From positions 1 through 64,000 of the forward strand of contig CAWHEU010000025.1 in assembly GCA_963828465.1 (NCBI GenBank): DNA of 64,000 nucleotides, in the 5' to 3' direction. Within the stretch, counting starts at the first letter, position 1. Each line of letters starts with the position of its first letter. The stretch comes from an uncultured Acidobacteriota bacterium (GTDB taxonomy: Bacteria; Actinomycetota; Acidimicrobiia; Spongiisociales; ZC4RG35). The translations under genes were made by a program, and so were the position numbers. Of the stretch, positions 1 to 64,000 are shown piece after piece. Below the pieces are notes generated by a model. That model saw nothing but the letters and a program-made list of their open reading frames with translations, did not search any database and was not told the origin of the DNA.

Positions 1-330
1 GACATCCGGCCCGAGGTTCTGATAGGCGCTCGTGATGTGCTCGGCCAACTCCTCCGATGGCGGCGAGCTGAGCACGATCGCCTGGATTTCACCGGCGATG
101 CGACCTCCTTCGGCGCCCACTTCGAAGGATCGGGCCAGAGCTCTCACCTCCTCCAACACGCCCCGTGTGGCGAGAGAGTCACTCAAGGCGCCAGCCGTAA
201 CCACGAAGCCGGGTGGCACCGGCATGCCGGTACCCGTCATCCTGCCGAGACTCGCACCCTTGCCACCGGCCAGTTCCGCCCGGTGGCACTCGATGTCATC
301 CAGCCAGATGACATCCTCGGTCACGCTCAT
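1..330 (-). CDS. PEP/pyruvate-binding (PPDK_N, ATP-grasp) domain protein, stand-alone subunit; runs off the left edge
   Basis: Translated by hand from ATG at 330: MSVTEDVIWLDDIECHRAELAGGKGASLGRMTGTGMPVPPGFVVT. GGKGASL and VPPGFVVT are the PEP synthase/PPDK N-terminal signature. Absent from the ORF track because it is truncated. Confidence 0.85.
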   Translation of the reverse strand, partial: MSVTEDVIWLDDIECHRAELAGGKGASLGRMTGTGMPVPPGFVVTAGALSDSLATRGVLEEVRALARSFEVGAEGGRIAGEIQAIVLSSPPSEELAEHITSAYQNLGPDV

Positions 331-334
331 GAGG

Positions 335-2110
335 TCAATAGATCGGATGTCGGTGCCTCCCGGCAACATAATCGTCGGGGAGGATCTCGACGACGCCGGT
401 CGAGCCGTTGACCCGAACCAGATCGCCGGTCTTGATCTTCTGGGTGGCCACCGATGTCCCGATCACGGCCGGAATGCCGAACTCCCGCGACAGGACTGCA
501 GGATGTGAGGCGGCTCCGCCGGCGTCGGAGACCAACCCGCTGATCCTCGTAAACAACGTCACCCAAGCCGGGTTGGTCATCTGGCAGACCAGGATCTCCC
601 CCTTTTTCACCTCGTCGAACTGCTCCGGGCTCAGCACCACCCTGGCCACGCCTTCGATGACACCCGCGAAGCGGCCAGCCCTTCGACCCGATCTTCCGCT
701 ACGGCATAGTCCCGGTCGAGACGCTCGGGAAATCCCCAGAGAGGCAGATACGGGAAGGCCAGTGCCGCTTCGGTGGCAGTCCCCACCCAGTCGCGAGGCC
801 GAATCTCATAGGCGTCCTCCCGCTCATCCCTGCGGTCGGAGATCAGCTCCCGGACGTCGGAGCCTTCCGGATCAGCCATCAGATAGCGGAGCTCGTTGTA
901 CTTGAGGAACATGACGTCGTTGGGATCGCCAATGGCACCTCGAGCCGCCAGGTGACGGCCGATGCAGATGAGGACCAGACGGACATGGGCGTTGGTGCCC
1001 TGGTCGATGTAGAAGTGGTGGTCGGGTGTCAGTGGGGCCATTCGGGCATTCGTGTCGTGTGCCTGCTTCATGCGCTCAAGTGCCTCACCCTCGAGCCCAT
1101 CCAACAGCTCATCGGTGGCCGCCTCGAGATCCTTCTTCAGCTCGCCAATGGCCGCCGGGTAGTCGTAATCGGTGTCCACATATCCCTTGATCACCTCCAG
1201 GATCGGCTCAGGTGTTCGTAGCGGGTCGGGAACACGAACTCGTGACTCCATACCGCATGCCAGCCGAACTCCTTCTGGTAGGGCCGAAGCCTCTCTTCGA
1301 GAAAACTCCTGCCCCTGTCGCTTCCGTTCAGCGCGGCGAGGATGTCGACACCTGTCTCACGGGAGAAGAGCCCAGAAAGCTCCTCGTCCTCCTTGACCTC
1401 CCCCTTCATCCGCCAGAGCGCCTCGATCGAGTCCCAGTTCCGGTCGCTCGCCGAGTTCTGCAGCCGGCCGAGCAGTGTCGGATCGACACCCTCCTTCAGC
1501 TCCTCGACAGCAGCCTGCAGGGCGAGCGTGGCCGAAAGCTGTGAGAAGTTGAGCATCCAATGGATCTTCCAGTGGCGATCGTGGATGTCGATGGCATCCT
1601 CGAGGATCGTCGCCCATTCCATCAGGGGGATGTCCTCCCAGCGTTCGATCTTCTCCTCGAGGTACTCGAAGTTCCTGATCATCTCGGGGACGAGGCGGCT
1701 GGCCCACCAGTCGGCGAAATGAGCCCCGTACGTCGGGAGCACCGCGTTGAGATAGGCGCCGATCTGCTCGGGTAGGCGGGGTCGTCGACGGGAGTCCGCG
1801 GGGCGTACCGGTTGCCCAACTCGACCCCCTCCACGGTGGTCCCCGGATTGGCGGGGATGGCGGCGGTGTAGAGGTATCCGTTGATGTTCTTGGCGATCCA
1901 GTCCGAGGCGAAGGGTGTGCCGAACCTCCGGAACATGTGATCGCAGGTCAGCCACCAGCCCCCGATGTCGAAGTACATGGGAGACAGTGGCTGTGGGCAA
2001 TGAAGGTCGTCGAAGAACCAGAACAGCCCCTTCTCCTCATCGCTGGCCCAATCGATCGGGAAGTCGGTGTCGCCCAGGAACTGCTTCAGGATCTTGCTGT
2101 CTTCGCCCAT
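335..2110 (-). CDS. PEP-utilizing enzyme (substrate-binding region plus C-terminal phospho-His swivel domain), phenylphosphate synthase alpha / rifampin phosphotransferase-like; 3 apparent frameshifts
   Basis: Pieced from ORFs 1679-2209, 1191-2000, 631-1251 and 335-649. C-terminal [11 protein letters not shown]...[23 protein letters not shown] is the His-swivel motif. Restoring one C near 1771, 1211 and 666 gives a continuous frame. Confidence 0.8.
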
Positions 2111-2140
2111 GAGCCTGTCCTTTCCTCGTGAGGCGGAGCC

Positions 2141-2152
2141 GCCATCGATTGT
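2141..2152. promoter_or_regulatory. Candidate LacI-type operator, class B (GCCATCGATTGT)
   Basis: One mismatch from RCAAWCGWTTGY; lies in the divergent intergenic region 2111-2231. Confidence 0.45.
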
Positions 2153-2231
2153 ACAGCCACTCAAGCACTGTATTTCGCTCCGGCAGTCCCTGATACGTTG
2201 CAGTGACATTCGGACCGGAGGAGCAGGGCCA

Positions 2232-3428
2232 ATGAAATCTCACAACGTCGCAATGCTCGGCACCGGTCTCATCGGGGACTTCTACACGATGACGCTCCAC
2301 AGCCAGCGAAGCCGCGACCGGGTGGGCATCGTCTTTTCACAATCCGACGAGCGGGCCCGGGTCTTCAGCGATCGCTGGGACATCCCCGCTTATACGACCT
2401 CCATCGAAGAGGCGATCAACCACGATGAGACCGACACGGTGGTGGTGGGCCTGCCCAACTTCCTCCACGAGGAGGTCATCGTGGCCGCGGCCGACGCCGG
2501 AAAGGCTGTGCTCTGCACCAAGCCCCTCGCCCGCAACGCCGAGGAGGCCAGGCGCATCCTGGACAAGGTGGAGTCGGCCGGCGTGTTCGCCGGCTATCTC
2601 GAAGATCTCTGTTATACGCCGAAGGCCATGAAGGCCGTGGAGACGATCGAATCCGGAGGGATCGGCGACGTGACCTGGGCCCGATCCCGGGAGACCCACC
2701 CCGGGCCTCACAGCGCCTGGTTCTGGGATAAGGAGAAGGCAGGCGGCGGAGCGATCGTCGATCTCGGGTGTCATTGCATCGAGGTCATCCGCACGTACAT
2801 GGGCAAGGGAAACCGCCCCGTGGAGGTCATGGCATGGAGCGACACTCTGGTCCACCCAATCGAGGCAGAGGACAACGCTGTCGCGCTGATCAAATTCGAA
2901 TCGGGCGCCCTCGGCCAATTCGAGGTCTCCTGGACCTTTCGGGGTGGGCTGGACCTGCGAGACGAGATCGCCGGCACCGAGGGCACGATCTGGCTCAATC
3001 ACTTCCTCCGGACCGGATACGAGATGTACACCTCCGGCAGCGGTGACCGCTATGTGGCGGAGAAGATCGAATCCACCGAGGGGTGGGTCTTCGCTGTTGG
3101 CGATGAGGTCAGTGAGTTCGGGTACGCCAACATGTTCACCGACATGTTCGACGCGATGGACCAGGGTCGCGAGCCACGGGAGACCTTCTATGACGGCTAC
3201 ATCGTGAACGCTGTCATGGACGCGGCGTATCGCTCGGCGCGATCACGACAGTGGGAGCCGGTCGACATCGAGTGGCGGGGCGGGACCACGGGCCGGATCG
3301 AGAAGAAGGCGGGTACGCACGACGGCCACTCGATCGTCAAGCGAGAGATCCTTCCCGACGGCCGGGTGAAACTCATGCTGTCCAACAAGGAAACCGGGGA
3401 GATCTTCGACCTTGTAACCAGCGAGTGA
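2232..3428 (+). CDS. Gfo/Idh/MocA family oxidoreductase
   Basis: [15 protein letters not shown] Rossmann motif, [18 protein letters not shown]; GGAGGAG RBS upstream of ATG 2232. Confidence 0.9.
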
Positions 3429-3429
3429 T

Positions 3430-4344
3430 TCAGTGGACGTACGGGCTGAGTACGTCCCTGGCCAGTAGGAAGCCCCGCTTGACCAACTCGTCGGTGGCCT
3501 CGAACCCACGATCCTCGTGCTCGATGATTATCGAGCCGTCGTAGCCGACCCGGTAGAGCGCCGAGAAGACGACACCCCAATCGACGTGTCCGAGACCGGG
3601 AAGCCGGGGAACCTGCCATCCGATGCCAGATGACAGGCTTCCGTTCTCATAGAGACCGCCGTAGTCGATCATCACGTCCTTGGCCTGGAAGTGATAGAAG
3701 CGGGAGCCGAATTCTTCGATGGCCTGCTCGATGTCGATCATCAGCCAGACCAGGTGCGACGGGTCGAAGTTGAGACCGATCGTCTCGCCGAACTCCTCGA
3801 ACATCCGGCGCCAGATCCGGGGGTTGTAGGCCAGGTTGTGCCCCGACGGCCACTCGTCCTTGGAGAAGATCATCGGGCAGTTCTCGATTGCGATCCTGAC
3901 ACCGTTGTCGTCCGCCGAGGAGATGATCTCGGGCCAGACCCTTGTGGCGTCTTCCCAGTTCTCGTCCTGTGTCTTGGTGTGATCGGCGCCGATGAAGGTG
4001 TTGACGACTGGGACATTCATCTTGCCGGCGGCAACGATCACTTTCTTCAGGTGGTCGATCACCATCCGCTGGTGCTCGGCGTCCGGGCTCAGCGGGTTCG
4101 GGTAGTAGCCGAGGCCCGAGATCTCGAGACCACGCCCCGTGACGCTGTCGGCGATCTCGCCGGCGCGGGCATCGGAGATGCCGTCGACATCGATATGACT
4201 CGTCCCCGCGTAGCGGCGGGTGTCACCACTCGATGCCGGCCAGCAGGCGATCTCGATCGTGGTGAACCCGTTGTCGACGGTCCAGTCCACGACCTCGTCG
4301 AGCGGCGTCTCCGGAAATGGTGCGGTGAGCAGTCCCAGCTTCAT
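3430..4344 (-). CDS. Sugar phosphate isomerase/epimerase family TIM-barrel protein (AP_endonuc_2 / IolE-like)
   Basis: Metal-binding motifs IAIENCP, GLNFDPSH, HFQAKD, IIIEHED. Confidence 0.88.
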   Translation of the reverse strand: MKLGLLTAPFPETPLDEVVDWTVDNGFTTIEIACWPASSGDTRRYAGTSHIDVDGISDARAGEIADSVTGRGLEISGLGYYPNPLSPDAEHQRMVIDHLKKVIVAAGKMNVPVVNTFIGADHTKTQDENWEDATRVWPEIISSADDNGVRIAIENCPMIFSKDEWPSGHNLAYNPRIWRRMFEEFGETIGLNFDPSHLVWLMIDIEQAIEEFGSRFYHFQAKDVMIDYGGLYENGSLSSGIGWQVPRLPGLGHVDWGVVFSALYRVGYDGSIIIEHEDRGFEATDELVKRGFLLARDVLSPYVH

Positions 4345-4354
4345 GTCTTCCTCC

Positions 4355-5509
4355 TCATCGTCGAACAGGTCTCCATTGTTGGGTCTCGTGACTTTGGGTG
4401 ATCGCGTCGGTCACCAGGACCGCGTCGTGGCCATCGGCAAACGTCGGATAGGTCGGTGCCGCTGCGGGCGATCCATTGGCCACATCCGCGTAGACCTGAG
4501 AGAAGAGGGCTCGAAACGTATCGGGAAAGCCCTCAACATGACCACCGGGATACGCCACCAGGCCGGCGGCCCCAGGTGAATAGAGATCGGGATCGCGGCT
4601 GAGCACCTCGTTCGGTCGACCCCGGTGACCGATGAACAGGTCGTCCGGGTTGGCGGAGAGCCAGCGGATCGCCGACTCGGACCCGGCGATCTCATAGCGG
4701 ACAGAGTTCTTCTGTCCCGCCGAGACCTGAGAGATCGTGACCGCCCCACGGGCGCCATCCTCGTAACGGAGGAGGACGGCGGCGGCATCGTCGCTGCTCA
4801 TCTTCTCTGAAACAAGGTCCTCGGCATCTGCGACCGCCGCGAATGTCTCGACCGGTCCTGAGGGATGCCGTCGAACGGGCACGAGGGTGTGGAGGTCGGC
4901 CATGACCTCCACTACGCGCCGACCGGACACGAATCGGCTGAGGTCGAGCCAGTGCGAGCCGATGTCGGCCACCGCCCGGAGCCCTCCCGCTTCCTCGGGT
5001 TGGAGACGCCAGTTCCAGTCGGTCTCGCGCAGCAGCCAGTCCTGGTGATAGGAGCCAGTGATGAAGCGAGGCTCGCCGATGTCACCATTGGCCACCATCG
5101 CCATTGCCTGGTGATTGGCTGGATAGAACCGAATGTTGAAGCAGACCGCGTTGACCAACCCGGAATCGGCGGCAAGTGCCACGAGATCGGCGGTGTCCTC
5201 CGAGGTGACCGCGAGCGGTTTCTCACAGACAACGTGTTTGCCGGCGGCAAGGACTGCGCGTGCCTGTTCGGCGTGGGCGTAATTGGGGCTAGCGATGTGA
5301 ATGACGTCGATCGACGGATCGGCGGCCATCCCCTCGACGCTGTCGTACACCCGGCCGACGCCTATGGCATCGGCCTTGGGCCGGGTGCGCTCCGGCGAAG
5401 AGCCGACCACACCGGCCACCTCGACGCCAAGACGACGCAAAGCCTCGACGTGTGCCACCCCGATGAAGCCGATCCCCACCACTCCGGCCTTGATCTCGCT
5501 CGGGCTCAT
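4355..5509 (-). CDS. Gfo/Idh/MocA family oxidoreductase
   Basis: MSPSEIKAGVVGIGFIG, VVCEKPLA, DIGSHWLD; GGAGG RBS before ATG 5509. Confidence 0.9.
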   Translation of the reverse strand: MSPSEIKAGVVGIGFIGVAHVEALRRLGVEVAGVVGSSPERTRPKADAIGVGRVYDSVEGMAADPSIDVIHIASPNYAHAEQARAVLAAGKHVVCEKPLAVTSEDTADLVALAADSGLVNAVCFNIRFYPANHQAMAMVANGDIGEPRFITGSYHQDWLLRETDWNWRLQPEEAGGLRAVADIGSHWLDLSRFVSGRRVVEVMADLHTLVPVRRHPSGPVETFAAVADAEDLVSEKMSSDDAAAVLLRYEDGARGAVTISQVSAGQKNSVRYEIAGSESAIRWLSANPDDLFIGHRGRPNEVLSRDPDLYSPGAAGLVAYPGGHVEGFPDTFRALFSQVYADVANGSPAAAPTYPTFADGHDAVLVTDAITQSHETQQWRPVRR

Positions 5510-5586
5510 GAACCTCCACTCGACGCGAATCCGAGCGGGAAGGATAAGCAATGACCCCAAGCGATTCGCCGGGACGTACGGGGGTG

Positions 5587-5603
5587 ATGAGAACGTTTGC
5601 CAT
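5587..5603. promoter_or_regulatory. Candidate LacI operator, class A (ATGAGAACGTTTGCCAT)
   Basis: CG-centred imperfect palindrome in a divergent promoter. Its reverse complement TGGCAAACGTTCTCA matches the 12120 site at 14 of 15 positions. Confidence 0.65.
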
Positions 5604-5709
5604 ACCCGGGCCGATCGGTACGATTCGCCACATCGGGTGAGTGGACATCCGCTATTGCGTATGACACACTCCCGCACGCCTTCGGGCACCACTTAGGAGG
5701 AGTTCATTT

Positions 5710-6909
5710 ATGACCAAAAACCAATGGTTCAAGAGGTTGGTGGCGGTTATGGCGATTGCCATGATCGCCGTCGCCTGTGGAGATGGCTCGGGTTCTGACA
5801 CGACCCTGGCCGAGGGTTCAGACACCACCGCCGCCCCGGACACCACGGCCGCAGCGGAACCCACTACTACAGCAGGGAGCACCGAGACCACCGCAGCGGC
5901 GGGCGAGGGCTTCGTCATCGGATATTCGAACGGTGGCGGCGTGGGCAACGGTTTCCGTGAGGAGCAGGTGTGCACGGCGAAGGCAGAGGCCCTGGCATCC
6001 GGTCAGGTCACCGAGTTGAACCAGATCCATCGCAACACGGACGCCGCCGGCCAGCTCGCGGACATCCGCGACCTGATCGCCGCCGACGTCGACGCGATCG
6101 TGTTCAACCCGAACGACCCCGAGGCGCTCAACCCAGCACTCGACGAAGCAGCAGCAGCCGGGATCCCGACGGTCTCGGTCGACGCGTTCGTCACGCACGA
6201 GGGCACCTACAACCTCTACAACAACCAGATCGAGTACGCACGTCTCGGTGCGGAGTGGTTGTTCGAGCAGATGGGTGGGGAGGGCAACGTGTATTACATG
6301 CGTGGCTTCGCCGGTCACCCAGCTGATACCGACCGTCACACCGGGTTCCAGCAGGCGCTGGAGAACTACCCGGGTATCACGGTGATCCCGAGCATCGACG
6401 GTGAGCACACTGGTTGGGACCCGGCCACCACGACCCAGCTGATCAACGACTGGATCGCCAGTGGTCAGTACGGGGACACCAACGGCATCTGGACCTCGGG
6501 CATGGACTCGCAGGTCGTCGACGCCGTCCAGCAGGCCAACCTCGAGTTCGTCCCGATCGTCGGTGCCGACCTCGGCGCGTATGTCACCCAGCTCCTCGAC
6601 TCCGAGGGGTTTGCCGGCCTCGAAGGCTCGGCGGTGACCAACACCGCGGCAGTTGGCGGAGCCGGGGTCAACCTGGCTCTGAAGCTGCTCAACGGGGAGA
6701 CCGTGGAGACAGCAGCGGACGCTGCTCAACCCAACACGGTGCTGCTCGACCCGGTGCTGGCAGACAACGTCAGCGATGATGGACGGGCCACGCTCGAGTC
6801 ATGGCAGGTCGACGGTCTCGACCCGCTGTGGCCACTCGGTCTGACCATCGAGGGCTGGACCACGTACACCCCGGAGCAGGCCGTGGCCTGCCTCGGCCCC
6901 GGCGAGTAA
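5710..6909 (+). CDS. Sugar ABC transporter substrate-binding lipoprotein (RbsB-like)
   Basis: Lipobox IAVAC, Thr/Ala-rich linker, periplasmic binding protein type I features; AGGAGG RBS. Confidence 0.9.
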   Translation: MTKNQWFKRLVAVMAIAMIAVACGDGSGSDTTLAEGSDTTAAPDTTAAAEPTTTAGSTETTAAAGEGFVIGYSNGGGVGNGFREEQVCTAKAEALASGQVTELNQIHRNTDAAGQLADIRDLIAADVDAIVFNPNDPEALNPALDEAAAAGIPTVSVDAFVTHEGTYNLYNNQIEYARLGAEWLFEQMGGEGNVYYMRGFAGHPADTDRHTGFQQALENYPGITVIPSIDGEHTGWDPATTTQLINDWIASGQYGDTNGIWTSGMDSQVVDAVQQANLEFVPIVGADLGAYVTQLLDSEGFAGLEGSAVTNTAAVGGAGVNLALKLLNGETVETAADAAQPNTVLLDPVLADNVSDDGRATLESWQVDGLDPLWPLGLTIEGWTTYTPEQAVACLGPGE

Positions 6910-6929
6910 CCAACAACTAGCCATAGACG

Positions 6930-6963
6930 AGCAGATGCGCCGGCCTTGCCCGGCGCATCTGCT
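6930..6963 (+). terminator. Intercistronic stem-loop after the binding-protein gene
   Basis: Perfect 14-bp stem AGCAGATGCGCCGG / CCGGCGCATCTGCT with a 6-nt loop. Confidence 0.7.
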
Positions 6964-6987
6964 TATGAGGACTCTGCGATCGAAACG

Positions 6988-8574
6988 ATGACGGCAAGCA
7001 CCAACGGGTACCTGCTCGAGGCATCCGATGTCTCGAAGCGATACGGCGCCGTCGTCGCACTGAAGTCTGCCTCGCTCCGTGTGCGACCCGGCGAGGCGCA
7101 CGCATTGATGGGGGCGAACGGTGCCGGCAAGAGCACCCTGGTCAAGGTCCTGACAGGCGCAGTCCGCCCGGACGAGGGCACGATCACGGTTAGGGGCAAG
7201 GAGCGCATGGCACATTCCCCGGCCGAGGCTCGCCGGGGCGGCCTGGTCTCGGTCTACCAGGAGCCGGCTCTGATCCCCGACCTCGACATCTCCTCCAACC
7301 TGCGGCTCACCGAGACACCACTCGAGCCGTTTCGCGACTGGGTGCGCCAGCTCGGCCTGGGAAAGCTCGACCTGTCGAGGATGGCGCGAGACCTGCCGCT
7401 CGCCACCCTGAGGATCATCGATCTCGCCCGCGCCCTGGCCATCCGTCCAGACGTGCTCATGCTCGATGAGATCACCGCAGCGCTCCCGGCCAACCTCACC
7501 GAGAGCGTGCTCGAGGTGGTTGCCGGCCAGCGCGGCGGCGAAGGCAGCATCATCTTCATCTCACATCGGATGACCGAGATCGCATCAGTCTGCGACCGGG
7601 CCACCGTTCTGCGGGAGGGAGTGACCGTGGGGGTGGTCGACATCTCCGCCGACTCCGCGGACCGGATCGTCGAGCTGATGCTCGGCGAGGCCGTCGGAGA
7701 GATGCCGGAACGGACAGAGCGGGCGGCGCTGGCATCGCAACAGGACGAGGTTCCGCGGCTAGAAGTCCGCAGTCTCGGGTCGTCCGGCCGTCTTCGCGAT
7801 GTCTCGTTCGACGTCCGCGCCGGAGAGGTTGTCGGGCTCGTGGCTCTGGAGGGCCAAGGCCAGGATGAGCTCTTCGACATCCTCGCCGGATCAGAGCACG
7901 CCAGCACGGGAGAAGTCCTCGTCGACGGGCGATCCGTCTCTTTCCGGCACCCGGCGGACGCGATCCGCGCCGGAATCGTCTTCGTTCCCGCCGATCGGGC
8001 AGAGGCCCTGCTCATGCAACGCTCGGTGCGGGAGAACATCGCATTGCCGTTCAGTGCGCCGATTTCCGGGTGGGGGCCGATTCGGAGAAGCAAGGAGAAA
8101 CCCAAGGTCGACAAGGCGATCGACACGCTGCAAATCGACACCAGGGCACAGAAGGAGGTCCGCCTCCTCTCCGGCGGCAACCAGCAGAAGGTCACGATCG
8201 CCCGGTGGGTCGCCGGCGGGGTGCAGACGATGTTGTGCTTCGACCCAACACGTGGGATCGATATCCGCACCAAGCACCAGGTGTATCTGTTGCTGCGGGA
8301 CCTGGCGGAAGCAGGCGCCGCCGTCCTGCTCTACACCTCGGAGCTCAGTGAGATCCAGCTCGCCTGCGACCGAGCGATCGTGATCTTCGGCGGCGAAGTC
8401 GTGGCAGAGATAGACGTATCGGATGCCGACGAGGCAACGCTGCTCCGGGCGGCCCACAACCTTCGCTCCGACGCTCCCCTCCCCGAAGAAGTGGTCGCCG
8501 CGGCGGTGGCTGCCGAGGAGGATGCCGAAGGCGCGGGCGAAGAGCCCGGGCTGGACGAGGCGGGCGATCTGTGA
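6988..8574 (+). CDS. Sugar ABC transporter ATP-binding protein (RbsA-like, tandem NBDs)
   Basis: Walker A GANGAGKST, LSGGNQQK, PTRGID. Confidence 0.92.
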   Translation: MTASTNGYLLEASDVSKRYGAVVALKSASLRVRPGEAHALMGANGAGKSTLVKVLTGAVRPDEGTITVRGKERMAHSPAEARRGGLVSVYQEPALIPDLDISSNLRLTETPLEPFRDWVRQLGLGKLDLSRMARDLPLATLRIIDLARALAIRPDVLMLDEITAALPANLTESVLEVVAGQRGGEGSIIFISHRMTEIASVCDRATVLREGVTVGVVDISADSADRIVELMLGEAVGEMPERTERAALASQQDEVPRLEVRSLGSSGRLRDVSFDVRAGEVVGLVALEGQGQDELFDILAGSEHASTGEVLVDGRSVSFRHPADAIRAGIVFVPADRAEALLMQRSVRENIALPFSAPISGWGPIRRSKEKPKVDKAIDTLQIDTRAQKEVRLLSGGNQQKVTIARWVAGGVQTMLCFDPTRGIDIRTKHQVYLLLRDLAEAGAAVLLYTSELSEIQLACDRAIVIFGGEVVAEIDVSDADEATLLRAAHNLRSDAPLPEEVVAAAVAAEEDAEGAGEEPGLDEAGDL

Positions 8575-9575
8575 GCACGACCGTCGACACGGCCGACCAG
8601 ACGACCGCACGCACGAGTTCGGCGCTCGCGTCGATGATCCGCCGTCACGGCTGGACCCTGGGCCTGGTCGGTATCCTGTTGGTTCTCCTCGTCGTCACGA
8701 GGCTCATCCAACCGTCCTACGGCGCGGCCGGGGTGCAAGGCCTGGCTATCTCCGTGCTCCCGCTCGCCTTCGCCGCAGTCGCCCAGGCGATTGCGGTGAT
8801 CGCCCGTGGGATCGATCTGTCCGTCGGGTCGATGATGGCTCTGACCAGTGTCATCTCGGCGTCCCTCATGGACGAGCGGAGCGAGGGGTTCGCCGTCCTG
8901 GTCGTCATCGGGGTGCTCCTGCTCGGGTGTGTCCTCGGGGCGGTGAATGGCAGCCTCATAGTCCTGACGCGTGTGCCCGACATCGTCGTCACCCTGGCCA
9001 TGCTCTTCGTGTGGGCGGGCTGTGCCCTGCTCGTGCTGGGCACGCCCGGCGGTGGATCGGCCGAGTGGCTTCGGAGCCTGACCGGAGGATCAATCCTCAG
9101 CGCCTGGATCCCGAAGGCAGCATTGCTGCTGCTGGTGATCGTCGCCGCGATCTGGATCCCGATCAGAAGATCGCGGCTCGGCCTGTCGCTGTACGCAATC
9201 GGCAGCGACCCACTAGCTGCATATCGAAGCGGCGTGTCGGTGGCGCGCACCAAGATCTTCGCCTACACGTTGACTGGTTTGTTCTCCGCCTTCGCCGGTC
9301 TCACCCTCACGGCCACGACGGGGATCGGCACCCCGGTTCCCGGGCCCTACACCCTCCTGAGCGTCGCAGCCGTCGTGCTCGGCGGGGTGAGCCTGGCGGG
9401 AGGCCGCGGCGGGGTCTTCGGGCCGATCGTCGCCGTCGTGATCCTGTCCCTGCTCCGCACCGACATGACGTTCCTGAACGTCAACACCAATCTGGCGACC
9501 GTAGCCCAGGGGCTCATCCTCGTGGGAGTGGTGATGGTCGGGAGCCTGCTCCAACTGCGGAAGCGTGAGCCATGA
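8571..9575 (+). CDS. Sugar ABC transporter permease (RbsC-like)
   Basis: GIDLSVGS, AAVVLGGVSLAGGRG; hydrophobic; GTGA overlap with upstream gene. Confidence 0.92.
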   Translation: MSTTVDTADQTTARTSSALASMIRRHGWTLGLVGILLVLLVVTRLIQPSYGAAGVQGLAISVLPLAFAAVAQAIAVIARGIDLSVGSMMALTSVISASLMDERSEGFAVLVVIGVLLLGCVLGAVNGSLIVLTRVPDIVVTLAMLFVWAGCALLVLGTPGGGSAEWLRSLTGGSILSAWIPKAALLLLVIVAAIWIPIRRSRLGLSLYAIGSDPLAAYRSGVSVARTKIFAYTLTGLFSAFAGLTLTATTGIGTPVPGPYTLLSVAAVVLGGVSLAGGRGGVFGPIVAVVILSLLRTDMTFLNVNTNLATVAQGLILVGVVMVGSLLQLRKREP

Positions 9576-10567
9576 CCGATACCGTGACCACGACCGACTC
9601 CAAGCCCAAGCGGCTGACCACCGCAGGCTTGCGTGCCCTTTTCCGCGAGCGGCCGATCATCCCCTTGATCGGCCTGCTCGCCATTCTCGTCGTGGTCAGC
9701 GAATTGATCCGCCCCGGGATCGTCAACCTGAACTGGGCAGGTGTGATGGTTCGTGCCGCCGTGCCGCTGGCGATACTGGCGGGCTGTCAGACGATGACGA
9801 TGCTGACCGGCGGCATCGATCTCTCGGTCGGGGCGGTGGCGTCCATGTCGGGTTTCGTCGTGGCGACGCTGGTCGGCGGGCCTGGTCTGGCCACCGGCAT
9901 CCTCGTGGCTCTCGCGGTGGCAGCAATCGTCGGTCTCATCAGCGGAATCGGAGTCGGCATCTTCCGGGTCCACCCTCTGATCATGACGCTGGGCATGAGC
10001 CTGGTGGTACTCGGCTTTGCCAACGTCTGGCAGATACAGATGGTGCAGACCGGGTCGGGCGTCCCGGATCAGTTCAGAGATCTGGGCGCCGGGATATTCC
10101 TCGGGTTCGTGCCCAGGAGCCTGCTCCTGTTCGTGCCCCTGGCTATCCTCATCATCCTCGGTCTCAACCGGACTGGCTACGGGCGGCTCCTGTATGCAAT
10201 CGGAGACAATCCAATCGCATCGAGGCTGTCGGGCGCCCGTTCCTGGCAGGTCTTGATAGTGCTCTATGTGATCTCGGCGGTTCTCGCCGGGGTCGCCGGC
10301 TTTCTCTATTCGGGCCTGACGAACGTGGCAAGCGTCACTCTTGCCGATACGGCGCTGCTCCCGTCGGTTGCGGCCGCGGTGATCGGTGGGACCTCCATCA
10401 TGGGTGGGCGCGGTGGGTACGGCGGGACGATGATCGGCGCCCTGATCCTCACTGTCATCTCGTCGATCCTCTCCTCATTGGGATACCCGGAAGCGGTCCG
10501 TCAGATCCTCTTCGGTGCGCTCATCATCTTCGTGGCTGCGGCCTACACCCGTGTCACAGAGCCTTGA
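9572..10567 (+). CDS. Sugar ABC transporter permease (RbsC-like)
   Basis: GGIDLSVGA, AAAVIGGTSIMGGRG; ATGA overlap. Confidence 0.92.
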   Translation: MTDTVTTTDSKPKRLTTAGLRALFRERPIIPLIGLLAILVVVSELIRPGIVNLNWAGVMVRAAVPLAILAGCQTMTMLTGGIDLSVGAVASMSGFVVATLVGGPGLATGILVALAVAAIVGLISGIGVGIFRVHPLIMTLGMSLVVLGFANVWQIQMVQTGSGVPDQFRDLGAGIFLGFVPRSLLLFVPLAILIILGLNRTGYGRLLYAIGDNPIASRLSGARSWQVLIVLYVISAVLAGVAGFLYSGLTNVASVTLADTALLPSVAAAVIGGTSIMGGRGGYGGTMIGALILTVISSILSSLGYPEAVRQILFGALIIFVAAAYTRVTEP

Positions 10568-10585
10568 TCGGCCCGAGACCGACGT

Positions 10586-12067
10586 TCAGACCGTGAGCGG
10601 TCGGTTGGCCGGGATCTGGTAGATCTGCTCCCAAGGTCTGACCCGTTCGAAGGCCGCGCCGGCGGTGAGCACGTCGAGATCTGCGCCGCGTCTTCCGATG
10701 ACCTGCATCCCCACCGGCAGCCCATACGCCAGCCCTGCGGGGAGCGATATTGCAGGGTGGCCGGTGAAATTGGTGAAGTAGGTCATGCACCACCCGATGA
10801 GGGGGTCGACCTCCACCCCCTCGATGACGACCGGGCCCCGAGTCTCACCATTGGCGAGGTTCTCGACGGGCAAGCAGGCCAGCGTCGGCGAAACCAAAAC
10901 GTTGTATTCGCCCAGGACCGACTGCAAGGCGTCGTAGACGCGGGTGCGCATCGAATTGTCGTTGAAGTACTCCATCGCTGTCATCGATGCCACGTGATCA
11001 GCCCAACGCAGGAACTCAGGCGGTAGATCCGAGCGGTGATCGCCCAGGAGGTCGATCCCGCCAGCGGCCAGGTTGGCGAACGAATCGAGACTGAGCGGCA
11101 TGATGAGACGGCACCACAGGTCGGCCAGCTCGCGCTGGTCGATGTCGATCTCGAGATCGACCTCGACCACCCGGGCGCCGGCATCCTCGAACGCCCGGAC
11201 CGCCTCTTCCACGACGGCCGCCACGTCCCGCTGCACCGGGTAGACGCCGAGGTCGGGCGAATAGGCGATGTTCCACCCTTCGACTCCGCTGTCGAGACCG
11301 GCCATGAAATCGACGGTGTCGAGGGCGCAGTAGGGGTCTCCCGGATGTGGGCCACCGAGCACGCTCATCGCCAGGGCGGCATCCGCCACAGTCCTCGTGA
11401 TCGGGCCCTCGTAGATGAATGGAGAGACGCCCGAGAATGCGTTAGGTCTCAGGATCGAGGGAACACGACCGGCGGAAGGTTGATAACCCACGACGCCGCA
11501 CCAAGATGCCGGGATGCGGATCGACCCCCCGCCGTCGGTGCCCTCGGCGATTGGGACCAGCCCGTCAGCGACAGCGGCCGCCGACCCTCCGGAGGAACCG
11601 CCACTATTCCGCGTCGTGTCGAAGGGGTTGCGGGTCGGTCCGAAGAGGTAGTTGTCACAAGCTCCCCTGAAACCCATCGCCGGGCTGTTGCCCTTCCCGA
11701 TGATGATGGCGCCGGCCGCTTCCATCCGCTCCGCCCACACGCAATAGCCATCGATCGAGAATTCGGACATCGCCGGGATGCCTCCGAAGGTGGCCGGCCA
11801 CCCCGGCTTGAAGTCGAAGAGATCCTTCATGAGGACCGGCACGCCAAGGAGAGGACCACCCGACCGTCCCTGGGCCAGAGCTTCCTCGGCCGACCGTGCC
11901 GATTCCATGGCCTCGTCGAAACCCCGGTAGACGATGGCGTTGAGACTCGGCTCGCGCTCCTCGACCCTCCGCAAGGTCTCTTCCATGATTTCGACTGGCG
12001 AAACGTGGTGGCCGGCGATGTCATCGGCGAGCTCCACCGCCGAGCGGTAGGCCACATCAGCACCCAT
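10586..12067 (-). CDS. Amidase signature family protein
   Basis: MKDL catalytic Lys, [28 protein letters not shown]. Confidence 0.93.
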
Positions 12068-12119
12068 GATTCCCCAGTCGCGGAGTCGGATTCAGAGGCG
12101 GCGACTCTATCGAATGGAG

Positions 12120-12134
12120 TGGCAAACGTTTTCA
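12120..12134. promoter_or_regulatory. Candidate LacI operator, class A (TGGCAAACGTTTTCA)
   Basis: AAACGTTT core between the divergent amidase and LacI genes. Confidence 0.7.
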
Positions 12135-12166
12135 AGAGCAAGCGGCTCCGCGGTTACCCTGCCTCG

Positions 12167-13234
12167 GTGTCGTCGAAGACACCGATCTCATCACCCAACG
12201 AGGAAGAAGCGGCCCACTCACTCCGCCATGTCGCACAATTGGCGGGGGTATCCGTCGCCACGGCATCACGGGTGATGTCTGGATCGAGTCATCCGGTGAG
12301 CACCAAGACCCGTGAGCGCGTGCTGTCCGCCGCCGACAGGCTCTCATTCGAGCCCAACCGATTGGCGCGCGCACTCGTCACCGCCAAATCACAGACCATC
12401 GGCGTCATCGTGCACGACATCTCGGATCCCTACTTCGGGGAGATCGTCAAGGGCCTTGAAGACGGCCTTCATTCCGAGGACTACAGACTCTTCGTTGCGA
12501 GCTCCGACCGGGATCCGGTGAAGGAGCTCGACTACGTCCGGGCTTTCCACGCCCATCAGGTCGACGCCATCGTCTTTGCGGCGAGCTCACTCACCGACCC
12601 TTCATACGCCGAGACCCTCGAAAGGCTCTCGGCACGATTTCGGACGCGGGGAGGCGTCATCGTGGTGCTGTCCGACCACCTTCTCGAGGGGCCTCGCGTC
12701 AGGTTCGACAACCGGCGGGCGGTCGCCGACATGATCGGCTACCTCGTCGGGCGGGGCCATCGTCGCGTCGGCTATATCAGCGGTCCTCCGGAACTCCTCG
12801 TATCGGGAGTCAGACTGGCCGGCTTCACGACCGCCGTTGCCGAATTCGGGCTCGCCACCGGGCCGCAATACATCGCCAATGGGGGATTCACGGTGACCGG
12901 GGGTGGGGCGGCGATGGGCCAGCTCCTCGAGGATGTCGACGTCACGGCCGTAGTAGCCGCCAGCGACCTCATGGCGATTGGGGCAATGCGTCAGCTGCTG
13001 GCCTCAGGTGTCGCTGTCCCGGAGGAGATGTCGGTCGCCGGCCTCGATGACATCCCGATAGCAGAGTACGGCCCTGTCCCCCTCACCACCATGCGGGTTC
13101 CGACCTACGAGATCGGCCGACACGGGGCATCACTTCTGCTCGAGGCGCTGGCCGGTGAGACACCCGATGACGTAGTTCTCAGCGGCGAGATCATCGAGCG
13201 GGAGTCCGTCGCCACCGTCGAGACGCCGGGATGA
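12167..13234 (+). CDS. LacI family transcriptional regulator (regulon A)
   Basis: HTH SLRHVAQLAGVSVATASRV, PNRLARAL hinge, PLTTMRVP. Start probably GTG 12167, 6 nt after TACCCT; the 732-aa ORF is an antisense extension. Confidence 0.92.
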   Translation: MSSKTPISSPNEEEAAHSLRHVAQLAGVSVATASRVMSGSSHPVSTKTRERVLSAADRLSFEPNRLARALVTAKSQTIGVIVHDISDPYFGEIVKGLEDGLHSEDYRLFVASSDRDPVKELDYVRAFHAHQVDAIVFAASSLTDPSYAETLERLSARFRTRGGVIVVLSDHLLEGPRVRFDNRRAVADMIGYLVGRGHRRVGYISGPPELLVSGVRLAGFTTAVAEFGLATGPQYIANGGFTVTGGGAAMGQLLEDVDVTAVVAASDLMAIGAMRQLLASGVAVPEEMSVAGLDDIPIAEYGPVPLTTMRVPTYEIGRHGASLLLEALAGETPDDVVLSGEIIERESVATVETPG

Positions 13235-13285
13235 GCGTCGCTGTTGACTGCCTTCGGGCCGCTCGGTACGGTGCCGGACAGTCGC

Positions 13286-13301
13286 GGTAATCGTTTGCCA
13301 T
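13286..13301. promoter_or_regulatory. Candidate LacI operator, class A (GGTAATCGTTTGCCAT)
   Basis: Shares the ATGGCAAAC half-site (reverse complement) with the 5587 site; upstream of the SDR operon, with TTGACT at about 13244. Confidence 0.6.
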
Positions 13302-13341
13302 TTCTCCCTGGAGAACGCAGACCCCAGAGAAAGCAGACTCA

Positions 13342-14115
13342 TTGACCCTGTCCGTGTTCAAGCCCGATGCCCTGGCCGGCCGGGTGGTCCTCGTCACCGG
13401 GGCCAGTCGTGGCATCGGTGCCGCTATCGCCAAGGGCTGCGCAGATGCGGGGGCCGATGTGGCGGTCGGCTATCTCGAAGGAACAAAAGGCGCCGAAGCA
13501 ACAGTGGCGGAGGTTCGCGCCCTCGGTCGGGATGCCGATGCCTTTTCTGCCGATGTTCGGGATCCTGACCAGGTCGAAGGCATGGTCGCTGCCGTCGTCG
13601 ATCGATTCGGGAGAATCGACGGGCTCGTCAACAACGCCGGCGTGATGCCGGAGAGCCCGGTGTCGGAGATGACATTGGACGAGTGGCGGGACGTGATCGA
13701 CGTCGATCTGACCGGTGCGTTCCTGTGCAGCCAGGCCGCTCTCCCCCACATGCTGGGTCGTGGCTCGGGCTCGATCGTCATGATCTCTTCGCGGCTGGGC
13801 CAGATCGGCTTTGCGGGTGTGGCCCATTACGCGGCAGCCAAGGCCGGATTGATCGCCCTGGCCAAGTCCCTCGCCAAGGAGGTGGGACCGCAGGGGGTCA
13901 GAGTGAACACCGTCGCCCCTGGTGTGACCATCACCGAGATGACATCCGACATCACAACGGGCGACGTGGGACAGAAGCGCCTCGCCGAGCTCCCCTCAGG
14001 CCGCTTCGCCAACGCCGATGAGGTGGCGGCCAGCGTGGTGTTTCTGCTCACCGACGCCGCGGCCCTCTATCACGGGCAGACGCTGTGTCCGAACGGTGGG
14101 GGCCACATGCCATGA
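13342..14115 (+). CDS. Short-chain dehydrogenase/reductase (FabG-like)
   Basis: TGASRGIG, NNAG, YAAAK. Confidence 0.92.
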   Translation: MTLSVFKPDALAGRVVLVTGASRGIGAAIAKGCADAGADVAVGYLEGTKGAEATVAEVRALGRDADAFSADVRDPDQVEGMVAAVVDRFGRIDGLVNNAGVMPESPVSEMTLDEWRDVIDVDLTGAFLCSQAALPHMLGRGSGSIVMISSRLGQIGFAGVAHYAAAKAGLIALAKSLAKEVGPQGVRVNTVAPGVTITEMTSDITTGDVGQKRLAELPSGRFANADEVAASVVFLLTDAAALYHGQTLCPNGGGHMP

Positions 14116-14137
14116 GCGCGACGAGTAGACAAGCCCC

Positions 14138-15697
14138 ATGAGACTGATCACCGCGGAAGAGGCGGTTCGCGCCACGCCCGACGGGGCAACTGTGATCATC
14201 GGCGGGTCGGGGGCCGGTCATTCTCTGCCCCAGCTCTTCATCGACACCCTGGCCGAGGTGTTTCGGTCTGAGGGGGCGCCCAAGGACCTGACCACGGTGC
14301 GGGTTGTCGGCATCGGCGACTTCGCCGACCGCGGATTCTCCCAATTGGCCCTGCCGGGCCTCATGCGAAGGACCATCGGATCGAACATCGGAAACGAGCC
14401 GCGTCTCGGTGAGCTCGTCGAGCAGGGCCTTGTCGAGGCTTATTCCTTCCCCCAGGGTGTTCTTTCTCAACTCTGTCGGGAGATCGCGGCCGGGAGGCCA
14501 GGATTGATCACCGCAGTGGGACTCGACACCTACGTCGATCCCAGGCAGACCGGGGGCAAACAAGGAACCGCCACCGAGGATCTGGTGGAGGTGGTCGAGC
14601 TGGCCGGCGAGGAATGGCTCTTCTTCCGTGCGTTCCCCATCGACGTCGCCGTGATCCGCGGCTCGACCATCGACGAGGATGGGAGCCTGACCATGGAAGA
14701 CGAGGCGGTTAGAGGCGAGATGCTGGCCATGGCGATGGCGGCCCGGAACTCGGGAGGCATCGTCATCGCCCAGGCAAAGCGCCTCGCCGCCGCTAGGTCT
14801 CTGCCAGCCCGGTCAGTCGTGGTCCCGGGAGCCCTCGTCGACCTCGCCTATCTCGACCCCGAGCAGACCCAGACCTACGCGACGGTCCATTCCCCCTACT
14901 ACTCCGGCGCGCTGCGACGACCGAGCACCGACGCAGGTGACCCACCACCACTCGATGTCCGCAAGGTGATCGCACGGAGGTCATTGCTCGAGTTCCGGCC
15001 CGGGGACATCTGCAACCTCGGATTCGGGATCAGCCAGATGATCGGCGCCGTCTCCTGGGAGGAGGGAATCGCCGATCGGCTCGTCCTGACAGTCGAGCAG
15101 GGAATGTTCGGTGGTGTCCCGGTAGCCGGCAACGAAGGAGGTGCGGGCTTCAACTTCCAGGCGATGATCGACCAGCCGTACATGTTCGATTTCTACGACG
15201 GCGGAGGTCTCGACATCGCCAGCCTTTCGTTCGCCCAAGTCGACGCGTCCGGCAATGTCAACGTCCACAAGTTCCCCGGTCGTCTGCGGGGACCGGGTGG
15301 CTTCCCCAACATCAGCTCTCGAACGGGCCGTATCTGTTTCGTCGGCACACTGACCACATCCGGTCTGAGCGTGGGCGTGGCCGACGGGCGTCTTCGCATC
15401 GAGTCCGAGGGGACCCTTCCCAAATTCGTCGAATCTGTCGACGAGGTGAGCTTCAGCGGGGCGACGGCGAGCCGTCGAGGTCAACATGTCCGGTACATCA
15501 CGGAGCGGGCGGTGTTCGAGCTCCGGGATGGGAAGGTGACCCTCATCGAGGTCGCCGAAGGTCTCGATCCTCAGACCGACGTGATCGCTCACATGGGGTT
15601 CGTCCCCGAGATCTCCGACGAGCTCACCACGATCGACAAAAGGGTGTTCTCGGAGGGACTAATGGGTCTGGCCGAGGAGTTCGGGATGAGTCGATGA
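14138..15697 (+). CDS. Acyl-CoA:carboxylate CoA-transferase (YdiF/Pct-type, fused family I)
   Basis: PQGVLSQL, GLDTYVDPR, NLGFGI, catalytic Glu in TVEQG, GPGGFPNIS, YITERAVF. Confidence 0.9.
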   Translation: MRLITAEEAVRATPDGATVIIGGSGAGHSLPQLFIDTLAEVFRSEGAPKDLTTVRVVGIGDFADRGFSQLALPGLMRRTIGSNIGNEPRLGELVEQGLVEAYSFPQGVLSQLCREIAAGRPGLITAVGLDTYVDPRQTGGKQGTATEDLVEVVELAGEEWLFFRAFPIDVAVIRGSTIDEDGSLTMEDEAVRGEMLAMAMAARNSGGIVIAQAKRLAAARSLPARSVVVPGALVDLAYLDPEQTQTYATVHSPYYSGALRRPSTDAGDPPPLDVRKVIARRSLLEFRPGDICNLGFGISQMIGAVSWEEGIADRLVLTVEQGMFGGVPVAGNEGGAGFNFQAMIDQPYMFDFYDGGGLDIASLSFAQVDASGNVNVHKFPGRLRGPGGFPNISSRTGRICFVGTLTTSGLSVGVADGRLRIESEGTLPKFVESVDEVSFSGATASRRGQHVRYITERAVFELRDGKVTLIEVAEGLDPQTDVIAHMGFVPEISDELTTIDKRVFSEGLMGLAEEFGMSR

Positions 15698-16473
15698 GCG
15701 GTCCAGATCCGATCGTGGTCGAAAGCGGGCCGATTACGACGATTCGACTGGAGAACCCGCCGCTGAACCTCGTCACCGTCGAGCTCACCAGGGCCCTCGA
15801 CCGTGCCCTGGCCACTATCGAAGGCGACCCCGACGTCCGTTGTGTGGTGCTGACGGGCACCGGCGATCGCGCCTTCTCCGCGGGGTCGGATGTCAAAGAG
15901 TTCGAGTCGCTCCAAGGTCGGGTGGGTGAAGGCAAGCTGCTCCTGGAGAAGGCCGTCTACCGACGGATTGCCCGGCTCCCCGTGCCAACGATCGCCGCCA
16001 TCCAGGCCGACGCCCTCGGTGGCGGTCTCGAGCTGGCAATGTGCTGCGATCTGAGGGTGGCCGACGAGCGGGCGAAGCTCGGCCTCCCCGAAGTTCGCCT
16101 CGGGGTGATGCCCGGTTCGGGCGGCACCCAACGGCTCCCCAGAATCGTCGGGATCGCCAAGGCCAAGGAGCTCATCCTCATGGGAGAGATCATCAGCGCA
16201 TCCGATGCCCTCGCGATCGGATTGGTGAACAGGGTCGCCGCCGCCGGCCGAGCAGTCGACGATGCGATGACCATGGCGGAAACCATCGCCGAGCGTGGGC
16301 CGCTGGCGGTACGCGAGGCGAAGCAAGCCCTAGACCTGGCCGGTGACATGCCGCTGGACGAGGGGATGGCTCGCGAGCTCGATGCCTCCGAGCGGATCTT
16401 CGCCTCCCGGGACATGTTGGAGGGGGCACAGGCATTCTTCGAAAAGCGGCCGCCCCGGTTCACCGGTCAGTGA
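15694..16473 (+). CDS. Enoyl-CoA hydratase/isomerase
   Basis: FSAGSDV, ALGGGLELAMCCD, GLPEVRLGVMPGSGGTQRL. Confidence 0.93.
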   Translation: MSGPDPIVVESGPITTIRLENPPLNLVTVELTRALDRALATIEGDPDVRCVVLTGTGDRAFSAGSDVKEFESLQGRVGEGKLLLEKAVYRRIARLPVPTIAAIQADALGGGLELAMCCDLRVADERAKLGLPEVRLGVMPGSGGTQRLPRIVGIAKAKELILMGEIISASDALAIGLVNRVAAAGRAVDDAMTMAETIAERGPLAVREAKQALDLAGDMPLDEGMARELDASERIFASRDMLEGAQAFFEKRPPRFTGQ

Positions 16474-16503
16474 CCGGCGGTCTTACGAGAGGTGGATCAT
16501 GAA

Positions 16504-17526
16504 ATGACTGATGGATCCAACATCGAGCGGTTCGGAGTGTTCCTCCCCTCGTTCGTCTGGCCTTCGGATGGACCGGAACGGGCCCGAGGGATCCTCGATT
16601 TCGCACGCGAGGTCGAGAACGCCGGCTTCGACTCGATATTCATCACCGACCATCTGTTCGCCGCCAAGCAGTTCTACTCGGTCTCCTTCCTCGAGCCTCT
16701 GACCGCTTTGTCTTTGGTGGCGGGAGTGACCGAGCGCGTCAAACTGGGCACGTCGGTGATGGTCATGCCGATACGCGAGCCGGTGTTGCTGGCGAAGCAA
16801 CTGGCCACCCTGCAGTTCCTCTCCAACAACCGGGTCGTGCTCGGGGCCGGGATCGGGTGGTACCCGCCTGAGTACGCCGCCACCGGGGTCAAGAAGTCGG
16901 AGCGGGGTCCCCGCACAGATGAGATCCTCGAAATCATCGTGCCCCTGCTCGAAGGGAAGACCGTCACCTACCAAGGCCGGTTTTACTCGATCGAAGACGT
17001 GCTCATCGAGCCCCGGTCCAGTCGACGGCCGGAAGTGTGGATCGGAGGCGGCTCCCAGCTGGCCGACCCCGGGTCGCCCGATCTCCCCCGCCTCGTGGAC
17101 GCCGTCAAGAAGCGGATCCTGGCCGCCGAGGGGTGGGTGCCCCGGCCGACGTGCCCACCCGAGGACATCGCACGAGATTGGGAGGAGTTGCAGGTCTATT
17201 TCAAGGAAAATGGCCGCGATCCCGCCGACCTCATCATCGCCCATGAGAACTTCTTTCACTTCGTCGGCACCGAAGACCCCAAGCGTGCTCGCCAGGAACA
17301 GCACGAGGCAATGACCAAAGTGATGAGTGAGGCACGGGGTCCGGCGTACCTGGAGCGGGTCTACCTCTTCGGGACGCCCGACGAGGTGGTGGAGTCACTT
17401 CAGGCCAGGGTCGATGCCGGTGTCCAGAGTTTCATGCTCCACACCATGACCCCGGACCCCGCTCAGCTCGAGCAGTGGGCAACCCACATCATCCCCCATG
17501 TTCGGTTTCCCACAGCAGCCGGGTGA
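16504..17526 (+). CDS. LLM-class flavin (possibly F420)-dependent oxidoreductase
   Basis: GFDSIFITDH, LEPLTALS, KLGTSV, LAKQLATL, GAGIGW, WIGG. Confidence 0.88.
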   Translation: MTDGSNIERFGVFLPSFVWPSDGPERARGILDFAREVENAGFDSIFITDHLFAAKQFYSVSFLEPLTALSLVAGVTERVKLGTSVMVMPIREPVLLAKQLATLQFLSNNRVVLGAGIGWYPPEYAATGVKKSERGPRTDEILEIIVPLLEGKTVTYQGRFYSIEDVLIEPRSSRRPEVWIGGGSQLADPGSPDLPRLVDAVKKRILAAEGWVPRPTCPPEDIARDWEELQVYFKENGRDPADLIIAHENFFHFVGTEDPKRARQEQHEAMTKVMSEARGPAYLERVYLFGTPDEVVESLQARVDAGVQSFMLHTMTPDPAQLEQWATHIIPHVRFPTAAG

Positions 17527-18371
17527 CGCAACGAGTCGCACTCATCGGCAACCCGCTGAAGCGTCGGCATTCGGCGGTGATGCACAACGCCGCCTTCGCC
17601 GCTCATGGCATCGACGCTTCCTTCGAATTACGGCCGATCGGCCCGGAGGACCTCACCTCTTTCTTCGCGGAAGCGCGCGGAGAAGATTGGCTCGGCTTTG
17701 GGGTGACGGCGCCCTACAAGCAGGCCGCGATGAACCATCTCGATGAGATCGAGGAGGGTGCCACAGCAATCGGCGCGGTGAACAATGGGGTGCGACGTGA
17801 TGACGGTGCCCTCGTCGGCTTCAACACGGACGCATCAGGGTTCATAGCTGCCGTGACATCGACAGGCGTTTCGGTGGCCGGTCACCCGGCGGTGGTGGTG
17901 GGAGCGGGCGGCGCAGCCCGAGCCGTGGTCTGGGCACTCCTCGACGCAGGCGTCGAGAAGGTGCTCGTGGCCAACCGGACTCCGGAGCGAGCCAGGGACC
18001 TTGCCGAGCACCTCTCCACATATGGAACGGTCGAGCCAGCCCCACTCGAGGGCCGGGCATTGGCCCAAGCACTCGGCTCATCCGCCATCGCCGTGAACGC
18101 CACCACGATGGGGATGACCACCGACACAGTCGCCCTCGACGTGGCCGCGTTGCCCGAGACCGCCCTCGTCTTCGATTTGGTCTACGTCCCACCCGAGACT
18201 CCGCTGGTCCGTGCGGCGTCGGCCCGCGGGCTCGCCGTATGCAACGGGCTGGAGATGCTGGTGCGCCAGGGCGAGGTCGCGTTCGAGCGGTGGACCGGCA
18301 TCGGATCAACAGCCGACATCATGCGAAGCGCCCTCGAGTCCTGGATACCGGGGTCGGAGACCGAGAGCTGA
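17523..18371 (+). CDS. aroE: Shikimate/quinate dehydrogenase family protein (AroE paralogue)
   Basis: VTAPYK, GAVNN, GFNTD, GAGGAARA, ANRT, DLVY, GLEMLVRQG. Confidence 0.85.
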   Translation: MTQRVALIGNPLKRRHSAVMHNAAFAAHGIDASFELRPIGPEDLTSFFAEARGEDWLGFGVTAPYKQAAMNHLDEIEEGATAIGAVNNGVRRDDGALVGFNTDASGFIAAVTSTGVSVAGHPAVVVGAGGAARAVVWALLDAGVEKVLVANRTPERARDLAEHLSTYGTVEPAPLEGRALAQALGSSAIAVNATTMGMTTDTVALDVAALPETALVFDLVYVPPETPLVRAASARGLAVCNGLEMLVRQGEVAFERWTGIGSTADIMRSALESWIPGSETES

Positions 18372-18372
18372 G

Positions 18373-19605
18373 TTGACCCGCCGCATCGATCGTGCGTTGG
18401 AGCAGGCCGGCCTACCTCTTCTGGAACGCTCGGTATGGGTCGAGGTAGACATCGACCTGCTCACCGCCAATGCCGTGGCATTGAAATCTCTAACACGACC
18501 CGCAGCGTTGGGTGCCGTGGTGAAAGCCGATGGCTATGGCCATGGGCTCGAGATGGCAGGACGATGTGCGGTCGCCGGCGGTGCCGTATGGCTCTGCGTA
18601 GCCGACGCCGCCGAGGCAGGCCGCCTCCGTCGTGATGGCTACCCGGGCAACCTCTTCGTGCTCTACCCGGTGCCTCCGGGGATCGCTTCGAAGATGGCAA
18701 GCCTTGCGGTCGACGTGACCGTTGGCAGCAAGAGTGAGGCGCGAGACATCGCCGACCACCTGACTCCCGACGACCCGGCCCTTCGGGTGCATCTGGAGAT
18801 CGAGACCGGGATGACACGGGGAGGCTTGAGCCCCGAGGATGCCCTCGACGCGGCCACTGCCATCGACGAAGGTCGGACGACCACCCTCGCCGGAGTGTGG
18901 ACCCATCTGGCAGCACCGGAGAACACCCCGGCGACCGACCGGCAGCTGACCCTGCTCGATTCGGTTGTGGACCGGATCACACGGGCCGGGATCGACCCGG
19001 GTGCGGTTCATGCCCTGGCTTCGGGCGGGCTGCTCGCCACCGTCATGGAAGGACACGCTTTTGTGAGGCTCGGTCTGGCTCTTTACGGCTTGCATCCGGG
19101 CGCCGGGCGGCCGCTGCCACCGTCCGTCCGCCCCGCCCTCTCCATCAGGGCGCATCCGGTGCGCATCGCCGAGGTGCCGCCAGGGACGGCGGTCGGTTAC
19201 GCCGGGACGTGGATCGCCGAACGGGTGTCGACCATCGCCACCCTCCCCATCGGGTATGCGGACGGGTGGTCCCGGTCCTCCTCCCCGGGCACGTCGGTTC
19301 TCGTGGAAGGGCAGCGTGCACCGGTGGTAGGCCGGGTGTCCTCGGACTCTCTCACGGTCGACGTCACCGAGATCGAGGGCGTCGAGCCGGACTCGGAGTT
19401 CACCCTTCTCGGGAGCATGGGCAACGACGTGATCACCGCCGATGATGTCGCCGACGTCCGGGGAACCATCTCCTGGGAGGTCCTCCAGCAACTCGGCGCC
19501 AGGTTGACCCGGGTCTATGTCTCCGGCAGCGTGCCGGTCGCTCTTCGCCCCGAGTCGACGATCGAGATCACGACGGCACCCGGGACGCGCCTACCCGGCT
19601 ATTGA
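18373..19605 (+). CDS. alr: Alanine racemase family PLP enzyme
   Basis: AVVKADGYGHG PLP-Lys motif, ETGMTRGG, WTHLA, VGYAGTW, PIGYADG. Confidence 0.88.
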   Translation: MTRRIDRALEQAGLPLLERSVWVEVDIDLLTANAVALKSLTRPAALGAVVKADGYGHGLEMAGRCAVAGGAVWLCVADAAEAGRLRRDGYPGNLFVLYPVPPGIASKMASLAVDVTVGSKSEARDIADHLTPDDPALRVHLEIETGMTRGGLSPEDALDAATAIDEGRTTTLAGVWTHLAAPENTPATDRQLTLLDSVVDRITRAGIDPGAVHALASGGLLATVMEGHAFVRLGLALYGLHPGAGRPLPPSVRPALSIRAHPVRIAEVPPGTAVGYAGTWIAERVSTIATLPIGYADGWSRSSSPGTSVLVEGQRAPVVGRVSSDSLTVDVTEIEGVEPDSEFTLLGSMGNDVITADDVADVRGTISWEVLQQLGARLTRVYVSGSVPVALRPESTIEITTAPGTRLPGY

Positions 19606-19646
19606 GCGCCTGTTTGTCGGTGCCCTACCTCGGGCGTAGCATCCGC

Positions 19647-19660
19647 GGATAACGCTTTCC
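19647..19660. promoter_or_regulatory. Candidate LacI-type operator (GGATAACGCTTTCC)
   Basis: CG-centred imperfect palindrome just downstream of TAGCAT (-10-like) and upstream of the AGGAG RBS of the DUF993 gene. Confidence 0.45.
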
Positions 19661-19677
19661 TCGATAGGAGAACCTTC

Positions 19678-20844
19678 ATGTCATCCAGGGTGACGATCCC
19701 GCTCGAAGATGGTTCCCTGATCGTTCACTCCCTCGGCGAGCCGGCCCACTTCGAACGTCCCACGGGTCCACTGCAAAGTCGGCGCGCCTTCGCAGCCGTC
19801 CACGTCGTTGCAGATCCGCGGGCAGAGAACACCCCGGCGTCGGGTGCCAACATCGATTGGGACGCCACCATGGCCTTTCGCCGCCATCTCTGGTCCTGGG
19901 GATTGGCCGTGGCCGATGCAATGGACACCGCCCAGCGCGGGATGGGTCTCGATTGGCCCAACACCAGCGAGCTGATCGTCCGCTCGTTGCGTGAGGCGAA
20001 AGCAGAAGGCGGGGACATCGCCTGCGGGGCCAACACAGACCAGTTGCCGGATGTGCCGGCAACAATCGAGCGCATCGTGGACGCTTACCACGAGCAGATC
20101 GATCTCATCGAGAGCAACGGAGGACAGCCGGTGGTGATGGCAAGCCGGCATCTTGCCGCCGTCGCCTCGGGTCCCGAGGACTATCGCCAGGTCTACTCCG
20201 AGGTCCTCGGGCGGGTTTCCGGCAAGGCGATCGTGCACTGGCTCGGGGATATGTTCGACCCGGCTCTCGCCGGATATTGGGGATCACGAGATCTCGACGA
20301 GGCCTCGGACTGCTTCATCTCGGTCCTCGAGGAGAACGCGGCAAGGATCGACGGAGTCAAACTCTCCCTTCTGGACAGGGACCGCGAGATCGGCCTCAGA
20401 CGGCGTCTGCCTGGAGGTCTCCGCATGTACACCGGGGACGACTTCGACTATCCGACCACCATCAGAGGCGACGGTGACCGGCACAGCGACGCCTTCCTCG
20501 GGGCTTTCGACTTGATCGCCCCGGCCGCCTCGGCTGCGATCCAGGCTCTCGACAACGGGGAGATGGAGCAGTTCGACAAGATCCTCGCCCCGACCCTTCC
20601 TCTGAGTCGACACGTCTTCTCCCACCCAACGTATTACTACAAGACCGGCGTTGTCTTCATGGCCTATCTATCCGGTCACCAGGACCATTTCCGAATGGTG
20701 AATGGTCTCGAATCCGCGCGGTCGATCGTCCACCTCTCCCGTCAGCTGACACTCGCCGACCAGGCCGGGCTCCTCCCGGACCCTGACCTGGCTGCCCATC
20801 GCATGAGATTGGTCCTCGAGCTGGCCGGGATCAGCCAGTCGTAG
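19678..20844 (+). CDS. DUF993 family TIM-barrel protein (often labelled DHDPS-family)
   Basis: AFAAVHVVADP, IDWDATMAFRRHLW, AMDTAQRGMGLDW, HWLGDMFDPALAGYWG, YTGDDF. Confidence 0.85.
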   Translation: MSSRVTIPLEDGSLIVHSLGEPAHFERPTGPLQSRRAFAAVHVVADPRAENTPASGANIDWDATMAFRRHLWSWGLAVADAMDTAQRGMGLDWPNTSELIVRSLREAKAEGGDIACGANTDQLPDVPATIERIVDAYHEQIDLIESNGGQPVVMASRHLAAVASGPEDYRQVYSEVLGRVSGKAIVHWLGDMFDPALAGYWGSRDLDEASDCFISVLEENAARIDGVKLSLLDRDREIGLRRRLPGGLRMYTGDDFDYPTTIRGDGDRHSDAFLGAFDLIAPAASAAIQALDNGEMEQFDKILAPTLPLSRHVFSHPTYYYKTGVVFMAYLSGHQDHFRMVNGLESARSIVHLSRQLTLADQAGLLPDPDLAAHRMRLVLELAGISQS

Positions 20845-20857
20845 GGAGCCGCTGACC

Positions 20858-22352
20858 GTGCCCGACGCCTTCCTCAACTACATCGACGGCAAGTGGGTGC
20901 CCGCCGCAAGCGGGGAGACCTACCTCGACACCAACCCGGCCCGGCCCGGCGAGGTGATCGGGGAGTTCCAGCGGAGCGGCCCCGAGGACGTCGATGCGGC
21001 CGTGTCGGCGGCATCGCGCGCCCAGGACGAATGGAGACACACCCCGGCGCCCCTCCGCGGCGAGATCATCGCCCGGGCCACCCGGATGCTGGTCGAGCGC
21101 AAGCCCGAGCTCGCCGAGACCATCACCAGGGAGATGGGCAAAGTGCTCGTGGACTCCGGCTACGACGTCCAGGGAGCCATTACTTCCGGGGAGTACATGT
21201 CAGGTGAGGGTCGGCGGATGTTCGGCGACACGGTGCCCTCCGGTCTCCCCAACCGCCTGGCGATGACTGTCCGCGGCCCTGTGGGCGTGGTCGGCATCAT
21301 CACGCCGTGGAATCTGCCCATGCTCATGCCGGCCTGGAAGCTGTTCCCCGCCCTCGTCTGTGGCAACACCGCCGTCGTGAAACCCGCCGAGGACACTCCA
21401 TTGTCCGCGGTGCGGCTGTTCGAGGTGCTCGAGGAGGCCGGTGTCCCCCCTGGGGTCGCCAACCTGATCACCGGATTCGGGCCGGAGGCAGGGCAGCCGC
21501 TCACGACGCACCCCGATGTCGACATGATCTCGTTCACCGGCTCGCGGGCCGTCGGCAAGCAGATCGCCGCACTGGCCGGGGCCGAGCTCAAGCACGTCTC
21601 ACTGGAGATGGGTGGGAAGAACGCCCTCGTCGTCCTCGACGATGCCGACCTCGGCGAGGCTGTGACAGGGGCGCTTTGGGGAGGTTTCTCTACGACCGGG
21701 CAGAGATGCACGGCCAGCAGTCGCCTGGTTGTCGACAGCCGCGTTGCCGACGAGGTGGTCGAGAGGCTGGTGGATGGCATGAGCTCCCTGGTGGTTGGCG
21801 ACGGACTCGACCCGGAGACGAAAGTCGGCCCGTTGATCAACGCGAAGCAACTCGAACGCGTCCATTCCTACACGGGCATCGGCGTCGAGGAGGGTGCCGA
21901 CCTCGTCGTAGGTGGGGAGAAGCTGGACGAATCCCTCGGGGGGCACTTCTACGCGCCCACGCTCTTCGACCATGCCACACCGGACATGCGGATCGCTCAA
22001 GAGGAGATCTTCGGACCGACCATCACCGTGATCCGGGTCGACGGGGACGAAGAGGCCATTTCGGTCGCCAACGGGACGCGTGTATGGCCTCTCGGCGGCG
22101 GTCTATACGCGTGACACCGCACGAGCGTTGCGGGCGGTCAGCGAGTTGGAGGCGGGACTCGTCTACCTGAATGCCCCGACGATCGGCTCGGAGATCCACT
22201 TGCCGTTCGGAGGGGTGAAGGACACCGGCAACGGGCACCGGGAGTCGGGAACCGCGGCCATCGAGCAATTCACCGAGATAAAGACCGTCTTCCTCGACTT
22301 CAGTGGCACGCTGCAGCGAGCCCACATCGACGAGCCCACCAGCCCCGACTGA
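20858..22352 (+). CDS. Aldehyde dehydrogenase; +1 frameshift near 22079
   Basis: ITPWN, SFTGS, LEMGGKN, GQRCTA, QEEIFGP; the C-terminus YGLSAAVY...PFGGVKDTG lies in the 22080-22352 frame. Confidence 0.9.
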
Positions 22353-22383
22353 CGGCCGGCGTTCGATCCCAGGGCTTGGACCT

Positions 22384-23086
22384 TCAGCGGTTGGTGCGGT
22401 CCCGATAGTCGTCGAGGATCGTCGCAGTGGCCGTGGCCCCACAGCGGTCTGCGCCGGCCTCGATCACAGCCAGCAAGGCATCGAGAGTCCGCACTCCATG
22501 AGCTGCCTTGACCTTCATCCGTGGGCCCGTGTTCGCCCTCATGAGACGGAGATCTTCGATGGTCGCCCCGGTCGGCGCGTAGCCGGTGGAGGTCTTCACG
22601 TAATCGGCCCCTGCCGCTTCGGTCAGGTGGCAAGCCCTGACCTTCTGCTCGTCGGTGAGGTAGGCATTTTCGAAGATCACCTTCACGAGGGCCGCTCCCG
22701 GAGGCATCGACGACGGCGGCGATGTCAGCCTGCACCTCCTCATCATGCCCGGAGAGAAGCCAGCCGATGTTGAGAACCATGTCGAGCTCGACAGCGCCAT
22801 CTTCCAAGGCTTTCTCGGCCTCGGCGACCTTGGTCGAGGTGGTCGAATCGCCGTGAGGGAAGGACACGACCGTCCCGACCGCGACCCCGGTGCCGGTCAA
22901 CTCCGATGCCGCGAGCGCCACGTCGGCGGGGCGAACACACACCGAGACGACCTGATAGTCCGCGGCGAGCTTGCACCCGGCCCTGATGTCGTCGCTGGTG
23001 AGCGTGGGCTTGAGCAGGGAATGGTCGATGGTCCCGGCCAGCTGGGCATATGTGACGTCGTCAACGGTCAGTGAGATCGGCTCCAT
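22384..23086 (-). CDS. deoC: Deoxyribose-phosphate aldolase; frameshift near 22698
   Basis: IDHSLLKP, SVCV, VVSFPHG, ELDMV, then VKVIFE, YVKTSTGY, VKAAHGVR in a second frame. Confidence 0.9.
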
Positions 23087-23100
23087 CGTCCGAAGTGTGG

Positions 23101-24054
23101 TCACTTCACCGTCGAATGCCCAGACGACCAATCGAGGACGCGCAACGCACCAAGAGTGATCCAGCGACTGGGCTGGCCCTCCCCATCGTCGATATCGAAA
23201 TGAACCTCACCGGGGTACGAGTAATGCATGGTCCAGCGTCCATCCTCGCCACGTCTCTCATGGATCAACTCGATGGCCTCGGCGCATCGCCCATCGGGCG
23301 CGACACCGGCACTCCGCAAGTAGTCCAGCCCTCTCAACACGTCGTAATGCCACCAGGTCGGGAAGAAGAAATAGGTCCACGCCGGATCCACCACCTCCCC
23401 GGTGGAGAGCCGATGGAACATGCGACGCTCGAGGAGGTACTCCTGACCCCTCAGGCGGGCCTCCGTTGTGTCAGTGGTGCCGGTCGCGCGCTCGTGCTCG
23501 AGAAAGCCCTCCAGAATGTTGATCGTGGTGTGAAACGACGACCGCGTCGAGCCGTTCTCTGCCTCGCAGTTCCAACCTCCATCGGGTAGCTGCTCACCGA
23601 GTAGCCGGTCGACCAGACCATGGACGTCCTGGCCGAAGTAGGAGCCCACGGCCACGACCCGGCCGTTGATGCACGGCTCCACCTCGCCGGCGAAATACGG
23701 ATTCTCGGCCCACGGGGCGTCCGGATGGTCGTTCCACCTGACCTTCTCCCGCACCAAGCTCACTGCAGATCGGGCCTGCTCGCCGGCCGGGTCGAGTCCC
23801 ATGATTCGCAGCAGGGTCAGGGTGTTGGTCGTCGATGTCCACTTCGGTTGATAGGTGCCACCGGCCCACTGCCCGTTGACGTCCTGGAGGGAGAGGAGCC
23901 GGGCTCCCCATCCTTCGGTGGCGACCTTGGAACGTTCGGCAGCGACCATGTCCGCCGGCTCATCGGTGAGGTCTCGCATCACCTGCCAGCGGATCGATGG
24001 GTCGGAGTCGAGCAGCCAGTCGATCGTGGCCTGGGGATTGTCAGTTGAAGTCAT
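23101..24054 (-). CDS. Conserved hypothetical protein with terpene cyclase/prenyltransferase-like QW motifs
   Basis: WLLDSDPSIRWQV; QDVNGQW, QLPDGGWNCE and EDGRW repeats. Confidence 0.7.
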   Translation of the reverse strand: MTSTDNPQATIDWLLDSDPSIRWQVMRDLTDEPADMVAAERSKVATEGWGARLLSLQDVNGQWAGGTYQPKWTSTTNTLTLLRIMGLDPAGEQARSAVSLVREKVRWNDHPDAPWAENPYFAGEVEPCINGRVVAVGSYFGQDVHGLVDRLLGEQLPDGGWNCEAENGSTRSSFHTTINILEGFLEHERATGTTDTTEARLRGQEYLLERRMFHRLSTGEVVDPAWTYFFFPTWWHYDVLRGLDYLRSAGVAPDGRCAEAIELIHERRGEDGRWTMHYSYPGEVHFDIDDGEGQPSRWITLGALRVLDWSSGHSTVK

Positions 24055-24082
24055 TGCCGTCGACTGTAGGCGAGGACCCGGA

Positions 24083-24814
24083 TCAGCTTCCCCCGAAGGG
24101 CGATCCGGCCAGGAACTCCTCGACCTCAGGTCGGGAGATCAGCTCACCTTGCGTCTGCAGGTTGCAGAATCCAATGGAGCCCATGAGGTTCAACACGAGC
24201 CATTGCTCAGGGAGAGGAAGGTCGACGAAGGCCACTCCCCCGGCGACGACATCCTCGAAGGTTGCGACGTCTGTCTGACACTCACCGGTCGACTGTCTCT
24301 CGCCGAGTGTCTCGTTCATGGCCAGGATTGCGGCGAAGTAGCCGACCGCCCCTGGAGCCTCCTGCTCTGCGACCTCGAGAAACAGAGCCACGCCCTCTTC
24401 TTCGCTCACGTCGACGTCCACCTCCACGTTCTCACACGCCGCGGTGTCCCCAATCGAGGTCCCGGCCAATGACGTCATGACCTGGATGTGATCCATGATG
24501 GTGGCCGTCTCCCAGTCGATGCCCTCGACCGCCGGCTCGAAGACCTGAAGGATCGCCGAGATCTCGGCCAAGCATTCCGGCGGGATGTCCTCGATGCTCG
24601 CCCCTTGTTCGCCGGCCGTTGTCGTCGTCTCTGCCGCGGCGGTTGTCGTGGTCTCTGCCATGGTGGTGGCCTCTTCGACGACGGACGTCGTGGTCCCATC
24701 TGCGTCAGGACCGGTGGTGGTGGCGGTGTCTCCTGCCCCGCCCACGCACGCGGCCAACATCAGTGTCATGACGATGGAAACAGGCATAGCCTTGCGAAAG
24801 CCGGCCTTCAGCAC
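24083..24814 (-). CDS. Hypothetical lipoprotein
   Basis: Lipobox LAAC, TTTAA-rich linker, four Cys in the mature domain; GAGG RBS before GTG 24814. Confidence 0.7.
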   Translation of the reverse strand: MLKAGFRKAMPVSIVMTLMLAACVGGAGDTATTTGPDADGTTTSVVEEATTMAETTTTAAAETTTTAGEQGASIEDIPPECLAEISAILQVFEPAVEGIDWETATIMDHIQVMTSLAGTSIGDTAACENVEVDVDVSEEEGVALFLEVAEQEAPGAVGYFAAILAMNETLGERQSTGECQTDVATFEDVVAGGVAFVDLPLPEQWLVLNLMGSIGFCNLQTQGELISRPEVEEFLAGSPFGGS

Positions 24815-24895
24815 GAGTCCTCTCCCTCTTTGGCAGTTCAAATCCGAGACTATTCAGCTCCCGTGAAGGCAGGATGAAGACGATGCTTCCCGCGG

Positions 24896-25775
24896 CTACT
24901 TCCGGGTAGCGATCCTCGCCATGGCACCCTCCCAACCGGCATCGAAAGACTTTCCCGGCTCGTCGAGGTCGACAACCAGCGGGGCATGGTCGGATGGAGT
25001 GGGCTTTCCCTTGCGAGCTTCCCGATCGATCTCGGCCCAGACCACTCTCTCGGCCACAGGCTGGGTGACGTAGAGGAGATCGATCCGCATTCCCTGGTTT
25101 CGTTGGAACATCCCAGCTCGATAGTCCCACCAGGAGAAGCGGCCCGCTTCGGGGCGGCAGATCCGAAAAGCGTCGACCAGGCCCCACTCACGAAGACGTG
25201 CCAGGGCTTCACGCTCCTCGGCCGAGACATGGGTCCCGCCGTGCGCCTTCTCCGGGTCCCACACATCCTCGTTGGCCGGGGTGACGTTGAGATCGCCACC
25301 GAGCACCACTGGCTCATCCGGCGTCAGCTCCTCGGCCACCCACTCATGGACTCGTGCTAGCCAACGCAACTTGCCCTCGAAGAACGGCGATCCCACAACC
25401 CGACCGTTGGGGGCATACAGGCTGACGAACCTGATCCCAGCGCATGTCGCGCTCAGCATCCGGGCTTCGTCAAACGGATCGAAGTCCTCCTCCGCCTGGC
25501 TCCGGCCCCGGCTGTCCCGGACCGGGCCGTCGCCGAAGTTGGTGACCACCTCCGAGATCCCGACCCGTGAGGCGATGGCCACTCCGTTCCATCGTCCCCT
25601 CCCCGTGATGGGCCACGTCGTATCCAGCCGCCTGGAGAATCAGATGCGGGAAGTCATCGTCGGCCAGCTTGGTCTCTTGCATGAGGAACACGTCGGGCGC
25701 AGCCCGGTCCAACCACTTCTCAACGGCCTCCAGTCGAGCCTTCAGCGAGTTCACATTCCAGGTGGCGACACGCAT
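24896..25775 (-). CDS. xth: Exodeoxyribonuclease III; frameshift near 25598
   Basis: MRVATWNVNS, MQETK, SLYAPNG, GGDLNV, FSWWDYR, MRID, PSDHAP. Confidence 0.92.
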
Positions 25776-25809
25776 CGTTCAATTGTGGCCGTGCCTGAAT
25801 CGTCTGTCG

Positions 25810-26419
25810 TCAGTCCGACCCGAACGTCCCGGTGACGATCTCGCCTGCGGACCGGTACGTGCCCATCACGACTCCGGTGCTGGATATCTGGCCATCGACC
25901 AGCTCGAGCCCAGCGGGGATGGTGCCTTCGCCGAAGAGGCGCTTCCCCGATCCGACGACGAGAGGAGCTATCCAAAGGCGGAACTCGTCGATGAGGTCGT
26001 GAGGCAACAACGTCTGGATCAGATTCCCGCTGCCATGACACCAGCTCGGGCCCGTCCTGCTCCTTGAGGTCAGCGAGGCCGTCGGCGGGATTTCCCTCGA
26101 TGAGAACCGAGTTGCTCCATGCGAGCGTGGGCTGACTCCGCGACGCGACGTATTTGGTTGCTTCGTTGTAGATCTGGCCGCCCGCCTCCTCGGGGGCGTC
26201 GGGCCAGAACGCGGCCATGATGTCGTAGGTCCGACGTCCCAGGACCATGGCAAACGGGTTGCTCGTCGCTTCGCCCATTACCTGATCCGCCTGCTCGTTC
26301 CAATAGTTGACCAACCAGCCGCCGTGGGTGAACCCGCCGCTGGCATCCTCCTCGGGTCCGCCGGGAGCCTGCATGACCCCGTCGAGCGTCAAGAACGTCT
26401 GAACGATCAGCTTTCTCAT
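25810..26419 (-). CDS. Dihydrofolate reductase-like (RibD C-terminal) protein; frameshift near 26040
   Basis: MRKLIVQTFLTLDGVMQAPGG, LGRRTY, then HGSGNLIQTL, IDEFRL, GSGKRLF. Confidence 0.85.
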
Positions 26420-26565
26420 CTCGCTGTCCTTTCGATCGGGTCTATCCCCGATTCTCTTCATGTCAGTATTAGACGGCCCCGCGAGACCAGTCTCATCGGT
26501 GTGGTGGACCACTCGACCCCCACTGTTTCTCCACACGCGCCCGTGCTATCGTGCGTTTCCGGTCA

Positions 26566-26577
26566 GCAATCGATTGC
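26566..26577. promoter_or_regulatory. LacI-type operator, class B (GCAATCGATTGC)
   Basis: Perfect palindrome upstream of the ABC ATPase genes; identical copy at 51995. Confidence 0.7.
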
Positions 26578-26691
26578 GCAATGGAAGGGCACAGGGAGGA
26601 CGGCGGTGAAGGCAGCTAGCCGGTGGTCGCATGACATACTGGTCGGCGTGACCTCGATCGGCGCTAGGGATTGGCCGCACGGGGTGCGGTC

Positions 26692-27909
26692 GTGACCACG
26701 AGTCACGTCGACATCGACACCACACAGGACCGAGCCACCCAGCCCCTGGTGGCATCGGTCCGGGATCTCAAGGTCTATTTCCAGGCCAAGGCGGGGGTGG
26801 TGCACGCCGTGGATGGCGTCTCCTTCGACATACGCGATGGCGAGACCCTCGGGCTGGTCGGCGAGACCGGCTGTGGCAAGAGTGTGACCGCTCGCTCCTT
26901 CATCCGTCTCGTGCCGAGCCCTCCCGGGATCTACGCAGGCGGTGAGATCGATTTCTGGTCGACCGAGGCACGCAAGAACGGCATGGGTCCGATCGACCTC
27001 CTCCAGATTCCCCATGACGAGATGCTCGAGATCCGCGGAGATCGGATCGCGATGATCTTCCAGGACCCGGGCAAGGCGCTCAACCCGGCCCTCTCGATAC
27101 GGAGCCAGGTCGCAGAGGTCTTCTACCAGCACCGTTCCGAGGACATCCTCGAGCCCTTGGGTGGTGAGAACGCGCCCCTTCTCATCCGCCGCGCCGCCCG
27201 TCAGCAGTCGAACAGCTTCGAGCGATTCCTGCTCAAGCTCCCTCCGTGGCGGGCCAAGACAGAAAAGTTGAGAGAGCGAGTCAACGTGTTCGTCGCCGAC
27301 GCCCTCAAAGAGACCCAGATCCCCAATCCACGGGCGATCATGGACAACTATCCCCACGAGCTGTCGGGCGGGATGAAACAGCGAGTGCTCATCGCCCAGG
27401 CCCTGGCCTGCAATCCCGACCTGCTGATCGCCGACGAGCCCACGACAGCGCTGGATGTGACCATTCAGGCGAGGATCCTCGAGCTGATCGCCGAGTTGCA
27501 GCAGCGTCTCGAGACGTCGGTGCTCTATATCAGCCACGACCTCTCGCTGGTCAAGGAGATCTGCGATCGCGTGGCCGTCATGTATGCCGGGCGGATAGTC
27601 GAGACAGGGACAACCGAGGAGGTGTTCAGCGATCCCAAGCACCCCTACACGAGAGGTCTCATGGCCGCCGTCCCATCCGCCCTCCACAAGAGGGGCGAGC
27701 TCGCAGCGATCGAGGGAACGGTCCCTGAACTGGTCGACCCGCCCCCGGCATGCCGGTTCAATACCCGCTGCCCCTTCGCCGTCGAGATATGCCGAACCAC
27801 CGACCCGGGGCTGGTGATGGTGGGGGCGGAGCACACGGTTGCATGCTTCGCCTACGACACGAGTGATGGCTCCGTCGTCTTACCCACGCTGACCCGGTGG
27901 GTCTCATGA
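26692..27909 (+). CDS. Dipeptide/oligopeptide ABC ATPase (DppD/OppD-like)
   Basis: [35 protein letters not shown]-terminal CRFNTRC...C...C. Confidence 0.92.
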
Positions 27910-29348
27910 CATCCGTGACTGCCGAACAAGGAGGACAGCCGCCGGCGGCAGCCCAACGGGCGGTCATATCGGTGCGCGGGGTCGAGAAGTACTTCCCGAT
28001 CAAGGAAGGCACCCTGCAGAGGGTGGTGGGCAATGTGCGGGCGGTCGACGGTGTCTCCTTCGAGGTTCGTCCCGGCGAGACCATGGGTCTCGTCGGTGAG
28101 TCGGGATGTGGCAAGACCACGCTCGGCCGCTGCATCAGCGGCCTGGCGCCGCCGACCGGAGGCAAGATCTATTTCAGGCTCCCCGACGAGGACGCCGCCA
28201 CGCTCGACTTGATCGACCCCATCCCGGAGGCCGATCGCACTGTGCAGCAACGCAAGCAGGTAGAGCGGATCGACGCGAATCACCGCGTGGACGTGATGTC
28301 GGGAAAGGCATGGCGGACGTATCGGCGCAACTGCCAGATCGTCTTCCAGGATTCCTTCAGCTCGCTCAACCCGAGACAGCTGGTCAAGGACCTCGTGGGC
28401 CGGCCCCTCCAAGTCCACAAGGAGGCATCCGGCCAGGAGCTCATCGAGCGTGTCGTGTCCCTGCTGGAGAGCGTCGGTCTCGGTCGCCAGCACCTCTACC
28501 GCTACCCCCATCAATTCTCCGGGGGTCAGCGACAACGGATCTCTATCGCTCGAGCCCTCGCCCTCGACCCCGAGTTCATCGTCCTCGACGAGCCGACGAG
28601 CGCTCTCGATGTCTCGGTGCAGGCCCAGATCCTCAACCTACTTCACGAACTGCAGAAGGATCGTGGTCTTACTTACCTGTTCATCAGTCACGACCTCGGC
28701 GTCGTGAGGCTGATGAGCGATCGGATCGCCGTCATGTACCTGGGCAAGGTCGCTGAATACGGCACTGCCAGCGAGCTCTTCGAAGACCCCCGTCACCCGT
28801 ACACCGACGCTCTCCTCGCCGCCAACCCCGACATCCGCGCAGAGGTCTCCGTGATGAAGGGCCTCAAGGGTGCGGTACCCAATCCGGCCAACCCGCCGGA
28901 AGGCTGTCGCTTCCATACCCGGTGCCCGGTGGCTACCCCGGCCTGTGGGTGGGAGGTCGACGACGCAGTGGCGTGGCTCCAGGCCCGTGAGTTACTGGCA
29001 GCGGGTCTCGCCGACGTGCGGCGCCGATCGAACTTCGACGCCACATTGGTTTTCCACGACGAGGAGTCGGCGTCCGCGGTGGTTAGGGCAATTCAAGATG
29101 GTGATATGCCGCCGGCCATGAAGGCGGCGCTCGAGACAGTGACCACCGATGGCAGCAGCCTGGACATCAGGTTCTTCCCGGTGGAACCAGTCGAGCTCGA
29201 GGATGTCGGTGACGGACATCTGACCGCCTGCCTGCTCCACACCGAGCGACGCCATCAGACCTGGCCCCCTCAGTCGAGCGCCGATAACAGCAGCCGAACG
29301 GCAGCGAACCCCAGCAGCGCGAGCACGAGAAACTCGAGTACCCGCTGA
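27906..29348 (+). CDS. Dipeptide/oligopeptide ABC ATPase (DppF/OppF-like) with insertions
   Basis: [36 protein letters not shown]. Confidence 0.9.
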
Positions 29349-30010
29349 TTCAGCCGGCGCCCGATGCGAATGCCGATCGCCGTCATGACGGTCACGGGGA
29401 CGATGGCCCACAACGCCTGAACGGTTCGCTCCGGGGTGAAGGCTCCGAGGATCACCAGGGTCACCAACTGGATCACTCCGAAGACCTGGAAGGTGAGGCT
29501 CATCATGTGGATGAACGACGGGCGGCCGAGACGGATGGCGTGCATGTAGGTCGCGATGAGAGGTCCTGCAGTCCCGGTGGCACCGAGGAGTCCTCCTCCC
29601 ACCAGGCCCATGGGGGCGGCCATCCGGCGAGCGGTCTCCCGCTCCAGCACGAAATGGGGGTCCGCCAGGTGGCGCCAGATGTATCCCAGGATCACAACGG
29701 CGATGATCGCCGAGAGGATCCGATCGTCCACCTCAGTGAGGAGCCAGGTCCCCGCGATGGTCGCCGGGATACCGACGATCAGGAACGGCGTCATTACGAA
29801 CCCTGTGCCGCGGCCGCCGGCGCGGTGCTCCCATAGCAACCAGCCGTTGGACACCAGGTTCCCCAGGGACAGGACCACCACAGCCAGTTCCACACTGGCG
29901 ATTCCGGCGATGAAGGGCACCGCCAGAAGCGGCCCGCCGATGCCGGTCACGCCTTTGATCAAATAGGCCCCCGCGATCACCAGGATCACGAGAACCGCTT
30001 CGGTGGTCAC
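29270..30010 (-). CDS. TauE/SafE (TSUP) family membrane protein
   Basis: IKGVTGIGG and LLGATGTAGP repeats; multiple hydrophobic helices. Confidence 0.85.
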   Translation of the reverse strand: MTTEAVLVILVIAGAYLIKGVTGIGGPLLAVPFIAGIASVELAVVVLSLGNLVSNGWLLWEHRAGGRGTGFVMTPFLIVGIPATIAGTWLLTEVDDRILSAIIAVVILGYIWRHLADPHFVLERETARRMAAPMGLVGGGLLGATGTAGPLIATYMHAIRLGRPSFIHMMSLTFQVFGVIQLVTLVILGAFTPERTVQALWAIVPVTVMTAIGIRIGRRLNQRVLEFLVLALLGFAAVRLLLSALD

Positions 30011-30075
30011 TGGCTAGGCCGGTCCGAGATCGCGGTCGCCTCGACTCGCTGCCGATGCGCAGCCGACAGGCAGGT

Positions 30076-30564
30076 CTACCCCAGCGCCTTCGTGAGGTCC
30101 GGCGGGTTGGCTCCGATCGCCCGCAGGAGCCCGAGCTCGTCCCCGAAGTACCAGGCCTCGGCGATGACGCCATCTTCGACACGCCACAGGCCGACCTCGA
30201 CCACGTCTATGTGTTCACCGGTGGCCGGGATCCCATACAGCGATCCGGTGTGGGTCCCGACCACGCGAAATATCCCCCAAACCTTGTCGTTCTTGGCCGT
30301 GAGGTCGAGGAGAACGTTCTCACGGTCCCTCATCGACTCGTCGTCCATGCCCTTGGGACCCTCGCTCTCCCAGAGATCGCCGATGTGGGTGAAGCCGGCG
30401 CGGTGGCGCTTGAAGCCAGGAGCCAGGAAAGGGCCACGCTCCGATACCTTCGCCACCCGGTAGGCGGCCACTACCGCAAGGGCCTTCGCCTCCTCCTCTG
30501 TGCAAGTGCACTCGCTGGAGCCGAATATCGAGATGTGCGGATGTTCCACGAGGGCCACGATCAC
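30076..30564 (-). CDS. SnoaL-like / ester cyclase family protein
   Basis: GTHTGSLYGIPATG...WRVEDGVIAEAWYFGDELGLLRAIG. Confidence 0.8.
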   Translation of the reverse strand: MIVALVEHPHISIFGSSECTCTEEEAKALAVVAAYRVAKVSERGPFLAPGFKRHRAGFTHIGDLWESEGPKGMDDESMRDRENVLLDLTAKNDKVWGIFRVVGTHTGSLYGIPATGEHIDVVEVGLWRVEDGVIAEAWYFGDELGLLRAIGANPPDLTKALG

Positions 30565-31613
30565 AGCTCCACGATGGGTCGGACCGCCTCACGAGACTCG
30601 AGTGCGGCGAGGGCATCACCTACGGATTCGAGCGGATACACATGTGTGACCAGCGGGCTCAAGTCCACCTTGCCCGAGCGCATGAGAGCGATCATCGCCG
30701 GATACGCGTTTGGGCTGGATCGAATCCCCATGAGGTCTACCTCGTCGAGAGTGAGACGATCGACATCGATCTCGGACGGCTTGCCGCCGGTGAGTCCGAG
30801 CAGAGCGATCCTGCCGCCGCGGCGAACTGCGCCAATGGCCTGAGCAGGCACGTCCGGGTTTCCCGTGCAGTCGAAGACGTAATCGACCCCGCGCCCTCCG
30901 GTGAGACGACGCACTCCGGCGGCCGGGTCCTCCTTCTCGTAATCCACTACGTCGTCACAGCCCATCTTGGCGGCAAGGTCGAGTCTGCTACCCCGCCCGA
31001 CCATGATCAGTTGCGCAGCCCCTGAGGCCGACGCCACAGCCGCGGTGAGAAGGCCGAGGAGACCTGGTCCGAAGACCGCCACACTCGACCCGGGCAGGAA
31101 TTCGACCCTTCGCAGGGCATGCACCGTGAGCGACCCTTGATTCACCAGCGCCCCCTCCAGAGGACTGACCGAGTCGGGCAGCTTGTGCAGCATCTGGGCA
31201 GGTCTGACGGCGAATTCGGCCAACGCACCCGGGGCGGTGTGTCCATACAGGCGATACCCCGGAGTACCCGATTTCTCGCATAGGTTGTACCTCCCCTGAC
31301 GGCACATGGGACACCGACCACAACCGACGTGGTTCTCGGCCACCACCTTGTCGCCAGGCTGCAGCTCCAGATCGTCGAGACCCTCGCCGAGGGCAACCAC
31401 CTCCCCCGACCACTCATGGCCCATGACGAAGGGCAATGACGGGGGCCAGCCACGCTTCTCGAAGGCACCGTGGACCATCTTCAGGTCGGTGCCGCACAGA
31501 CCGCATGCCCTCACCCTGAGCAGGACCTCGCCCGCTTCCGGTTCGGGGACATCGACGTCCTCCACCGAGAGGTCGTTCCATCCCTTCAACACTGCGGCCC
31601 GCATGGTGGTCAC
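30561..31613 (-). CDS. Zn-dependent medium-chain alcohol dehydrogenase (sorbitol/threonine DH-like)
   Basis: GLCGTD, GHEWSG, CGRCPMC...C structural Zn site, GPGLLG. Confidence 0.9.
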   Translation of the reverse strand: MTTMRAAVLKGWNDLSVEDVDVPEPEAGEVLLRVRACGLCGTDLKMVHGAFEKRGWPPSLPFVMGHEWSGEVVALGEGLDDLELQPGDKVVAENHVGCGRCPMCRQGRYNLCEKSGTPGYRLYGHTAPGALAEFAVRPAQMLHKLPDSVSPLEGALVNQGSLTVHALRRVEFLPGSSVAVFGPGLLGLLTAAVASASGAAQLIMVGRGSRLDLAAKMGCDDVVDYEKEDPAAGVRRLTGGRGVDYVFDCTGNPDVPAQAIGAVRRGGRIALLGLTGGKPSEIDVDRLTLDEVDLMGIRSSPNAYPAMIALMRSGKVDLSPLVTHVYPLESVGDALAALESREAVRPIVEL

Positions 31614-32392
31614 GAACTTCCTCCGGCTTCGGGGGCCCGCTCCGCCAGGCTCTTCCACACCTCATCCACCTCACTCACGATGTGCTCGGCCACCGCGTCG
31701 ATGATCTCTCCAGCACGCTCCTCGGTGATCGAGTCGGGTGTTCCATACCAGCCCTCGGCCGCCACCTCCCTGAAATCCTTCATGATGGGAAACACGTCGC
31801 GACGCCGGAAGAGCGCGTGTCCATCTGTGGCCCGGTCGATCGCAGCACCGTCCACCTCCCCGCCCAGCCTCACCAGCGCGGGATCGTGAGCCAGGATCGC
31901 CGCCGTCTCCATCGACCCGGCATGGGTGAACTCCATCTCGTCGGGGAACAGCGCGTTGGTGATCACATGCGACTCGGCGACGATCACACGCAAGGGAAGC
32001 TTCTGCTGGGCCCGGTCGGCGCCCAGTCGGATCGCGGTGGAGTTGCCCTCGTGCCAGTTGACGATGAGAACCCTCACCACGCCGGCATTGGCCAACCCCT
32101 CGCAGACCTCCACCAGGAGCGTCGCCAAAGTATCAGGACTTATGCTCAAGGATCCCGGCCAGGGAAGGTGATAGGACGCCACGCCCACCGGGGAGATGGG
32201 CACTACCGGAGCCTCGAGTCGCTCACCGACGCGGAGGGCGATGGTGAGGGCGGCAAAGGCATCCGTGCCCAGGGGGAGATGACCCCCGTGCTGCTCGATG
32301 CTGCCCGTCACCAGCACGGCCGTCCCCCGACCCAAGGCGTCCTGTGCTTCGGGTTGGGTCATATTGGCGAGAAGCATGTGCTCGCGGCTCAC
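31610..32392 (-). CDS. Creatininase family amidohydrolase
   Basis: GSIEQHGGHLPLGTD, NWHEGN, HAGSMET. Confidence 0.88.
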   Translation of the reverse strand: MSREHMLLANMTQPEAQDALGRGTAVLVTGSIEQHGGHLPLGTDAFAALTIALRVGERLEAPVVPISPVGVASYHLPWPGSLSISPDTLATLLVEVCEGLANAGVVRVLIVNWHEGNSTAIRLGADRAQQKLPLRVIVAESHVITNALFPDEMEFTHAGSMETAAILAHDPALVRLGGEVDGAAIDRATDGHALFRRRDVFPIMKDFREVAAEGWYGTPDSITEERAGEIIDAVAEHIVSEVDEVWKSLAERAPEAGGSS

Positions 32393-32428
32393 GTTTCCGT
32401 CTCCGATCCTGACCGTCAGCGGCGTTGC

Positions 32429-32440
32429 ACAAACGGTTGT
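32429..32440. promoter_or_regulatory. LacI-type operator, class B (ACAAACGGTTGT)
   Basis: In the short gap between the LacI stop and the creatininase start. Confidence 0.65.
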
Positions 32441-32470
32441 TCAGAGAGTAGCCCTCAGACGGTTGGGCTG

Positions 32471-33520
32471 TCAGGTCGGGGCAGGCGCCGTCGAGCCCCG
32501 AACCACCAGCTCCGGCGCCGCAAGGTGGGTCTCGGCGGGCCGGCCTGGATCCGCGATTGTCTCCAGCAAGAGATTCGCCGCCATCGAGCCCAGGTTGTTC
32601 TGGGAGATGTGGACTGTCGTGAGCGGTGGTGAGAACCGGTCGCCGTACGGCATGTCGTTGAAGCCGACCACCGAGACGTCTTCTGGACACGATCGCCCGA
32701 CTTCCCGGATGGCATCGATCGCACCCAACGCGAGCCGGTCGTTGGCGGCGAGCACAGCAGTGGTGTCGGGACGCTCCTCGAGCAGGTCACTCGTCACCCG
32801 GTAACCCTCCTCCTCGGTGTGACGGTTGGCAAAGCCGTGACTCCCGCTCAGACCCGCTTCCTGGAGCGTCTCTTCGAACGTCCCGAGCCGATTGACGGTG
32901 GACGAGACGTCTTCCGGTCCTCCGACGTGCACGATGTTGCGATGGCCAAGCGAGAACAGGTGCTCCACCGCCAGACGGGTCCCGGTGCGGTCATCGGGGA
33001 GCACGGCGCTGATCTCGCGGCCTTCGGCCCCACGATTGAAGAGCACCACCGGGATTCCTTCGTCGACGAGCCAAGCCAGAACGGCGTCGTCTTCCCTGGC
33101 CACCCCGTACAGAAGGCCATCTGCCTGAACTCCGAGCATGGCAGACACTTGAGACTCGGCGTGCTTCGGGTCGTCGTCGGTGCTGGCGAGTATCAGCGAG
33201 TACCCGTGGGCATAGAGGACGTCGCCGGCACCGCGGGTGATACCCGCCTGATAGAGATTGGCCACGTCGGGAACGACCATCCCGACCACGAGAGTTCGTC
33301 CGGTGCGTAGGGCGCGGGCGATGGTGTTGCGGCGATAACCGAGTTTTCGGGCCACCGCGCGGATTCGCTCGTCGGTGTCCTGGGTGATCCGCCCTGCGGC
33401 GGCCTGGTCGTTGAGGACGCGGGAAACGGTGGACACATGCACGCCGGCCTCGCGGGCGACGTCACGCAACGTCGGCGGCTTGCCCGCTCGCGTCTCGCCA
33501 TTTCCACCAGGAGTACTCAC
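32471..33520 (-). CDS. LacI family transcriptional regulator (regulon B)
   Basis: PTLRDVAREAGVHVSTVSRVLN, NTIARAL, VSVVGFND, PPLTTV; start probably GTG 33520. Confidence 0.93.
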   Translation of the reverse strand: MSTPGGNGETRAGKPPTLRDVAREAGVHVSTVSRVLNDQAAAGRITQDTDERIRAVARKLGYRRNTIARALRTGRTLVVGMVVPDVANLYQAGITRGAGDVLYAHGYSLILASTDDDPKHAESQVSAMLGVQADGLLYGVAREDDAVLAWLVDEGIPVVLFNRGAEGREISAVLPDDRTGTRLAVEHLFSLGHRNIVHVGGPEDVSSTVNRLGTFEETLQEAGLSGSHGFANRHTEEEGYRVTSDLLEERPDTTAVLAANDRLALGAIDAIREVGRSCPEDVSVVGFNDMPYGDRFSPPLTTVHISQNNLGSMAANLLLETIADPGRPAETHLAAPELVVRGSTAPAPT

Positions 33521-33569
33521 AGGGCGAGGGTACCCAAACCCCTCAGGCCGACTGATGGCACCGCATTTC

Positions 33570-34772
33570 TTACGCCTGAGCGCCACCCGTATCCGGAAGA
33601 AACCTCCAGGAGAACAAGGCCGCAGCTACCAGGACGCCCGCCACGAACAGAAAAGCCACGACTCTGCCGAATCCGGCGAACAGGCCCGTGACTACCAGCG
33701 GTCCGGTGATCAAGCCGAGATCCCCGACGAATCGAAAACGGCCCAAATGCGATCCGACTCGAGCCGGGTCGGTGATATCCCCCAGGATCGTGGCCGCAAC
33801 AGGGACCGCGAAGCTGGCCAGCGACATGACGACGATGGCAGCGATCCAAAGGGCAACAGTGGGCTGAAGCGTGAGAAGCGCGACACCGAAGGCTTGGATG
33901 AACAGACCCGGCACGAGCACGGACTTTCTCGAGAGTCGATCGGACAACCGGCCACCCACGAGCGTCCCCGCGAACCGCGCCAGCCCCCCTACGCCCAGGG
34001 CGAGCCCAATGGCTGCAGTGCCCAGGCCGAGGTCGTCGGCTCCGATGATCGGCACCATCGTCTGAGAGACAGAGCCCAGAGTGAGGAAGACGGCGAAAGA
34101 CACGCTCTGCAGGACCAGGAGCGGCAGGAAGGATCGGCCCCCTGGGTCAGCAAGACCGCGATCGCCCGCCCGGGCGGCCGACGCCGGAGGGGGCCGGTTC
34201 GACCGGGCCGTCAACAAGACGAGAACCACGATCCCGGCGGCTCCGGCGCCTACGAACATCGCAACCCGCCAGCCACCGATGGATGCGATCAAACCGGCCG
34301 TCGCCGGCCCGATGGCCTGCCCGCCCAGCAAGGCAGCCGAGAAGATCGCCATGGACGTGCCTCGATGACTGTCGCCGGACACAGTCGAGAAGAAGGTCAT
34401 CCCCGTGGCGTTGGTAGTGGCCGAGCAGATCCCGAGCAGGAAAGAGGCAACGTAGACCACGAGTGCCACCCAGGAGAGCCCGAGGAGCAGGCTGCCCAGA
34501 GCCACGCCTCCCGCTGACAGTGCCATGAGGTTGATAGCCCTCACCCTGTCAGCGAAATGGCCGCCCGGCAGGTCGGCCACGAGTCTGCCCAAGGCGAACA
34601 CGGTCGTCACGAGCCCCAACTGAAAGGTCGACATCGACAGCTCACGGCCGAACTCGGGCAAAAGGGCGACCCGGAAGAAGGCGACTGCAGTGAGGGTGAG
34701 AACGGCCGCTGAAACGAGGCTCGGCTCCCGCAGCCCGGTCGTGGCGCGCAGACGACGGATGTAATCTCGCAT
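33570..34772 (-). CDS. MFS transporter
   Basis: Motif A-like GHFADRVR and GRLSDRLSRK; about 12 hydrophobic segments. The 678-aa ORF has a spurious N-terminal extension. Confidence 0.85.
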   Translation of the reverse strand: MRDYIRRLRATTGLREPSLVSAAVLTLTAVAFFRVALLPEFGRELSMSTFQLGLVTTVFALGRLVADLPGGHFADRVRAINLMALSAGGVALGSLLLGLSWVALVVYVASFLLGICSATTNATGMTFFSTVSGDSHRGTSMAIFSAALLGGQAIGPATAGLIASIGGWRVAMFVGAGAAGIVVLVLLTARSNRPPPASAARAGDRGLADPGGRSFLPLLVLQSVSFAVFLTLGSVSQTMVPIIGADDLGLGTAAIGLALGVGGLARFAGTLVGGRLSDRLSRKSVLVPGLFIQAFGVALLTLQPTVALWIAAIVVMSLASFAVPVAATILGDITDPARVGSHLGRFRFVGDLGLITGPLVVTGLFAGFGRVVAFLFVAGVLVAAALFSWRFLPDTGGAQA

Positions 34773-34790
34773 GGATCGAAAGGGCATGCT

Positions 34791-34802
34791 ACAAACGTTT
34801 GT
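34791..34802. promoter_or_regulatory. LacI-type operator, class B (ACAAACGTTTGT)
   Basis: Perfect palindrome in the MFS/LVIVD divergent gap. Confidence 0.7.
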
Positions 34803-34832
34803 GCAGGCCCCAGGTGGGAAGCGCGAGGACCC

Positions 34833-35999
34833 ATGCACCCCGAAGACACGGCTGGATTTCGACTCGTCGGTCAGTCCGATCTGAACGGCTTCGGCGACGG
34901 CATGCAGGTCATGCCTCACGGCGACACCCTCTACGTCGGTCACTTCGGGCCGAGCGGCATGGGCACCTCGATCCTCGACATCTCGGACCGGGCGACGCCC
35001 CTGGTGGTACGGCAGTGGGAGGCACCTGAGGGGTCCCATACCCACAAGGTCCAGGTGGCCGACGGCCTGCTGATGACCAATCACGAGCTGTTTCGTAGTG
35101 AGGGGCCGGCCCCGGTGGGGATGGCCATCTACGACCTCGATGACCCGCACGACCCTCAACGGCTCGGCTTCTTCGACACCGGCGGCCGCGGTGTCCACCG
35201 AATCGTCTACGAAGGCGGCGGCTTTGCCTATGTCTCGGCGACCCCCGACGGTTACACCGGTCGAATCTGGCTGATCGTCGACGTTTCCGATCCGGCCAAC
35301 CCGTCCGAAGTCGGTCGCTGGTGGTGGCCCGGGATGTGGACTTCGGATGGCGAGACCTTGGACACGCCTGAGGGCGAGGATTGGCTCGTCCACCATGCGA
35401 TGGTCCACGAAAACCGTGCCTACCTTGGTTTCTGGGATGGTGGGATGGTGGTGATAGACATCTCCGACCCGTCCAGCCCAACGACGATCTCCCGACTCGG
35501 ATGGGAGGAAGGAGGACACACCCACACCTGCCTCCCGCTTCCCGACCGCGATCTCGTGGTCGTCACCGATGAGGTGTTGACGGAAGGATGCGACGGGGAC
35601 AGACACATGATCAGAGTCGTAGACGTCTCCGATGAGAGGGCCCCCTTCGTGCGTTCGATCTGCCCGGTGCCCGAGGGCGATTTCTGTCAGCGGGGGCTCC
35701 GCTTCGGGTCACACTGCCTCCACGAGAACCGCCCCAACAGCTATCGGAGCCAGGAGCTCGTGTTCGCCACGTACTTCAACGCCGGTCTCAGGGTCTACGA
35801 CCTCGCCGACCCCGACGACCCGGTGGAGATCGCGCACTGGATCCCTGAATGCCCCCCGAACCAGGCTGCGGCCCAGATCAACGATGTTTTCGTATCCGAG
35901 GACCACACCGTCTACGTGACCGACAGAGTCAACGGCGGCGTTTACATCCTCGAGCCAGACATCACCTTGTCCACCCGCATGACGCAAGCGGCGTCGTGA
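34833..35999 (+). CDS. LVIVD repeat (beta-propeller) protein
   Basis: Repeats ILDISDRATP, IYDLDDPHDP, LIVDVSDPANP, VIDISDPSSP, VVDVSDERAP, VYDLADPDDP; conserved-looking His motifs (HTHK, GVHR, VHH, HTHT, GSHC). Confidence 0.85.
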   Translation: MHPEDTAGFRLVGQSDLNGFGDGMQVMPHGDTLYVGHFGPSGMGTSILDISDRATPLVVRQWEAPEGSHTHKVQVADGLLMTNHELFRSEGPAPVGMAIYDLDDPHDPQRLGFFDTGGRGVHRIVYEGGGFAYVSATPDGYTGRIWLIVDVSDPANPSEVGRWWWPGMWTSDGETLDTPEGEDWLVHHAMVHENRAYLGFWDGGMVVIDISDPSSPTTISRLGWEEGGHTHTCLPLPDRDLVVVTDEVLTEGCDGDRHMIRVVDVSDERAPFVRSICPVPEGDFCQRGLRFGSHCLHENRPNSYRSQELVFATYFNAGLRVYDLADPDDPVEIAHWIPECPPNQAAAQINDVFVSEDHTVYVTDRVNGGVYILEPDITLSTRMTQAAS

Positions 36000-36024
36000 G
36001 CGATCGAGGAGACCCGATTCGACA

Positions 36025-37032
36025 GTGACCACCTACGACATCCACGCGCATTGCATCCCGGCAGCCTTGCTGGACCTCTTGCGCGAGGAGGGCCCCCGCC
36101 TGGGCATCGAGTTGGCAGATGACGGCAAGGGCGAATACGCGGTGATAGCAGGCAGGGTGCGCCTGGCCCCCTTCAACCCGGTGCTGACCGACCTCGATGC
36201 CCGCCTGCGCGCCATGGATGCCACCGGAGTCGACGTCCAGCTCATCTCGGGCTGGATCGACTTGACCGCGTATGCGCTGAGCCCTGCTGTCGCGGGCGAG
36301 TACTCACGCCAGTTCAACGAGATCATCGCCGCGGAGGCGGGCCGACATCCCGATCGCCTACTCCCTCTAGGGACAGTCCCGTTGCAGGACCCGGCTCGAG
36401 CGGCCGAGGAGCTGGCCTTCGCAGTCGGAGACCTGGGCATGGCCGGGGTGCAGATCGCCACGACCGTCGACGGCACCGACCTCGATCAGGCCGGGCTCGA
36501 CCCTTTCTGGGAGGCGGCCGAGGACCTCGGATGCCCCGTGGTATTGCACCCCTGCGACCCGCTCCCCGGAGTGGATCTGTCGCGCAACTTCCTCGACAAC
36601 ATGGTCGGGCGCCCCGCAGAGAGCACAATCGCGGTGGCGCACCTTCTGTTCAGTGGCGCCCTGGAGCGCTTCCCTGGTCTCATCCTCTGCGTGGTGCACG
36701 GCGGCGGCTTCATCCCCTATCAGCTCGGCCGCATGCAACGAGGATTCGATGCCGTGCCCAAACTGACCGCGAACAACATCTCGACGCCGCCATCCGAGCT
36801 GGCACGTCGCCTCTACTACGACACCGTCCTTCACGACCCTGCCCCGCTGGCGTTCCTGGTCGACCACGTCGGTGCCGATCACGTTCTCATGGGGACCGAC
36901 TACCCGTTCCCGATGGGTGACCCCACGCCGGTGGACACGGTCGCTTCGATTCCCGGTCTCACGGACGAGCAGAGAGACCTCATCCTCGGAGGGAACGTCG
37001 CTCGTCTGCTCCAGGCGACCAACCACCAATGA
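36025..37032 (+). CDS. Amidohydrolase_2 family protein (ACMSD/decarboxylase-like)
   Basis: DIHAH, VLHP, HGGGFIPY, YYDT, MGTDYPF. Confidence 0.88.
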   Translation: MTTYDIHAHCIPAALLDLLREEGPRLGIELADDGKGEYAVIAGRVRLAPFNPVLTDLDARLRAMDATGVDVQLISGWIDLTAYALSPAVAGEYSRQFNEIIAAEAGRHPDRLLPLGTVPLQDPARAAEELAFAVGDLGMAGVQIATTVDGTDLDQAGLDPFWEAAEDLGCPVVLHPCDPLPGVDLSRNFLDNMVGRPAESTIAVAHLLFSGALERFPGLILCVVHGGGFIPYQLGRMQRGFDAVPKLTANNISTPPSELARRLYYDTVLHDPAPLAFLVDHVGADHVLMGTDYPFPMGDPTPVDTVASIPGLTDEQRDLILGGNVARLLQATNHQ

Positions 37033-38175
37033 CAGCGAGCGGACCCGTGGCGTCCTTCAACCCCGAGTTCGAGTCCCTGACCTGCTTCGACTGCGGTGCC
37101 CATCACGAAATCGGACGACTCCACTCCGTGTGCGAGTCTTGCGGTCTGCCCCTGCAGGTCAACATGAGGTTGAAGCCCGACACCGACCCGGCTTCGGTGA
37201 TCGACCCTTCCATCCACTCCCTTTGGCGCTACTCGGCGGTTCTACCCGTCCTCCCCGAAGCGGCCATCTCGCTCACGGAGGGGTGGACACCACTGGTGAG
37301 GCCGACGCGCGAACCTGGGTGAAGGACGAGGCCCGGAACCCGACCGGGTCCTTCAAGGCGCGCGGCATGTCGATGGGGGTGTCCGCGGCCGTCGCCCTCG
37401 GCGTCCAACGCCTCGTCGCCCCATCGGCAGGGAACGCTGCGGGCGCGCTTCGGCGTATGGGGCCGCAGCCGGCGTGGAAGTGCTGGTGGCGATGCCCGAG
37501 GACACGCCTCGGCAGTTCGTCGAGGAATGCCGGCAGTACGGGGCACAGGTGGAAATGGTCCCCGGCACGATCGCCGACTCGGGCAGATGGTTGGCCGAGC
37601 ACCGATCGCCGCACGACTTCGACCTATCCACCCTCAAGGAGCCATTCCGCGTCGAGGGCAAGAAGACGATGGGGTACGAGCTGTGGGAGCAGTTCGACGG
37701 CGACCTGCCCGACGTGATCGTCTACCCGACCGGAGGTGGGACGGGCCTGGTCGGGATGTGGAAGGCCTTCGACGAGATGGAGGCCATGGGATGGATCGGG
37801 GCGAATCGGCCCCGACTCGTATCGGTGCAATCAGACGGGTGTGCCCCCGTGGTCGAGGGGTTCAGGACGAAAAGCCGTCGCACCGAGCCCTGGCCCGATC
37901 CCCGGACCACGGCCTACGGGCTTCGGGTGCCCAACCCCATCGCAGGGTTCATCTGCCTCCGCGCTCTCCGGGAGACCGGGGGCACGGCGATCGCAGTCCC
38001 GGAATCCGACATCGAGACGGCTTCGGCCGCGATGTCCGCCGCCACGGGTGTCGACGCCTGCCCCGAGGCGGGGGCGGCGTGGGCCGCCTTCGAGACTCTG
38101 CGCGATCGTGGCTGGATCGGGCCCGAGGAGAGGACGCTCGTGTTCAACACCGGGACCGGTCTCAAGTACCGCTGA
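37029..38175 (+). CDS. Threonine synthase-like PLP enzyme (fold type II); frameshifts near 37300 and 37450
   Basis: N-terminal CxxC..CxxC, EGWTPL, NPTGSFKARG, PSAGNA, EGKKTMG, YPTGGGTG, FNTGTGLKY. Confidence 0.85.
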
Positions 38176-38181
38176 GGTCCG

Positions 38182-39114
38182 CTAACGGCCCTCGGTCCGC
38201 GGGTCGAGGACGTCTCGCAAGCCGTCACCCACGAGGTTGAACGAGAGCGCCCACAGGAACACCATGAGACCCGGGAACGTCGAGGTCCACCACCGCCCGG
38301 CGATGATGTCGGCCTGGCCCTCACTCACCAGAGTCCCCCACTCCGCCTGCCCGGCCACGGCTAGCCCGATGAAGGCGAGAGTCGCACCCAACAACACGGC
38401 GTGACCCATGTCCAGGGTCCCCTGAACGGCCACTGGCGTGAATGAGTTGGGGAGGATGTCCCTTCGGATGATTCCGAACCGGGAGTCCCCGACGGCCCGC
38501 GCCGCGTCGACATAGTCCTCTTCACGCACCTGGAGTATCTGACTTCGGACGATCCGGGCGTAGCGCGCCCACATGATCACTATCAGCGCGACGACGATGT
38601 TCTCGAACGAAGGCCCGAGAATTGCGGCAATCGCCAGTGGGAACACCAGCGTGGGGATAGCCAGGAAGACGTCCACGACCCGCATCAGGACGGCGTCGAC
38701 CTTGCCCCCAACGATCCCGGCGGTGCAGCCGACGATGAGACCTATGAGCATGGCGCCCGCGACGACGTAGATCGAGAGCTGCAACGAGAGGCGGGCGCCC
38801 CAGACGATTCCGTAGAGGACGTCGCCGCCGAGACGGGTGGTGCCCAGCAGGTGGCCCGGTGAACCCGGCGGCGCGGCGACCGCACTCAGGTCCCGCGGCA
38901 TCTGATAGGCGCCACGCGGGTTCGCGTCGACCAGGAGGGGAGCGAAGATGGCCATGCCCAAAAGGAGCACGATCATGATCGCCCCAAACCTCGTGCTCCC
39001 CTTGCTGAACACCTCTCGCGTGGTCGAGGCCAATCGCCCCACCTTGACTCTGAGCGGCGACTCCCGCACCGGCACCCCTGGTGCTCGCTCGGCGCGGACG
39101 GCTGAGAACCACAT
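38182..39114 (-). CDS. Peptide/nickel ABC permease (DppC-like)
   Basis: HLLGTTRLGGDV, YVDAARAVG (EAA loop), DGLRDVLDPR. Confidence 0.92.
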   Translation of the reverse strand: MWFSAVRAERAPGVPVRESPLRVKVGRLASTTREVFSKGSTRFGAIMIVLLLGMAIFAPLLVDANPRGAYQMPRDLSAVAAPPGSPGHLLGTTRLGGDVLYGIVWGARLSLQLSIYVVAGAMLIGLIVGCTAGIVGGKVDAVLMRVVDVFLAIPTLVFPLAIAAILGPSFENIVVALIVIMWARYARIVRSQILQVREEDYVDAARAVGDSRFGIIRRDILPNSFTPVAVQGTLDMGHAVLLGATLAFIGLAVAGQAEWGTLVSEGQADIIAGRWWTSTFPGLMVFLWALSFNLVGDGLRDVLDPRTEGR

Positions 39115-39117
39115 GGG

Positions 39118-40128
39118 CTAGGTCTTCCTCAAGACGACACGACGGTCGAGGTATCCGTAGAGGACGTCCACCACGAGGTTGACGATCAGGAACAGGATGC
39201 TGGTGAAGATGACGAAGGCGAGCGTGGTCCCCTGATCACCGCTCAGAACGGATGCCGCCATCCAGCTGCCCAGGCCTGGCCAGCCGAAGATGGTCTCCAC
39301 CACCACGGTGCCTTCGAACATGATCCCGATCGCAAGGCCGACCACCGTGATGGTGGGAATGAAGGCGTTGCGACGAGCATGTCGGCGAACGACGAGGTTT
39401 TCCGGGAGCCCACGGGCTCGAGCGGCATCGACGTAATCCTTGCCCATCTCCTCCAGCAGCGAGGAGCGCATCATTCGGGTGACGATGCCCACCGCGGCGT
39501 AGCCCAGCGTGAGGGCCGGCAGCACCAGATGCCACAGGGCGTCCCGGAGTGCCTGGGCGTTCCCGGCGAGGATCGAGTCGATCACGTAGAAGTTGGTGGG
39601 ATGGGGGATGCTGGCCCAGAGGTCTGGGTCGGATCGCCCGTGGGGGAACCAGCCCAAATAGGACCAGAAGATGATCAGGAGGACGATGCCGAGCCAGAAG
39701 GTAGGCATGCTCGCCCCACCCACAGCGAAGACACTCGTCAGCTGATCCGGCGAACGGTTACGACGTCTGGCCGCGAAAGTGCCCAGCCCGATCCCCAGAG
39801 TGACCGCCCAGAGAGCGGCGGCCGCTCCCAGCTCGAATGATGCGGGGATTTTCTGTCGGAAGACGTCGACCACCGGCGCCCCCGCCACTGCCGACCAGCC
39901 GAGCTCTCCCCGGACTACCCCACCGAGCCAGGCGAGGTATTGCATTGGCACCGGCTCGTCGAGGTTGAAGCGCTCCTCGAGGGCGGCGATCTCCTCGTCG
40001 GTCATACCGGGGGTCAGATAGGGGCCAATCGTGGTCCCACCGAGACGGGTGAGGCCGAACACCAGGATGCTCACCGCCAGGATCACGAATGGCAGTGCCA
40101 GCAGCCTCCGTCCGATGAATCTATGCAA
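39118..40128 (-). CDS. Peptide/nickel ABC permease (DppB-like)
   Basis: HLVLPALTL, DYVDAARARGL, ETIFGWPGLG, NLVVDVLYGYLD. Confidence 0.92.
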   Translation of the reverse strand: MHRFIGRRLLALPFVILAVSILVFGLTRLGGTTIGPYLTPGMTDEEIAALEERFNLDEPVPMQYLAWLGGVVRGELGWSAVAGAPVVDVFRQKIPASFELGAAAALWAVTLGIGLGTFAARRRNRSPDQLTSVFAVGGASMPTFWLGIVLLIIFWSYLGWFPHGRSDPDLWASIPHPTNFYVIDSILAGNAQALRDALWHLVLPALTLGYAAVGIVTRMMRSSLLEEMGKDYVDAARARGLPENLVVRRHARRNAFIPTITVVGLAIGIMFEGTVVVETIFGWPGLGSWMAASVLSGDQGTTLAFVIFTSILFLIVNLVVDVLYGYLDRRVVLRKT

Positions 40129-40178
40129 CCTTCAACTCCCAAGAGCGAGTCTACGGCACCTCCAGATCAGTATGGAGG

Positions 40179-40208
40179 GCGCCGGAAGAGCGGGGACTCT
40201 TCCGGCGC
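40179..40208 (-). terminator. Intercistronic stem-loop downstream of the family-5 binding-protein gene
   Basis: 12-bp stem GCGCCGGAAGAG / CTCTTCCGGCGC with a 6-nt loop. Confidence 0.65.
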
Positions 40209-40221
40209 TTCGCTCGATGTA

Positions 40222-41919
40222 TTACTTGTCGTAGATCGCCCAGTACTGCGAGGGACGCGGCCACATCGGGTTCTCGATGTGCCCGGTCACCCAATCGCCA
40301 CGAGCCGAGGGTGCCGCCTCGTTGGCGGGCATGATCCACATCGCCTCGTCGTAAAGGACGGTCTGGAGCTCGGAGATGATCGACAGACGTTCGTCCTCAT
40401 CCAGTGCAGTGCTGGCCCCGTTGACAAGGTCGTCGACGGCCTGCGCATCGCTGTAGCCGTCTACGAAGCTGTTGACACTCCCGTACCTGCCATCGGACAG
40501 GGCGCTGTCGAAGAAGTAGGCGTCGGGGGTGCTGTACTGCGAGCTGGTGTAGGACCACATCGCCGCAGGCAGCGGGTCGGTAGCCAGTGCCTCGTCGAAC
40601 TGTGCCTCCGGCACCGCCAGCACGTTCACGTGGAAGTTGGGGTTCAGTGCCTCGATGCTGTCCTTGAGGGTCAGCGCCGCTCCCGTGAATCCCTCGTGGG
40701 TCTGGTCGCTGATGATCGAGATGGTGAAGCCCTCGTCCCAGTATCCAGCCTCGGTGAACAGCTGCTCGGCCATCGCCGCGTCTGTCTCGTATATGGGAGC
40801 GTCCGGGTCGTAGCCGAACATCCCGGTGGGGAGGACGAAGCTGTTCCGGCCACCCAGCCCGCCAAGGATCCCGGCAATGTAGCCCTCGTAGTCGAAGGCA
40901 TAGTTGAACGCCTGCCGGACTCGCACGTCCTGGAAGAAATCGAGCGGGATGGTGTCACCCTCGGGCAACGCACCTTCGGCGATGTTCATGTTCATGCCGA
41001 TCTGGAGCACCTGCAGGTCGAGATTCGCATCGTCGACCACGGCATGCTCGATGGGCTCGATGGAAGGCACGTCGGTAGGGCTGATGTCGACGATGTCGTA
41101 TTCCTTGGCCTGGAGACCGGTGGCGGGGGAGTCGACGATCAACTCCCAACGCACCGGCAAATGCGCCGGCTCGCCCCAGTAGTCCGGGTTGATGTCGAAT
41201 GTCATGCGGTCGCCACGCTCCCAGGAGGCGAGGGTGTAAGGGCCGGTGCCGACCATGTTCTGGGCCATGTACTCGTTGGGCGTGTCGGCCACGATGCCAC
41301 CGTTCGCGTCAACGGCATCGGGGCTCACGACACTGGCCGCCACACCGGCGGCGACGCGGCCGAGGAAGGCGGCGTCGACCTGGTTGAGGGTGACCTCGAA
41401 TGTGAAGTCGTCCACCACCCGGGTCTCGGCGACATTCTCGAACAGAGTTGCCTGACCCTCGGGGAGGTTCATCTCAACGACCCGGTCCCAGGAGTACTTG
41501 ACATCCTCGGCGGTGAGATCGGTCCCATCTGAGAACGTCACACCCTCTTGGAGGGTGAAGGTATAGGTGAGCCCGTCCTCGGAGAGCAGACCGTTCTCGA
41601 CCGTGGGGACCTCGGTGGCGAGGGAGGGAACGGGCGAGCCACTGTCCGGGGGGATAGCGACGAGTCGGTCGTATACGTTCAGGATGGCGTTCTGACCTAC
41701 GTCGTTCTCGTTCACCGCGGCGGGATCGAGGTTGAAGACGTCGTCGTTGACGGTCACCACAAGGACATCGGGGTTGGGGACCTCCCCACTGGCTGCGCTG
41801 GTACCCGACGTGTCACCGGTGGTGCTGTCGGTCGTCTCCCCGCTGCTACAAGCCGCGGTGACCAGCGCAAGAACGGCGACCAGGGCCAGCATCCTCCACG
41901 CAATCGTTTTACGTCCCAT
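40222..41919 (-). CDS. ABC transporter substrate-binding lipoprotein, family 5 (DppA/OppA-like)
   Basis: Lipobox TAAC, NLDPA, YTFTLQEGVTFSDG, GTGPY, VRQAFNYAFD; GAGGAGG RBS. Confidence 0.92.
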   Translation of the reverse strand: MGRKTIAWRMLALVAVLALVTAACSSGETTDSTTGDTSGTSAASGEVPNPDVLVVTVNDDVFNLDPAAVNENDVGQNAILNVYDRLVAIPPDSGSPVPSLATEVPTVENGLLSEDGLTYTFTLQEGVTFSDGTDLTAEDVKYSWDRVVEMNLPEGQATLFENVAETRVVDDFTFEVTLNQVDAAFLGRVAAGVAASVVSPDAVDANGGIVADTPNEYMAQNMVGTGPYTLASWERGDRMTFDINPDYWGEPAHLPVRWELIVDSPATGLQAKEYDIVDISPTDVPSIEPIEHAVVDDANLDLQVLQIGMNMNIAEGALPEGDTIPLDFFQDVRVRQAFNYAFDYEGYIAGILGGLGGRNSFVLPTGMFGYDPDAPIYETDAAMAEQLFTEAGYWDEGFTISIISDQTHEGFTGAALTLKDSIEALNPNFHVNVLAVPEAQFDEALATDPLPAAMWSYTSSQYSTPDAYFFDSALSDGRYGSVNSFVDGYSDAQAVDDLVNGASTALDEDERLSIISELQTVLYDEAMWIMPANEAAPSARGDWVTGHIENPMWPRPSQYWAIYDK

Positions 41920-41970
41920 GTGAGGTCCTCCTCGAATTTTGTCCCACACGAACTGGCTTAGATTGTTTGC

Positions 41971-41982
41971 CCAATCGTTTGC
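41971..41982. promoter_or_regulatory. LacI-type operator, class B (CCAATCGTTTGC)
   Basis: In the divergent binding-protein/M24 gap. Confidence 0.6.
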
Positions 41983-42085
41983 AACGCTAACCAGGAGCGT
42001 GAGACGGTGCAACCAATTCGGGGTGCTTTCTGGGCGGGTTCCACGGCTATGGTCCGTCGGCCAAAACCGACAACGGAGTGACGTC

Positions 42086-43258
42086 GTGCAGTCCCCCAAC
42101 ACTCATCTCTACCCCCGATTCAGCGACGTCGAGGTCGAAAGGCGGCGAGCGCTCGTCGGGGAGTTCATGGAAGAGCGCGAGCTCGACGGTTTGGTCGTCT
42201 TCGGCTGGTCGGCACAGAACCGCACCGCCCAGGCCGACGTCTATTACCTCTCCGGCTACCTCGGGATGCGGGACAACTATGTCGTCCTCTCCGCCGGGGG
42301 CGAGACGACACTCTTCGCCCAGAGCTACAACCACGTCCCGAACGCAACCGAGGTCTCCTTTCTCGACGATGTGAGATGGGGTGGCGTCGACAACGGCGAG
42401 ACGGTTGGTGAGGAGCTTGTTCGACGGGGGCTTGGCAAAGTTGGAGTCGTCGGGTGGATGCCATATCAGCAACACGCCTCGATGAGGCGGACGACCGGCG
42501 AACAGTGCCAGTTCGAGGATGTAACGCCCGCGTTCCGCAAGATCCGGCTGAAGAAGAGCCCCGAGGAGCTCGAGTGGCTACAACGGGGAGCTGCCTTCAC
42601 CGATGCAGCCCTGGCCGGGTTGCGTGACGCGTTGAAGCCCGGGATCAGGGAGTACCAGCTGGCCGCGGCGATAGAGACGTCCTATCTAGCCGACGGTGGG
42701 ACGACCGGCTTCTACTACCTGGCCTCCACTCCGATGAGCCAACCCGAACGCTGCGTTCCGGCACAGGTGCTCTCCAATCGGGTGATCGAGACCGGCGACG
42801 TTGTGACGTGCGAGATCGCCATCGCCTATGCCGGTTACGCCGGTCAGTGCCTCCGCACATTCACCGTGTCAGCCGATCCAACGCCCCAGATCGCGGAGCT
42901 TCACGCGACCGCAGAAGACGTCTATCACGGCGTGGCGGATGCGATTCGCACCGGCGCGGGAATCGAGGATGTGTGGGAGGCATCGGACGCCATCTCGGAA
43001 CGGGGATTCACGATCAGGGACGGCCTGGTGCACGGTTACGGAATCGGTCTTCTCCCCCCATCGATCCGAACCAGGGAAACGACTCACGGCGTAGACGACG
43101 ATTGGGTCTTCGAGGCAGGCCAGACGATCGTCATCCAGCCCAACGTGATCTCACCGGACGAGACAGTCGGCGTCCAGGTCGGCGAGCTCTGCGTGGTCAC
43201 CGACGATGGGGCACGCTCGCTCCACTCCTACCCGTTCGAGCTGGTCAGGGCGGGCTGA
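42086..43258 (+). CDS. M24 (creatinase/aminopeptidase P) family protein with non-canonical metal ligands
   Basis: Creatinase_N-like domain (YYLSGY), IRLKKSPEE, PGIREYQL, LVHGYG. Confidence 0.85.
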   Translation: MQSPNTHLYPRFSDVEVERRRALVGEFMEERELDGLVVFGWSAQNRTAQADVYYLSGYLGMRDNYVVLSAGGETTLFAQSYNHVPNATEVSFLDDVRWGGVDNGETVGEELVRRGLGKVGVVGWMPYQQHASMRRTTGEQCQFEDVTPAFRKIRLKKSPEELEWLQRGAAFTDAALAGLRDALKPGIREYQLAAAIETSYLADGGTTGFYYLASTPMSQPERCVPAQVLSNRVIETGDVVTCEIAIAYAGYAGQCLRTFTVSADPTPQIAELHATAEDVYHGVADAIRTGAGIEDVWEASDAISERGFTIRDGLVHGYGIGLLPPSIRTRETTHGVDDDWVFEAGQTIVIQPNVISPDETVGVQVGELCVVTDDGARSLHSYPFELVRAG

Positions 43259-43267
43259 ACCCCCCGC

Positions 43268-44254
43268 TCATCCACCCGGAGCGATCGGCTTGATCGAGTT
43301 CACATCGCCGACGACGGTGCCGACGCCGGCGGCAGCCGCCCGCTCGAGGAGCTCGGCCGCCACGATGAGATCCTGAGCGCCGGTACCCACCGACTTGAAG
43401 AGCGTCATCTCCTCCGGCTGGCCCCTGCCCGGTGTATCACCGGCCACAAGGCTGGCCAGGTCTTCGGCGTGCTCGGGCTGGAAGCCGTGGTTCGACACAG
43501 CCTGATATGCGTCGCCGGCCTCATCGAAGACCAGTGAGGCCGAGTCGCAAACGACCCGATCGAAGGAGTCGAAGATCCCGGGGTCGATCTCGACACGATC
43601 CCTGCTGGCCGGCCCCACCGAATTCACATGTATGCCGGGGTGGAGATGCTCGGCCCGAAGCACGGGGGCCGTCGCCTTGGTGGCGAGTGTGATCATCTCG
43701 GCACCCCGGAGGGCATCCTCGAGGGTCGGTGAGTCGACGAGACGACCGGAGACGAACCGCGACATCTCATCCACGAACGCTCGCCGGTTCTCCGGAGTCC
43801 TGGCGAACACGTGAACTTCGGCCGCAGGCCGCACAAGCTCGAGTGCGCGAAGCTGGCCCCGGGCCACCGGCCCGGTGCCCACGATGGCCGCTACTCCCAC
43901 ATCTCGGGGCGTGAGAAGGTCGGTGGCAAGGGCGGACACGGCACCGGTGCGAAGGTTGGTGATTTCCAGGGCATCGACGATGCCGATCAACTCTCCGGTG
44001 CTGAGCCGATGAACGTAGATCGTGTATCTCATCCCCACTCCGGTGGTCCGGTGAAGGACTTTGAACCCGAGCAGGTCCTCCCCGGCGACGAACGCGGGTA
44101 GAGAGCGAAGCCATCCCTTGGGATGGGTCAGATCGATTCGGCCAAGACCGATCTGTTCCGACCCCATCGGCAGTGAGAAAAGACGACGTATGGCGTCGAG
44201 GACCATCTCGTCATCAATCAGCTGGTCTACGTCGGCCGTATCCAGGATCCTCAT
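43268..44254 (-). CDS. Ornithine cyclodeaminase / mu-crystallin family protein
   Basis: ITNLRTGAVSA, GTGPVARGQ, HVNSVG, LFKSVGTGAQDL; start MRILDTAD. Confidence 0.88.
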   Translation of the reverse strand: MRILDTADVDQLIDDEMVLDAIRRLFSLPMGSEQIGLGRIDLTHPKGWLRSLPAFVAGEDLLGFKVLHRTTGVGMRYTIYVHRLSTGELIGIVDALEITNLRTGAVSALATDLLTPRDVGVAAIVGTGPVARGQLRALELVRPAAEVHVFARTPENRRAFVDEMSRFVSGRLVDSPTLEDALRGAEMITLATKATAPVLRAEHLHPGIHVNSVGPASRDRVEIDPGIFDSFDRVVCDSASLVFDEAGDAYQAVSNHGFQPEHAEDLASLVAGDTPGRGQPEEMTLFKSVGTGAQDLIVAAELLERAAAAGVGTVVGDVNSIKPIAPGG

Positions 44255-44256
44255 GC

Positions 44257-45279
44257 TCAGACGGGGTTGCGGCCGATGAAGAAATCCGCGAACGGCTCGT
44301 CCCCCGGTGCGATCCCGGCTTTCCGGGCACCTTCCGCCGAGGTTCTCATCTGACTCTCGGACAACTTCATTGCCGGCTGGCGGATCGGCCCTCCGTTGTA
44401 CCCGTTGAGCCAGGCCTGGAACTTCCACAGGTAGCGGTGCACGAAGTTCGATCCACCCGAGCTCATGGTCACCGAGCGAGCGTCTCGAGCCGGCTGAATT
44501 CGCCAGTAATCGCCCATGGCCTCCTCCGTCTTCCCGGCGCGGAGCATGTCGAGGAGTCGCGGGACGTACGACCCGTAGTACTCGTAGTTGCTCGTCCCCA
44601 TCCACTGCATGTCGAAGATGTCCACCCACATCGGGGCGTTGAACTCCATCGGGTCGGACAAGAGCACGTCGGCATCCTGCAGGCGTCTGAATGTCTCGTA
44701 CGTGTTCATCGTCTGCTGCCGGCCCAGCTCGTACTTGACAGCCACGATGGTGTCGATCCCGGCCAACCGGTCGAGCACGTCGGCAGGGAACCCGTGAACA
44801 TCGAGACGCCGCAGGTTGGAGTGCTCGACGACGAAGAGGACGACCGCGAGATCCGTGGCCCGGCAGATGTCGACCGTGTAGCCCTCGACCTCCTGCGCCG
44901 ATGAGGGATAAAAGCTGTTCGGGTGCCCGAGCAGCAGTCCGTCGACACCAAGGGCGCGAGCGTCGTTGGCCATGTCGATGATGTCGCCGGGCGTGTCGAA
45001 CACCCCCTGCAGCAGGAAGCGATGCTCCCCCGACGCCTCGTCGAGGGCGATCTCCATGAATGTGCGCATCTCGTCGAGAGTCGTGCCCGCCTCGGAGACG
45101 AGAAGGGCGCCCCAGAACCCGAGCTCGATGTTGCGTCGCACATCGTGGCGAATCGCGGCCTCGTTCAGCGACCTGAGATCCGATGTATATGAGGGGATGA
45201 TCACATTGCATGCCCCATGGAACGTCTCCCTCGCCCAGGCCTTGGCCTCTCCTCTGGTGTATTCAGGCTGCTTCGGCAT
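44257..45279 (-). CDS. DapA/NAL-family class I aldolase-like protein (atypical)
   Basis: TIM-barrel pattern NVIIPSY..LNEAAIRHDV, Schiff-base Lys in IVAVKYE, GGPIRQP. Confidence 0.75.
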   Translation of the reverse strand: MPKQPEYTRGEAKAWARETFHGACNVIIPSYTSDLRSLNEAAIRHDVRRNIELGFWGALLVSEAGTTLDEMRTFMEIALDEASGEHRFLLQGVFDTPGDIIDMANDARALGVDGLLLGHPNSFYPSSAQEVEGYTVDICRATDLAVVLFVVEHSNLRRLDVHGFPADVLDRLAGIDTIVAVKYELGRQQTMNTYETFRRLQDADVLLSDPMEFNAPMWVDIFDMQWMGTSNYEYYGSYVPRLLDMLRAGKTEEAMGDYWRIQPARDARSVTMSSGGSNFVHRYLWKFQAWLNGYNGGPIRQPAMKLSESQMRTSAEGARKAGIAPGDEPFADFFIGRNPV

Positions 45280-45297
45280 GGCCCGGACTGTATTCGC

Positions 45298-45345
45298 ACA
45301 AACGTATGCGCTGCTAGCGTCGGGTCATCTGGTGCAATCCATTGC
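45298..45345. promoter_or_regulatory. Two class B operator-like sites (ACAAACGTATGC at 45298; GCAATCCATTGC at 45334)
   Basis: Both lie in the 112-bp divergent gap between the two DapA-like genes. Confidence 0.6.
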
Positions 45346-45391
45346 GGAAACTCACGGCCCTGATCCGTGAGGAGAGAGGAGGTCACCGAAC

Positions 45392-46375
45392 ATGACTGCG
45401 CTGAGCCCCGCCAAGGAGACGGCGTTCGAAAAGATCACCGGGCTTTGGATCGCGATTCCCACCCCGTTCACACCATCGGGGGAGATCGACGAGGGGACGC
45501 TTCGCAAGACCGTCGACTACTACATCGACGGCCTGGCAGTGGATGGCATCTTCTGCGGTGGGGTGATGGGCGAGTTCTGGTCGATGACGATCGAGGAGCG
45601 GGCCCGTGTCCACGAGCTGGTGGTCGGTGCTGCTGCCGGACGGGTGCCGATCATGGCGCACATCGGGCATCACGTGTACTCGGAGGCAGCCAGATTGAGC
45701 CGGCATGCCGAGGAGATCGGCGCTGACTTCGTGATCGCGATCAACCCTTACTTCCCAATCAAGCCGACTGACGACATCGTGCGTGATTGGTACCGGCGGC
45801 TCACCTCGGAGTCCGCGGTGCCCTTCTTTCTCTTCAACACCTCCTACTCGGGGTATGCGCTGAGCCCGCAACTCATCGCCGAGCTCAGTGACCTCGAGAC
45901 CGTGTGCGGGATCAAGAATCCGAAGCCGATGGAGCATTTGCTCGAGGTCAAGGACCTGGTGGGCGACCGGATCGTGGTCTGTGACGCCGATGAGGGGGAC
46001 TGGCTCGGACTGCACCTGGATCATGGCTTCCCGGCACTGATGTCGACACCTGCTCTCGCCATGTATCAGACACCTGACCGCCGCCCCATCCTGGACTACA
46101 CACGGCTCGCTGACGCAGGGGACATCGATGGGGCCTGGGCCCTACAGAAGACCCTGGACCGGGAGCGCGATGCATTCGAGCGATGGATGCGCGACCAGTG
46201 GCTGGCACAGGGTGGCGGCGCGATCCCGATCGCCGAGCTCAAGGGCTGGCTGGGACTGATGGGCCTGCCGCAGGGGCCGGTCCGCCCGCCGCTGATCCCA
46301 CTCAGCGACCAGCGCCTGGAAGCCCTGCGTGCCGACCTGGACGGGCTCGGCTTGCTCGACTCGCTTGCTTCCTAA
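45392..46375 (+). CDS. DapA/NAL-family class I aldolase-like protein
   Basis: AIPTPF..GEIDE, GGVMGEFWSM, VCGIKN, GPVRPPL. Confidence 0.88.
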   Translation: MTALSPAKETAFEKITGLWIAIPTPFTPSGEIDEGTLRKTVDYYIDGLAVDGIFCGGVMGEFWSMTIEERARVHELVVGAAAGRVPIMAHIGHHVYSEAARLSRHAEEIGADFVIAINPYFPIKPTDDIVRDWYRRLTSESAVPFFLFNTSYSGYALSPQLIAELSDLETVCGIKNPKPMEHLLEVKDLVGDRIVVCDADEGDWLGLHLDHGFPALMSTPALAMYQTPDRRPILDYTRLADAGDIDGAWALQKTLDRERDAFERWMRDQWLAQGGGAIPIAELKGWLGLMGLPQGPVRPPLIPLSDQRLEALRADLDGLGLLDSLAS

Positions 46376-46387
46376 AGGAGGGACTCC

Positions 46388-47662
46388 GTGACACCTGGTG
46401 ATGTCGACTTCAAGGACGCCGTGGGAAAGATGCACACCGAGGTCTTCGGCCGAGTGACGAACACCCCCTGGTACTCCGACGCGGTCTATGAGCGATTCTC
46501 CGATGCCGAATACCAGCGTCGGTTCAATGCGACCCAGGAGAAGATGAAGCGGCTCGGCCTCGACGTGTTGATCGCCTCGGGCGGGCCCAATCATTGGAGC
46601 TGGGGAGGTGGGATGCGTTGGCTCAGCAACCACTGGGAGTGGCACGGCATGTCGGCGTACGCCGTGGTCCCTCCCGAGGGGGAGCCTGTTCTCATCTGCG
46701 GCCCGGGAGGGGCCCACCGTGAGGCGGTCCGACGCGCCACTCCCCTGAAGGACGTGAGGCACTCCCGCTGGGGCCACTCCGGAGATGTGATCGTCGAGTT
46801 GATCGAGGAGTGGGGCCTGGCCGACGCCACCATCGGGATCTCTTGTGTCGATCCCGTCTACGGGCATCATCTTCCCGTCGACGAGTGGGAGAGACTGCGT
46901 GACGGGCTCCCCGAGGCCACCCTGGAGCGTGTCGGGGATTTCTTCCACGAGCTGGTGCACAAGAAAAGTCCTGAGGAGATCGAATGTGTCCGCAAGGCAG
47001 GCCAGCTGATGGACCAGGCCTTCTACGCCATGTCCGCCATAGCCCGTCCCGGCGTCACCGAGTACCAGCTGGCGGCCGCCGCCACCCACGCCGTGATGGA
47101 CGGCGGTGGTCAGACCGACTTCAACATCATCGGGTCGACACCGATGAACGACCCCGGCATGGTGTTTGGCAACCCGTGGCCATCGAGCCGGCGGCTGGAG
47201 AAGGGCGACATCATCATCAATGAGCTGGCCTGCGGGTACAACGGGTACTCAGTCCAGCTGGGCACCCCGATCTGCATCGGCGAGCCGCCGGCCTGGATCC
47301 GCGACTTCTTCGACGAAGTCGTCGTCCCCGGATTCGAACTCATGGCGCAGCAGTTGGTCGGGGGCAACACCTGGGACGACGTTATGAAGGCGGGCGCCTT
47401 CTTCCGCGAAAAGGGTTACGACTCGAGGTCGCTGTATCTCCACTGCATCGACTTCGTCAGCCACCCACCACATGTGATGGTGGACCACGTCGTCGCCGGG
47501 GACGACGAGCTCGATCTAGAGGCCGGGACGGTGGCCATGCTGGAGCCGACCATCATCACACCCGACGGGCTGTTCGGGATCTTCTTCGGGCGCACCTTTG
47601 TGCTGACCGAGGGTGGTCACGAGAAGGTGACGAAGTTCCCCCATGAGCTGATCGTGGTCTGA
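46388..47662 (+). CDS. M24 (creatinase/aminopeptidase P) family protein with non-canonical metal ligands
   Basis: RFSDAEYQRR, KKSPEEIE, RPGVTEYQL, LYLHCID, MLEP. Confidence 0.85.
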   Translation: MTPGDVDFKDAVGKMHTEVFGRVTNTPWYSDAVYERFSDAEYQRRFNATQEKMKRLGLDVLIASGGPNHWSWGGGMRWLSNHWEWHGMSAYAVVPPEGEPVLICGPGGAHREAVRRATPLKDVRHSRWGHSGDVIVELIEEWGLADATIGISCVDPVYGHHLPVDEWERLRDGLPEATLERVGDFFHELVHKKSPEEIECVRKAGQLMDQAFYAMSAIARPGVTEYQLAAAATHAVMDGGGQTDFNIIGSTPMNDPGMVFGNPWPSSRRLEKGDIIINELACGYNGYSVQLGTPICIGEPPAWIRDFFDEVVVPGFELMAQQLVGGNTWDDVMKAGAFFREKGYDSRSLYLHCIDFVSHPPHVMVDHVVAGDDELDLEAGTVAMLEPTIITPDGLFGIFFGRTFVLTEGGHEKVTKFPHELIVV

Positions 47663-47677
47663 GCCGGGCCTGGGCCG

Positions 47678-48778
47678 TCAGATGATGGTGCCGCCAAGCT
47701 GGGATGCCATCCAATCGTCCACCCACGGCGCGAACTTGTAGCTCAGGTTGCTGACACCATGTGTGGCGTCGTCGACTGTGATCAGAGTTGCGTTGGGAGC
47801 TTCCTCTGCGATCCGCCGGGCATGATCGACTCCGATGAGCGGATCGAGCATCCCATGCACCACCACCAAGGGCTGCTCGATCTTGTCGGCGACACCGGTG
47901 AGGTCTAGAGCCTTCGCCTTTTCCCTGGCCTCCTCGTCTGAGGCGGACCACGAGTACTTGCGGAAGGCCCCCCTGGTGACGCCGGGCAGCTCGTCCCAGC
48001 AGTCGATCCAGTTGTACGGCCCGCAATTGGCAACGGCCGCCGTGACCCGGGGCTCGAAGGCGGCCGCCCGGCACGCGTAGTAGCCGCCGAGACTGGCCCC
48101 GATCAGACCGACCCTCGTCGCGTCGATTTCGTCTCGTCCCTCCAGGTAATCGATGGCCGCGGACACCGCTACCTCGTAGTCGTGGCGTATCGGCAGCTTG
48201 GTGCTGATCTCGCCCTGGCCGGGGCCATCGAGGCTGAGTACGGCCATGCCCCGGCGGAGCAGCGTCCCCCGACCCCCGTGACGCTGCTCTTTCGTCGAGT
48301 CGAGACCGGGAAGGAAAATAACGAGCGGGGCGGGACCGCCGCCCGTCGGGACAGAGAGGAGCCCGGCGAGGTCGGCCTCAGGGAACGGGATGCTGATCTT
48401 CTCGACCGGGGGCTGCATGAACGGGAGGACACGGTCATGACACTCGAGCATTTTGGCCAGACCGTGAGCGTGGGCCTCCTCGTCGTCGACCGAGAGGAAG
48501 TAGGACAGGTGATAACAGGCCGCCGCGCTCAGGAACGACGACACCGCGGAGATGCGTCGGCCCTCTTCCCACGCCTGCTCGCCCATCTCTTCGTGGACAC
48601 GGGCGGTGTTCATCCATTCCGGTCCCCAGTCGGGCCAGGTGCCGATTCTGTCGACAGTGGCCGTCAGGTCGCCGAGGGCGATCCCGTGGAGAAAGCGAGC
48701 GGCCCAGATATCGAGGACCTCCTGAACGAGCGGGTCCGGGTGGTGGATGGTCCGAGTGGTGGCGGGATCGACTCTCAC
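47678..48778 (-). CDS. Alpha/beta hydrolase, 2,6-dihydroxy-pseudo-oxynicotine hydrolase/FrsA-like
   Basis: PGLDSTKE, DGPGQGE, nucleophile GASLGGYY, HGMLDPLI, catalytic His in ATHG. Confidence 0.82.
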   Translation of the reverse strand: MRVDPATTRTIHHPDPLVQEVLDIWAARFLHGIALGDLTATVDRIGTWPDWGPEWMNTARVHEEMGEQAWEEGRRISAVSSFLSAAACYHLSYFLSVDDEEAHAHGLAKMLECHDRVLPFMQPPVEKISIPFPEADLAGLLSVPTGGGPAPLVIFLPGLDSTKEQRHGGRGTLLRRGMAVLSLDGPGQGEISTKLPIRHDYEVAVSAAIDYLEGRDEIDATRVGLIGASLGGYYACRAAAFEPRVTAAVANCGPYNWIDCWDELPGVTRGAFRKYSWSASDEEAREKAKALDLTGVADKIEQPLVVVHGMLDPLIGVDHARRIAEEAPNATLITVDDATHGVSNLSYKFAPWVDDWMASQLGGTII

Positions 48779-49833
48779 CGGAGGGCCCCCGCTTGCTCCA
48801 CCATCGGCGCCACCGGCACAGCCTCGCCGTTTCGCTTCGACGACTCGAGAGCGGCATGGACCACGGCGAGGGCTCTGATCGCTTCGAGGGCACCCACCTC
48901 GATCTCCGCCTCCCCTCTGATGGCGAGAGCGAACTCGTCTAACTGCTCCCGGAACATGTCGGTGTGAGGCATGTCGACGGGAGGTCGGGTCGACTCCCGG
49001 TATGCCTGGCTGACGAGAGTGCTCTTCGAGTCCACGAAATGGGACTCATCCCAGTTGTTGAAGTCGAGGTCGTAGAAGAGGTTGGCCTCCGTGCCCTGCA
49101 GGCGCAGCTGATAGACCCCTGGCGAGGCCCAGCCGGTGCCCAGATACCCGAGAGGGCCGGACTCGAACTCCAGAATCGACATGATCGCGTCCGGCACCTC
49201 CGACTTGGTGTACAGCTTGCGCGCATGGCTCGACACTGAAGCGACCGGGCCGAGGAGATACTGGAGATTGTCGGCGTGGTGGACACCGAGCTGGATCATC
49301 GCCCCGCCTGGGCTCTTGTCGGCGTACCAGCGCCAGGTGTCGGTGGTCAGCTCCAGGCCGCGCTCGTTCGAGAAGTTGGCCTCTGCGAGCGACACCTGGC
49401 CGATCTTGCCGGTCTCTATCCACTGCTTCATGGCCCGGTGCCCCCCGAGTCGTCGGGCACTGTGACCGACTGCGAAAGCTTTGCCGGATGCGGCCGCCGC
49501 TCTGGCTATCTCACCGGCGTCCTCCATCGTGTGGGCTATCGGCTTGTCGGTGTAGACGGCCTTGCCCGCATCGAGACTCTCGAGGATGACGCTCTTGTGC
49601 GTGTCATTCGGGGTGGTGACCAGCACTCCCTCGATCTCGGGGTCGGAGAGCAACTCGTCGAGGGAGGATGCCGCCCGGAGAACGCCGAACTCCTCCTGAA
49701 ACGCTGTGCGACTCTCGGGTGAGCGTGAGAAGCAGCTCGCCAGCTCGATCACCGTGCCTCGTTGTGCCCCCCTGGCGAGCACCCTGGCCCAGCGGCCCAG
49801 CCCTATGGAGGCGAGTTTGACCCGCTCACTCAT
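48775..49833 (-). CDS. Gfo/Idh/MocA family oxidoreductase
   Basis: SIGLGRWA, VTTPNDTH, YTDKPIA, MIQLGVHHAD. Confidence 0.88.
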   Translation of the reverse strand: MSERVKLASIGLGRWARVLARGAQRGTVIELASCFSRSPESRTAFQEEFGVLRAASSLDELLSDPEIEGVLVTTPNDTHKSVILESLDAGKAVYTDKPIAHTMEDAGEIARAAAASGKAFAVGHSARRLGGHRAMKQWIETGKIGQVSLAEANFSNERGLELTTDTWRWYADKSPGGAMIQLGVHHADNLQYLLGPVASVSSHARKLYTKSEVPDAIMSILEFESGPLGYLGTGWASPGVYQLRLQGTEANLFYDLDFNNWDESHFVDSKSTLVSQAYRESTRPPVDMPHTDMFREQLDEFALAIRGEAEIEVGALEAIRALAVVHAALESSKRNGEAVPVAPMVEQAGALR

Positions 49834-50215
49834 CGGTCCCCTCCTCGTCGGTCTCGAGGAGAAGGTCGAGCTCCTCGATGTTGTTGGCGAAATCGTCGTG
49901 GGGGAAGAAACACACGAGGGACATCCGCTCGTCTGGATCGGCCATGGTTGCGTGCGGCGTCCCTGCGGGAATGCGGTACCAGGTCCCCGGGCCCACGGGG
50001 TGCACCACACCGTCCAGCCAGACCCGGCCGCGACCCGCTACCACGTACACGATCTCCTCGCTCTGCGGGTGGAGATGCGGTGATCTGGTGGGAACGTGCT
50101 CGATGACGACCTGGCGCACGGTCGAAGCACCCTGGCCCGCGGTCTTGAACGGGTCGGCGGTGGACCTACCGGGAAAGTCGCGAAAATCGAGCTGGCCCGG
50201 GCCGACAACGGTCAC
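49826..50215 (-). CDS. Cupin domain protein
   Basis: PHLHPQSEEIVYVVAGRG...IPAGTPH. Confidence 0.88.
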   Translation of the reverse strand: MTVVGPGQLDFRDFPGRSTADPFKTAGQGASTVRQVVIEHVPTRSPHLHPQSEEIVYVVAGRGRVWLDGVVHPVGPGTWYRIPAGTPHATMADPDERMSLVCFFPHDDFANNIEELDLLLETDEEGTDE

Positions 50216-50979
50216 GACCCGCGTCTCCGCAGCTTCAGGATGGACTCCACCGCGGTAGCGATCTCGTCGGCCACGGTGGCGGCGAACTGCCCGGCGCGCT
50301 CTTGGTCCGCCCAGGCCGGGTTCCCATACCAGCCGTCGTCAGCGATCTCGGTCACGTCTGTGATGTAGCCGTATACCTCTCGGGAGCGACGCATTGCGTC
50401 CAATTCATCGGCGCCTTCCGGCCGGGTCGGCTCCGTCACCCGACCCGAATGGAACAGGTCCGGATCGTGGGCAAGCACCGCCAGGGTCTCGATTCCGCCA
50501 CCATGGGTGAGCTCTCCCCCTGCGGGGGCGTAGATGCGCTGCGCCGTGTAACAGGCGTGCGCGGTGACGAACAGGACATCCTCGCGGTCCTGGACGTCGG
50601 TGGCCACGGCATCGAGCGAGGCGATGTTTCCCTCGTGCCAGTTGACGAAGACGAAGGTCCTCGCCCCCATCGCCACCAACTCCTCGCACAGGTTGGCCAG
50701 GTACGCCTCGAAGACATCCCGGCGTATCGAGATCGTGCCGGGATGCCCGGCGTGGATCGGAGTGACGCCGTAGGGGCCGGCGGACACGATGATGCCATCG
50801 AGGCGCTCGGCGAGCTCCTCGGCAACGAGCTCGGCAGCCATGGTGTCGGTGCCACAGGGCAGGTGCGGCCCATGCTGCTCGACACTCCCGAATGGCATCA
50901 CCACCATGCCCTTGCGACCAATCAACTCGGCCACGTCCGGTGAAGCGAGGTCGTTGATCGATCTGCTCGACATGCTCAA
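50212..50979 (-). CDS. Creatininase family amidohydrolase
   Basis: GSVEQHGPHLPCGTD, NWHEGN, HGGGIET. Confidence 0.88.
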   Translation of the reverse strand: MSMSSRSINDLASPDVAELIGRKGMVVMPFGSVEQHGPHLPCGTDTMAAELVAEELAERLDGIIVSAGPYGVTPIHAGHPGTISIRRDVFEAYLANLCEELVAMGARTFVFVNWHEGNIASLDAVATDVQDREDVLFVTAHACYTAQRIYAPAGGELTHGGGIETLAVLAHDPDLFHSGRVTEPTRPEGADELDAMRRSREVYGYITDVTEIADDGWYGNPAWADQERAGQFAATVADEIATAVESILKLRRRGS

Positions 50980-51968
50980 CCGATCTCCGCTGCTTCCGGA
51001 GTCACCACAGCGTGCAACGGCGGCTCCGAGTCGAGTATCCGGCGGGCTTCCGCCGCAGCCTGGCGTCGGAGAGCGAGCTCGCTCTCCTCGGTGTACCAGG
51101 ACATATGTGGCGTAAGTATCACCCGTTCCGCGACAGGCTCGAAGACGGAAACATCGGGTGGCTCGTGCTCGAATACGTCCAGTGCGGCAAAGCCAGGCCG
51201 GTTGTCTCTGAGCGCCGAGACCAGAGCTCCCGTGTCGATGAGCGATCCACGGGCAGTGTTCACGAGAACCGAGCCCTCCCTCATGGACCGCAGCTCGGCG
51301 GCGCCGAGCAGGTACCCCCGGGCCGGAGGGGGGGAATGAAGTGTGACCACATCGGAGCCGGCGAGCAGTTCGTCCACGCCTGCGAGACGACCCGGGGCAC
51401 CGCCGAGCGCCGTGGTCACGTCTGATGCCTCGACCGCCGGGTCAGAGACGAGGACGGCCTCGAAACCGAGGCCCGCGAGAAGCAGCGCGACCCGTCGCCC
51501 GATTCTTCCGAATCCGATGACACCCGCCGTCAGACTCGACGGAAGGCGGAGCGGCCGCAGATCGGCGACGCCCCAGGACCCCTCCCTCAGCTTCCGGTCG
51601 GCGGTGGTCAGACGGCGAAGCGAGGCTAGAACCAAAGTGGTGGCATGGAGGGCGACGGCGTCCATGCCGTAGTCGGGCACGTTGACCACCCACATCCCCA
51701 ACGACCGTGCCCGGTCGAGGTCGACGCCGTCTACCCCGACCCCGAGACGGACGATGGCCCGGCTTTCCAGCTTCTCGAGGGTCCCGGCATCGAATCGCGG
51801 TGCGGCTCCGGCCAGGATCACATCCGCGCCGGCGGCGACCGCGATGACGTCTTCGGCCGATTGCCCCGGGCCGGAGACCAGCTCGACGTCACCGAGAACT
51901 CCACGTTCGACGTCGAAATCGCCGAACCGCGTTCCGAGAATCGCCACCTTGGGCCGACGTGAATCCAC
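50976..51968 (-). CDS. D-isomer-specific 2-hydroxyacid dehydrogenase (SerA/CtBP-like)
   Basis: GVGVDGVD, NVPDY, GFGRIG, VNTARG, LDVFEHEP, LTPHMSW. Confidence 0.9.
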   Translation of the reverse strand: MDSRRPKVAILGTRFGDFDVERGVLGDVELVSGPGQSAEDVIAVAAGADVILAGAAPRFDAGTLEKLESRAIVRLGVGVDGVDLDRARSLGMWVVNVPDYGMDAVALHATTLVLASLRRLTTADRKLREGSWGVADLRPLRLPSSLTAGVIGFGRIGRRVALLLAGLGFEAVLVSDPAVEASDVTTALGGAPGRLAGVDELLAGSDVVTLHSPPPARGYLLGAAELRSMREGSVLVNTARGSLIDTGALVSALRDNRPGFAALDVFEHEPPDVSVFEPVAERVILTPHMSWYTEESELALRRQAAAEARRILDSEPPLHAVVTPEAAEIG

Positions 51969-51994
51969 CGGCCGGGGAGTATAGGGTCCGTCGC

Positions 51995-52006
51995 GCAATC
52001 GATTGC
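51995..52006. promoter_or_regulatory. LacI-type operator, class B (GCAATCGATTGC)
   Basis: Perfect palindrome in the divergent gap; identical to the 26566 site. Confidence 0.7.
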
Positions 52007-52035
52007 CAGCCGTCTTACGGCTATAAAAGGGGGGC

Positions 52036-54309
52036 GTGGACGACATCCCCCATTTCGAGCCGCTCTCTCATCTTCGTCTGGAGGACCATCGGCTGGTCAC
52101 AGGCTCGGGACGCTTTGTCGCCGACCTGGCGCCCCCGGAGACGGTCCATCTCGCCTTCGTTCGCAGCACCGAGGCCCACGCCCGCATCACCGGCATCGAC
52201 ACGCATTCGGTCGATTCCCCCGATGTGGTGGGGATGTTCACCGCAGCCGACCTCGACCTGGCGGACATCCCGGGTGACAGCACGGCCGTCCCTGCGCCCG
52301 ACTTCCCCCGTCCCCACCTCGCGTCGGAGAAGGTGCGATATGTAGGCGAGCCATTGGCGGTGGTCGCTGCCAACACAGCGGCAGCGGCAGCCGACGCCGC
52401 CGACTTGATATGGGTCGACTACGAGATCCTCCCTGCGGTCGTCGATCCCGCGGCGAGCCTCGAGGACGAAATCATTCTGCACGAGGCTGCGGGGACCAAT
52501 GTGGTGAGTCGTTCGGACCTGGCTGCAGGTGAGCCGAAAGAGAGCTACGAGGTGGTAGCCGAGATCGACGTGACCAATCAGCGGCTGGCGCCGAACTCGA
52601 TCGAACCGCTCGTCATCCTCGCTGTGCCCGAAGACGAGGGCCGCCTCACGGTGTACGTGAGCCACCAACGACCACACGGTGTGAAGGCCCGTCTATGCCA
52701 GCTGCTCCCGTATGACCCGGACAAGCTGCGAGTCGTAGTCCCCGACGTCGGCGGAGCCTTCGGGATGAAGGGAATGACCTATCCCGAGCACACGGTGACA
52801 GTGGCTGTGGCCCTCCGGCTCGAGCGGCCTGTCATCTGGGTCGAGCGACGTCGCGAGCATCTGAGCGGCGGAACCCACGGGCGGGGCTCGGTGCACAAGG
52901 TCAGGCTCTCGGGGACATCGGCCGGCCGCGTCCAACGAGCGGAGATCGACGTCCTCGCCGACGTCGGCGCCTACCCACACAACGGGGCCACGATCCCCGT
53001 TTTCTCGCGGTTGGTCGCCTTCGGCCTGTATGACATCGAGAGTGCGGCGCTGACGACCACCTCCGTCGTCACCAATACGGCTCCCACGGGCTCGTATCGC
53101 GGTGCGGGGCGTCCCGAAGCCGCCTATGCCATCGAGAGGGCGATCGATGCCTTCGCCCATGCCGCCGGTCTCGACCCGGTCGAGGTCCGTCTGACCAACT
53201 TCATCCCGTCCGAATCTCTCCCCTACCGCACCGCCACCGGCGCCCTCTATGACTCGGGTGACTATGCGGCGGCGTTGCGCCGTGCTGTCGACCTCGTCGG
53301 GCTCGACGAGCTACGGGAAGAACAGAAGGCGCGCCTGGCAGACGGGCGCGACCCGATCGGCATCGGGTTCGGTGCCTTCGTCGAGCGGGCCGGTGGAGCG
53401 GTCGACGCCGGCGAATACGGACGGGTCGAGGTCGACCAGGACGGAAGGGTCACCGTGCGCACCGGATCGGCTTCCTCCGGTCAGGGCCACGAGACGGCGT
53501 GGGCACAAGTGGCGGCGGCGGCCTTGGGTCTCAACCCGGACGCCGTTACATACATCGCCGGTGACACCGACCAGGTGGCCCGGGGCGCCGGGACCTTCGC
53601 CAGCAGATCGGCTCAGATAGGAGCGGCGGCCATCTGGCGCACGGCTCAGGTTGTGCGACAACGGGCTATCGATCTGACGGCCGAGCTCCTCGAGGCGTCG
53701 CCGGCCGACGTGGTGCTCTCCGATGGCACGTTTTCCATCGCCGGCGTGCCCGGCACCGAGATGGGGTGGGCCGAGGTCGCGGCCGCGGCACATAGCCGCG
53801 GGATCGACCTGAGCGAAGAGGAGTGGTTCGTCCCCGGCGCTCAGACATTCCCGTACGGGGTCCATGTCGCCGTCGTGGAGGTCGCGCTCGAGACCGGCGA
53901 AGTCAGGCTCGATCGCCTCGTCACCGTCGACGACTGCGGAAACGTGCTCAATCCGATGATCGTGGAAGGCCAGCTCCACGGCTCCCTCATTCAGGGGGTC
54001 GGCCAGGCTTTGTACGAAGGGGTCCAGTATTCGGATCAGGGCCAGCTTCTCACCTCGACTCTCATGGACTACGCCTTACCCCGGGCCAGCGACGCGCCCC
54101 CGATCACAGCCGAGCGGTTGGTCCACCCGGCGCCATCGAATCCCCTAGGCGTCAAGGGCACCGGTGAGGCCGGCTGCATCGGGGCACCCCCTGCGATCGT
54201 CAACGCCGTCCTGGACGCTCTCGCTCCGTATGGCGTCACCGATCTTCAGATGCCGCTCCGACCGGCAACGGTGTGGGCCGCCCTCTCGGCATCTACTGTC
54301 CGGCCATAA
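52036..54309 (+). CDS. Xanthine dehydrogenase-family molybdopterin-binding large subunit (CoxL/CutL-like, not form I CODH)
   Basis: RLEDHRLVTGSG, DVGGAFGMK, SYRGAGRPEA, GQGHET, GQLHG, GVKGTGEAG. Confidence 0.92.
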   Translation: MDDIPHFEPLSHLRLEDHRLVTGSGRFVADLAPPETVHLAFVRSTEAHARITGIDTHSVDSPDVVGMFTAADLDLADIPGDSTAVPAPDFPRPHLASEKVRYVGEPLAVVAANTAAAAADAADLIWVDYEILPAVVDPAASLEDEIILHEAAGTNVVSRSDLAAGEPKESYEVVAEIDVTNQRLAPNSIEPLVILAVPEDEGRLTVYVSHQRPHGVKARLCQLLPYDPDKLRVVVPDVGGAFGMKGMTYPEHTVTVAVALRLERPVIWVERRREHLSGGTHGRGSVHKVRLSGTSAGRVQRAEIDVLADVGAYPHNGATIPVFSRLVAFGLYDIESAALTTTSVVTNTAPTGSYRGAGRPEAAYAIERAIDAFAHAAGLDPVEVRLTNFIPSESLPYRTATGALYDSGDYAAALRRAVDLVGLDELREEQKARLADGRDPIGIGFGAFVERAGGAVDAGEYGRVEVDQDGRVTVRTGSASSGQGHETAWAQVAAAALGLNPDAVTYIAGDTDQVARGAGTFASRSAQIGAAAIWRTAQVVRQRAIDLTAELLEASPADVVLSDGTFSIAGVPGTEMGWAEVAAAAHSRGIDLSEEEWFVPGAQTFPYGVHVAVVEVALETGEVRLDRLVTVDDCGNVLNPMIVEGQLHGSLIQGVGQALYEGVQYSDQGQLLTSTLMDYALPRASDAPPITAERLVHPAPSNPLGVKGTGEAGCIGAPPAIVNAVLDALAPYGVTDLQMPLRPATVWAALSASTVRP

Positions 54310-54316
54310 CGATTGT
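54305..54316. promoter_or_regulatory. Degenerate class B operator (CATAACGATTGT)
   Basis: Right half-site ATTGT(GC) conserved; overlaps the upstream stop codon, 20 nt before the next gene. Confidence 0.4.
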
Positions 54317-54335
54317 GCAAACCGAAAGGGCGATC

Positions 54336-55248
54336 ATGGGAATCGATCCAGAGCATGTGACCATCGTCGAGGAGGTTCCCGGCTCAGACATTCCGGTCGA
54401 GCTCGAGATATGTCGAGACCTGGGACGGGCTCTACGCCCCGATCGGACTGCGACTCCCACCGGGACCGGGACCCCATCCCCTCGTGCTGCTCGCCTCCGG
54501 CAATGGAGGAGGGGGCATGGCCTGGATCAGGGACGCCGTCGCCAACCGGGGCTACATCATGGACCGATTGCTGGAGCAGGGCTACGCGTGCGCCTGGATC
54601 CGTTATCGCACCGAGGTGGAGCTCGGCTACGAGAACGGTGGACATCTCGTGCGGGACACACGGCAGGGCCGCGACATGTTCAACCGATCCCCCCTCGAGT
54701 ATGAAGACGAGATCGCCATCGTCGAGCAGCTCAAGCAAGACCCGCGCATCGACCCTGACCGCGTTGGGCTCATTGGGATGAGTCACGGTGGGGAGATGGT
54801 CCTCAAGATCGCCTCTGAGTATCAGGGCCTCGCGGCAGCGGTCGCCTCCGAGCCCGCCTCGCATGAGTTCCTCTCCTTGAGCCCGGACAACACTGCCTTT
54901 GTCGACCCGGAGACCGGTCTCCGCAACATCGAGGAGATGCAGATGGTCGAGACCGAGAAGGTGCGATCACGTATCGACATGGCGAAGGCGACGGAGCGGA
55001 TCGCCACGATCGACACACCGATCCTCGTCATGGGCCGGGAAGATGATCACCTCCAGGGGATATTCCGCACCAGCTACGACCTTCTGGCGGAGGCAGGCAA
55101 GCCTGTCGAGTGGGTCAGCTGGGACCACGATCTCCACGGATACGTCTATCCGCAGCGCGGGCCTGACGGCGAATATGAGGTCAATGAGGTCCAGGAGGAA
55201 GCGATCGCCGGTGTCCTCTCCTACCTCGGCCGGCACCTAAAGGGGTAA
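54336..55248 (+). CDS. Alpha/beta hydrolase (dienelactone hydrolase/S9-like); frameshift near 54408
   Basis: RVGLIGMSHGG nucleophile motif, GREDD, DLHGY; N-terminus MGIDPEH lies in another frame. Confidence 0.78.
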
Positions 55249-55257
55249 GAACGCCGG

Positions 55258-56193
55258 TCAGGTCAAACCGTCAGAGACGTCCTTGTTCTCGGGCTCGAGG
55301 GTGACATTGGTGCCTTCGGCCTGTCGGGACAACATGGACGCGAAGTCCTGGCCGCCGAAGCCACGTCCCACTCCATCCATGACGATCTGATGGACCAGGG
55401 CGGCCGTCGGAAGAGGGACATCGAGGAGGCGACCCGCCTCGAGACCGAGCTCGAAGTCCTTGCGAAGCAACTCCCAGGTGAACGTCGGCGTGTAGTCGAG
55501 ATTCACGAAGGCCGGTGTCTTGTAGCGGGTGAAAGTCGACCCCATCACGCTGTCGTTGAGGAAGTCGAGGAAGTCGGCGCGGGAAACGCCTGCCGCCTCG
55601 GCCAGGACAGTGATCTCGGCCATCGACTGCGTCACGACACCAAGCATGAGGTTATGGCAGATCTTGACCAGCCGGGCCTCGTCGCCCTCTCCTACGTATG
55701 TGACCTTTCGCCCGAACAGCTCGAGGTACGGGAGCGCGGTCTCGAACGCCTTCATCGGGCCGGACACCACAGAGGTGAGCCGTCCGGCTTTGACGACTTT
55801 TGGATTGCCAGAAACTGGTGCCGCCAGCACCGCAGTGCCCAGCTCTCCGGCCCGTTCGGTGAGCGTCTCGGAAGTGGGGCCGTCGATCGTGGTCGAATCG
55901 ACGATTATCTGCGGGCGACTGTTCGGCTGTGAGAGAACTCCTTCATCACCGATCGTCACCTCGAGCACATCCTCCGGCCCCGCCACCATCGTGAATACGA
56001 TGTCGCGCTCGGCTAGCTCGGCGGGCGAGTCGACGATCTTTGCCCCCTTGTCGGCCAATGGCTCAGCCTTGGCCCGGGTTCGGTTGTAGACCCACAGGTC
56101 CACGTTGGAGGCGAGAAGCCGTGCGACCAGGGCGGCACCCATCCGACCGGTGCCTATCCAGCCCACCCGGTGCGGATATTTGTCGTCAGCCAT
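55258..56193 (-). CDS. NAD(P)-dependent beta-hydroxyacid dehydrogenase (3-hydroxyisobutyrate/6PGDH family)
   Basis: GWIGTGRMG, YNRT, APVSGN, catalytic KICHN, LRKDFELG. Confidence 0.9.
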   Translation of the reverse strand: MADDKYPHRVGWIGTGRMGAALVARLLASNVDLWVYNRTRAKAEPLADKGAKIVDSPAELAERDIVFTMVAGPEDVLEVTIGDEGVLSQPNSRPQIIVDSTTIDGPTSETLTERAGELGTAVLAAPVSGNPKVVKAGRLTSVVSGPMKAFETALPYLELFGRKVTYVGEGDEARLVKICHNLMLGVVTQSMAEITVLAEAAGVSRADFLDFLNDSVMGSTFTRYKTPAFVNLDYTPTFTWELLRKDFELGLEAGRLLDVPLPTAALVHQIVMDGVGRGFGGQDFASMLSRQAEGTNVTLEPENKDVSDGLT

Positions 56194-56253
56194 CGTCGGT
56201 GCACTCCTCTCGCCTCTGCGCGCTGCCAGAACGAAGGTCCGACCTTGCCTCAC

Positions 56254-56265
56254 GCAATCGTTTGT
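56254..56265. promoter_or_regulatory. LacI-type operator, class B (GCAATCGTTTGT)
   Basis: Upstream of the dehydrogenase; last class B site seen. Confidence 0.65.
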
Positions 56266-56334
56266 ATTATTGGCACTTTGGGGCTGCCGCGCAAACAAAG
56301 ATGGCCCGGGGTCAGGGTAGAGCTAATATCAGGG

Positions 56335-56364
56335 TTGACTTATATAAGTCAGCGCTGTAATAAT
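56335..56364 (+). promoter_or_regulatory. sigma70-type promoter (TTGACT...AATAAT) overlapped by the perfect palindrome TGACTTATATAAGTCA (probable ArsR operator)
   Basis: 16-bp palindrome at 56336-56351; ATG follows the -10-like hexamer by 6 nt. Confidence 0.7.
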
Positions 56365-56370
56365 GACTCG

Positions 56371-56763
56371 ATGCACGCCTTCGACATTCTCGGCGACCCG
56401 GTGCGGCGCCGAATCTTGGAGATGCTGGCCGAAGGTGAGCACACATCGGGCGGGATCACCTCGGTCATCCAGAACGAGTTCGGCATCTCTCAGCCGGCAG
56501 TGTCACAACATCTACGTGTGCTCCGGGATGGGGGCTTCGCATTCGTCCGGGCCGATGGCACCCGGCGTCTCTACACGGTCAGCTCCGCAGCGTTGCAGGA
56601 GGTCGACATGTGGCTGAGGCGCTTCCGGCATCTGTGGGACCAGCCCCTCGATGCCCTGGAGACCGAGCTGGCACGAGGCATTCGAGAGCGCCGTGCCAGG
56701 GCAGGCAACACCCGAGGTTCGACGGTCAACGAAGGGCCACCGGAGAGAGAGGAAGAAACATGA
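56371..56763 (+). CDS. ArsR/SmtB family regulator
   Basis: LGDPVRRRILEML, SQPAVSQHLRVLR. Confidence 0.9.
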   Translation: MHAFDILGDPVRRRILEMLAEGEHTSGGITSVIQNEFGISQPAVSQHLRVLRDGGFAFVRADGTRRLYTVSSAALQEVDMWLRRFRHLWDQPLDALETELARGIRERRARAGNTRGSTVNEGPPEREEET

Positions 56764-57392
56764 TCGACATAGCGAGCGAAATCGACGCCATCGGGCGCGA
56801 GGTGAGCAGGAGACAAGGTCCCGACGGCGAGGAGGTCGCGGTCCTGATCCGACGGAGCTATGACGCCCCCAACCTGGAGGTGTGGGACGCGCTGACCGAT
56901 CCGGAACGGATAAAGCGCTGGTTCTACCCCGTCAGCGGCGATCTCCAGCTTGGCGGGACCTTCCAGCTCGAGGGAAACGCCGGCGGTGAGATCAAGCGCT
57001 GCGAGCCACCGCGCTTGCTCAAGGTCACCTTTGGTGGTCCGACCAGCTTGGTCGAGCTCCGCCTCTCTCCTGAAGGGGAAGACCGCACGGTGCTCGAGCT
57101 CGAACACACGGTTCCCATCGACATGGCGATGAGTGGAGCGGGGTCGCTGTATGTCGGGCCGGGCTGGGATGGTGCCTTCGTGGCACTCGGCCTCTACCTC
57201 GACGGTGTCGTAGCCGACGACCCCGTCGCCGCCGCCAGCTCGCCCGAGGCGCTGGAGCTATCGAGAGAGTCCGTGCACGCGTGGATCGCGGCAGTGGAAG
57301 CCTCGGGCACCGCCACTGCTGACGAGCTGGAGACAGCTGCCGAGATGTCGTTTGCCACCTTCGCACCCCAGACCGACGAAAAACCTGACTGA
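56760..57392 (+). CDS. SRPBCC (AHA1-like) domain protein
   Basis: VWDALTDPERIKRWF, CEPPRLL, GPGWD; ATGA overlap with the ArsR gene. Confidence 0.88.
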   Translation: MIDIASEIDAIGREVSRRQGPDGEEVAVLIRRSYDAPNLEVWDALTDPERIKRWFYPVSGDLQLGGTFQLEGNAGGEIKRCEPPRLLKVTFGGPTSLVELRLSPEGEDRTVLELEHTVPIDMAMSGAGSLYVGPGWDGAFVALGLYLDGVVADDPVAAASSPEALELSRESVHAWIAAVEASGTATADELETAAEMSFATFAPQTDEKPD

Positions 57393-57524
57393 GGAGCAAC
57401 GGGGCCAGGAGCTTGGGGCGCACAAGGACCATAGGACTCCGCCCAGATTCGGGGCTTGTCAGGTTCGACCTGATGCGATACCTTGTACTTCTATGCATTC
57501 CGGATCGAGGTATCGGAGACGCTG

Positions 57525-57884
57525 ATGCAAATCGACAAGGACCTAGTCGCCGCGTCGGCTACGCCGTTGGTCTTGGCGATACTGGCCGAGGGCGAGAATT
57601 ACGGGTACGCCATCCTGAGGCGAGTTCGAGAGCTATCGGACGGTGAGCTCGACTGGACTGACGGGATGCTCTACCCGTTGCTCCACCGTCTTGCCCGGCT
57701 CGGGTACGTGACGACGGAATGGCGAACGCCGCCTGAGGGGCGGCGCCGCAGGTATTACGTGGTCACCGATGGGGGGCATGCCGCCCTCGCAGAGCACAAG
57801 CGACAGTGGGAGACCGTGACGCGGGCATTGAGCGGCATCTGGAGAGGCGGCGACCTGCTGCCCTTTGCGTTTGGGTGGGCCTGA
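57525..57884 (+). CDS. PadR family regulator
   Basis: NYGYAIL, GMLYPLLHRL, RRRRYY. Confidence 0.9.
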   Translation: MQIDKDLVAASATPLVLAILAEGENYGYAILRRVRELSDGELDWTDGMLYPLLHRLARLGYVTTEWRTPPEGRRRRYYVVTDGGHAALAEHKRQWETVTRALSGIWRGGDLLPFAFGWA

Positions 57885-57885
57885 C

Positions 57886-59223
57886 GTGGAGCAGTTGGAG
57901 TTGGAGATCGCGGAGTGGCGGGCCTTCATCGGACAGGACCCGGCGCTCAATGGCCGTGACGTGGAGGAACTGGAGACCCATCTGCGTGATCAGATCGCCG
58001 AGTTGATCACGGTAGGTCTCGCTCCTGATGAGGCCTTCCTGGTCGCCGTGAAGCGGATGGGAAAACTCGAGGACCTATCCCGGGAGTTCGCGAGCGAGCA
58101 GAGCGGCAGACTCTGGAGGCAGCTCGTCATCGCCGACGGTGACGAGCAGCCGCCGGACAGTCGGTGGCTGGAGGCACTCGTGTTCGCCGTCGCGGCGGCC
58201 GCCACGATCCAGGTCGCACGCCTGGCGGCGGGGCTCCCGACCGAGCAGGCATCGTGGTTCACACTCAATGCGAGCCTGTTCGTGTTGCCGTTCCTGGCCG
58301 GCTACTTCGCCCGCCGTCGACGACTTCCCATGCGCCAGTCCCTACTCACGGCCATCCCGTTCTTGATCGCTGCCATCGTGATCAACGTCTACCCGTTCAT
58401 AGCGGGCGGGCCGACCGAATTGTTGGTCGCTACGCACCTGCCGGTTGCCCTTTGGTTCGTGGTCGCCTACCCGTACATGAGTGGTGTCGTGCGATCGCAT
58501 GAGCGACGGATGAACTTCGTCCGCTTCACGGGCGAGTGGTTCATCTATTACGTGCTGATCTCGTTAGGAGGCGGCGTGCTCCTGGCGCTGACCGCGTTCA
58601 TCCTCGAGCCCACGGGTGTCGACGCCGAACGAGTCATCGATTGGGTGTTGCCACCGGCCGCGGCGGGTGCCGTAATCGTGGCCGCATGGTTAGTCGAGTC
58701 GAAGCAACGGGTCGTGGAGAACATGGCTCCGGTGCTCACCATGCTGTTCACGCCGCTGTTCGCGGTGATGCTGGTCGCCGCCATAGTCGTCTACCTCGTG
58801 ACCGGGCTTGGCGCCGGATTCGATCGAGACCTACTCGGCGTTTTCGACGCTCTGCTGGTCGTGGTCCTCGGGCTCGTCTTGTACGGGATCTCTGCCCGAA
58901 ATCCGTCCGCCTCGCCGGGCTGGATGGACCGGATCCAACTGGTCGCGGTCGTCAGCGCTCTGGTGCTCGACGTGATGGTGCTCGGCGCGATGATCTCGCG
59001 GATCGGCGAACTCGGATTCACCCCGAACCGAACGGCAGCACTGGGCCTCAACGTCCTGCTCCTCGTGAGCCTGGCTGGGACCGCTTGGCTATCCACCAGG
59101 TTCCTCATCGGGCGCGGCACCTTCAACCGGCTCGAGCGCTGGCAGACCAGCTACCTTCCCGTGTTTGCGGTCTGGGCGGCAGCGGTAGTGGTCGTCCTCC
59201 CACCATTGTTCGAATTCATCTGA
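57886..59223 (+). CDS. Membrane protein with permease prefix domain 1
   Basis: N-terminal ELETHLRDQI...EAFLVAVKRMG, followed by many TM segments; typical PadR partner. Confidence 0.8.
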   Translation: MEQLELEIAEWRAFIGQDPALNGRDVEELETHLRDQIAELITVGLAPDEAFLVAVKRMGKLEDLSREFASEQSGRLWRQLVIADGDEQPPDSRWLEALVFAVAAAATIQVARLAAGLPTEQASWFTLNASLFVLPFLAGYFARRRRLPMRQSLLTAIPFLIAAIVINVYPFIAGGPTELLVATHLPVALWFVVAYPYMSGVVRSHERRMNFVRFTGEWFIYYVLISLGGGVLLALTAFILEPTGVDAERVIDWVLPPAAAGAVIVAAWLVESKQRVVENMAPVLTMLFTPLFAVMLVAAIVVYLVTGLGAGFDRDLLGVFDALLVVVLGLVLYGISARNPSASPGWMDRIQLVAVVSALVLDVMVLGAMISRIGELGFTPNRTAALGLNVLLLVSLAGTAWLSTRFLIGRGTFNRLERWQTSYLPVFAVWAAAVVVVLPPLFEFI

Positions 59224-59306
59224 CCGCCTCGGTCAATCCGATCGGAGAAGTCACTGGCGCCGCCCCGATTGAGATCGAGCAATTCATCCGCGTACGGTCC
59301 CGCCGC

Positions 59307-60329
59307 ATGAACCCGATGCAACTGCCGTCAGAGCCTGAGATTCTCACGACAACAGTGGGCTCGTACCCACCCATCAGTTGGCTACTCGCCTCACCGTCTG
59401 AGCAAGCACTGATAGATGCCACTTCCGCCGTGATCCACACACAGAAGCGCGCCGGAATCGACCTGCCGACAGATGGGGAGCTGTACCGGTTCGACCCCAA
59501 TCACGCCGAGACGAACGGCATGATCGACTACTTCGTTTCCCGGATGGGAGGCGTTCGAACCGAGATCGGGAGAAGTGACAGCGCAGCCTTTCAGGCGAAG
59601 TCGGAGACAGGCTTCAGACGCAAGCCCGCCGGCGTGGTCGAGGATGAGATCTCCGAAGGCACTCTCGACCTGCCAAATGCCTGCCTGAGGTCGGCGTCGG
59701 TTGCGGATGGGCCACTCAAGTTCACCCTCACCAGCCCGTTCATGCTGGCGCGCATGCTCCTCGACAATCACTACAACGACGTCGAGGCGCTGACCATGGC
59801 GATTGCAGATTGCCTGGCACGTCAGGTCACTGACCTCCCTTCTGTCTGCGTGCAGGTGGATGAGGCGAACGTGCCTGGAAGTCCGGAGTACGCGCCCATT
59901 GCCCAGGCCGGCATCAACCGGATCCTCGACGCGATCGAGGTCGAAAGTGCCGTGCACCTCTGCTTCGGCAATTACGGCGGTCAGACGGTCCAGTCAGGTG
60001 AATGGAAGTCTCTCATCGAATTCCTCAACGGGCTCCGCGCCGATCACCTGGTTCTCGAGCTCGCCCACCGCCCGGACTCGGACCTCGACGCTCTCCAGGA
60101 CGTCGGCGACCACGTCGCCATCGGCGTAGGTGTGATCGACATCAAGGTGAACCACGTCGAGACGGTCGACGAGGTTGCCGCCCGAATCGAGAAGGCCGTC
60201 AAGGCGTTCGGGCCAGACCGCGTCCGGTGGGTGCACCCCGACTGTGGGTTCTGGATGCTCCATCGCTCGGTGGCCGATCGGAAGATCAGCGCCCTCGTGG
60301 CCGGACGGGACCGATTCCTGGGGGGTTGA
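59307..60329 (+). CDS. Cobalamin-independent methionine synthase II family protein (single MetE C-terminal domain)
   Basis: TTTVGSYP, PTDGE, QVDE, Zn ligands HLC...E...HPDCG. Confidence 0.85.
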   Translation: MNPMQLPSEPEILTTTVGSYPPISWLLASPSEQALIDATSAVIHTQKRAGIDLPTDGELYRFDPNHAETNGMIDYFVSRMGGVRTEIGRSDSAAFQAKSETGFRRKPAGVVEDEISEGTLDLPNACLRSASVADGPLKFTLTSPFMLARMLLDNHYNDVEALTMAIADCLARQVTDLPSVCVQVDEANVPGSPEYAPIAQAGINRILDAIEVESAVHLCFGNYGGQTVQSGEWKSLIEFLNGLRADHLVLELAHRPDSDLDALQDVGDHVAIGVGVIDIKVNHVETVDEVAARIEKAVKAFGPDRVRWVHPDCGFWMLHRSVADRKISALVAGRDRFLGG

Positions 60330-60374
60330 CCGCCATAATCGCAGCGCAAGACGTCCGGAGAGGAGAGCGGAGCA

Positions 60375-61871
60375 TTGGCGAACGGCAAAGGGTTTGACGT
60401 TGCGATCGTTGGCGGCGGGCCCGCGGGGTCCGTCCTGGCAAATCGGCTGACCGACGACGCCGACCGAACAGTGCTCCTGGTCGAGGCCGGGCCCGACTAT
60501 GGCCCAGATGTCGCGGACTGGCCGGCGGATCTCCTCTTCCCTCAGCAGCAGCCACTGACATCGCACTCATGGGGACTCCACGATGCTGAAAATGGGAACT
60601 TCCTTCCCCGAGCTCGCGTGCTTGGCGGCTCGTCGGCGGTCAACGCCTGCTATTGGATTCGCGCCTCAGCGGCTGACTACGACGAATGGGAGGCCCTCGG
60701 CAATCCTGGGTGGGGGTTCGACGATCTGTTGCCGTACTTCCGGCAAGCCGAGTCCGACCCACTCGGGGGCCCACTCCATGGAACCGAGGGCCCGGTTCGG
60801 GTATGGCGGGCTACCGACTGGTCGCAAGGGGACCTCGCCTTCACCGAAGCCGCCGACTCCCTGGGATTGAGCAAGGTCGTGGACATCAACGGCGACCGGG
60901 ACCAATTTCCTTCTGTCGGTCCGGTACCCAAGAACATCGTCACCGACAATCGGTTCAACGCCGCCCTGAGCTATCTGGCATCGGTCCGCCACCGGCCGAA
61001 TCTGACGATCCAGACGGACACTCTGGTCGACCGGGTGCGTTTCGCCGATGAGCGCGCAATCGGGATCGTCACGAGCACCGGGGACGAGATCGACGCCGAT
61101 TTGGTGGTTCTGGCGGCGGGCGCCTACTTCACGCCCGGAATCTTGAACCGCTCGGGGTACGGGAACGAAGAACACCTCCACTCCCTCGACATCCCGGTCC
61201 GTCAGCATCTTCCCGGGATCGGCCAAAACCTGCTCGATCATCCGTTCGCGATCGACGTCGCGGAGGCAGTGATTGTCCCGGAGGCTGAGTTCGGCGAGAA
61301 GATCCAGGGACAGGCAATGGCACGGAGTCGATCCCCCAGGTCACCGGGAGAGATCGACTGTCACATTTACAACGGTCAGAGCTTCGACGACGACCTGGGG
61401 CGTTGGGTCATCGGCCTTGCTGTTTCGATGGTGAACGCTCGCTCAGTAGGCGTCGTCTCGCTCACATCCGCAGATCCGACTGCCCTTCCCCATGTCGAAC
61501 ATCGGCACTATTCGGAACCAGAAGATCTCGAGCGGATGTGCGACGGCATCGAGATGACCATGGAGATCTACTCGTCCTCGCAGTTAGCTGCCGTCATCGA
61601 ACCAGCCGGGAAACGGCGTTGGGAGTGGAGCGATCGGAAGTCCTTGGAAGAGCTGGTCCGGCAGCGGTCGCAGACGACCAACCACTGCTCGGGCACGGCC
61701 AAGATCGGCCCCGCCAGCGACTCGCTCGCCGTCACCGACTCGTCCGGCCACGTCTATGGGGCGGAGAACCTCGTCGTAGCCGACAGCTCGCTGTTCCCGA
61801 CCTGCCCGCGTGGGAACATCCACTTCCCCGTAGTTGCAGTTGCGGAGAAGATCGCCGCCGGGCTCACGTGA
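60375..61871 (+). CDS. GMC family oxidoreductase (choline dehydrogenase-like)
   Basis: VGGGPAG, LGGSSAVN, GQNLLDHP, HCSGT, VADSS, GNIH. Confidence 0.9.
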   Translation: MANGKGFDVAIVGGGPAGSVLANRLTDDADRTVLLVEAGPDYGPDVADWPADLLFPQQQPLTSHSWGLHDAENGNFLPRARVLGGSSAVNACYWIRASAADYDEWEALGNPGWGFDDLLPYFRQAESDPLGGPLHGTEGPVRVWRATDWSQGDLAFTEAADSLGLSKVVDINGDRDQFPSVGPVPKNIVTDNRFNAALSYLASVRHRPNLTIQTDTLVDRVRFADERAIGIVTSTGDEIDADLVVLAAGAYFTPGILNRSGYGNEEHLHSLDIPVRQHLPGIGQNLLDHPFAIDVAEAVIVPEAEFGEKIQGQAMARSRSPRSPGEIDCHIYNGQSFDDDLGRWVIGLAVSMVNARSVGVVSLTSADPTALPHVEHRHYSEPEDLERMCDGIEMTMEIYSSSQLAAVIEPAGKRRWEWSDRKSLEELVRQRSQTTNHCSGTAKIGPASDSLAVTDSSGHVYGAENLVVADSSLFPTCPRGNIHFPVVAVAEKIAAGLT

Positions 61872-61890
61872 GCGGCATCCGGCCCGCGGT

Positions 61891-62358
61891 TCAGTCGATC
61901 GTCCACCTTCGGGTCGAGGGCAGGGGCACATCGCCGTACCCGTGGCAGCGGGCTTCGCTCAGTCGGAACTCGAACAGGACGTAGCGGTCGGGCGGGTCGT
62001 ACCCGGCGGCGTCGGCCACAAGGGCCCACAATTCTGGATCGTCCTCGGCGAGCCCGATGCCACTGGCCGAGAACTCGCCACCTGTGCCCGCATTGTCCGG
62101 GACGCCGCTGTGCAAGGCGAAGAATCCCCGCTCGAGGAGGTCTCGCCGTTTGGGTGAAGTCGGCTCCATGAAGAGGAACAGGCCGTCGCCGGCGAAGATC
62201 GGCGTCACCGGGTGGACTCGAGGGGCCCCCGACTTGCGAACAGTCGCCAGGTATGCCGGCGCTGCCGTCAGTCTGCCTGCTCCGAACCGCGCAAGGTCCG
62301 GCTCAAGTTTGGAGAACTCACCCCAGGTGATCCCCCGAGACGACTCTGGGTCCGACAT
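61891..62358 (-). CDS. Pyridoxamine 5'-phosphate oxidase-like split-barrel protein
   Basis: YLATVRKSGAPRVHPV, SPKRRDL. Confidence 0.8.
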   Translation of the reverse strand: MSDPESSRGITWGEFSKLEPDLARFGAGRLTAAPAYLATVRKSGAPRVHPVTPIFAGDGLFLFMEPTSPKRRDLLERGFFALHSGVPDNAGTGGEFSASGIGLAEDDPELWALVADAAGYDPPDRYVLFEFRLSEARCHGYGDVPLPSTRRWTID

Positions 62359-62383
62359 GCCCGATATCTGGCTCGCTCGGCCT

Positions 62384-62788
62384 CTAGCCCTGTTCGATGC
62401 GGATCATGTTGCCCGCCGGGTCCCGCAAGGCGGCGTCGCGGACACCCCAGAACTGGTCGGCCGGCTCTGACAGGACCTCGACGCCTGGCGCGGCGGCCGT
62501 CTTGTCAAAGGTGGTATCGAGATCATCGGTCCGGAAGAACGGACCCGGCAGCTCACCCTTGGCGAGCAGGGCGGCGAGGGTGTCTCCGTCCTCCTGAGAC
62601 CGGCCGGCATGTGGCTGCGACAACACGATCTTGATCTCGGGCTGACTCTCGGTGGCAAGCGTGATCCAGCGGAAGCCCTCGTTCTCGACCTCGTCCTGCA
62701 CCGTGAGTCCCAGGGTGTCTCGGTAGAAGCCGAGGGCGGCGTCAGGGTCGTCGACGTAGATGTGCACTGTGCTCAGTGAAACGCTCAT
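62384..62788 (-). CDS. VOC/glyoxalase family protein
   Basis: VDDPDAALGFYRDTLG, DQFWGVRDAALRDPAGN. Confidence 0.9.
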   Translation of the reverse strand: MSVSLSTVHIYVDDPDAALGFYRDTLGLTVQDEVENEGFRWITLATESQPEIKIVLSQPHAGRSQEDGDTLAALLAKGELPGPFFRTDDLDTTFDKTAAAPGVEVLSEPADQFWGVRDAALRDPAGNMIRIEQG

Positions 62789-62798
62789 GGCAGGAACC

Positions 62799-63254
62799 CT
62801 ACGAGGGCGTGGCGACGGTTGCTTCTCCAAAACTGCTCGCTTCCGACCCGGTGCGCCGGTCCTTCCGTGGCCGGGTGGCAACCATCGTCTGGCAGGAAGG
62901 AACGCCCACCATCTCGCCATGATCGCGGGCGCGGTACGCACTCGGCGCCTCGCCGACTAGCTCGGTGAACTTGGAAGAGAAAGAGCCGAGGCTCGTACAG
63001 CCGACCGCCATGCAGACCTCGGTGACCGATAGGTCACCGATACGAAGCAGCCACTTCGCCCGTTCGATCCGTCGGGTCATCAGGTATGAGTACGGCGTCT
63101 CCGAGTAAGCCTCGCGGAAACGCCGGCTGAAATGCGCCGGCGACATCGCTGCCGTGCGGGCGAGCGCCGGGACGTCGAGCGGCTCCGCGTACTCGCGGTC
63201 CATCTGGTCTCGGGCCTGACGCAAGAGACGAAGCTCGTTCAGGTCGAGGCTCAC
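62799..63254 (-). CDS. Short AraC family regulator (HTH domain only)
   Basis: MSPAHFSRRF, RRIERAKWLL, VGCTSLGSFS. Confidence 0.9.
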   Translation of the reverse strand: MSLDLNELRLLRQARDQMDREYAEPLDVPALARTAAMSPAHFSRRFREAYSETPYSYLMTRRIERAKWLLRIGDLSVTEVCMAVGCTSLGSFSSKFTELVGEAPSAYRARDHGEMVGVPSCQTMVATRPRKDRRTGSEASSFGEATVATPS

Positions 63255-63306
63255 ACGCCCAGCCTAGATCTCACATTGGCATGTCGGCCGAGTCCGGCGA
63301 CTGGCT

Positions 63307-64000
63307 CTATGCCGATCCCACATACTCGGCGAGATGCTGACCGGTGAGGGTTGACCTGTCTGCGACGAGATCTGCCGGTGTGCCCTCGAACACGATCCGC
63401 CCACCATCGTGCCCGGCTCCGGGGCCGAGGTCGATAATCCAGTCGGCGTGGGCCATCACCGCCTGGTTGTGCTCGATCACGATTACGGACTTGCCCGAAT
63501 CGACGAGCTGGTCGAGAAGACCGAGCAGATGCTCGACATCGGCGAGATGCAGCCCACTGGTTGGCTCATCGAGGACGTAGATCCCGCCCTTCTCCGCCAT
63601 GTGGATGGCCAGCTTCAACCGCTGGCGCTCGCCACCCGAGAGCGTCGTCAGCGGTTGACCGATGCTCAGGTAACCAAGCCCGACTGCGGACATCCGTTCC
63701 AGGATGGCGTGAGCGGCCGGCACCCTGGCCTCGCCCTCGGCGAAGAAGAGCTCGGCGTTCGCGACCGACATCTCGAAGACCTCACTGATGTTCTTGTCAC
63801 CGAGCTCGTACTCGAGCACTGCAGCTTCGAACCGCTTGCCCTCGCACACCTCGCAGGTGGTGGCGACGGTGTCCATAAAACCCAACTCGGTGTAGATCAC
63901 ACCGGCGCCGTTGCAGTTGGGACAGGCACCGTCCGAGTTGGGGCTGAACAGCCCCGGCTTCACATCGTTGGCCTTGGCGAACGCCTTCCGGATCGAGTCG
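63307..64000 (-). CDS. UvrA-like ABC ATPase (class II/DrrC-like), C-terminal part; start outside the window
   Basis: CPNC...CEVC zinc finger, LSGGERQRLKLA, LDEPTSGLH, IEHN, IIDLGPGAGHDGG. Confidence 0.88.
   Translation of the reverse strand, partial: DSIRKAFAKANDVKPGLFSPNSDGACPNCNGAGVIYTELGFMDTVATTCEVCEGKRFEAAVLEYELGDKNISEVFEMSVANAELFFAEGEARVPAAHAILERMSAVGLGYLSIGQPLTTLSGGERQRLKLAIHMAEKGGIYVLDEPTSGLHLADVEHLLGLLDQLVDSGKSVIVIEHNQAVMAHADWIIDLGPGAGHDGGRIVFEGTPADLVADRSTLTGQHLAEYVGSA

Follow-up and report, generated by a model that had tools for sequence, protein, structure and literature searches.

Why does an uncultured soil actinobacterium, known from metagenome bins only, carry nine copies of one palindrome in a 30-kb nutrient-use block, placed upstream of nearly every gene group? 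The LacI-type repressor is a well-known gene switch, and a first-pass annotation of the 64,000-nt stretch of DNA analysed here (the window; G+C content 64.6%) had read the block as a self-contained regulon of the LacI-family protein encoded at 32471-33520. In this study, the block is likewise best read as a putative autoregulated LacI repressor regulon of ~27-31 genes, and, judged from the sequence, the nine CG-centred palindromes are probably operators of the 32471-33520 protein (probability about 0.85). They are almost certainly also operators of a 98%-identical paralogue encoded on another contig (C20) of the same genome, and self-containment, the single LacI and the additional site at 2141 are points of the earlier interpretation that were not supported, while operator type, enrichment, conservation and linkage to LacI stood.

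All ten words quoted by that annotation, nine in the block and one at 2141, are present where it had placed them, and they are CG-centred palindromes of the LacI-operator type (Table 1). On a gene map made from Pfam and NCBIfam matches and start-codon reading, all nine block sites lie between genes, O8 overlapping a stop codon, with their centres ~10-112 nt upstream of inferred start codons and all nine in promoter gaps; the non-coding share of the block is ~5% (~1.4-1.5 kb of 31 kb, gaps summed by hand). The spacing of O5 and O6 is 36 bp from centre to centre. The CC centre of O6 and the degenerate half-site of O8 count against an operator reading. In the part of the survey of Ravcheev et al. 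2014 (PMC4052901) that was used here, the motifs of 1173 of 1303 LacI-family factors are even palindromes centred on CG, like that of the block, and more than 75% of LacI-family sites fall between -140 and -30.

Table 1. Palindrome copies (O1-O9) and genes of the block, with matrix scores of the sites and their retention in related genomes (for O1, all loci are those with at least one flank).
Feature	Coordinates	Strand	Sequence or gene content	Bits	Site kept, all loci	Site kept, both flanks	Position and evidence
O1	26566-26577		GCAATCGATTGC	22.5	25/28	4/4	Divergent gap: RibD_C-like gene (start 26536, minus) / first Dpp-type ABC ATPase gene (start 26671, plus)
O2	32429-32440		ACAAACGGTTGT	22.6	34/37	33/33	30 nt past LacI stop; 36 nt upstream of creatininase-family gene 1 start (32392, minus)
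O3	34791-34802		ACAAACGTTTGT	23.5	22/27	20/20	Divergent gap of 45-60 bp: MFS-LacI operon (MFS ATG 34787 or 34772, minus) / LVIVD-repeat gene (ATG 34833, plus)
O4	41971-41982		CCAATCGTTTGC	21.0	28/29	17/17	Divergent gap: family-5 solute-binding lipoprotein gene (ATG 41919, minus) / M24 peptidase a gene (GTG ~42086, plus)
O5	45298-45309		ACAAACGTATGC	19.7	11/12	8/8	18 nt upstream of DHDPS-like gene (ATG 45279, minus)
O6	45334-45345		GCAATCCATTGC	21.1	11/12	8/8	CC centre; 46 nt upstream of DHDPS-family gene (ATG 45392, plus)
O7	51995-52006		GCAATCGATTGC	17.7	10/10	9/9	Divergent gap: 2-hydroxyacid dehydrogenase gene (start ~51968, minus) / molybdenum hydroxylase large subunit gene (GTG 52036, plus)
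O8	54305-54316		CATAACGATTGT	16.7	9/14	8/8	Left half degenerate; overlaps molybdenum hydroxylase TAA stop (54307-54309); 19 nt upstream of dienelactone-hydrolase-like gene (ATG 54336, start from orthologue comparison)
O9	56254-56265		GCAATCGTTTGT	21.9	6/9	4/4	60 nt upstream of 3-hydroxyisobutyrate-dehydrogenase-family gene (ATG 56193, minus)
RibD_C-like gene	25751-26536	minus					Left of O1; Pfam RibD_C 3.2e-07
Two Dpp/Opp-type ABC ATPase genes	26671-29348	plus					Right of O1; Pfam ABC_tran + oligo_HPY, both
Presumed operon downstream of O2	29270-32392	minus	Creatininase-family 1, Zn-dependent alcohol dehydrogenase, SnoaL-like, TauE-like				Pfam
LacI-family transcription factor	32471-33520	minus	Presumed repressor				Pfam LacI 4.1e-15, Peripla_BP_3 1e-38
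MFS transporter	33570-34787	minus	First gene of presumed MFS-LacI operon				Pfam MFS_1 2.3e-44; start read from sequence
Presumed operon right of O3	34833-38175	plus	LVIVD-repeat protein, Amidohydro_2, threonine-synthase-like PLP enzyme				Pfam
Presumed operon left of O4	38182-41919	minus	Family-5 solute-binding lipoprotein, DppB- and DppC-type permeases				Pfam SBP_bac_5 2.4e-64, BPD_transp_1 twice; lipobox read from sequence
M24 peptidase/creatinase-family gene a	42086-43258	plus					Right of O4; Pfam Peptidase_M24 + Creatinase_N
Presumed operon left of O5/O6	43268-45279	minus	DHDPS-like, ornithine-cyclodeaminase/mu-crystallin-family				Pfam
Presumed operon right of O5/O6	45392-47662	plus	DHDPS-family, M24 peptidase b				Pfam
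Genes left of O7	47678-51968	minus	2-hydroxyacid dehydrogenase, creatininase-family 2, GFO/IDH/MocA oxidoreductase, alpha/beta hydrolase				Pfam
Genes right of O7 and O8	52036-55248	plus	Molybdenum hydroxylase large subunit (right of O7), dienelactone-hydrolase-like (right of O8)				Pfam, orthologue N-termini
3-hydroxyisobutyrate-dehydrogenase-family gene	55258-56193	minus					Left of O9; Pfam NAD_binding_2 7.5e-35; start from sequence
ArsR-family gene	56371-56763						Right edge of block
Palindrome of ArsR-family gene	56336-56351		Perfect, 16 bp				Within promoter-like site 56335-56364

The exact 12-mer RCAAWCGWTTGY occurs four times in the window (26566, 34791, 51995 and 56254) against 0.01 expected, a count reached by none of 100 dinucleotide shuffles. 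Across the genome (3.07 Mb) it was found in eight places, four in the block, two in the C20 copy of the block and two on contig C2, and a reversed control pattern had no match in the same 3.07 Mb. When up to two mismatches were allowed, the window held 22 matches against 12.5 expected, with a shuffle maximum of 20, so that this loose pattern is mostly noise; O8, with three mismatches to the 12-mer, is recognised by weight matrix and conservation only. The matrix (20 bp, symmetrised) was built from the nine block sites, which therefore match it by construction, and exactly nine matches in the window reach 16.7 bits, all within 26566-56265; the next best are at 2048 (13.2 bits), 2141 (10.8) and 12122 (9.3).

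Matrix counts for the whole genome were compared with those in 10 third-order-Markov simulated genomes, and were 15 at 16 bits or more (simulated mean 3.2, maximum 7), 11 at 20 bits or more (0.1 simulated) and 48 at 12 bits or more (~31 simulated). The motif is strongly enriched and, in the block, confined to promoter gaps rather than as frequent in coding DNA, and the additional site proposed at 2141 falls in the noise range, as do the weak matches at 12122, 41900 and 48146. Outside the training set, five matches reach 20 bits (C2:139119, C20:1743, C20:4104, C20:9966 and C10:9333); the last (21.7 bits), which falls among housekeeping genes where an EPSP-synthase gene has its 3' end, may be a chance match. 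An E. coli-type promoter scan gave no promoter-like sites in 26400-45500 and none near the operators in 45200-57500.

Approximately 13 transcription units were inferred between 25751 and 56193, and the claim that nearly every promoter is marked was borne out, since all but one have a site of their own; in the exception, the 201-bp gap upstream of the alpha/beta hydrolase and GFO genes (47678-50010), no site was found (best score -5.2). NCBIfam matches were below cut-offs for the two ABC ATPases and for the operon downstream of O2 (among them IolM-like, 212 bits against 450, and IolN-like, 43 against 245), at family level only for the operon left of O5/O6, and above cut-off for the operon right of O3 (PRK08197, 314.6 bits against 303). 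In this assembly the threonine-synthase-like gene is disrupted by two frameshifts and the dienelactone-hydrolase-like gene has one. The nearest solved structures to the family-5 lipoprotein are dipeptide- and glutathione-binding proteins.

The LacI gene is complete and flanked by sites, with O2 and O3 on either side in 33/33 and 20/20 orthologous loci that keep both flanks. Its product comprises an N-terminal helix-turn-helix (GVHVSTVSRVLN), the hinge NTIARAL and a periplasmic-binding-protein-like effector domain; CcpA and PurR in the PDB match it over the full length, its hinge 'ARAL' aligning with 'ARGL' of CcpA, and NCBIfam returned LacI-type models only, every one below its equivalog cut-off. 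Eight LacI-family genes are present in the genome, and the nine sites are assigned to this protein by adjacency and by the helix-turn-helix signature. O3 is presumed to be the autoregulatory site of the MFS-LacI operon.

In related Acidimicrobiia MAGs, mostly of one genus and so not independent, each of the nine sites was kept wherever both flanking genes were kept (Table 1), and positional conservation in orthologous loci thus extends to all both-flank loci, although the chance of a match of at least 14 bits is ~0.001 per 400-bp search span (simulated null: 10.3 per genome). Within the gaps of O1-O4, conservation is highest in the palindrome, which forms a conserved island in the more diverged alignments, as at O2; at O1, where the flanks vary, each of the 12 columns was at least 95% conserved across 26 distinct sequences. 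Conservation of O7-O9 says little because the adjoining sequence there is almost as well conserved. The five loci lacking O8 have one flank only (67-74% identity), and four of them are from genomes without a LacI orthologue. Genome G010 has no LacI match at E<=1e-30 and no exact motif match, and G009 has at least three LacI copies (43% identical) among the matches listed and 15 motif matches. Genome G005 has no LacI match at E<=1e-30, yet three exact motif matches, which counts against the LacI-operator reading.

The same motif was found beyond the block. Contig C20 carries a partial copy of the block, ~90% identical, with the same three sites and its own LacI, which is 98% identical to the 32471-33520 protein over the aligned part and has an identical recognition stretch; contig C2 carries a second peptidase/Dpp-transporter cluster with conserved high-scoring sites, and the putative regulon would extend past the block to this cluster. 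In relatives, the same motif also flanks genes of a second LacI clade of the genus (LacI-B; 41-43% identity), so that the motif is not assignable to the 32471-33520 protein alone. We give even odds to the palindromes being read by several paralogous LacI proteins, namely the C20 copy and possibly a 42%-identical protein encoded on contig C27, in which case the block would belong to a small multi-repressor network rather than form a private regulon of the 32471-33520 protein; this refines the best explanation.

Beside the C20 locus, this sharing of operators is favoured by six of eight LacI-B loci from relatives (L085-L089, L091), where the motif stands next to the LacI gene and next to paralogues of the 3-hydroxyisobutyrate-dehydrogenase, MFS and LVIVD genes, the O9 word GCAATCGTTTGT being the one that accompanies the dehydrogenase paralogues, and by the signature 'GVH.ST.SR.LN' common to both clades. 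The remaining two loci (L090, L092) had no site of at least 13 bits, despite which the exact 12-mer is listed at G014:C125:3753 and G008:C53:31595. Co-variation of the motif with the helix-turn-helix favours the LacI-operator reading: among homologues of at least 40% identity with 'GVH' in the helix-turn-helix, the motif adjoins the same six LacI-B genes and the more distant L039 and L042; of six homologues (32-36% identity) with 'VS' at this position, five had no site (L043, L045-L048) and L044 had one 15.7-bit site ~5.6 kb from its gene. Against sharing, all that the C27 LacI gene of this genome has nearby is a word with one mismatch (GCACTCGTTTGT), 12 nt before the start; the matrix found no match of at least 9 bits within 3 kb, and the specificity of the C27 protein may differ in detail because its recognition residues are HPSTA, against HVSTV in the 32471-33520 protein. 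The C20 contig could also stem from a co-binned close strain (bin contamination 4.81%), but two locus copies occur in other bins as well (G008, G019; L020 and L036 in one bin).

We consider it improbable that the LacI protein binds but activates at some or all sites, or that it needs its ligand as a co-repressor. A precedent is PurR, which, unlike most family members, binds DNA only with its ligand, whereas substrate induction of catabolic and uptake genes, such as the targets here, is the family norm (both from the part of Ravcheev et al. 2014, PMC4052901, that was used). At some sites one of the two flanking starts is more than 90 nt away (that of the ATPase gene at O1, that of the M24 peptidase a gene at O4), but for most the distance to a start codon is 10-60 nt and the gap leaves no room for a promoter upstream of the operator; steric repression would fit such short gaps, as at O3.

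It is very unlikely that a factor of another family, or the ArsR-type protein encoded at the right edge, is what recognises the sites and that LacI is nearby by coincidence. Binding by LacI is predicted from sequence evidence, and the ArsR-family gene is the only other regulator gene among the scanned block ORFs; the motif, however, has LacI-family architecture and flanks LacI genes of two clades in many genomes, and the site is absent at homologous ArsR flanks without LacI (L071). ArsR is not supported as a target either: its gene has a promoter-like site and a dissimilar palindrome of its own and probably lies outside the control of the nine sites. That the words lack function and match by chance, helped by the lower G+C of intergenic DNA, is next to inconceivable, since the modest excess of the loose pattern and the four noise-range matches that speak for it stand against the exact count, the matches of 20 bits or more, the retention in all both-flank loci and the conserved islands described above.

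Under the LacI repressor reading, a LacI dimer would occupy each palindrome when inducer is lacking, each helix-turn-helix reading one RCAAW half-site and the hinge helices meeting over the central CG, and would thereby block transcription starting in the short gaps of divergent or tandem operons. The inducer would be a small molecule that either enters through the co-regulated Dpp-type ABC or MFS transporter or is made from such an import; by binding the C-terminal sensor domain it would release the repressor, and LacI would control its own synthesis through the site before the MFS-LacI operon. The enzyme set, judged at family level, comprises X-Pro and M24 peptidases, S9-like hydrolases, ornithine-cyclodeaminase-family and DHDPS-family enzymes and creatininase-family hydrolases, and points, very tentatively, away from plain sugars and towards peptide or amino-acid-derived substrates, perhaps peptides rich in proline. 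As a LacI regulon the block would belong to a known kind, in which its size and its enzymes, not sugar-related in appearance, stand out.

Every palindromic word quoted in the first-pass annotation was found in the window, whose G+C content is 64.6%, and the observation of a recurring palindrome was confirmed. The exact pattern RCAAWCGWTTGY occurred four times where 0.01 occurrences were expected, and none of 100 shuffles reached four. With two mismatches allowed, 22 occurrences were found against 12.5 expected, an excess so small that the loose pattern is insufficient for the claim by itself. A symmetrised 20-bp weight matrix was trained on nine sites (O1 to O9, numbered left to right), which consequently match it by construction. 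Exactly nine matches of at least 16.7 bits were found in the window, all within 26566-56265, the stretch occupied by a 30-kb catabolic locus (hereafter the block). The next-best scores were 13.2 bits at 2048, 10.8 bits at 2141 and 9.3 bits at 12122. The palindrome has the arms CAA and TTG, with CG at its centre in eight of the nine sites and CC in O6. According to the part of PMC4052901 cited here, operators of the LacI/GalR family are palindromes of even length, centred on CG and placed upstream of their targets, and the block sites have this form.

The bin containing the window comprises 3.07 Mb in 29 contigs (92% complete, 4.8% contamination), and most of the nearest public records with the same LacI gene bear an Acidimicrobiia MAG label, the label of some others being different (for example, Acidobacteriota or Actinomycetota). 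Genome-wide, the matrix gave 15 matches of at least 16 bits, compared with a mean of 3.2 in ten simulated third-order-Markov genomes, and 11 matches of at least 20 bits, compared with a mean of 0.1 in the same simulations. Five of the latter were not training sites: one on contig C2 (C2:139119), three on contig C20 (C20:1743, C20:4104 and C20:9966) and one on contig C10 (C10:9333). The exact 12-mer was present at eight places in the genome, four in the block, two on C20 and two on C2, and a control pattern read backwards was absent from the genome.

Palindromic sites of the block, their placement, and the number of related loci with the site among those compared
Site	Position	Placement	Present, at least one flank matched	Present, both flanks matched
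O1	26566	between RibD_C-like gene and two Dpp-type ATPase genes	25/28	4/4
O2	32429	between LacI stop codon and creatininase-family gene	34/37	33/33
O3	34791	45-60-bp gap between MFS-LacI pair and LVIVD-repeat gene	22/27	20/20
O4	41971	between family-5 binding lipoprotein and M24 peptidase genes	28/29	17/17
O5	45298	between two DHDPS-family genes	11/12	8/8
O6	45334	between the same two DHDPS-family genes	11/12	8/8
O7	51995	between 2-hydroxyacid dehydrogenase and molybdenum hydroxylase genes	10/10	9/9
O8	54305	on hydroxylase stop codon, 19 nt before dienelactone-hydrolase-like gene	9/14	8/8
O9	56254	60 nt before 3-hydroxyisobutyrate-dehydrogenase-family gene	6/9	4/4

The gene map was drawn from Pfam and NCBIfam assignments, and start regions were read directly from the sequence. 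The block holds 27 genes (25751-56193) in about 13 predicted transcription units behind the nine operators. Intergenic gaps make up only about 5% of it (hand sum) but contain all nine sites, the centres of which lie about 10-112 nt upstream of the predicted starts. O3 precedes the start of the MFS gene by 4-19 nt, and 49 nt separate the end of that gene from the start of the LacI gene (32471-33520, minus strand) on the same strand; O3 is located upstream of the regulator's own operon, MFS and LacI being presumably co-transcribed. Only one of the units, a pair of alpha/beta hydrolase and GFO genes, has no site of its own, the best matrix score in the 201-bp gap upstream of it being -5.2; this pair may be read through from O7. 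On these predicted operon boundaries the block reaches the size at which a LacI-family regulator is termed 'global' in the cited part of PMC4052901 (more than 15 target genes and at least seven operons). That term also implies control over several metabolic pathways, and the enzyme assignments of the block would suit a single pathway as well as several.

Conservation was analysed in 44 loci around LacI homologues in public genomes (L005-L048) and 29 same-genus DNA matches (L050-L078). L049 was the window itself, and L060, L068 and L069 (unpublished genomes) were excluded together with the window's own loci. The two 600-bp flanks of each site were located by blastn, and a site was scored as present when a matrix match of at least 14 bits lay no more than 200 bp from where it was expected. 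The sites are kept in orthologous loci: a site was found in every locus in which both flanks matched, and the misses among loci with at least one flank mostly reflected an absent neighbouring gene or a match to a paralogue. Because these genomes are closely related, the counts overstate the independent support. When the gaps of O1 to O4 were aligned with MAFFT, the palindrome was the best-conserved stretch, flank identity falling to about 70-75%; at O7 to O9 the loci were too alike for the flanks to have diverged.

The protein encoded at 32471-33520 has the domain make-up of a LacI-family regulator. Its N-terminal helix-turn-helix matched Pfam PF00356 (4.1e-15; 55.7 bits, the cut-off being 27; 59.7 bits for this locus in a genome-wide search), and its C-terminal effector domain, of the periplasmic-binding-protein type, matched Peripla_BP_3 (1e-38) and Peripla_BP_1 (1.1e-24). 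Residues 80-347 aligned with solved cores of the family. The segment 'lgyrrntiaralrtgrt' aligned to 'LGYRPNAVARGLASKKT' of CcpA, indicating a hinge helix with the conserved leucine. In PurR-DNA structures this leucine inserts at the central CpG. Among the NCBIfam models only LacI-type ones matched, all below their equivalog cut-offs (RbsR-like, 206.6 against 382; PurR, 182 against 501), and with scores this far under the cut-offs the protein is the orthologue of no NCBIfam equivalog family.

The interpretation of the block as a LacI regulon was upheld, whereas two parts of the original proposal, that the regulon is self-contained and that it includes a site at 2141, were not. At 10.8 bits, 2141 lies in the noise range of the block matrix. 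The positions 2048, 2141, 12122, 13287, 41900 and 48146 were all rejected as members of the operator set by score. Evidence against a self-contained system came from a second copy of the locus on C20, from clusters on C2 and from a second LacI clade with the same motif. C20:3-12767 is an inverted copy of C25:23099-36542 (C25 being the contig whose first 64 kb form the window), with an identity of about 90% across 10 kb and of 86% across the 2.7 kb that follow. This copy (L083) encodes a LacI protein 98% identical to that of the block, in the same gene order and with three corresponding sites. The duplicate begins at the very end of contig C20 and lacks the RibD_C-like gene. Since several related bins likewise hold two copies of the LacI locus, real paralogy is probable here, rather than mis-binning. 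On C2, one group of sites lies upstream of a group encoding an S15 X-Pro dipeptidyl-peptidase, an amine oxidoreductase and an FrsA-like protein, and a second group of several sites has a second Dpp-type transporter on one side and a luciferase-like monooxygenase on the other. The two groups were kept in 2/2 and 3/3 of the fetched relatives, respectively, and in one of the relatives fetched the C2-type genes adjoin the C25-type genes.

Many genomes of the genus carry LacI proteins of a second clade, 41-43% identical to that of the block. Sites of the same motif were present beside the second-clade gene in six of eight fetched loci, and also beside paralogues of the 3-hydroxyisobutyrate-dehydrogenase, MFS and LVIVD genes (6/8). 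Both clades have 'GVH' in the helix-turn-helix, as do the distant homologues at L039 and L042, which have adjoining sites, and the motif therefore tracks a LacI clade and not a single protein. Homologues of 32-36% identity with 'VS' instead had no site in five of six loci, the sixth (L044) having one distant site. Two further matches in the bin lie at the 3' ends of reading frames: C10:9333 (L080:2833; 21.7 bits, GCAATCGTTTGG), in an EPSP-synthase ORF of a housekeeping neighbourhood, with cytidylate kinase following about 150 nt downstream, and C13:113757 (16.8 bits), on contig C13, in a short-chain-dehydrogenase ORF. Neither was assigned to the regulon; about three matches of at least 16 bits arise by chance in the simulated genomes.

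Some of the weak palindromes in the window could belong to other regulators. The divergent gap at 2048-2152 contains CCAATCGATCGG (13.2 bits) and GCCATCGATTGT (10.8 bits) before a GFO/IDH/MocA gene of an inositol-like cluster with a xylose-isomerase-like barrel, a sugar-binding protein and an ABC transporter, and these, both within the noise range of the block matrix, are possibly sites of a different regulator. A second LacI-family gene of the window (about 12200-13234, plus strand), between an amidase gene and a short-chain dehydrogenase/CoA-transferase/enoyl-CoA hydratase operon, is flanked by the one-mismatch palindromes GCAAACGTTTTC (12122-12133) and GTAATCGTTTGC (13287-13298). Both score below 10 bits with the block matrix and, judged by their position, may be this gene's own operators.

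At the right edge of the block, an ArsR-family gene is preceded by a promoter-like site at 56335-56364 (TTGACT, 18 nt, AATAAT), which ends 6 nt before the ATG and encloses a perfect 16-bp palindrome, TGACTTATATAAGTCA (56336-56351). This arrangement suggests a leaderless, autoregulated ArsR-AHSA1 unit. Having its own promoter-like site and its own palindrome, the ArsR gene was not counted as a target of the block sites. A scan for E. coli-type promoters found none in 26400-45500, and in 45200-57500 only the ArsR site and one within a coding region; the scan gave no promoter at the operators from which an operator-to-promoter spacing could be derived. The gap before the M24 peptidase gene contains a second element at 42008-42020, about 30 nt beyond O4 on its right side. 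Its consensus, TG(T)CAACCGATTC, is conserved across 22 distinct sequences, and the element may represent either a degenerate half-operator or a promoter element. In two rhizosphere metatranscriptome runs, 6-7% of the sampled words were present, and contigs of about 200-450 nt matched several block genes with 92-99% likeness, one of them corresponding to 45113-45366, across O5 and O6; these contigs derive partly from relatives, may include DNA carry-over, and show neither start sites nor regulation.

In the mechanism that best explains these findings, LacI dimers would bind at each of the gaps and repress transcription sterically, a small-molecule inducer would relieve the repression, and O3 would provide autoregulation of LacI. 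The sites, their statistics, placement, conservation and linkage to the LacI gene were shown here, as were the domains of the protein; that LacI binds the sites and represses from them, how the genes group into operons, and that an inducer acts are predictions.

The enzymes of the block and of C2 include M24 and X-Pro peptidases, S9-like hydrolases, ornithine-cyclodeaminase- and DHDPS-family proteins, a threonine-synthase-like PLP enzyme, an Amidohydro_2 protein and two creatininase-family hydrolases, together with a peptide-type importer. These families suggest peptide- or amino-acid-derived substrates, with proline-rich peptides a doubtful candidate. A trio of Zn-dehydrogenase, creatininase-family and GFO proteins showed a weak likeness to the inositol enzymes IolM/IolN/IolG, far under the NCBIfam cut-offs, and no enzyme except the threonine-synthase-like one reached an NCBIfam equivalog cut-off. 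In PDB sequence searches the binding protein fell nearest to proteins that bind dipeptides or glutathione, and a haloalkylphosphorus hydrolase was only a weak neighbour of the LVIVD protein, neither match naming the substrate; a protein atlas search returned 'LVIVD repeat' clusters only, again naming no substrate.

Two genes of the block are interrupted. The threonine-synthase-like gene (36921-38175) is split into three frames (36921-37301, 37301-37417 and 37474-38172), and its L006 orthologue, about 99% identical, is intact. Contigs from other samples contain a single additional base at both 37300 and 37449, so the breaks are single-base deletions, either population-specific or assembly errors. 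Orthologues of the dienelactone-hydrolase-like gene (54336-55248) start with MAIDPE..VELRYLETWDG, by which ATG 54336 is the true start; the ORF call begins at 54484 because the frame in the window changes after about 25 codons. This gene is split in L051 too, and the two genes together suggest indel errors in these assemblies.

CcpA and PurR were the top full-length PDB matches of the LacI protein (E 7e-41 and 1e-38, respectively). They share with it the helix-turn-helix, hinge and two-lobed sensor domain, and CG-centred operators. Their targets are dispersed genome-wide and they respond to a protein or purine co-factor, whereas here the targets are clustered; the helix-turn-helix has His in this protein (GVH) but Ser in CcpA and PurR (GVS/NVS). 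In opine and peptide catabolic islands, ABC importers of the peptide/opine/nickel type, with a family-5 binding protein, are under a locally encoded repressor. The block would resemble these islands in having a family-5 binding protein and DppBCDF-type subunits beside amino-acid-modifying enzymes and one local repressor; no homologue of an opine oxidase or synthase was identified here. The comparison found no support in the part of PMC6341043, on mannopine regulation, cited here, which does not state the regulator family.

The closest counterparts are the local LacI/GalR regulons described in the cited parts of PMC4052901 and RegPrecise. Shared features are the even palindrome with central CG, sites a few tens of nt upstream of starts, an autoregulated repressor gene within the locus, co-regulated transporters and enzymes, and phylogenetic footprinting as the type of evidence. 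In the part of the survey by Ravcheev et al. (2014, Front Microbiol 5:294, PMC4052901) cited here, 1173 of 1303 factors have even palindromic motifs centred on CG, over 75% of the sites fall within 140-30 nt upstream of a start, and autoregulation applies to 72% of the factors, a family norm that the present system fits. Seven taxonomic groups of Actinobacteria are named in the survey. Regulons there consist of one operon for 31% of factors and two for 38%, and 93% have at most 20 genes; the present one differs in its nine operators, about 13 units and 27-31 contiguous genes, plus the C2 cluster. It differs too in its peptidases, amidohydrolases, cyclodeaminase- and DHDPS-family proteins and peptide-type ABC importer, an atypical content given that, in the same part of PMC4052901, carbohydrate use is what 96% of the groups whose pathway is assigned control. 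The block is most likely a LacI-family regulon of a known kind, large for a clustered one. No such regulon was apparent, by title or abstract opening, among the matches listed in a literature search for Acidimicrobiia and LacI.

A bolder and less likely reading, with a probability of roughly 0.3, is that a distinct LacI clade with His in its helix-turn-helix ('GVH.ST.SR.LN') controls, in uncultured Acidimicrobiia of soil, a catabolic island that spans two loci and over 40 genes and acts on peptide-like or amino-acid-conjugate substrates (e.g. proline-/hydroxyproline-rich peptides) and not on carbohydrates. If true, it would be one of the few regulons of the LacI family whose inducer is not a sugar, 'global' in size yet physically clustered, and with paralogous repressors using one common operator code. 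The mechanism is a textbook one, so the value would lie in annotation and ecology and not in a new principle. If the regulon is correct, some 30 genes for enzymes and transporters, poorly annotated so far, form one co-regulated unit with a second cluster on another contig, and LacI-family regulons that do not resemble sugar pathways, a small minority, gain a further example. The ligand of the repressor would name the pathway, and the regulon would offer a testable handle on the diet of a soil actinobacterial lineage without a cultured representative.

Follow-up and report, generated by a model that had tools for sequence, protein, structure and literature searches.

We found that a block of about 30 kb (26.56-56.3 kb of the window, by which we mean the whole 64,000-nucleotide stretch of DNA analysed) is a genuine, so far undescribed breakdown system, since one repressor-binding motif runs throughout it and it recurs in distant relatives. 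The source genome, that of a soil actinobacterium, is 3.07 Mb in size and 92% complete, and the block contains 27 genes for transport proteins, hydrolases and dehydrogenases, grouped into nine or more transcription units that alternate between the strands. Through Pfam and NCBIfam scans, all gene families named by the original prediction were found in their places (Table 1). That prediction had also treated the genes as one unit without a counterpart among the characterised pathways, and both parts stand: the genes share a LacI-type operator, they co-occur across genera, families and distant Actinomycetota, and they do not map at high identity onto one characterised pathway. Against the curated NCBIfam models of characterised catabolic enzymes, all 27 proteins stayed below the cut-offs; the sole protein above any NCBIfam cut-off was the ThrC-like fragment against PRK08197. 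Our literature searches gave no description of such a system.

A shared operator across the island

The LacI-type palindrome TGCAAWCGWTTGCA precedes nearly every transcription unit of the island, with the exception of the own side of the lone M24a gene. The results of searching the window for GCAATCGATTGC with up to two mismatches showed nine matches, compared to a shuffle mean of 2.68, and none of 100 shuffles reached nine. Five exact CAAWCGWTTG cores lie in the island versus 0.06 expected (P(>=5) = 6e-9), out of 14 in the whole genome; two others are in a 13-kb second copy (C20) and two upstream of a paralogous transporter operon (C2). All ten genomic sites with a PWM score of at least 18 are located in the island, in C20 or at the C2 locus; the PWM is partly circular, as it was built on sites picked by the core pattern, and the CAAWCGWTTG counts (genome, island expectation and distant genomes) are independent of it.

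In the syntenic stretches of relatives, the operator was detected in 10 of 10, with 41 sites at orthologous promoters. The site upstream of g01 is kept at the same position in G012, G003, G006, G015, G019 and G030, that between g08 and g09 in the first five of these, that between g14 and g15 in six relatives, and that at the 5' end of g27 in G012 and G006, while the weak site between g17 and g18 has no exact core in these stretches. The operators of this island are near-identical to one another, and g07, its only LacI gene, most likely encodes the repressor that binds TGCAAWCGWTTGCA; homologues of g07 (36-58%) occur in far loci and distant islands. Operator statistics and synteny together indicate that the island genes are more than a chance neighbourhood.

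Table 1. Genes and operator sites of the island, with positions counted from the first letter of the window
Feature	Coordinates	Strand	Basis and remarks
Operator GCAATCGATTGC	26566..26577	.	~95 bp upstream of g01; PWM 21.8
g01 OppD-type ABC ATPase	26671..27909	+	Pfam, NCBIfam; g03-g11 intervene before its permeases
g02 OppF-type ABC ATPase	27897..29348	+	Pfam, NCBIfam
g03 TauE/SafE-family anion exporter (predicted)	29270..30010	-	Pfam; homologues in G132, G047, G107 islands
g04 SnoaL-like protein	30076..30564	-	Pfam; 66% homologue in G107 island
g05 Zn-dependent alcohol dehydrogenase (Zn-ADH)	30561..31658	-	Pfam, NCBIfam; best match IolM, 212 bits vs cut-off 450
g06 creatininase-fold hydrolase 1 (Creat1)	31610..32392	-	Pfam, NCBIfam
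Operator variant ACAAACGGTTGT	32429..32440	.	Between g06 and g07
g07 LacI-family repressor, candidate regulator	32471..33586	-	Pfam, NCBIfam
g08 MFS transporter	33570..34760	-	Pfam; start approximate
Operator ACAAACGTTTGT	34791..34802	.	Divergent g08/g09 (MFS/LVIVD) promoter; PWM 20.9
g09 LVIVD beta-propeller, cytoplasmic, His-rich	34833..35999	+	Pfam; structure model pLDDT 89.4
g10 Amidohydro_2, ACMSD-like	36025..37032	+	Pfam; human ACMSD match E 7.8e-57
g11 ThrC-like PLP enzyme, PRK08197 type	37029..38175	+	NCBIfam; frame broken by two 1-nt deletions
g12 ABC permease, DppC/OppC type	38182..39114	-	Pfam, NCBIfam
g13 ABC permease, DppB/OppB type	39118..40128	-	Pfam, NCBIfam
g14 family-5 solute-binding lipoprotein (SBP)	40222..41919	-	Pfam, NCBIfam; lipobox present
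g15 atypical M24 protein a (M24a)	41939..43258	+	Pfam, NCBIfam
Operator CCAATCGTTTGC	41971..41982	.	Divergent g14/g15 (SBP/M24a) region; PWM 19.5
g16 ornithine cyclodeaminase/mu-crystallin family (OCD)	43268..44254	-	Pfam, NCBIfam; close kin only
g17 divergent DHDPS-like protein (DHDPSa)	44257..45279	-	Pfam E 3.6e-6
Weak operator-like site GCAATCCATTGC	45334..45345	.	Between g17 and g18; PWM 14.3
g18 DHDPS/NAL-family lyase	45392..46375	+	Pfam, NCBIfam
g19 atypical M24 protein b (M24b)	46388..47662	+	Pfam, NCBIfam; 59% homologue in G107
g20 FrsA-like alpha/beta hydrolase	47678..48778	-	Pfam, NCBIfam
g21 Gfo/Idh/MocA dehydrogenase, core	48775..50010	-	Pfam, NCBIfam; 35/36 far loci
g22 metal-binding monocupin (predicted), core	49826..50215	-	Pfam; 34/36 far loci
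g23 creatininase-fold hydrolase 2 (Creat2), core	50212..50979	-	Pfam, NCBIfam
g24 D-2-hydroxyacid dehydrogenase, core	50976..52046	-	Pfam, NCBIfam; 32/36 far loci
Operator GCAATCGATTGC	51995..52006	.	Divergent g24/g25 region; PWM 18.3
g25 xanthine-oxidase-family Mo large subunit, orphan here	52036..54309	+	Pfam, NCBIfam
g26 DLH/S9-type alpha/beta hydrolase	54484..55248	+	Pfam
g27 HIBADH-family dehydrogenase, tartronate-semialdehyde-reductase-like	55258..56298	-	Pfam, NCBIfam
Operator GCAATCGTTTGT	56254..56265	.	5' end of g27; PWM 21.2

A conserved core operon and its recurring partners

Synteny with G012 and G006 extends over all 30 kb, and with G003 it reaches g22, where the contig of that relative ends. 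Other Actinomycetota also share the operator and a large part of the gene set, among them three distant genomes (G132, G047 and G107) with islands of 30-50 kb, where operators cluster (7 of 8, 10 of 10 and 14 of 19 sites, respectively, against 0-1 for a reversed-pattern control). Homologues with 36-66% identity in these islands cover LacI, SnoaL, both creatininases, Zn-ADH, both M24 proteins, the FrsA-like hydrolase, the 2-hydroxyacid dehydrogenase, Gfo/Idh/MocA, cupin, Amidohydro_2, LVIVD, the ThrC-like enzyme, the Mo large subunit, HIBADH, TauE and MFS. An invariant operon is formed by the 2-hydroxyacid dehydrogenase, creatininase-fold hydrolase, cupin and Gfo/Idh/MocA dehydrogenase (g24-g21), and at 31 of 36 far loci, as at 33 of 43 nearer ones, the 5' end of this module carries the operator. 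Creat2, which retains the creatininase metal and catalytic motifs, was found in 21 of 40 relatives, all of them among the 30 with an LVIVD match and none among the 10 without one.

The recurring partners of this operon are the Zn-ADH/creatininase pair, the LVIVD propeller with the ACMSD-like Amidohydro_2, atypical M24 proteins, FrsA-like hydrolases, the ThrC-like PLP enzyme, a Mo aldehyde-type oxidoreductase, the HIBADH-type dehydrogenase, TauE and interchangeable importers. A g05 homologue (65%) adjoins Creat1 in G107, LVIVD and Amidohydro_2 share one open frame at locus L099, and g27 has homologues (54-60%) in all three distant islands. The structure model of g09 best matched the fold of the phosphotriesterase 5hrm (E 9e-16, TM 0.72); it resembles a binuclear-metal propeller hydrolase, and g09 is predicted to be a metallohydrolase. 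Homologues of M24a (59-60%) occur in the G047 and G107 islands, and each regulon carries two to five such proteins. They were rightly called atypical: under the canonical ligand numbering that we assume for the family, four of five metal ligands are absent in M24a and three of five in M24b. The true start of g15 is probably near 42070-42110, and in g08 the MFS_1 domain falls within the last 380 aa of a longer ORF.

The predicted ThrC-like gene is present, but not as an intact frame. It is read in three frames, with single-base deletions near 37301 and 37450 that are missing from all five aligned relatives, four of which have an open frame of ~383 aa and one (G006) its own indel; in public contigs, positions 37298 and 37449 each have an additional C. 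As for the lyases, g17 had no match among PDB sequences, and g18 retains the Schiff-base Lys with Phe in place of the YN-motif Tyr.

The regulon need not serve one compound. The island may instead be a mosaic of several small pathways for different substrates (sugar/cyclitol, amino-acid derivative, aldehyde/acid), controlled by paralogous LacI repressors with look-alike operators rather than a single 27-gene pathway, a reading that we consider unlikely. The many alternating transcription units agree with it, as do the three or four LacI paralogues in each distant island, the four different importer types across them, the module order shuffled between families, and the restriction of OCD and both DHDPS-like genes to this genus and close kin; upstream of the island, at 2-22 kb of the window, lie more sugar-type operons, another LacI and similar weak sites. 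Against it, this island has a single LacI and near-identical operators, about 18 families travel jointly in lineages as distant as different families of the phylum, and the core was found in just 6 of the 400 other Actinomycetota sampled, which makes it unlikely that chance brought the same set together repeatedly. The LacI paralogues of the distant islands nevertheless mean that one regulator, one substrate does not follow.

Candidate substrates and a proposed route

We tentatively favour, at somewhat less than even confidence, one LacI regulon for the breakdown of a polar sugar- or cyclitol-like organic anion through oxidation, hydrolytic opening, C3 processing and anion export. The anion would be imported by the split Opp/Dpp-type ABC system and the MFS transporter, and the NAD-dependent Gfo and Zn-ADH enzymes may oxidise it to a keto/diketo intermediate or lactone. 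Metal hydrolases of the creatininase fold and the LVIVD propeller would then open it hydrolytically, the product might be isomerised or decarboxylated by the cupin and ACMSD-like enzyme, and C3/C2 products would pass to the DHDPS-type lyase, the HIBADH and 2-hydroxyacid dehydrogenases and the Mo aldehyde oxidoreductase, the anionic end product leaving via TauE. The original prediction had set a sugar-type regulator against a peptide-type importer; both families are present, but this paradox is weakened, given that in other lineages the same regulon is accompanied by MFS, NitT/TauT-type ABC or branched-chain-type ABC importers. The O2-independent course, the hydroxylation of a ring by water and the substrates put forward in that prediction are conjectural.

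In the inositol route of Thermotoga, IolG, IolM and IolN likewise oxidise and then open the ring hydrolytically. The best NCBIfam matches of g05 and g21 are IolM and IolG, and both creatininases match IolN, whereas all scores are far under the curated cut-offs (212/450 and 110.7/355 bits; IolN 43.5/245 for Creat1 and 56.9/245 for Creat2). Creatininase and MftE models outscore IolN for both hydrolases (creatininase 89/235 and MftE 84/172 for Creat1; creatininase 81/235 for Creat2), and no IolO-type epimerase was found within the island. To our knowledge the known sugar and cyclitol routes have no role for the ACMSD-like enzyme, the LVIVD propeller, the atypical M24s, the ThrC-like enzyme or an E1/E2 2-oxoacid dehydrogenase. 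GD_AH dehydratases, present in 13 of 36 far loci, fit the altronate step downstream in the Thermotoga route, as described in PMC12632266, but a search of this 92%-complete genome detected none.

The same dehydratases, together with TauE and other sulfur-anion genes that keep recurring, are suggestive of an organosulfonate, a substrate that we judge rather improbable but a serious rival: a sulfosugar (sulfoquinovose, sulfofucose) or C3 sulfonate (DHPS, sulfolactate, cysteate) would be oxidised, opened and split to sulfolactaldehyde/sulfolactate, and the sulfonate or released sulfite would exit via TauE. This reading is compatible with the oxidative-hydrolytic scheme and names its chemistry. Such a substrate was not among the candidates of the original prediction. 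Each of the three distant islands has a TauE gene, as does the window. Of the 36 far loci, 8-11 encode NitT/TauT-type ABC systems whose binding proteins are SsuA-like, and such systems also occur in the islands of G047 and G107. In G107, a split GD_AH protein of ~385 aa follows a short ORF, an arrangement like that of SuyAB, and a SulP sulfate permease (398 bits, above the cut-off of 380) and a Mo-bisPGD/FeS/NrfD complex adjoin operators; YeiH 'sulfate exporter' genes lie in L103 and L091. PMC12421959 lists a dehydrogenase, lactonase, dehydratase, aldolase, sulfolactate dehydrogenases, SuyAB and TauE for the sulfofucose route, a set that counts in favour. The g27 protein matches sulfolactaldehyde reductase, the ThrC-like enzyme matches cysteate synthase weakly, and g25 scores best as glyceraldehyde dehydrogenase alpha, an aldehyde-type enzyme (581 bits vs cut-off 790). 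However, the scores against sulfonate enzymes all fall short of the curated cut-offs (90/348 for the reductase, 41-80/325 for the synthase, 30-55/163 for the SsuA family), the TPP enzyme of G107 is acetolactate-synthase-like with the Xsc model absent from the best 25 of 51 matches, and GD_AH, as noted, was not detected in this genome. Anions without sulfur are likewise transported by members of the TauE and SulP families, and known sulfoglycolysis has no place for creatininases, M24 proteins, the cupin or the ACMSD-like enzyme.

An N-heteroaromatic or hydroxylated aromatic acid (picolinate-, nicotinate- or dipicolinate-like) is very unlikely. It would undergo Mo-dependent hydroxylation, ACMSD-type decarboxylation, ring cleavage by a cupin dioxygenase, and deformylase/amidase steps assigned to the creatininase-fold, M24 and alpha/beta hydrolases. 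The absence of a ring-cleaving oxygenase in the original prediction holds by family name, but the g22 cupin retains a full 3-His/1-Glu metal motif and its closest solved sequences are quercetin 2,3-dioxygenases (E 1.6e-8). The strong ACMSD likeness of g10 and the DLH- and FrsA-type hydrolases also fit, as do a Rieske/VanA-type oxygenase in the G107 island and the conserved Mo large subunit, whose homologues (50-57%) in G132 and G047 are accompanied by FAD and/or 2Fe-2S subunits. On the other hand, sugar-like compounds are the usual targets of LacI regulators and Gfo/Idh/MocA enzymes, the Mo enzyme and the decarboxylase are both outside the invariant core, and here g25, with its aldehyde-type best score, has no 2Fe-2S or FAD subunit beside it. 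A monooxygenase, maleate isomerase or similar marker was not seen in the window by Pfam scan.

It is scarcely credible, and largely refuted by scores, that a known pathway hides under generic names, such as creatinine/creatine (creatininase plus creatinase), ectoine (DoeA/EutBCD) or hydroxyproline (DHDPS-type deaminase plus OCD-type reductase). Creatininase-family and Creatinase_N/M24 proteins do co-occur in the island, and they lie side by side on a Haloarcula plasmid as well (42% identity to Creat2); M24, OCD and the PLP enzyme mirror DoeA, EutC and EutB, and hydroxyproline catabolism is served by the DHDPS and OCD families. The scores rule against these pathways (the creatininase values above, DoeA 43-50/613, EutC 119/472, dapA 93/206). 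Sarcosine oxidase, DoeB/C/D and hydroxyproline epimerase families were not found among the island genes by Pfam scan, and the conserved dehydrogenase/cupin operon is foreign to all three routes.

Under the favoured oxidative-hydrolytic route, the OCD and DHDPS-like genes would be a genus-specific add-on to a regulon that is old and modular in Actinomycetota.

Gene content and integrity of the island

The source of the window is a metagenome-assembled genome of 3.07 Mb in 29 contigs (92% complete, 4.8% contamination), and the window has a GC content of 64%. Genes were called with a GC3 filter and then scanned against Pfam and NCBIfam. The results showed an island of 27 genes (g01–g27), among which every family named in the original prediction was recovered. 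The strands alternate, so that the genes form nine or more transcription units. For the ThrC-like PLP enzyme (g11) the family assignment held, but the gene is not intact and runs through three frames. Its two single-base deletions are absent from all five aligned relatives, four of which have one open frame of about 383 aa and the fifth (G006) an indel of its own. Contigs of public runs carry an extra C near both positions, so the breaks are assembly errors or a very recent pseudogene.

Single-base indels against a public DNA run were also found at seven other places in the window. Several genes left of the island and on contig C2 seem to be cut short or frameshifted: DeoC aligns with no more than the first half of its model, exonuclease III lacks its N-terminal third, and an M24 paralogue on C2 is matched in three pieces. 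Together these observations suggest that the assembly is indel-prone. The left third of the island, from u2 to the middle of the Amidohydro_2 gene (g10), is present a second time on contig C20, in inverted orientation and with 86–90% nucleotide and 75–97% protein identity. This copy stops at the contig end within the Amidohydro_2 gene and has two operator copies of its own. Either the segment is truly duplicated, or the bin contains a second strain or a chimeric contig.

In public runs, the best DNA matches contained 0.23–0.42 of the sampled words and were labelled mostly as soil, and three RNA-library runs contained 0.05–0.09. The contigs of the RNA libraries (90–99% likeness) touch 29, 29 and 20 of the 30 bins in the right part of the island, which is no proof of transcription or operon structure.

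The island encodes an Opp/Dpp-type ABC importer, with a family-5 substrate-binding protein (SBP, g14), two permeases (g13 and g12) and two ATPases with the oligo_HPY tail (g01 and g02). Its operon is split by g03–g11, and the canonical order is found in the paralogue on C2 and in G034, G031, G035 and G028. The two segments of the split are oriented as expected from an inversion of 26.6–38.2 kb, and the separated OppD/OppF pair lies behind its own operator-bearing promoter. The binding protein has a lipoprotein signal and matches generic peptide, nickel and opine binders among PDB sequences. The TauE/SafE protein (g03) matches PF01925 with 76 bits (cut-off 32.6).

Upstream of the island there are further sugar-type operons with a second LacI gene and two weak operator-like sites. 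They hold two Gfo genes with a xylose-isomerase-like TIM barrel, a CUT2-type sugar ABC system, an amidase, an SDR, a CoA-transferase, an enoyl-CoA hydratase, LLM, shikimate dehydrogenase, alanine racemase, DUF993 and aldehyde dehydrogenase. Just outside the island on the other side, and preceded by genes for PadR, a permease-prefix protein and a MetE-like protein, lies a GMC oxidoreductase that scores 304 bits against the cut-off of 387 for MftG (mycofactocin dehydrogenase).

Positions of the island, its defects, copies and neighbours
Feature	Contig	Position
Genes g01–g27	CAWHEU010000025.1	26671–56298
ThrC-like gene (g11)	CAWHEU010000025.1	37029–38175
Single-base deletions in g11	CAWHEU010000025.1	near 37301 and 37450
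Extra C in contigs of public runs	CAWHEU010000025.1	37298 and 37449
Segments of the split importer operon	CAWHEU010000025.1	26671–38175; 38182–41919
Single-base indels against a public DNA run	CAWHEU010000025.1	39115, 40195, 41026/41028, 41962, 43259, 52028, 54404
Range of the RNA-library bins	CAWHEU010000025.1	36400–56300
Truncated or frameshifted genes, with DeoC and exonuclease III	CAWHEU010000025.1	22163–25582
Upstream sugar-type operons	CAWHEU010000025.1	2067–22114
AP_endonuc_2 protein	CAWHEU010000025.1	3430–4344
Second LacI gene	CAWHEU010000025.1	12152–13225
Weak operator-like sites	CAWHEU010000025.1	12119 and 13287
GMC oxidoreductase	CAWHEU010000025.1	60375–61871
Stretch with a second copy on C20	CAWHEU010000025.1	23099–36542
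Inverted copy	C20	3–12767
Fer2_2 match	C20	237868
M24 paralogue	C2	131588–132739
CocE/NonD hydrolase operon	C2	127002–131600
M24–creatininase gene pair (L116)	NZ_CP119790.1	152990–155295

The predicted operator and conservation of the regulon

By Pfam, the LacI protein g07 has an N-terminal LacI helix-turn-helix at residues 39–87 and a periplasmic-binding-protein-like effector domain (Peripla_BP_3/1/4), as a LacI-family repressor would. A palindrome search of the intergenic regions gave GCAATCGATTGC at two places, in front of OppD and between g24 (2-hydroxyacid dehydrogenase) and g25 (Mo-hydroxylase large subunit, MoCoL), and ACAAACGTTTGT between the MFS and LVIVD genes. The palindrome TGCAAWCGWTTGCA is the candidate operator predicted for g07. 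With up to two mismatches, the GCAATCGATTGC pattern has nine matches in the window, whereas shuffled sequence averages 2.68 and none of 100 shuffles reaches nine; its intergenic copies lie at g01, g14|g15, g17|g18, g24|g25 and g27.

The core CAAWCGWTTG has 14 sites genome-wide, where a first-order Markov model expects 6.2. Five of them are in the island (0.06 expected, P = 6e-9), two in the C20 copy of its left part, two upstream of a paralogous SBP–permease–ATPase–M24 operon on C2, one upstream of an operon for a CocE/NonD hydrolase, a CrtI-like flavoprotein and an FrsA-like hydrolase on C2, and one between an S9 peptidase and a 2-oxoacid dehydrogenase E1 operon. All 10 sites scoring at least 18 with a position weight matrix belong to the island, the C20 copy or the C2 locus; the matrix is partly circular, because its sites were chosen by the core pattern.

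For synteny, ten relatives were anchored on the LVIVD gene (g09). The whole 30 kb is kept in order in G012 and G006, and in G003 as far as the contig end at g22. G015 and G019 are without OCD (g16) and DHDPSa (g17), and G030, of another family, keeps most island genes. Four further families of the order (G034, G031, G035 and G028) keep LVIVD and the canonical SBP-permB-permC-OppD-OppF operon, together with subsets of Amidohydro_2, the 2HacidDH-Creat2-cupin-Gfo operon, MoCoL, HIBADH and the hydrolases in shuffled order. The operator is kept in the syntenic stretches of all ten relatives, with 41 sites at orthologous promoters. Between g20 and g19, the congeners G015 and G019 also hold about 3.5 kb of unmatched DNA with a second FrsA-like hydrolase.

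A second, independent anchor was the creatininase-fold protein Creat2 (g23), with one genome per species. This gave 79 loci, 36 of them far loci with less than 68% identity. Among the far loci are those of Nocardioides caldifontis YIM 730233 and of MAGs with the labels Jiangellaceae, Nitriliruptorales and Mycobacteriaceae. Adjacent to Creat2 in the far loci are Gfo in 35, the cupin in 34 and 2HacidDH in 32 of the 36, and the operator stands at the 5' end of this core operon (g21–g24) in 31. In the nearer loci a CocE/NonD hydrolase, a CrtI-like flavoprotein and a second FrsA-like hydrolase recur, as clusters in 18–19 of 37 near and 3–4 of 6 mid loci. One public MAG contig (L034) carries the block HIBADH-DLH-MoCoL-2HacidDH-Creat2-cupin twice in tandem, which may be a tandem duplication or an assembly artefact.

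Since flanks of 10 kb hide a system of 30 kb, we searched for the operator throughout three distant Creat2-bearing genomes. In G132, 7 of 8 sites lie within 30 kb; in G047, all 10 lie within 53 kb; in G107, 14 of 19 lie in two stretches; the reversed pattern gave 0–1 sites as a control. The islands so marked hold homologues with 36–66% identity of LacI, SnoaL, Creat1, Zn-ADH, M24a, M24b, FrsA-like, 2HacidDH, Creat2, Gfo, cupin, Amidohydro_2, LVIVD, ThrC-like, MoCoL, HIBADH, TauE (in all three) and MFS. They also contain an E1/E2 2-oxoacid dehydrogenase, aldehyde dehydrogenase, RidA, FAH, GD_AH, and NitT/TauT-type and branched-chain-type ABC systems. The 10-kb flanks had made M24, HIBADH, MoCoL, TauE and ThrC-like appear genus-specific, which this whole-island analysis overturned; only OCD, both DHDPS-like genes and the DLH hydrolase (g26) were not seen outside close kin in the loci and distant islands.

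Of 40 relatives, 30 have an LVIVD match and 10 have none; Creat2 (E <= 1e-60) is present in 21 of the former and in none of the latter, and in 6 of 400 other genomes sampled evenly across the phylum. The Creat2 and LVIVD tallies include the unpublished genomes G018, G027, G038 and G276, from which no sequence was taken. Island genes therefore co-occur in relatives and distant islands, and the core genes in far Creat2 loci. In the plasmid collection, the best Creat2 match (42% identical, core operon absent) is a creatininase family gene of a Haloarcula ordinaria plasmid that directly adjoins an M24 gene; the M24–creatininase pairing therefore also exists outside Actinomycetota.

A palindrome with central CG lies in the promoters of the predicted target genes, is over-represented and is kept in relatives. 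These results show a conserved LacI-type regulon, predicted from its operators, in which four genes form the core and about 18 families recur. As in RbsR/PurR/CcpA-type regulons, the repressor joins a helix-turn-helix to a periplasmic-binding-protein fold, and a 14-bp palindrome with central CG lies in transporter, enzyme and regulator promoters. Unlike them, the island is unusually large (27 genes here, 30–50 kb in distant genomes) and consists mostly of amidohydrolase-type and other hydrolases, not of glycosidases, kinases and isomerases. Because the distant islands hold 3–4 LacI genes each, it may instead be a mosaic, in which paralogous LacIs control several pathways through operators that resemble each other.

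Enzyme families and candidate routes

No island protein reaches the NCBIfam cut-off of a characterised catabolic enzyme (bits against cut-off: dapA, 93 and 206; glyceraldehyde dehydrogenase alpha, 581 and 790; tartronate semialdehyde reductase, 144 and 341; GsiB, 112 and 594). Creat2 keeps the creatininase metal and catalytic motifs, and among 120 listed of its 2491 relatives the only names are 'creatininase family' and 'creatinine amidohydrolase'. Known creatinine, ectoine and hydroxyproline routes are largely ruled out by scores: Creat1 (g06) and Creat2 reach 89.2 and 81 bits with the creatininase equivalog TIGR04448 (cut-off 235), M24a (g15) and M24b (g19) 42.8 and 50.1 bits with the DoeA equivalog TIGR02993 (cut-off 613), and OCD 119.4 bits with the EutC equivalog TIGR02992 (cut-off 471.65). 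Both M24 proteins have a Creatinase_N domain by Pfam, which found no sarcosine-oxidase family in the island. They had been called atypical, rightly so: aligned to prolidase 1pv9, M24a lacks four and M24b three of the five canonical metal ligands, which we take to be D209, D220, H284, E313 and E327. An amadoriase was also rejected, as the amine-oxidase-like flavoprotein of the regulon scores as CrtI/CrtO-family and not as fructosyl-amine oxidase.

The LVIVD protein has no signal peptide, and many His, Glu and Asp residues are invariant across its family. The best fold match of its predicted model (pLDDT 89.4) is the beta-propeller phosphotriesterase Sb-PTE of Sphingobium sp. TCM1 (PDB 5hrm; E 9e-16, TM 0.72), seven orders of magnitude ahead of the next fold (1.6e-8). 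Sb-PTE is a binuclear-metal propeller; identity is 18–19%, and the target is about 100 residues longer. 5hrm is also the only PDB sequence match, and the Atlas gave LVIVD labels only. An in-frame TGA in LVIVD paralogues of six relatives was tried as a selenoprotein signal and is a stop codon, because it aligns to the C-terminal end (g09 position 378) in all six.

In one genome (L099), LVIVD and Amidohydro_2 form one open frame of 815 aa. Amidohydro_2 aligns end-to-end with human and bacterial ACMSD of the nonoxidative decarboxylase branch (E 7.8e-57 and 1e-43) and keeps the N-terminal HxH motif, but it lacks kynurenine-pathway neighbours, is paired with the LVIVD propeller, and no NCBIfam model matched it at E <= 1e-5. 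The cupin (g22) has a complete His/Glu metal motif, and its nearest solved sequences are quercetin dioxygenases, then KdgF and oxalate decarboxylase. DHDPSb (g18) keeps the Schiff-base lysine. MoCoL matches PF01315, PF02738 and PF20256, the hammerhead and two MoCo-binding domains of a xanthine-oxidase-family large subunit. No 2Fe-2S small or FAD medium subunit lies beside it, and Fer2_2 occurs in the source genome only on C22, C18 and C1, beside other large-subunit paralogues, and on C20; the G047 homologue is adjoined by FAD and 2Fe-2S subunits and that of G132 by an FAD subunit. An N-heteroaromatic or aromatic-acid route is an improbable candidate that accounts for the Mo, ACMSD-like and cupin genes but leaves the core unexplained.

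The C-terminal piece (233 aa) of the ThrC-like gene scores 314.6 bits with NF006050 (PRK08197 type, cut-off 303), and the intact G107 homologue 535 bits. A biosynthetic role is doubtful, because the gene is in the LacI regulon and is frameshifted here. The cut-off of TIGR00260, the general threonine synthase, is reached nowhere in the source genome, the frameshifted island gene being best with 60 bits. A housekeeping thrC may be strongly diverged or belong to the 8% of the genome that is missing; otherwise the LacI-linked gene is the sole one.

The best single reading of the whole is oxidation by Gfo (g21) and Zn-ADH (g05) followed by creatininase-fold hydrolytic opening; its chemistry is inferred, and we hold it tentatively, as somewhat short of probable. 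The Thermotoga maritima inositol route, reportedly described by Rodionova et al. in 2013 with IolG, IolM, IolN and IolO, is said to run through two dehydrogenations and then hydrolytic C-C opening, and the island enzymes would act in the same order. Both systems have a co-regulated Gfo/Idh/MocA dehydrogenase, Zn-ADH and creatininase-fold hydrolase under sugar-type regulation. They differ in phylum, and the island has a cupin and a 2-hydroxyacid dehydrogenase instead of an IolO-type TIM-barrel epimerase, and adds many hydrolases, ACMSD-like, PLP and Mo enzymes and TauE. Every test for membership in the Thermotoga-type pathway failed: g21 scores 110.7 bits with IolG (TIGR04380, cut-off 355), g05 212.4 bits with IolM (NF041097, cut-off 450) although this is its best match, and g06 and g23 43.5 and 56.9 bits with IolN (NF041098, cut-off 245), below their creatininase and MftE scores. 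Pfam found no IolO-type xylose-isomerase-like epimerase among g01–g27, and one AP_endonuc_2 protein outside. IolN, IolM and inosose are not mentioned in PMC3750489. An altronate step downstream of the Thermotoga route appears in the accessible part of PMC12632266, and the GD_AH dehydratases, found in 13 of 36 far loci and in G107, would fit an altronate-dehydratase role there.

A serious rival to the inositol-type scheme, or a refinement of it, is an organosulfonate substrate. TauE is present in all four islands examined, and SsuA-like ABC systems occur in far loci and distant islands. GD_AH proteins split in the manner of SuyAB are found in distant members of the regulon, operators in G107 are adjoined by a SulP permease and by a Mo/FeS/NrfD complex, and YeiH occurs in Nocardioides-type loci. 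There are also weak cysteate-synthase and sulfolactaldehyde-reductase similarities. However, PF04295 (GD_AH, SuyAB) has no match in the source genome (92% complete), and no sulfonate-enzyme cut-off is reached, HIBADH (g27) and its G047 homologue scoring 90 and 108 bits with the sulfolactaldehyde reductase NF012005 (cut-off 348). Tests for Xsc and SoeA in G107 gave an acetolactate-synthase-like TPP enzyme and a PhsA/DMSO-reductase-like Mo enzyme, both below cut-off, and weigh neither way. The published comparison is the sulfofucose-type sulfoglycolytic Entner–Doudoroff route of Paracoccus wurundjeri, which includes sulfolactate biomineralisation, as given in the accessible part of PMC12421959. 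It shares with the island a dehydrogenase, a ring-opening hydrolase, a lyase, a TauE exporter, an ABC importer, and C3 hydroxy-aldehyde and hydroxy-acid dehydrogenases. The families of most steps differ, with Gfo in the island instead of SDR, and without the SMP-30/PF09450 lactonase, enolase-type dehydratase and HpcH aldolase of that route.

An unlikely, further-reaching reading is that the regulon encodes a hitherto unrecognised route, whose substrate is abundant in soil, carries a sulfonate or amino group, is a sugar, cyclitol or conjugate, and is opened by metal hydrolases. Examples would be the substrate of a new sulfosugar/sulfolactate route, or a thiol-cyclitol-aminosugar conjugate such as mycothiol from necromass. 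Its ring or amide bonds would be opened purely by the creatininase-fold C-C/C-N hydrolase and the LVIVD propeller hydrolase, the latter working with the ACMSD-like decarboxylase, and the nitrogen or sulfur moiety would be released by the metal-free M24 proteins together with the ThrC-like PLP enzyme. If true, four or more orphan enzyme subfamilies would receive their first function.

Novelty and meaning of the regulon

The claim that no described pathway has this set agrees with our full-text literature search, which found none, with the proviso that the supplementary tables of PMC12421959 could list related families. What is new is the undescribed enzyme set; a LacI catabolic regulon is of an already known kind. 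The system is large and conserved, is present in soil Acidimicrobiia and other Actinomycetota, and bears only generic family labels in databases. One predicted repressor groups several families of little or no assigned function: LVIVD propellers, creatininase-fold proteins distinct from creatininase, MftE and IolN, M24 proteins free of the metal site, and an ACMSD-like enzyme that is not part of tryptophan catabolism. For the core there is a cultured carrier, Nocardioides caldifontis YIM 730233 (locus L103), so the system is testable. The operator is a practical handle, and a substrate found from the ligands of the repressor and the binding protein could assign functions to some 20 families together. 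Should the sulfur link prove true, the regulon would represent a new branch of soil organosulfonate cycling.
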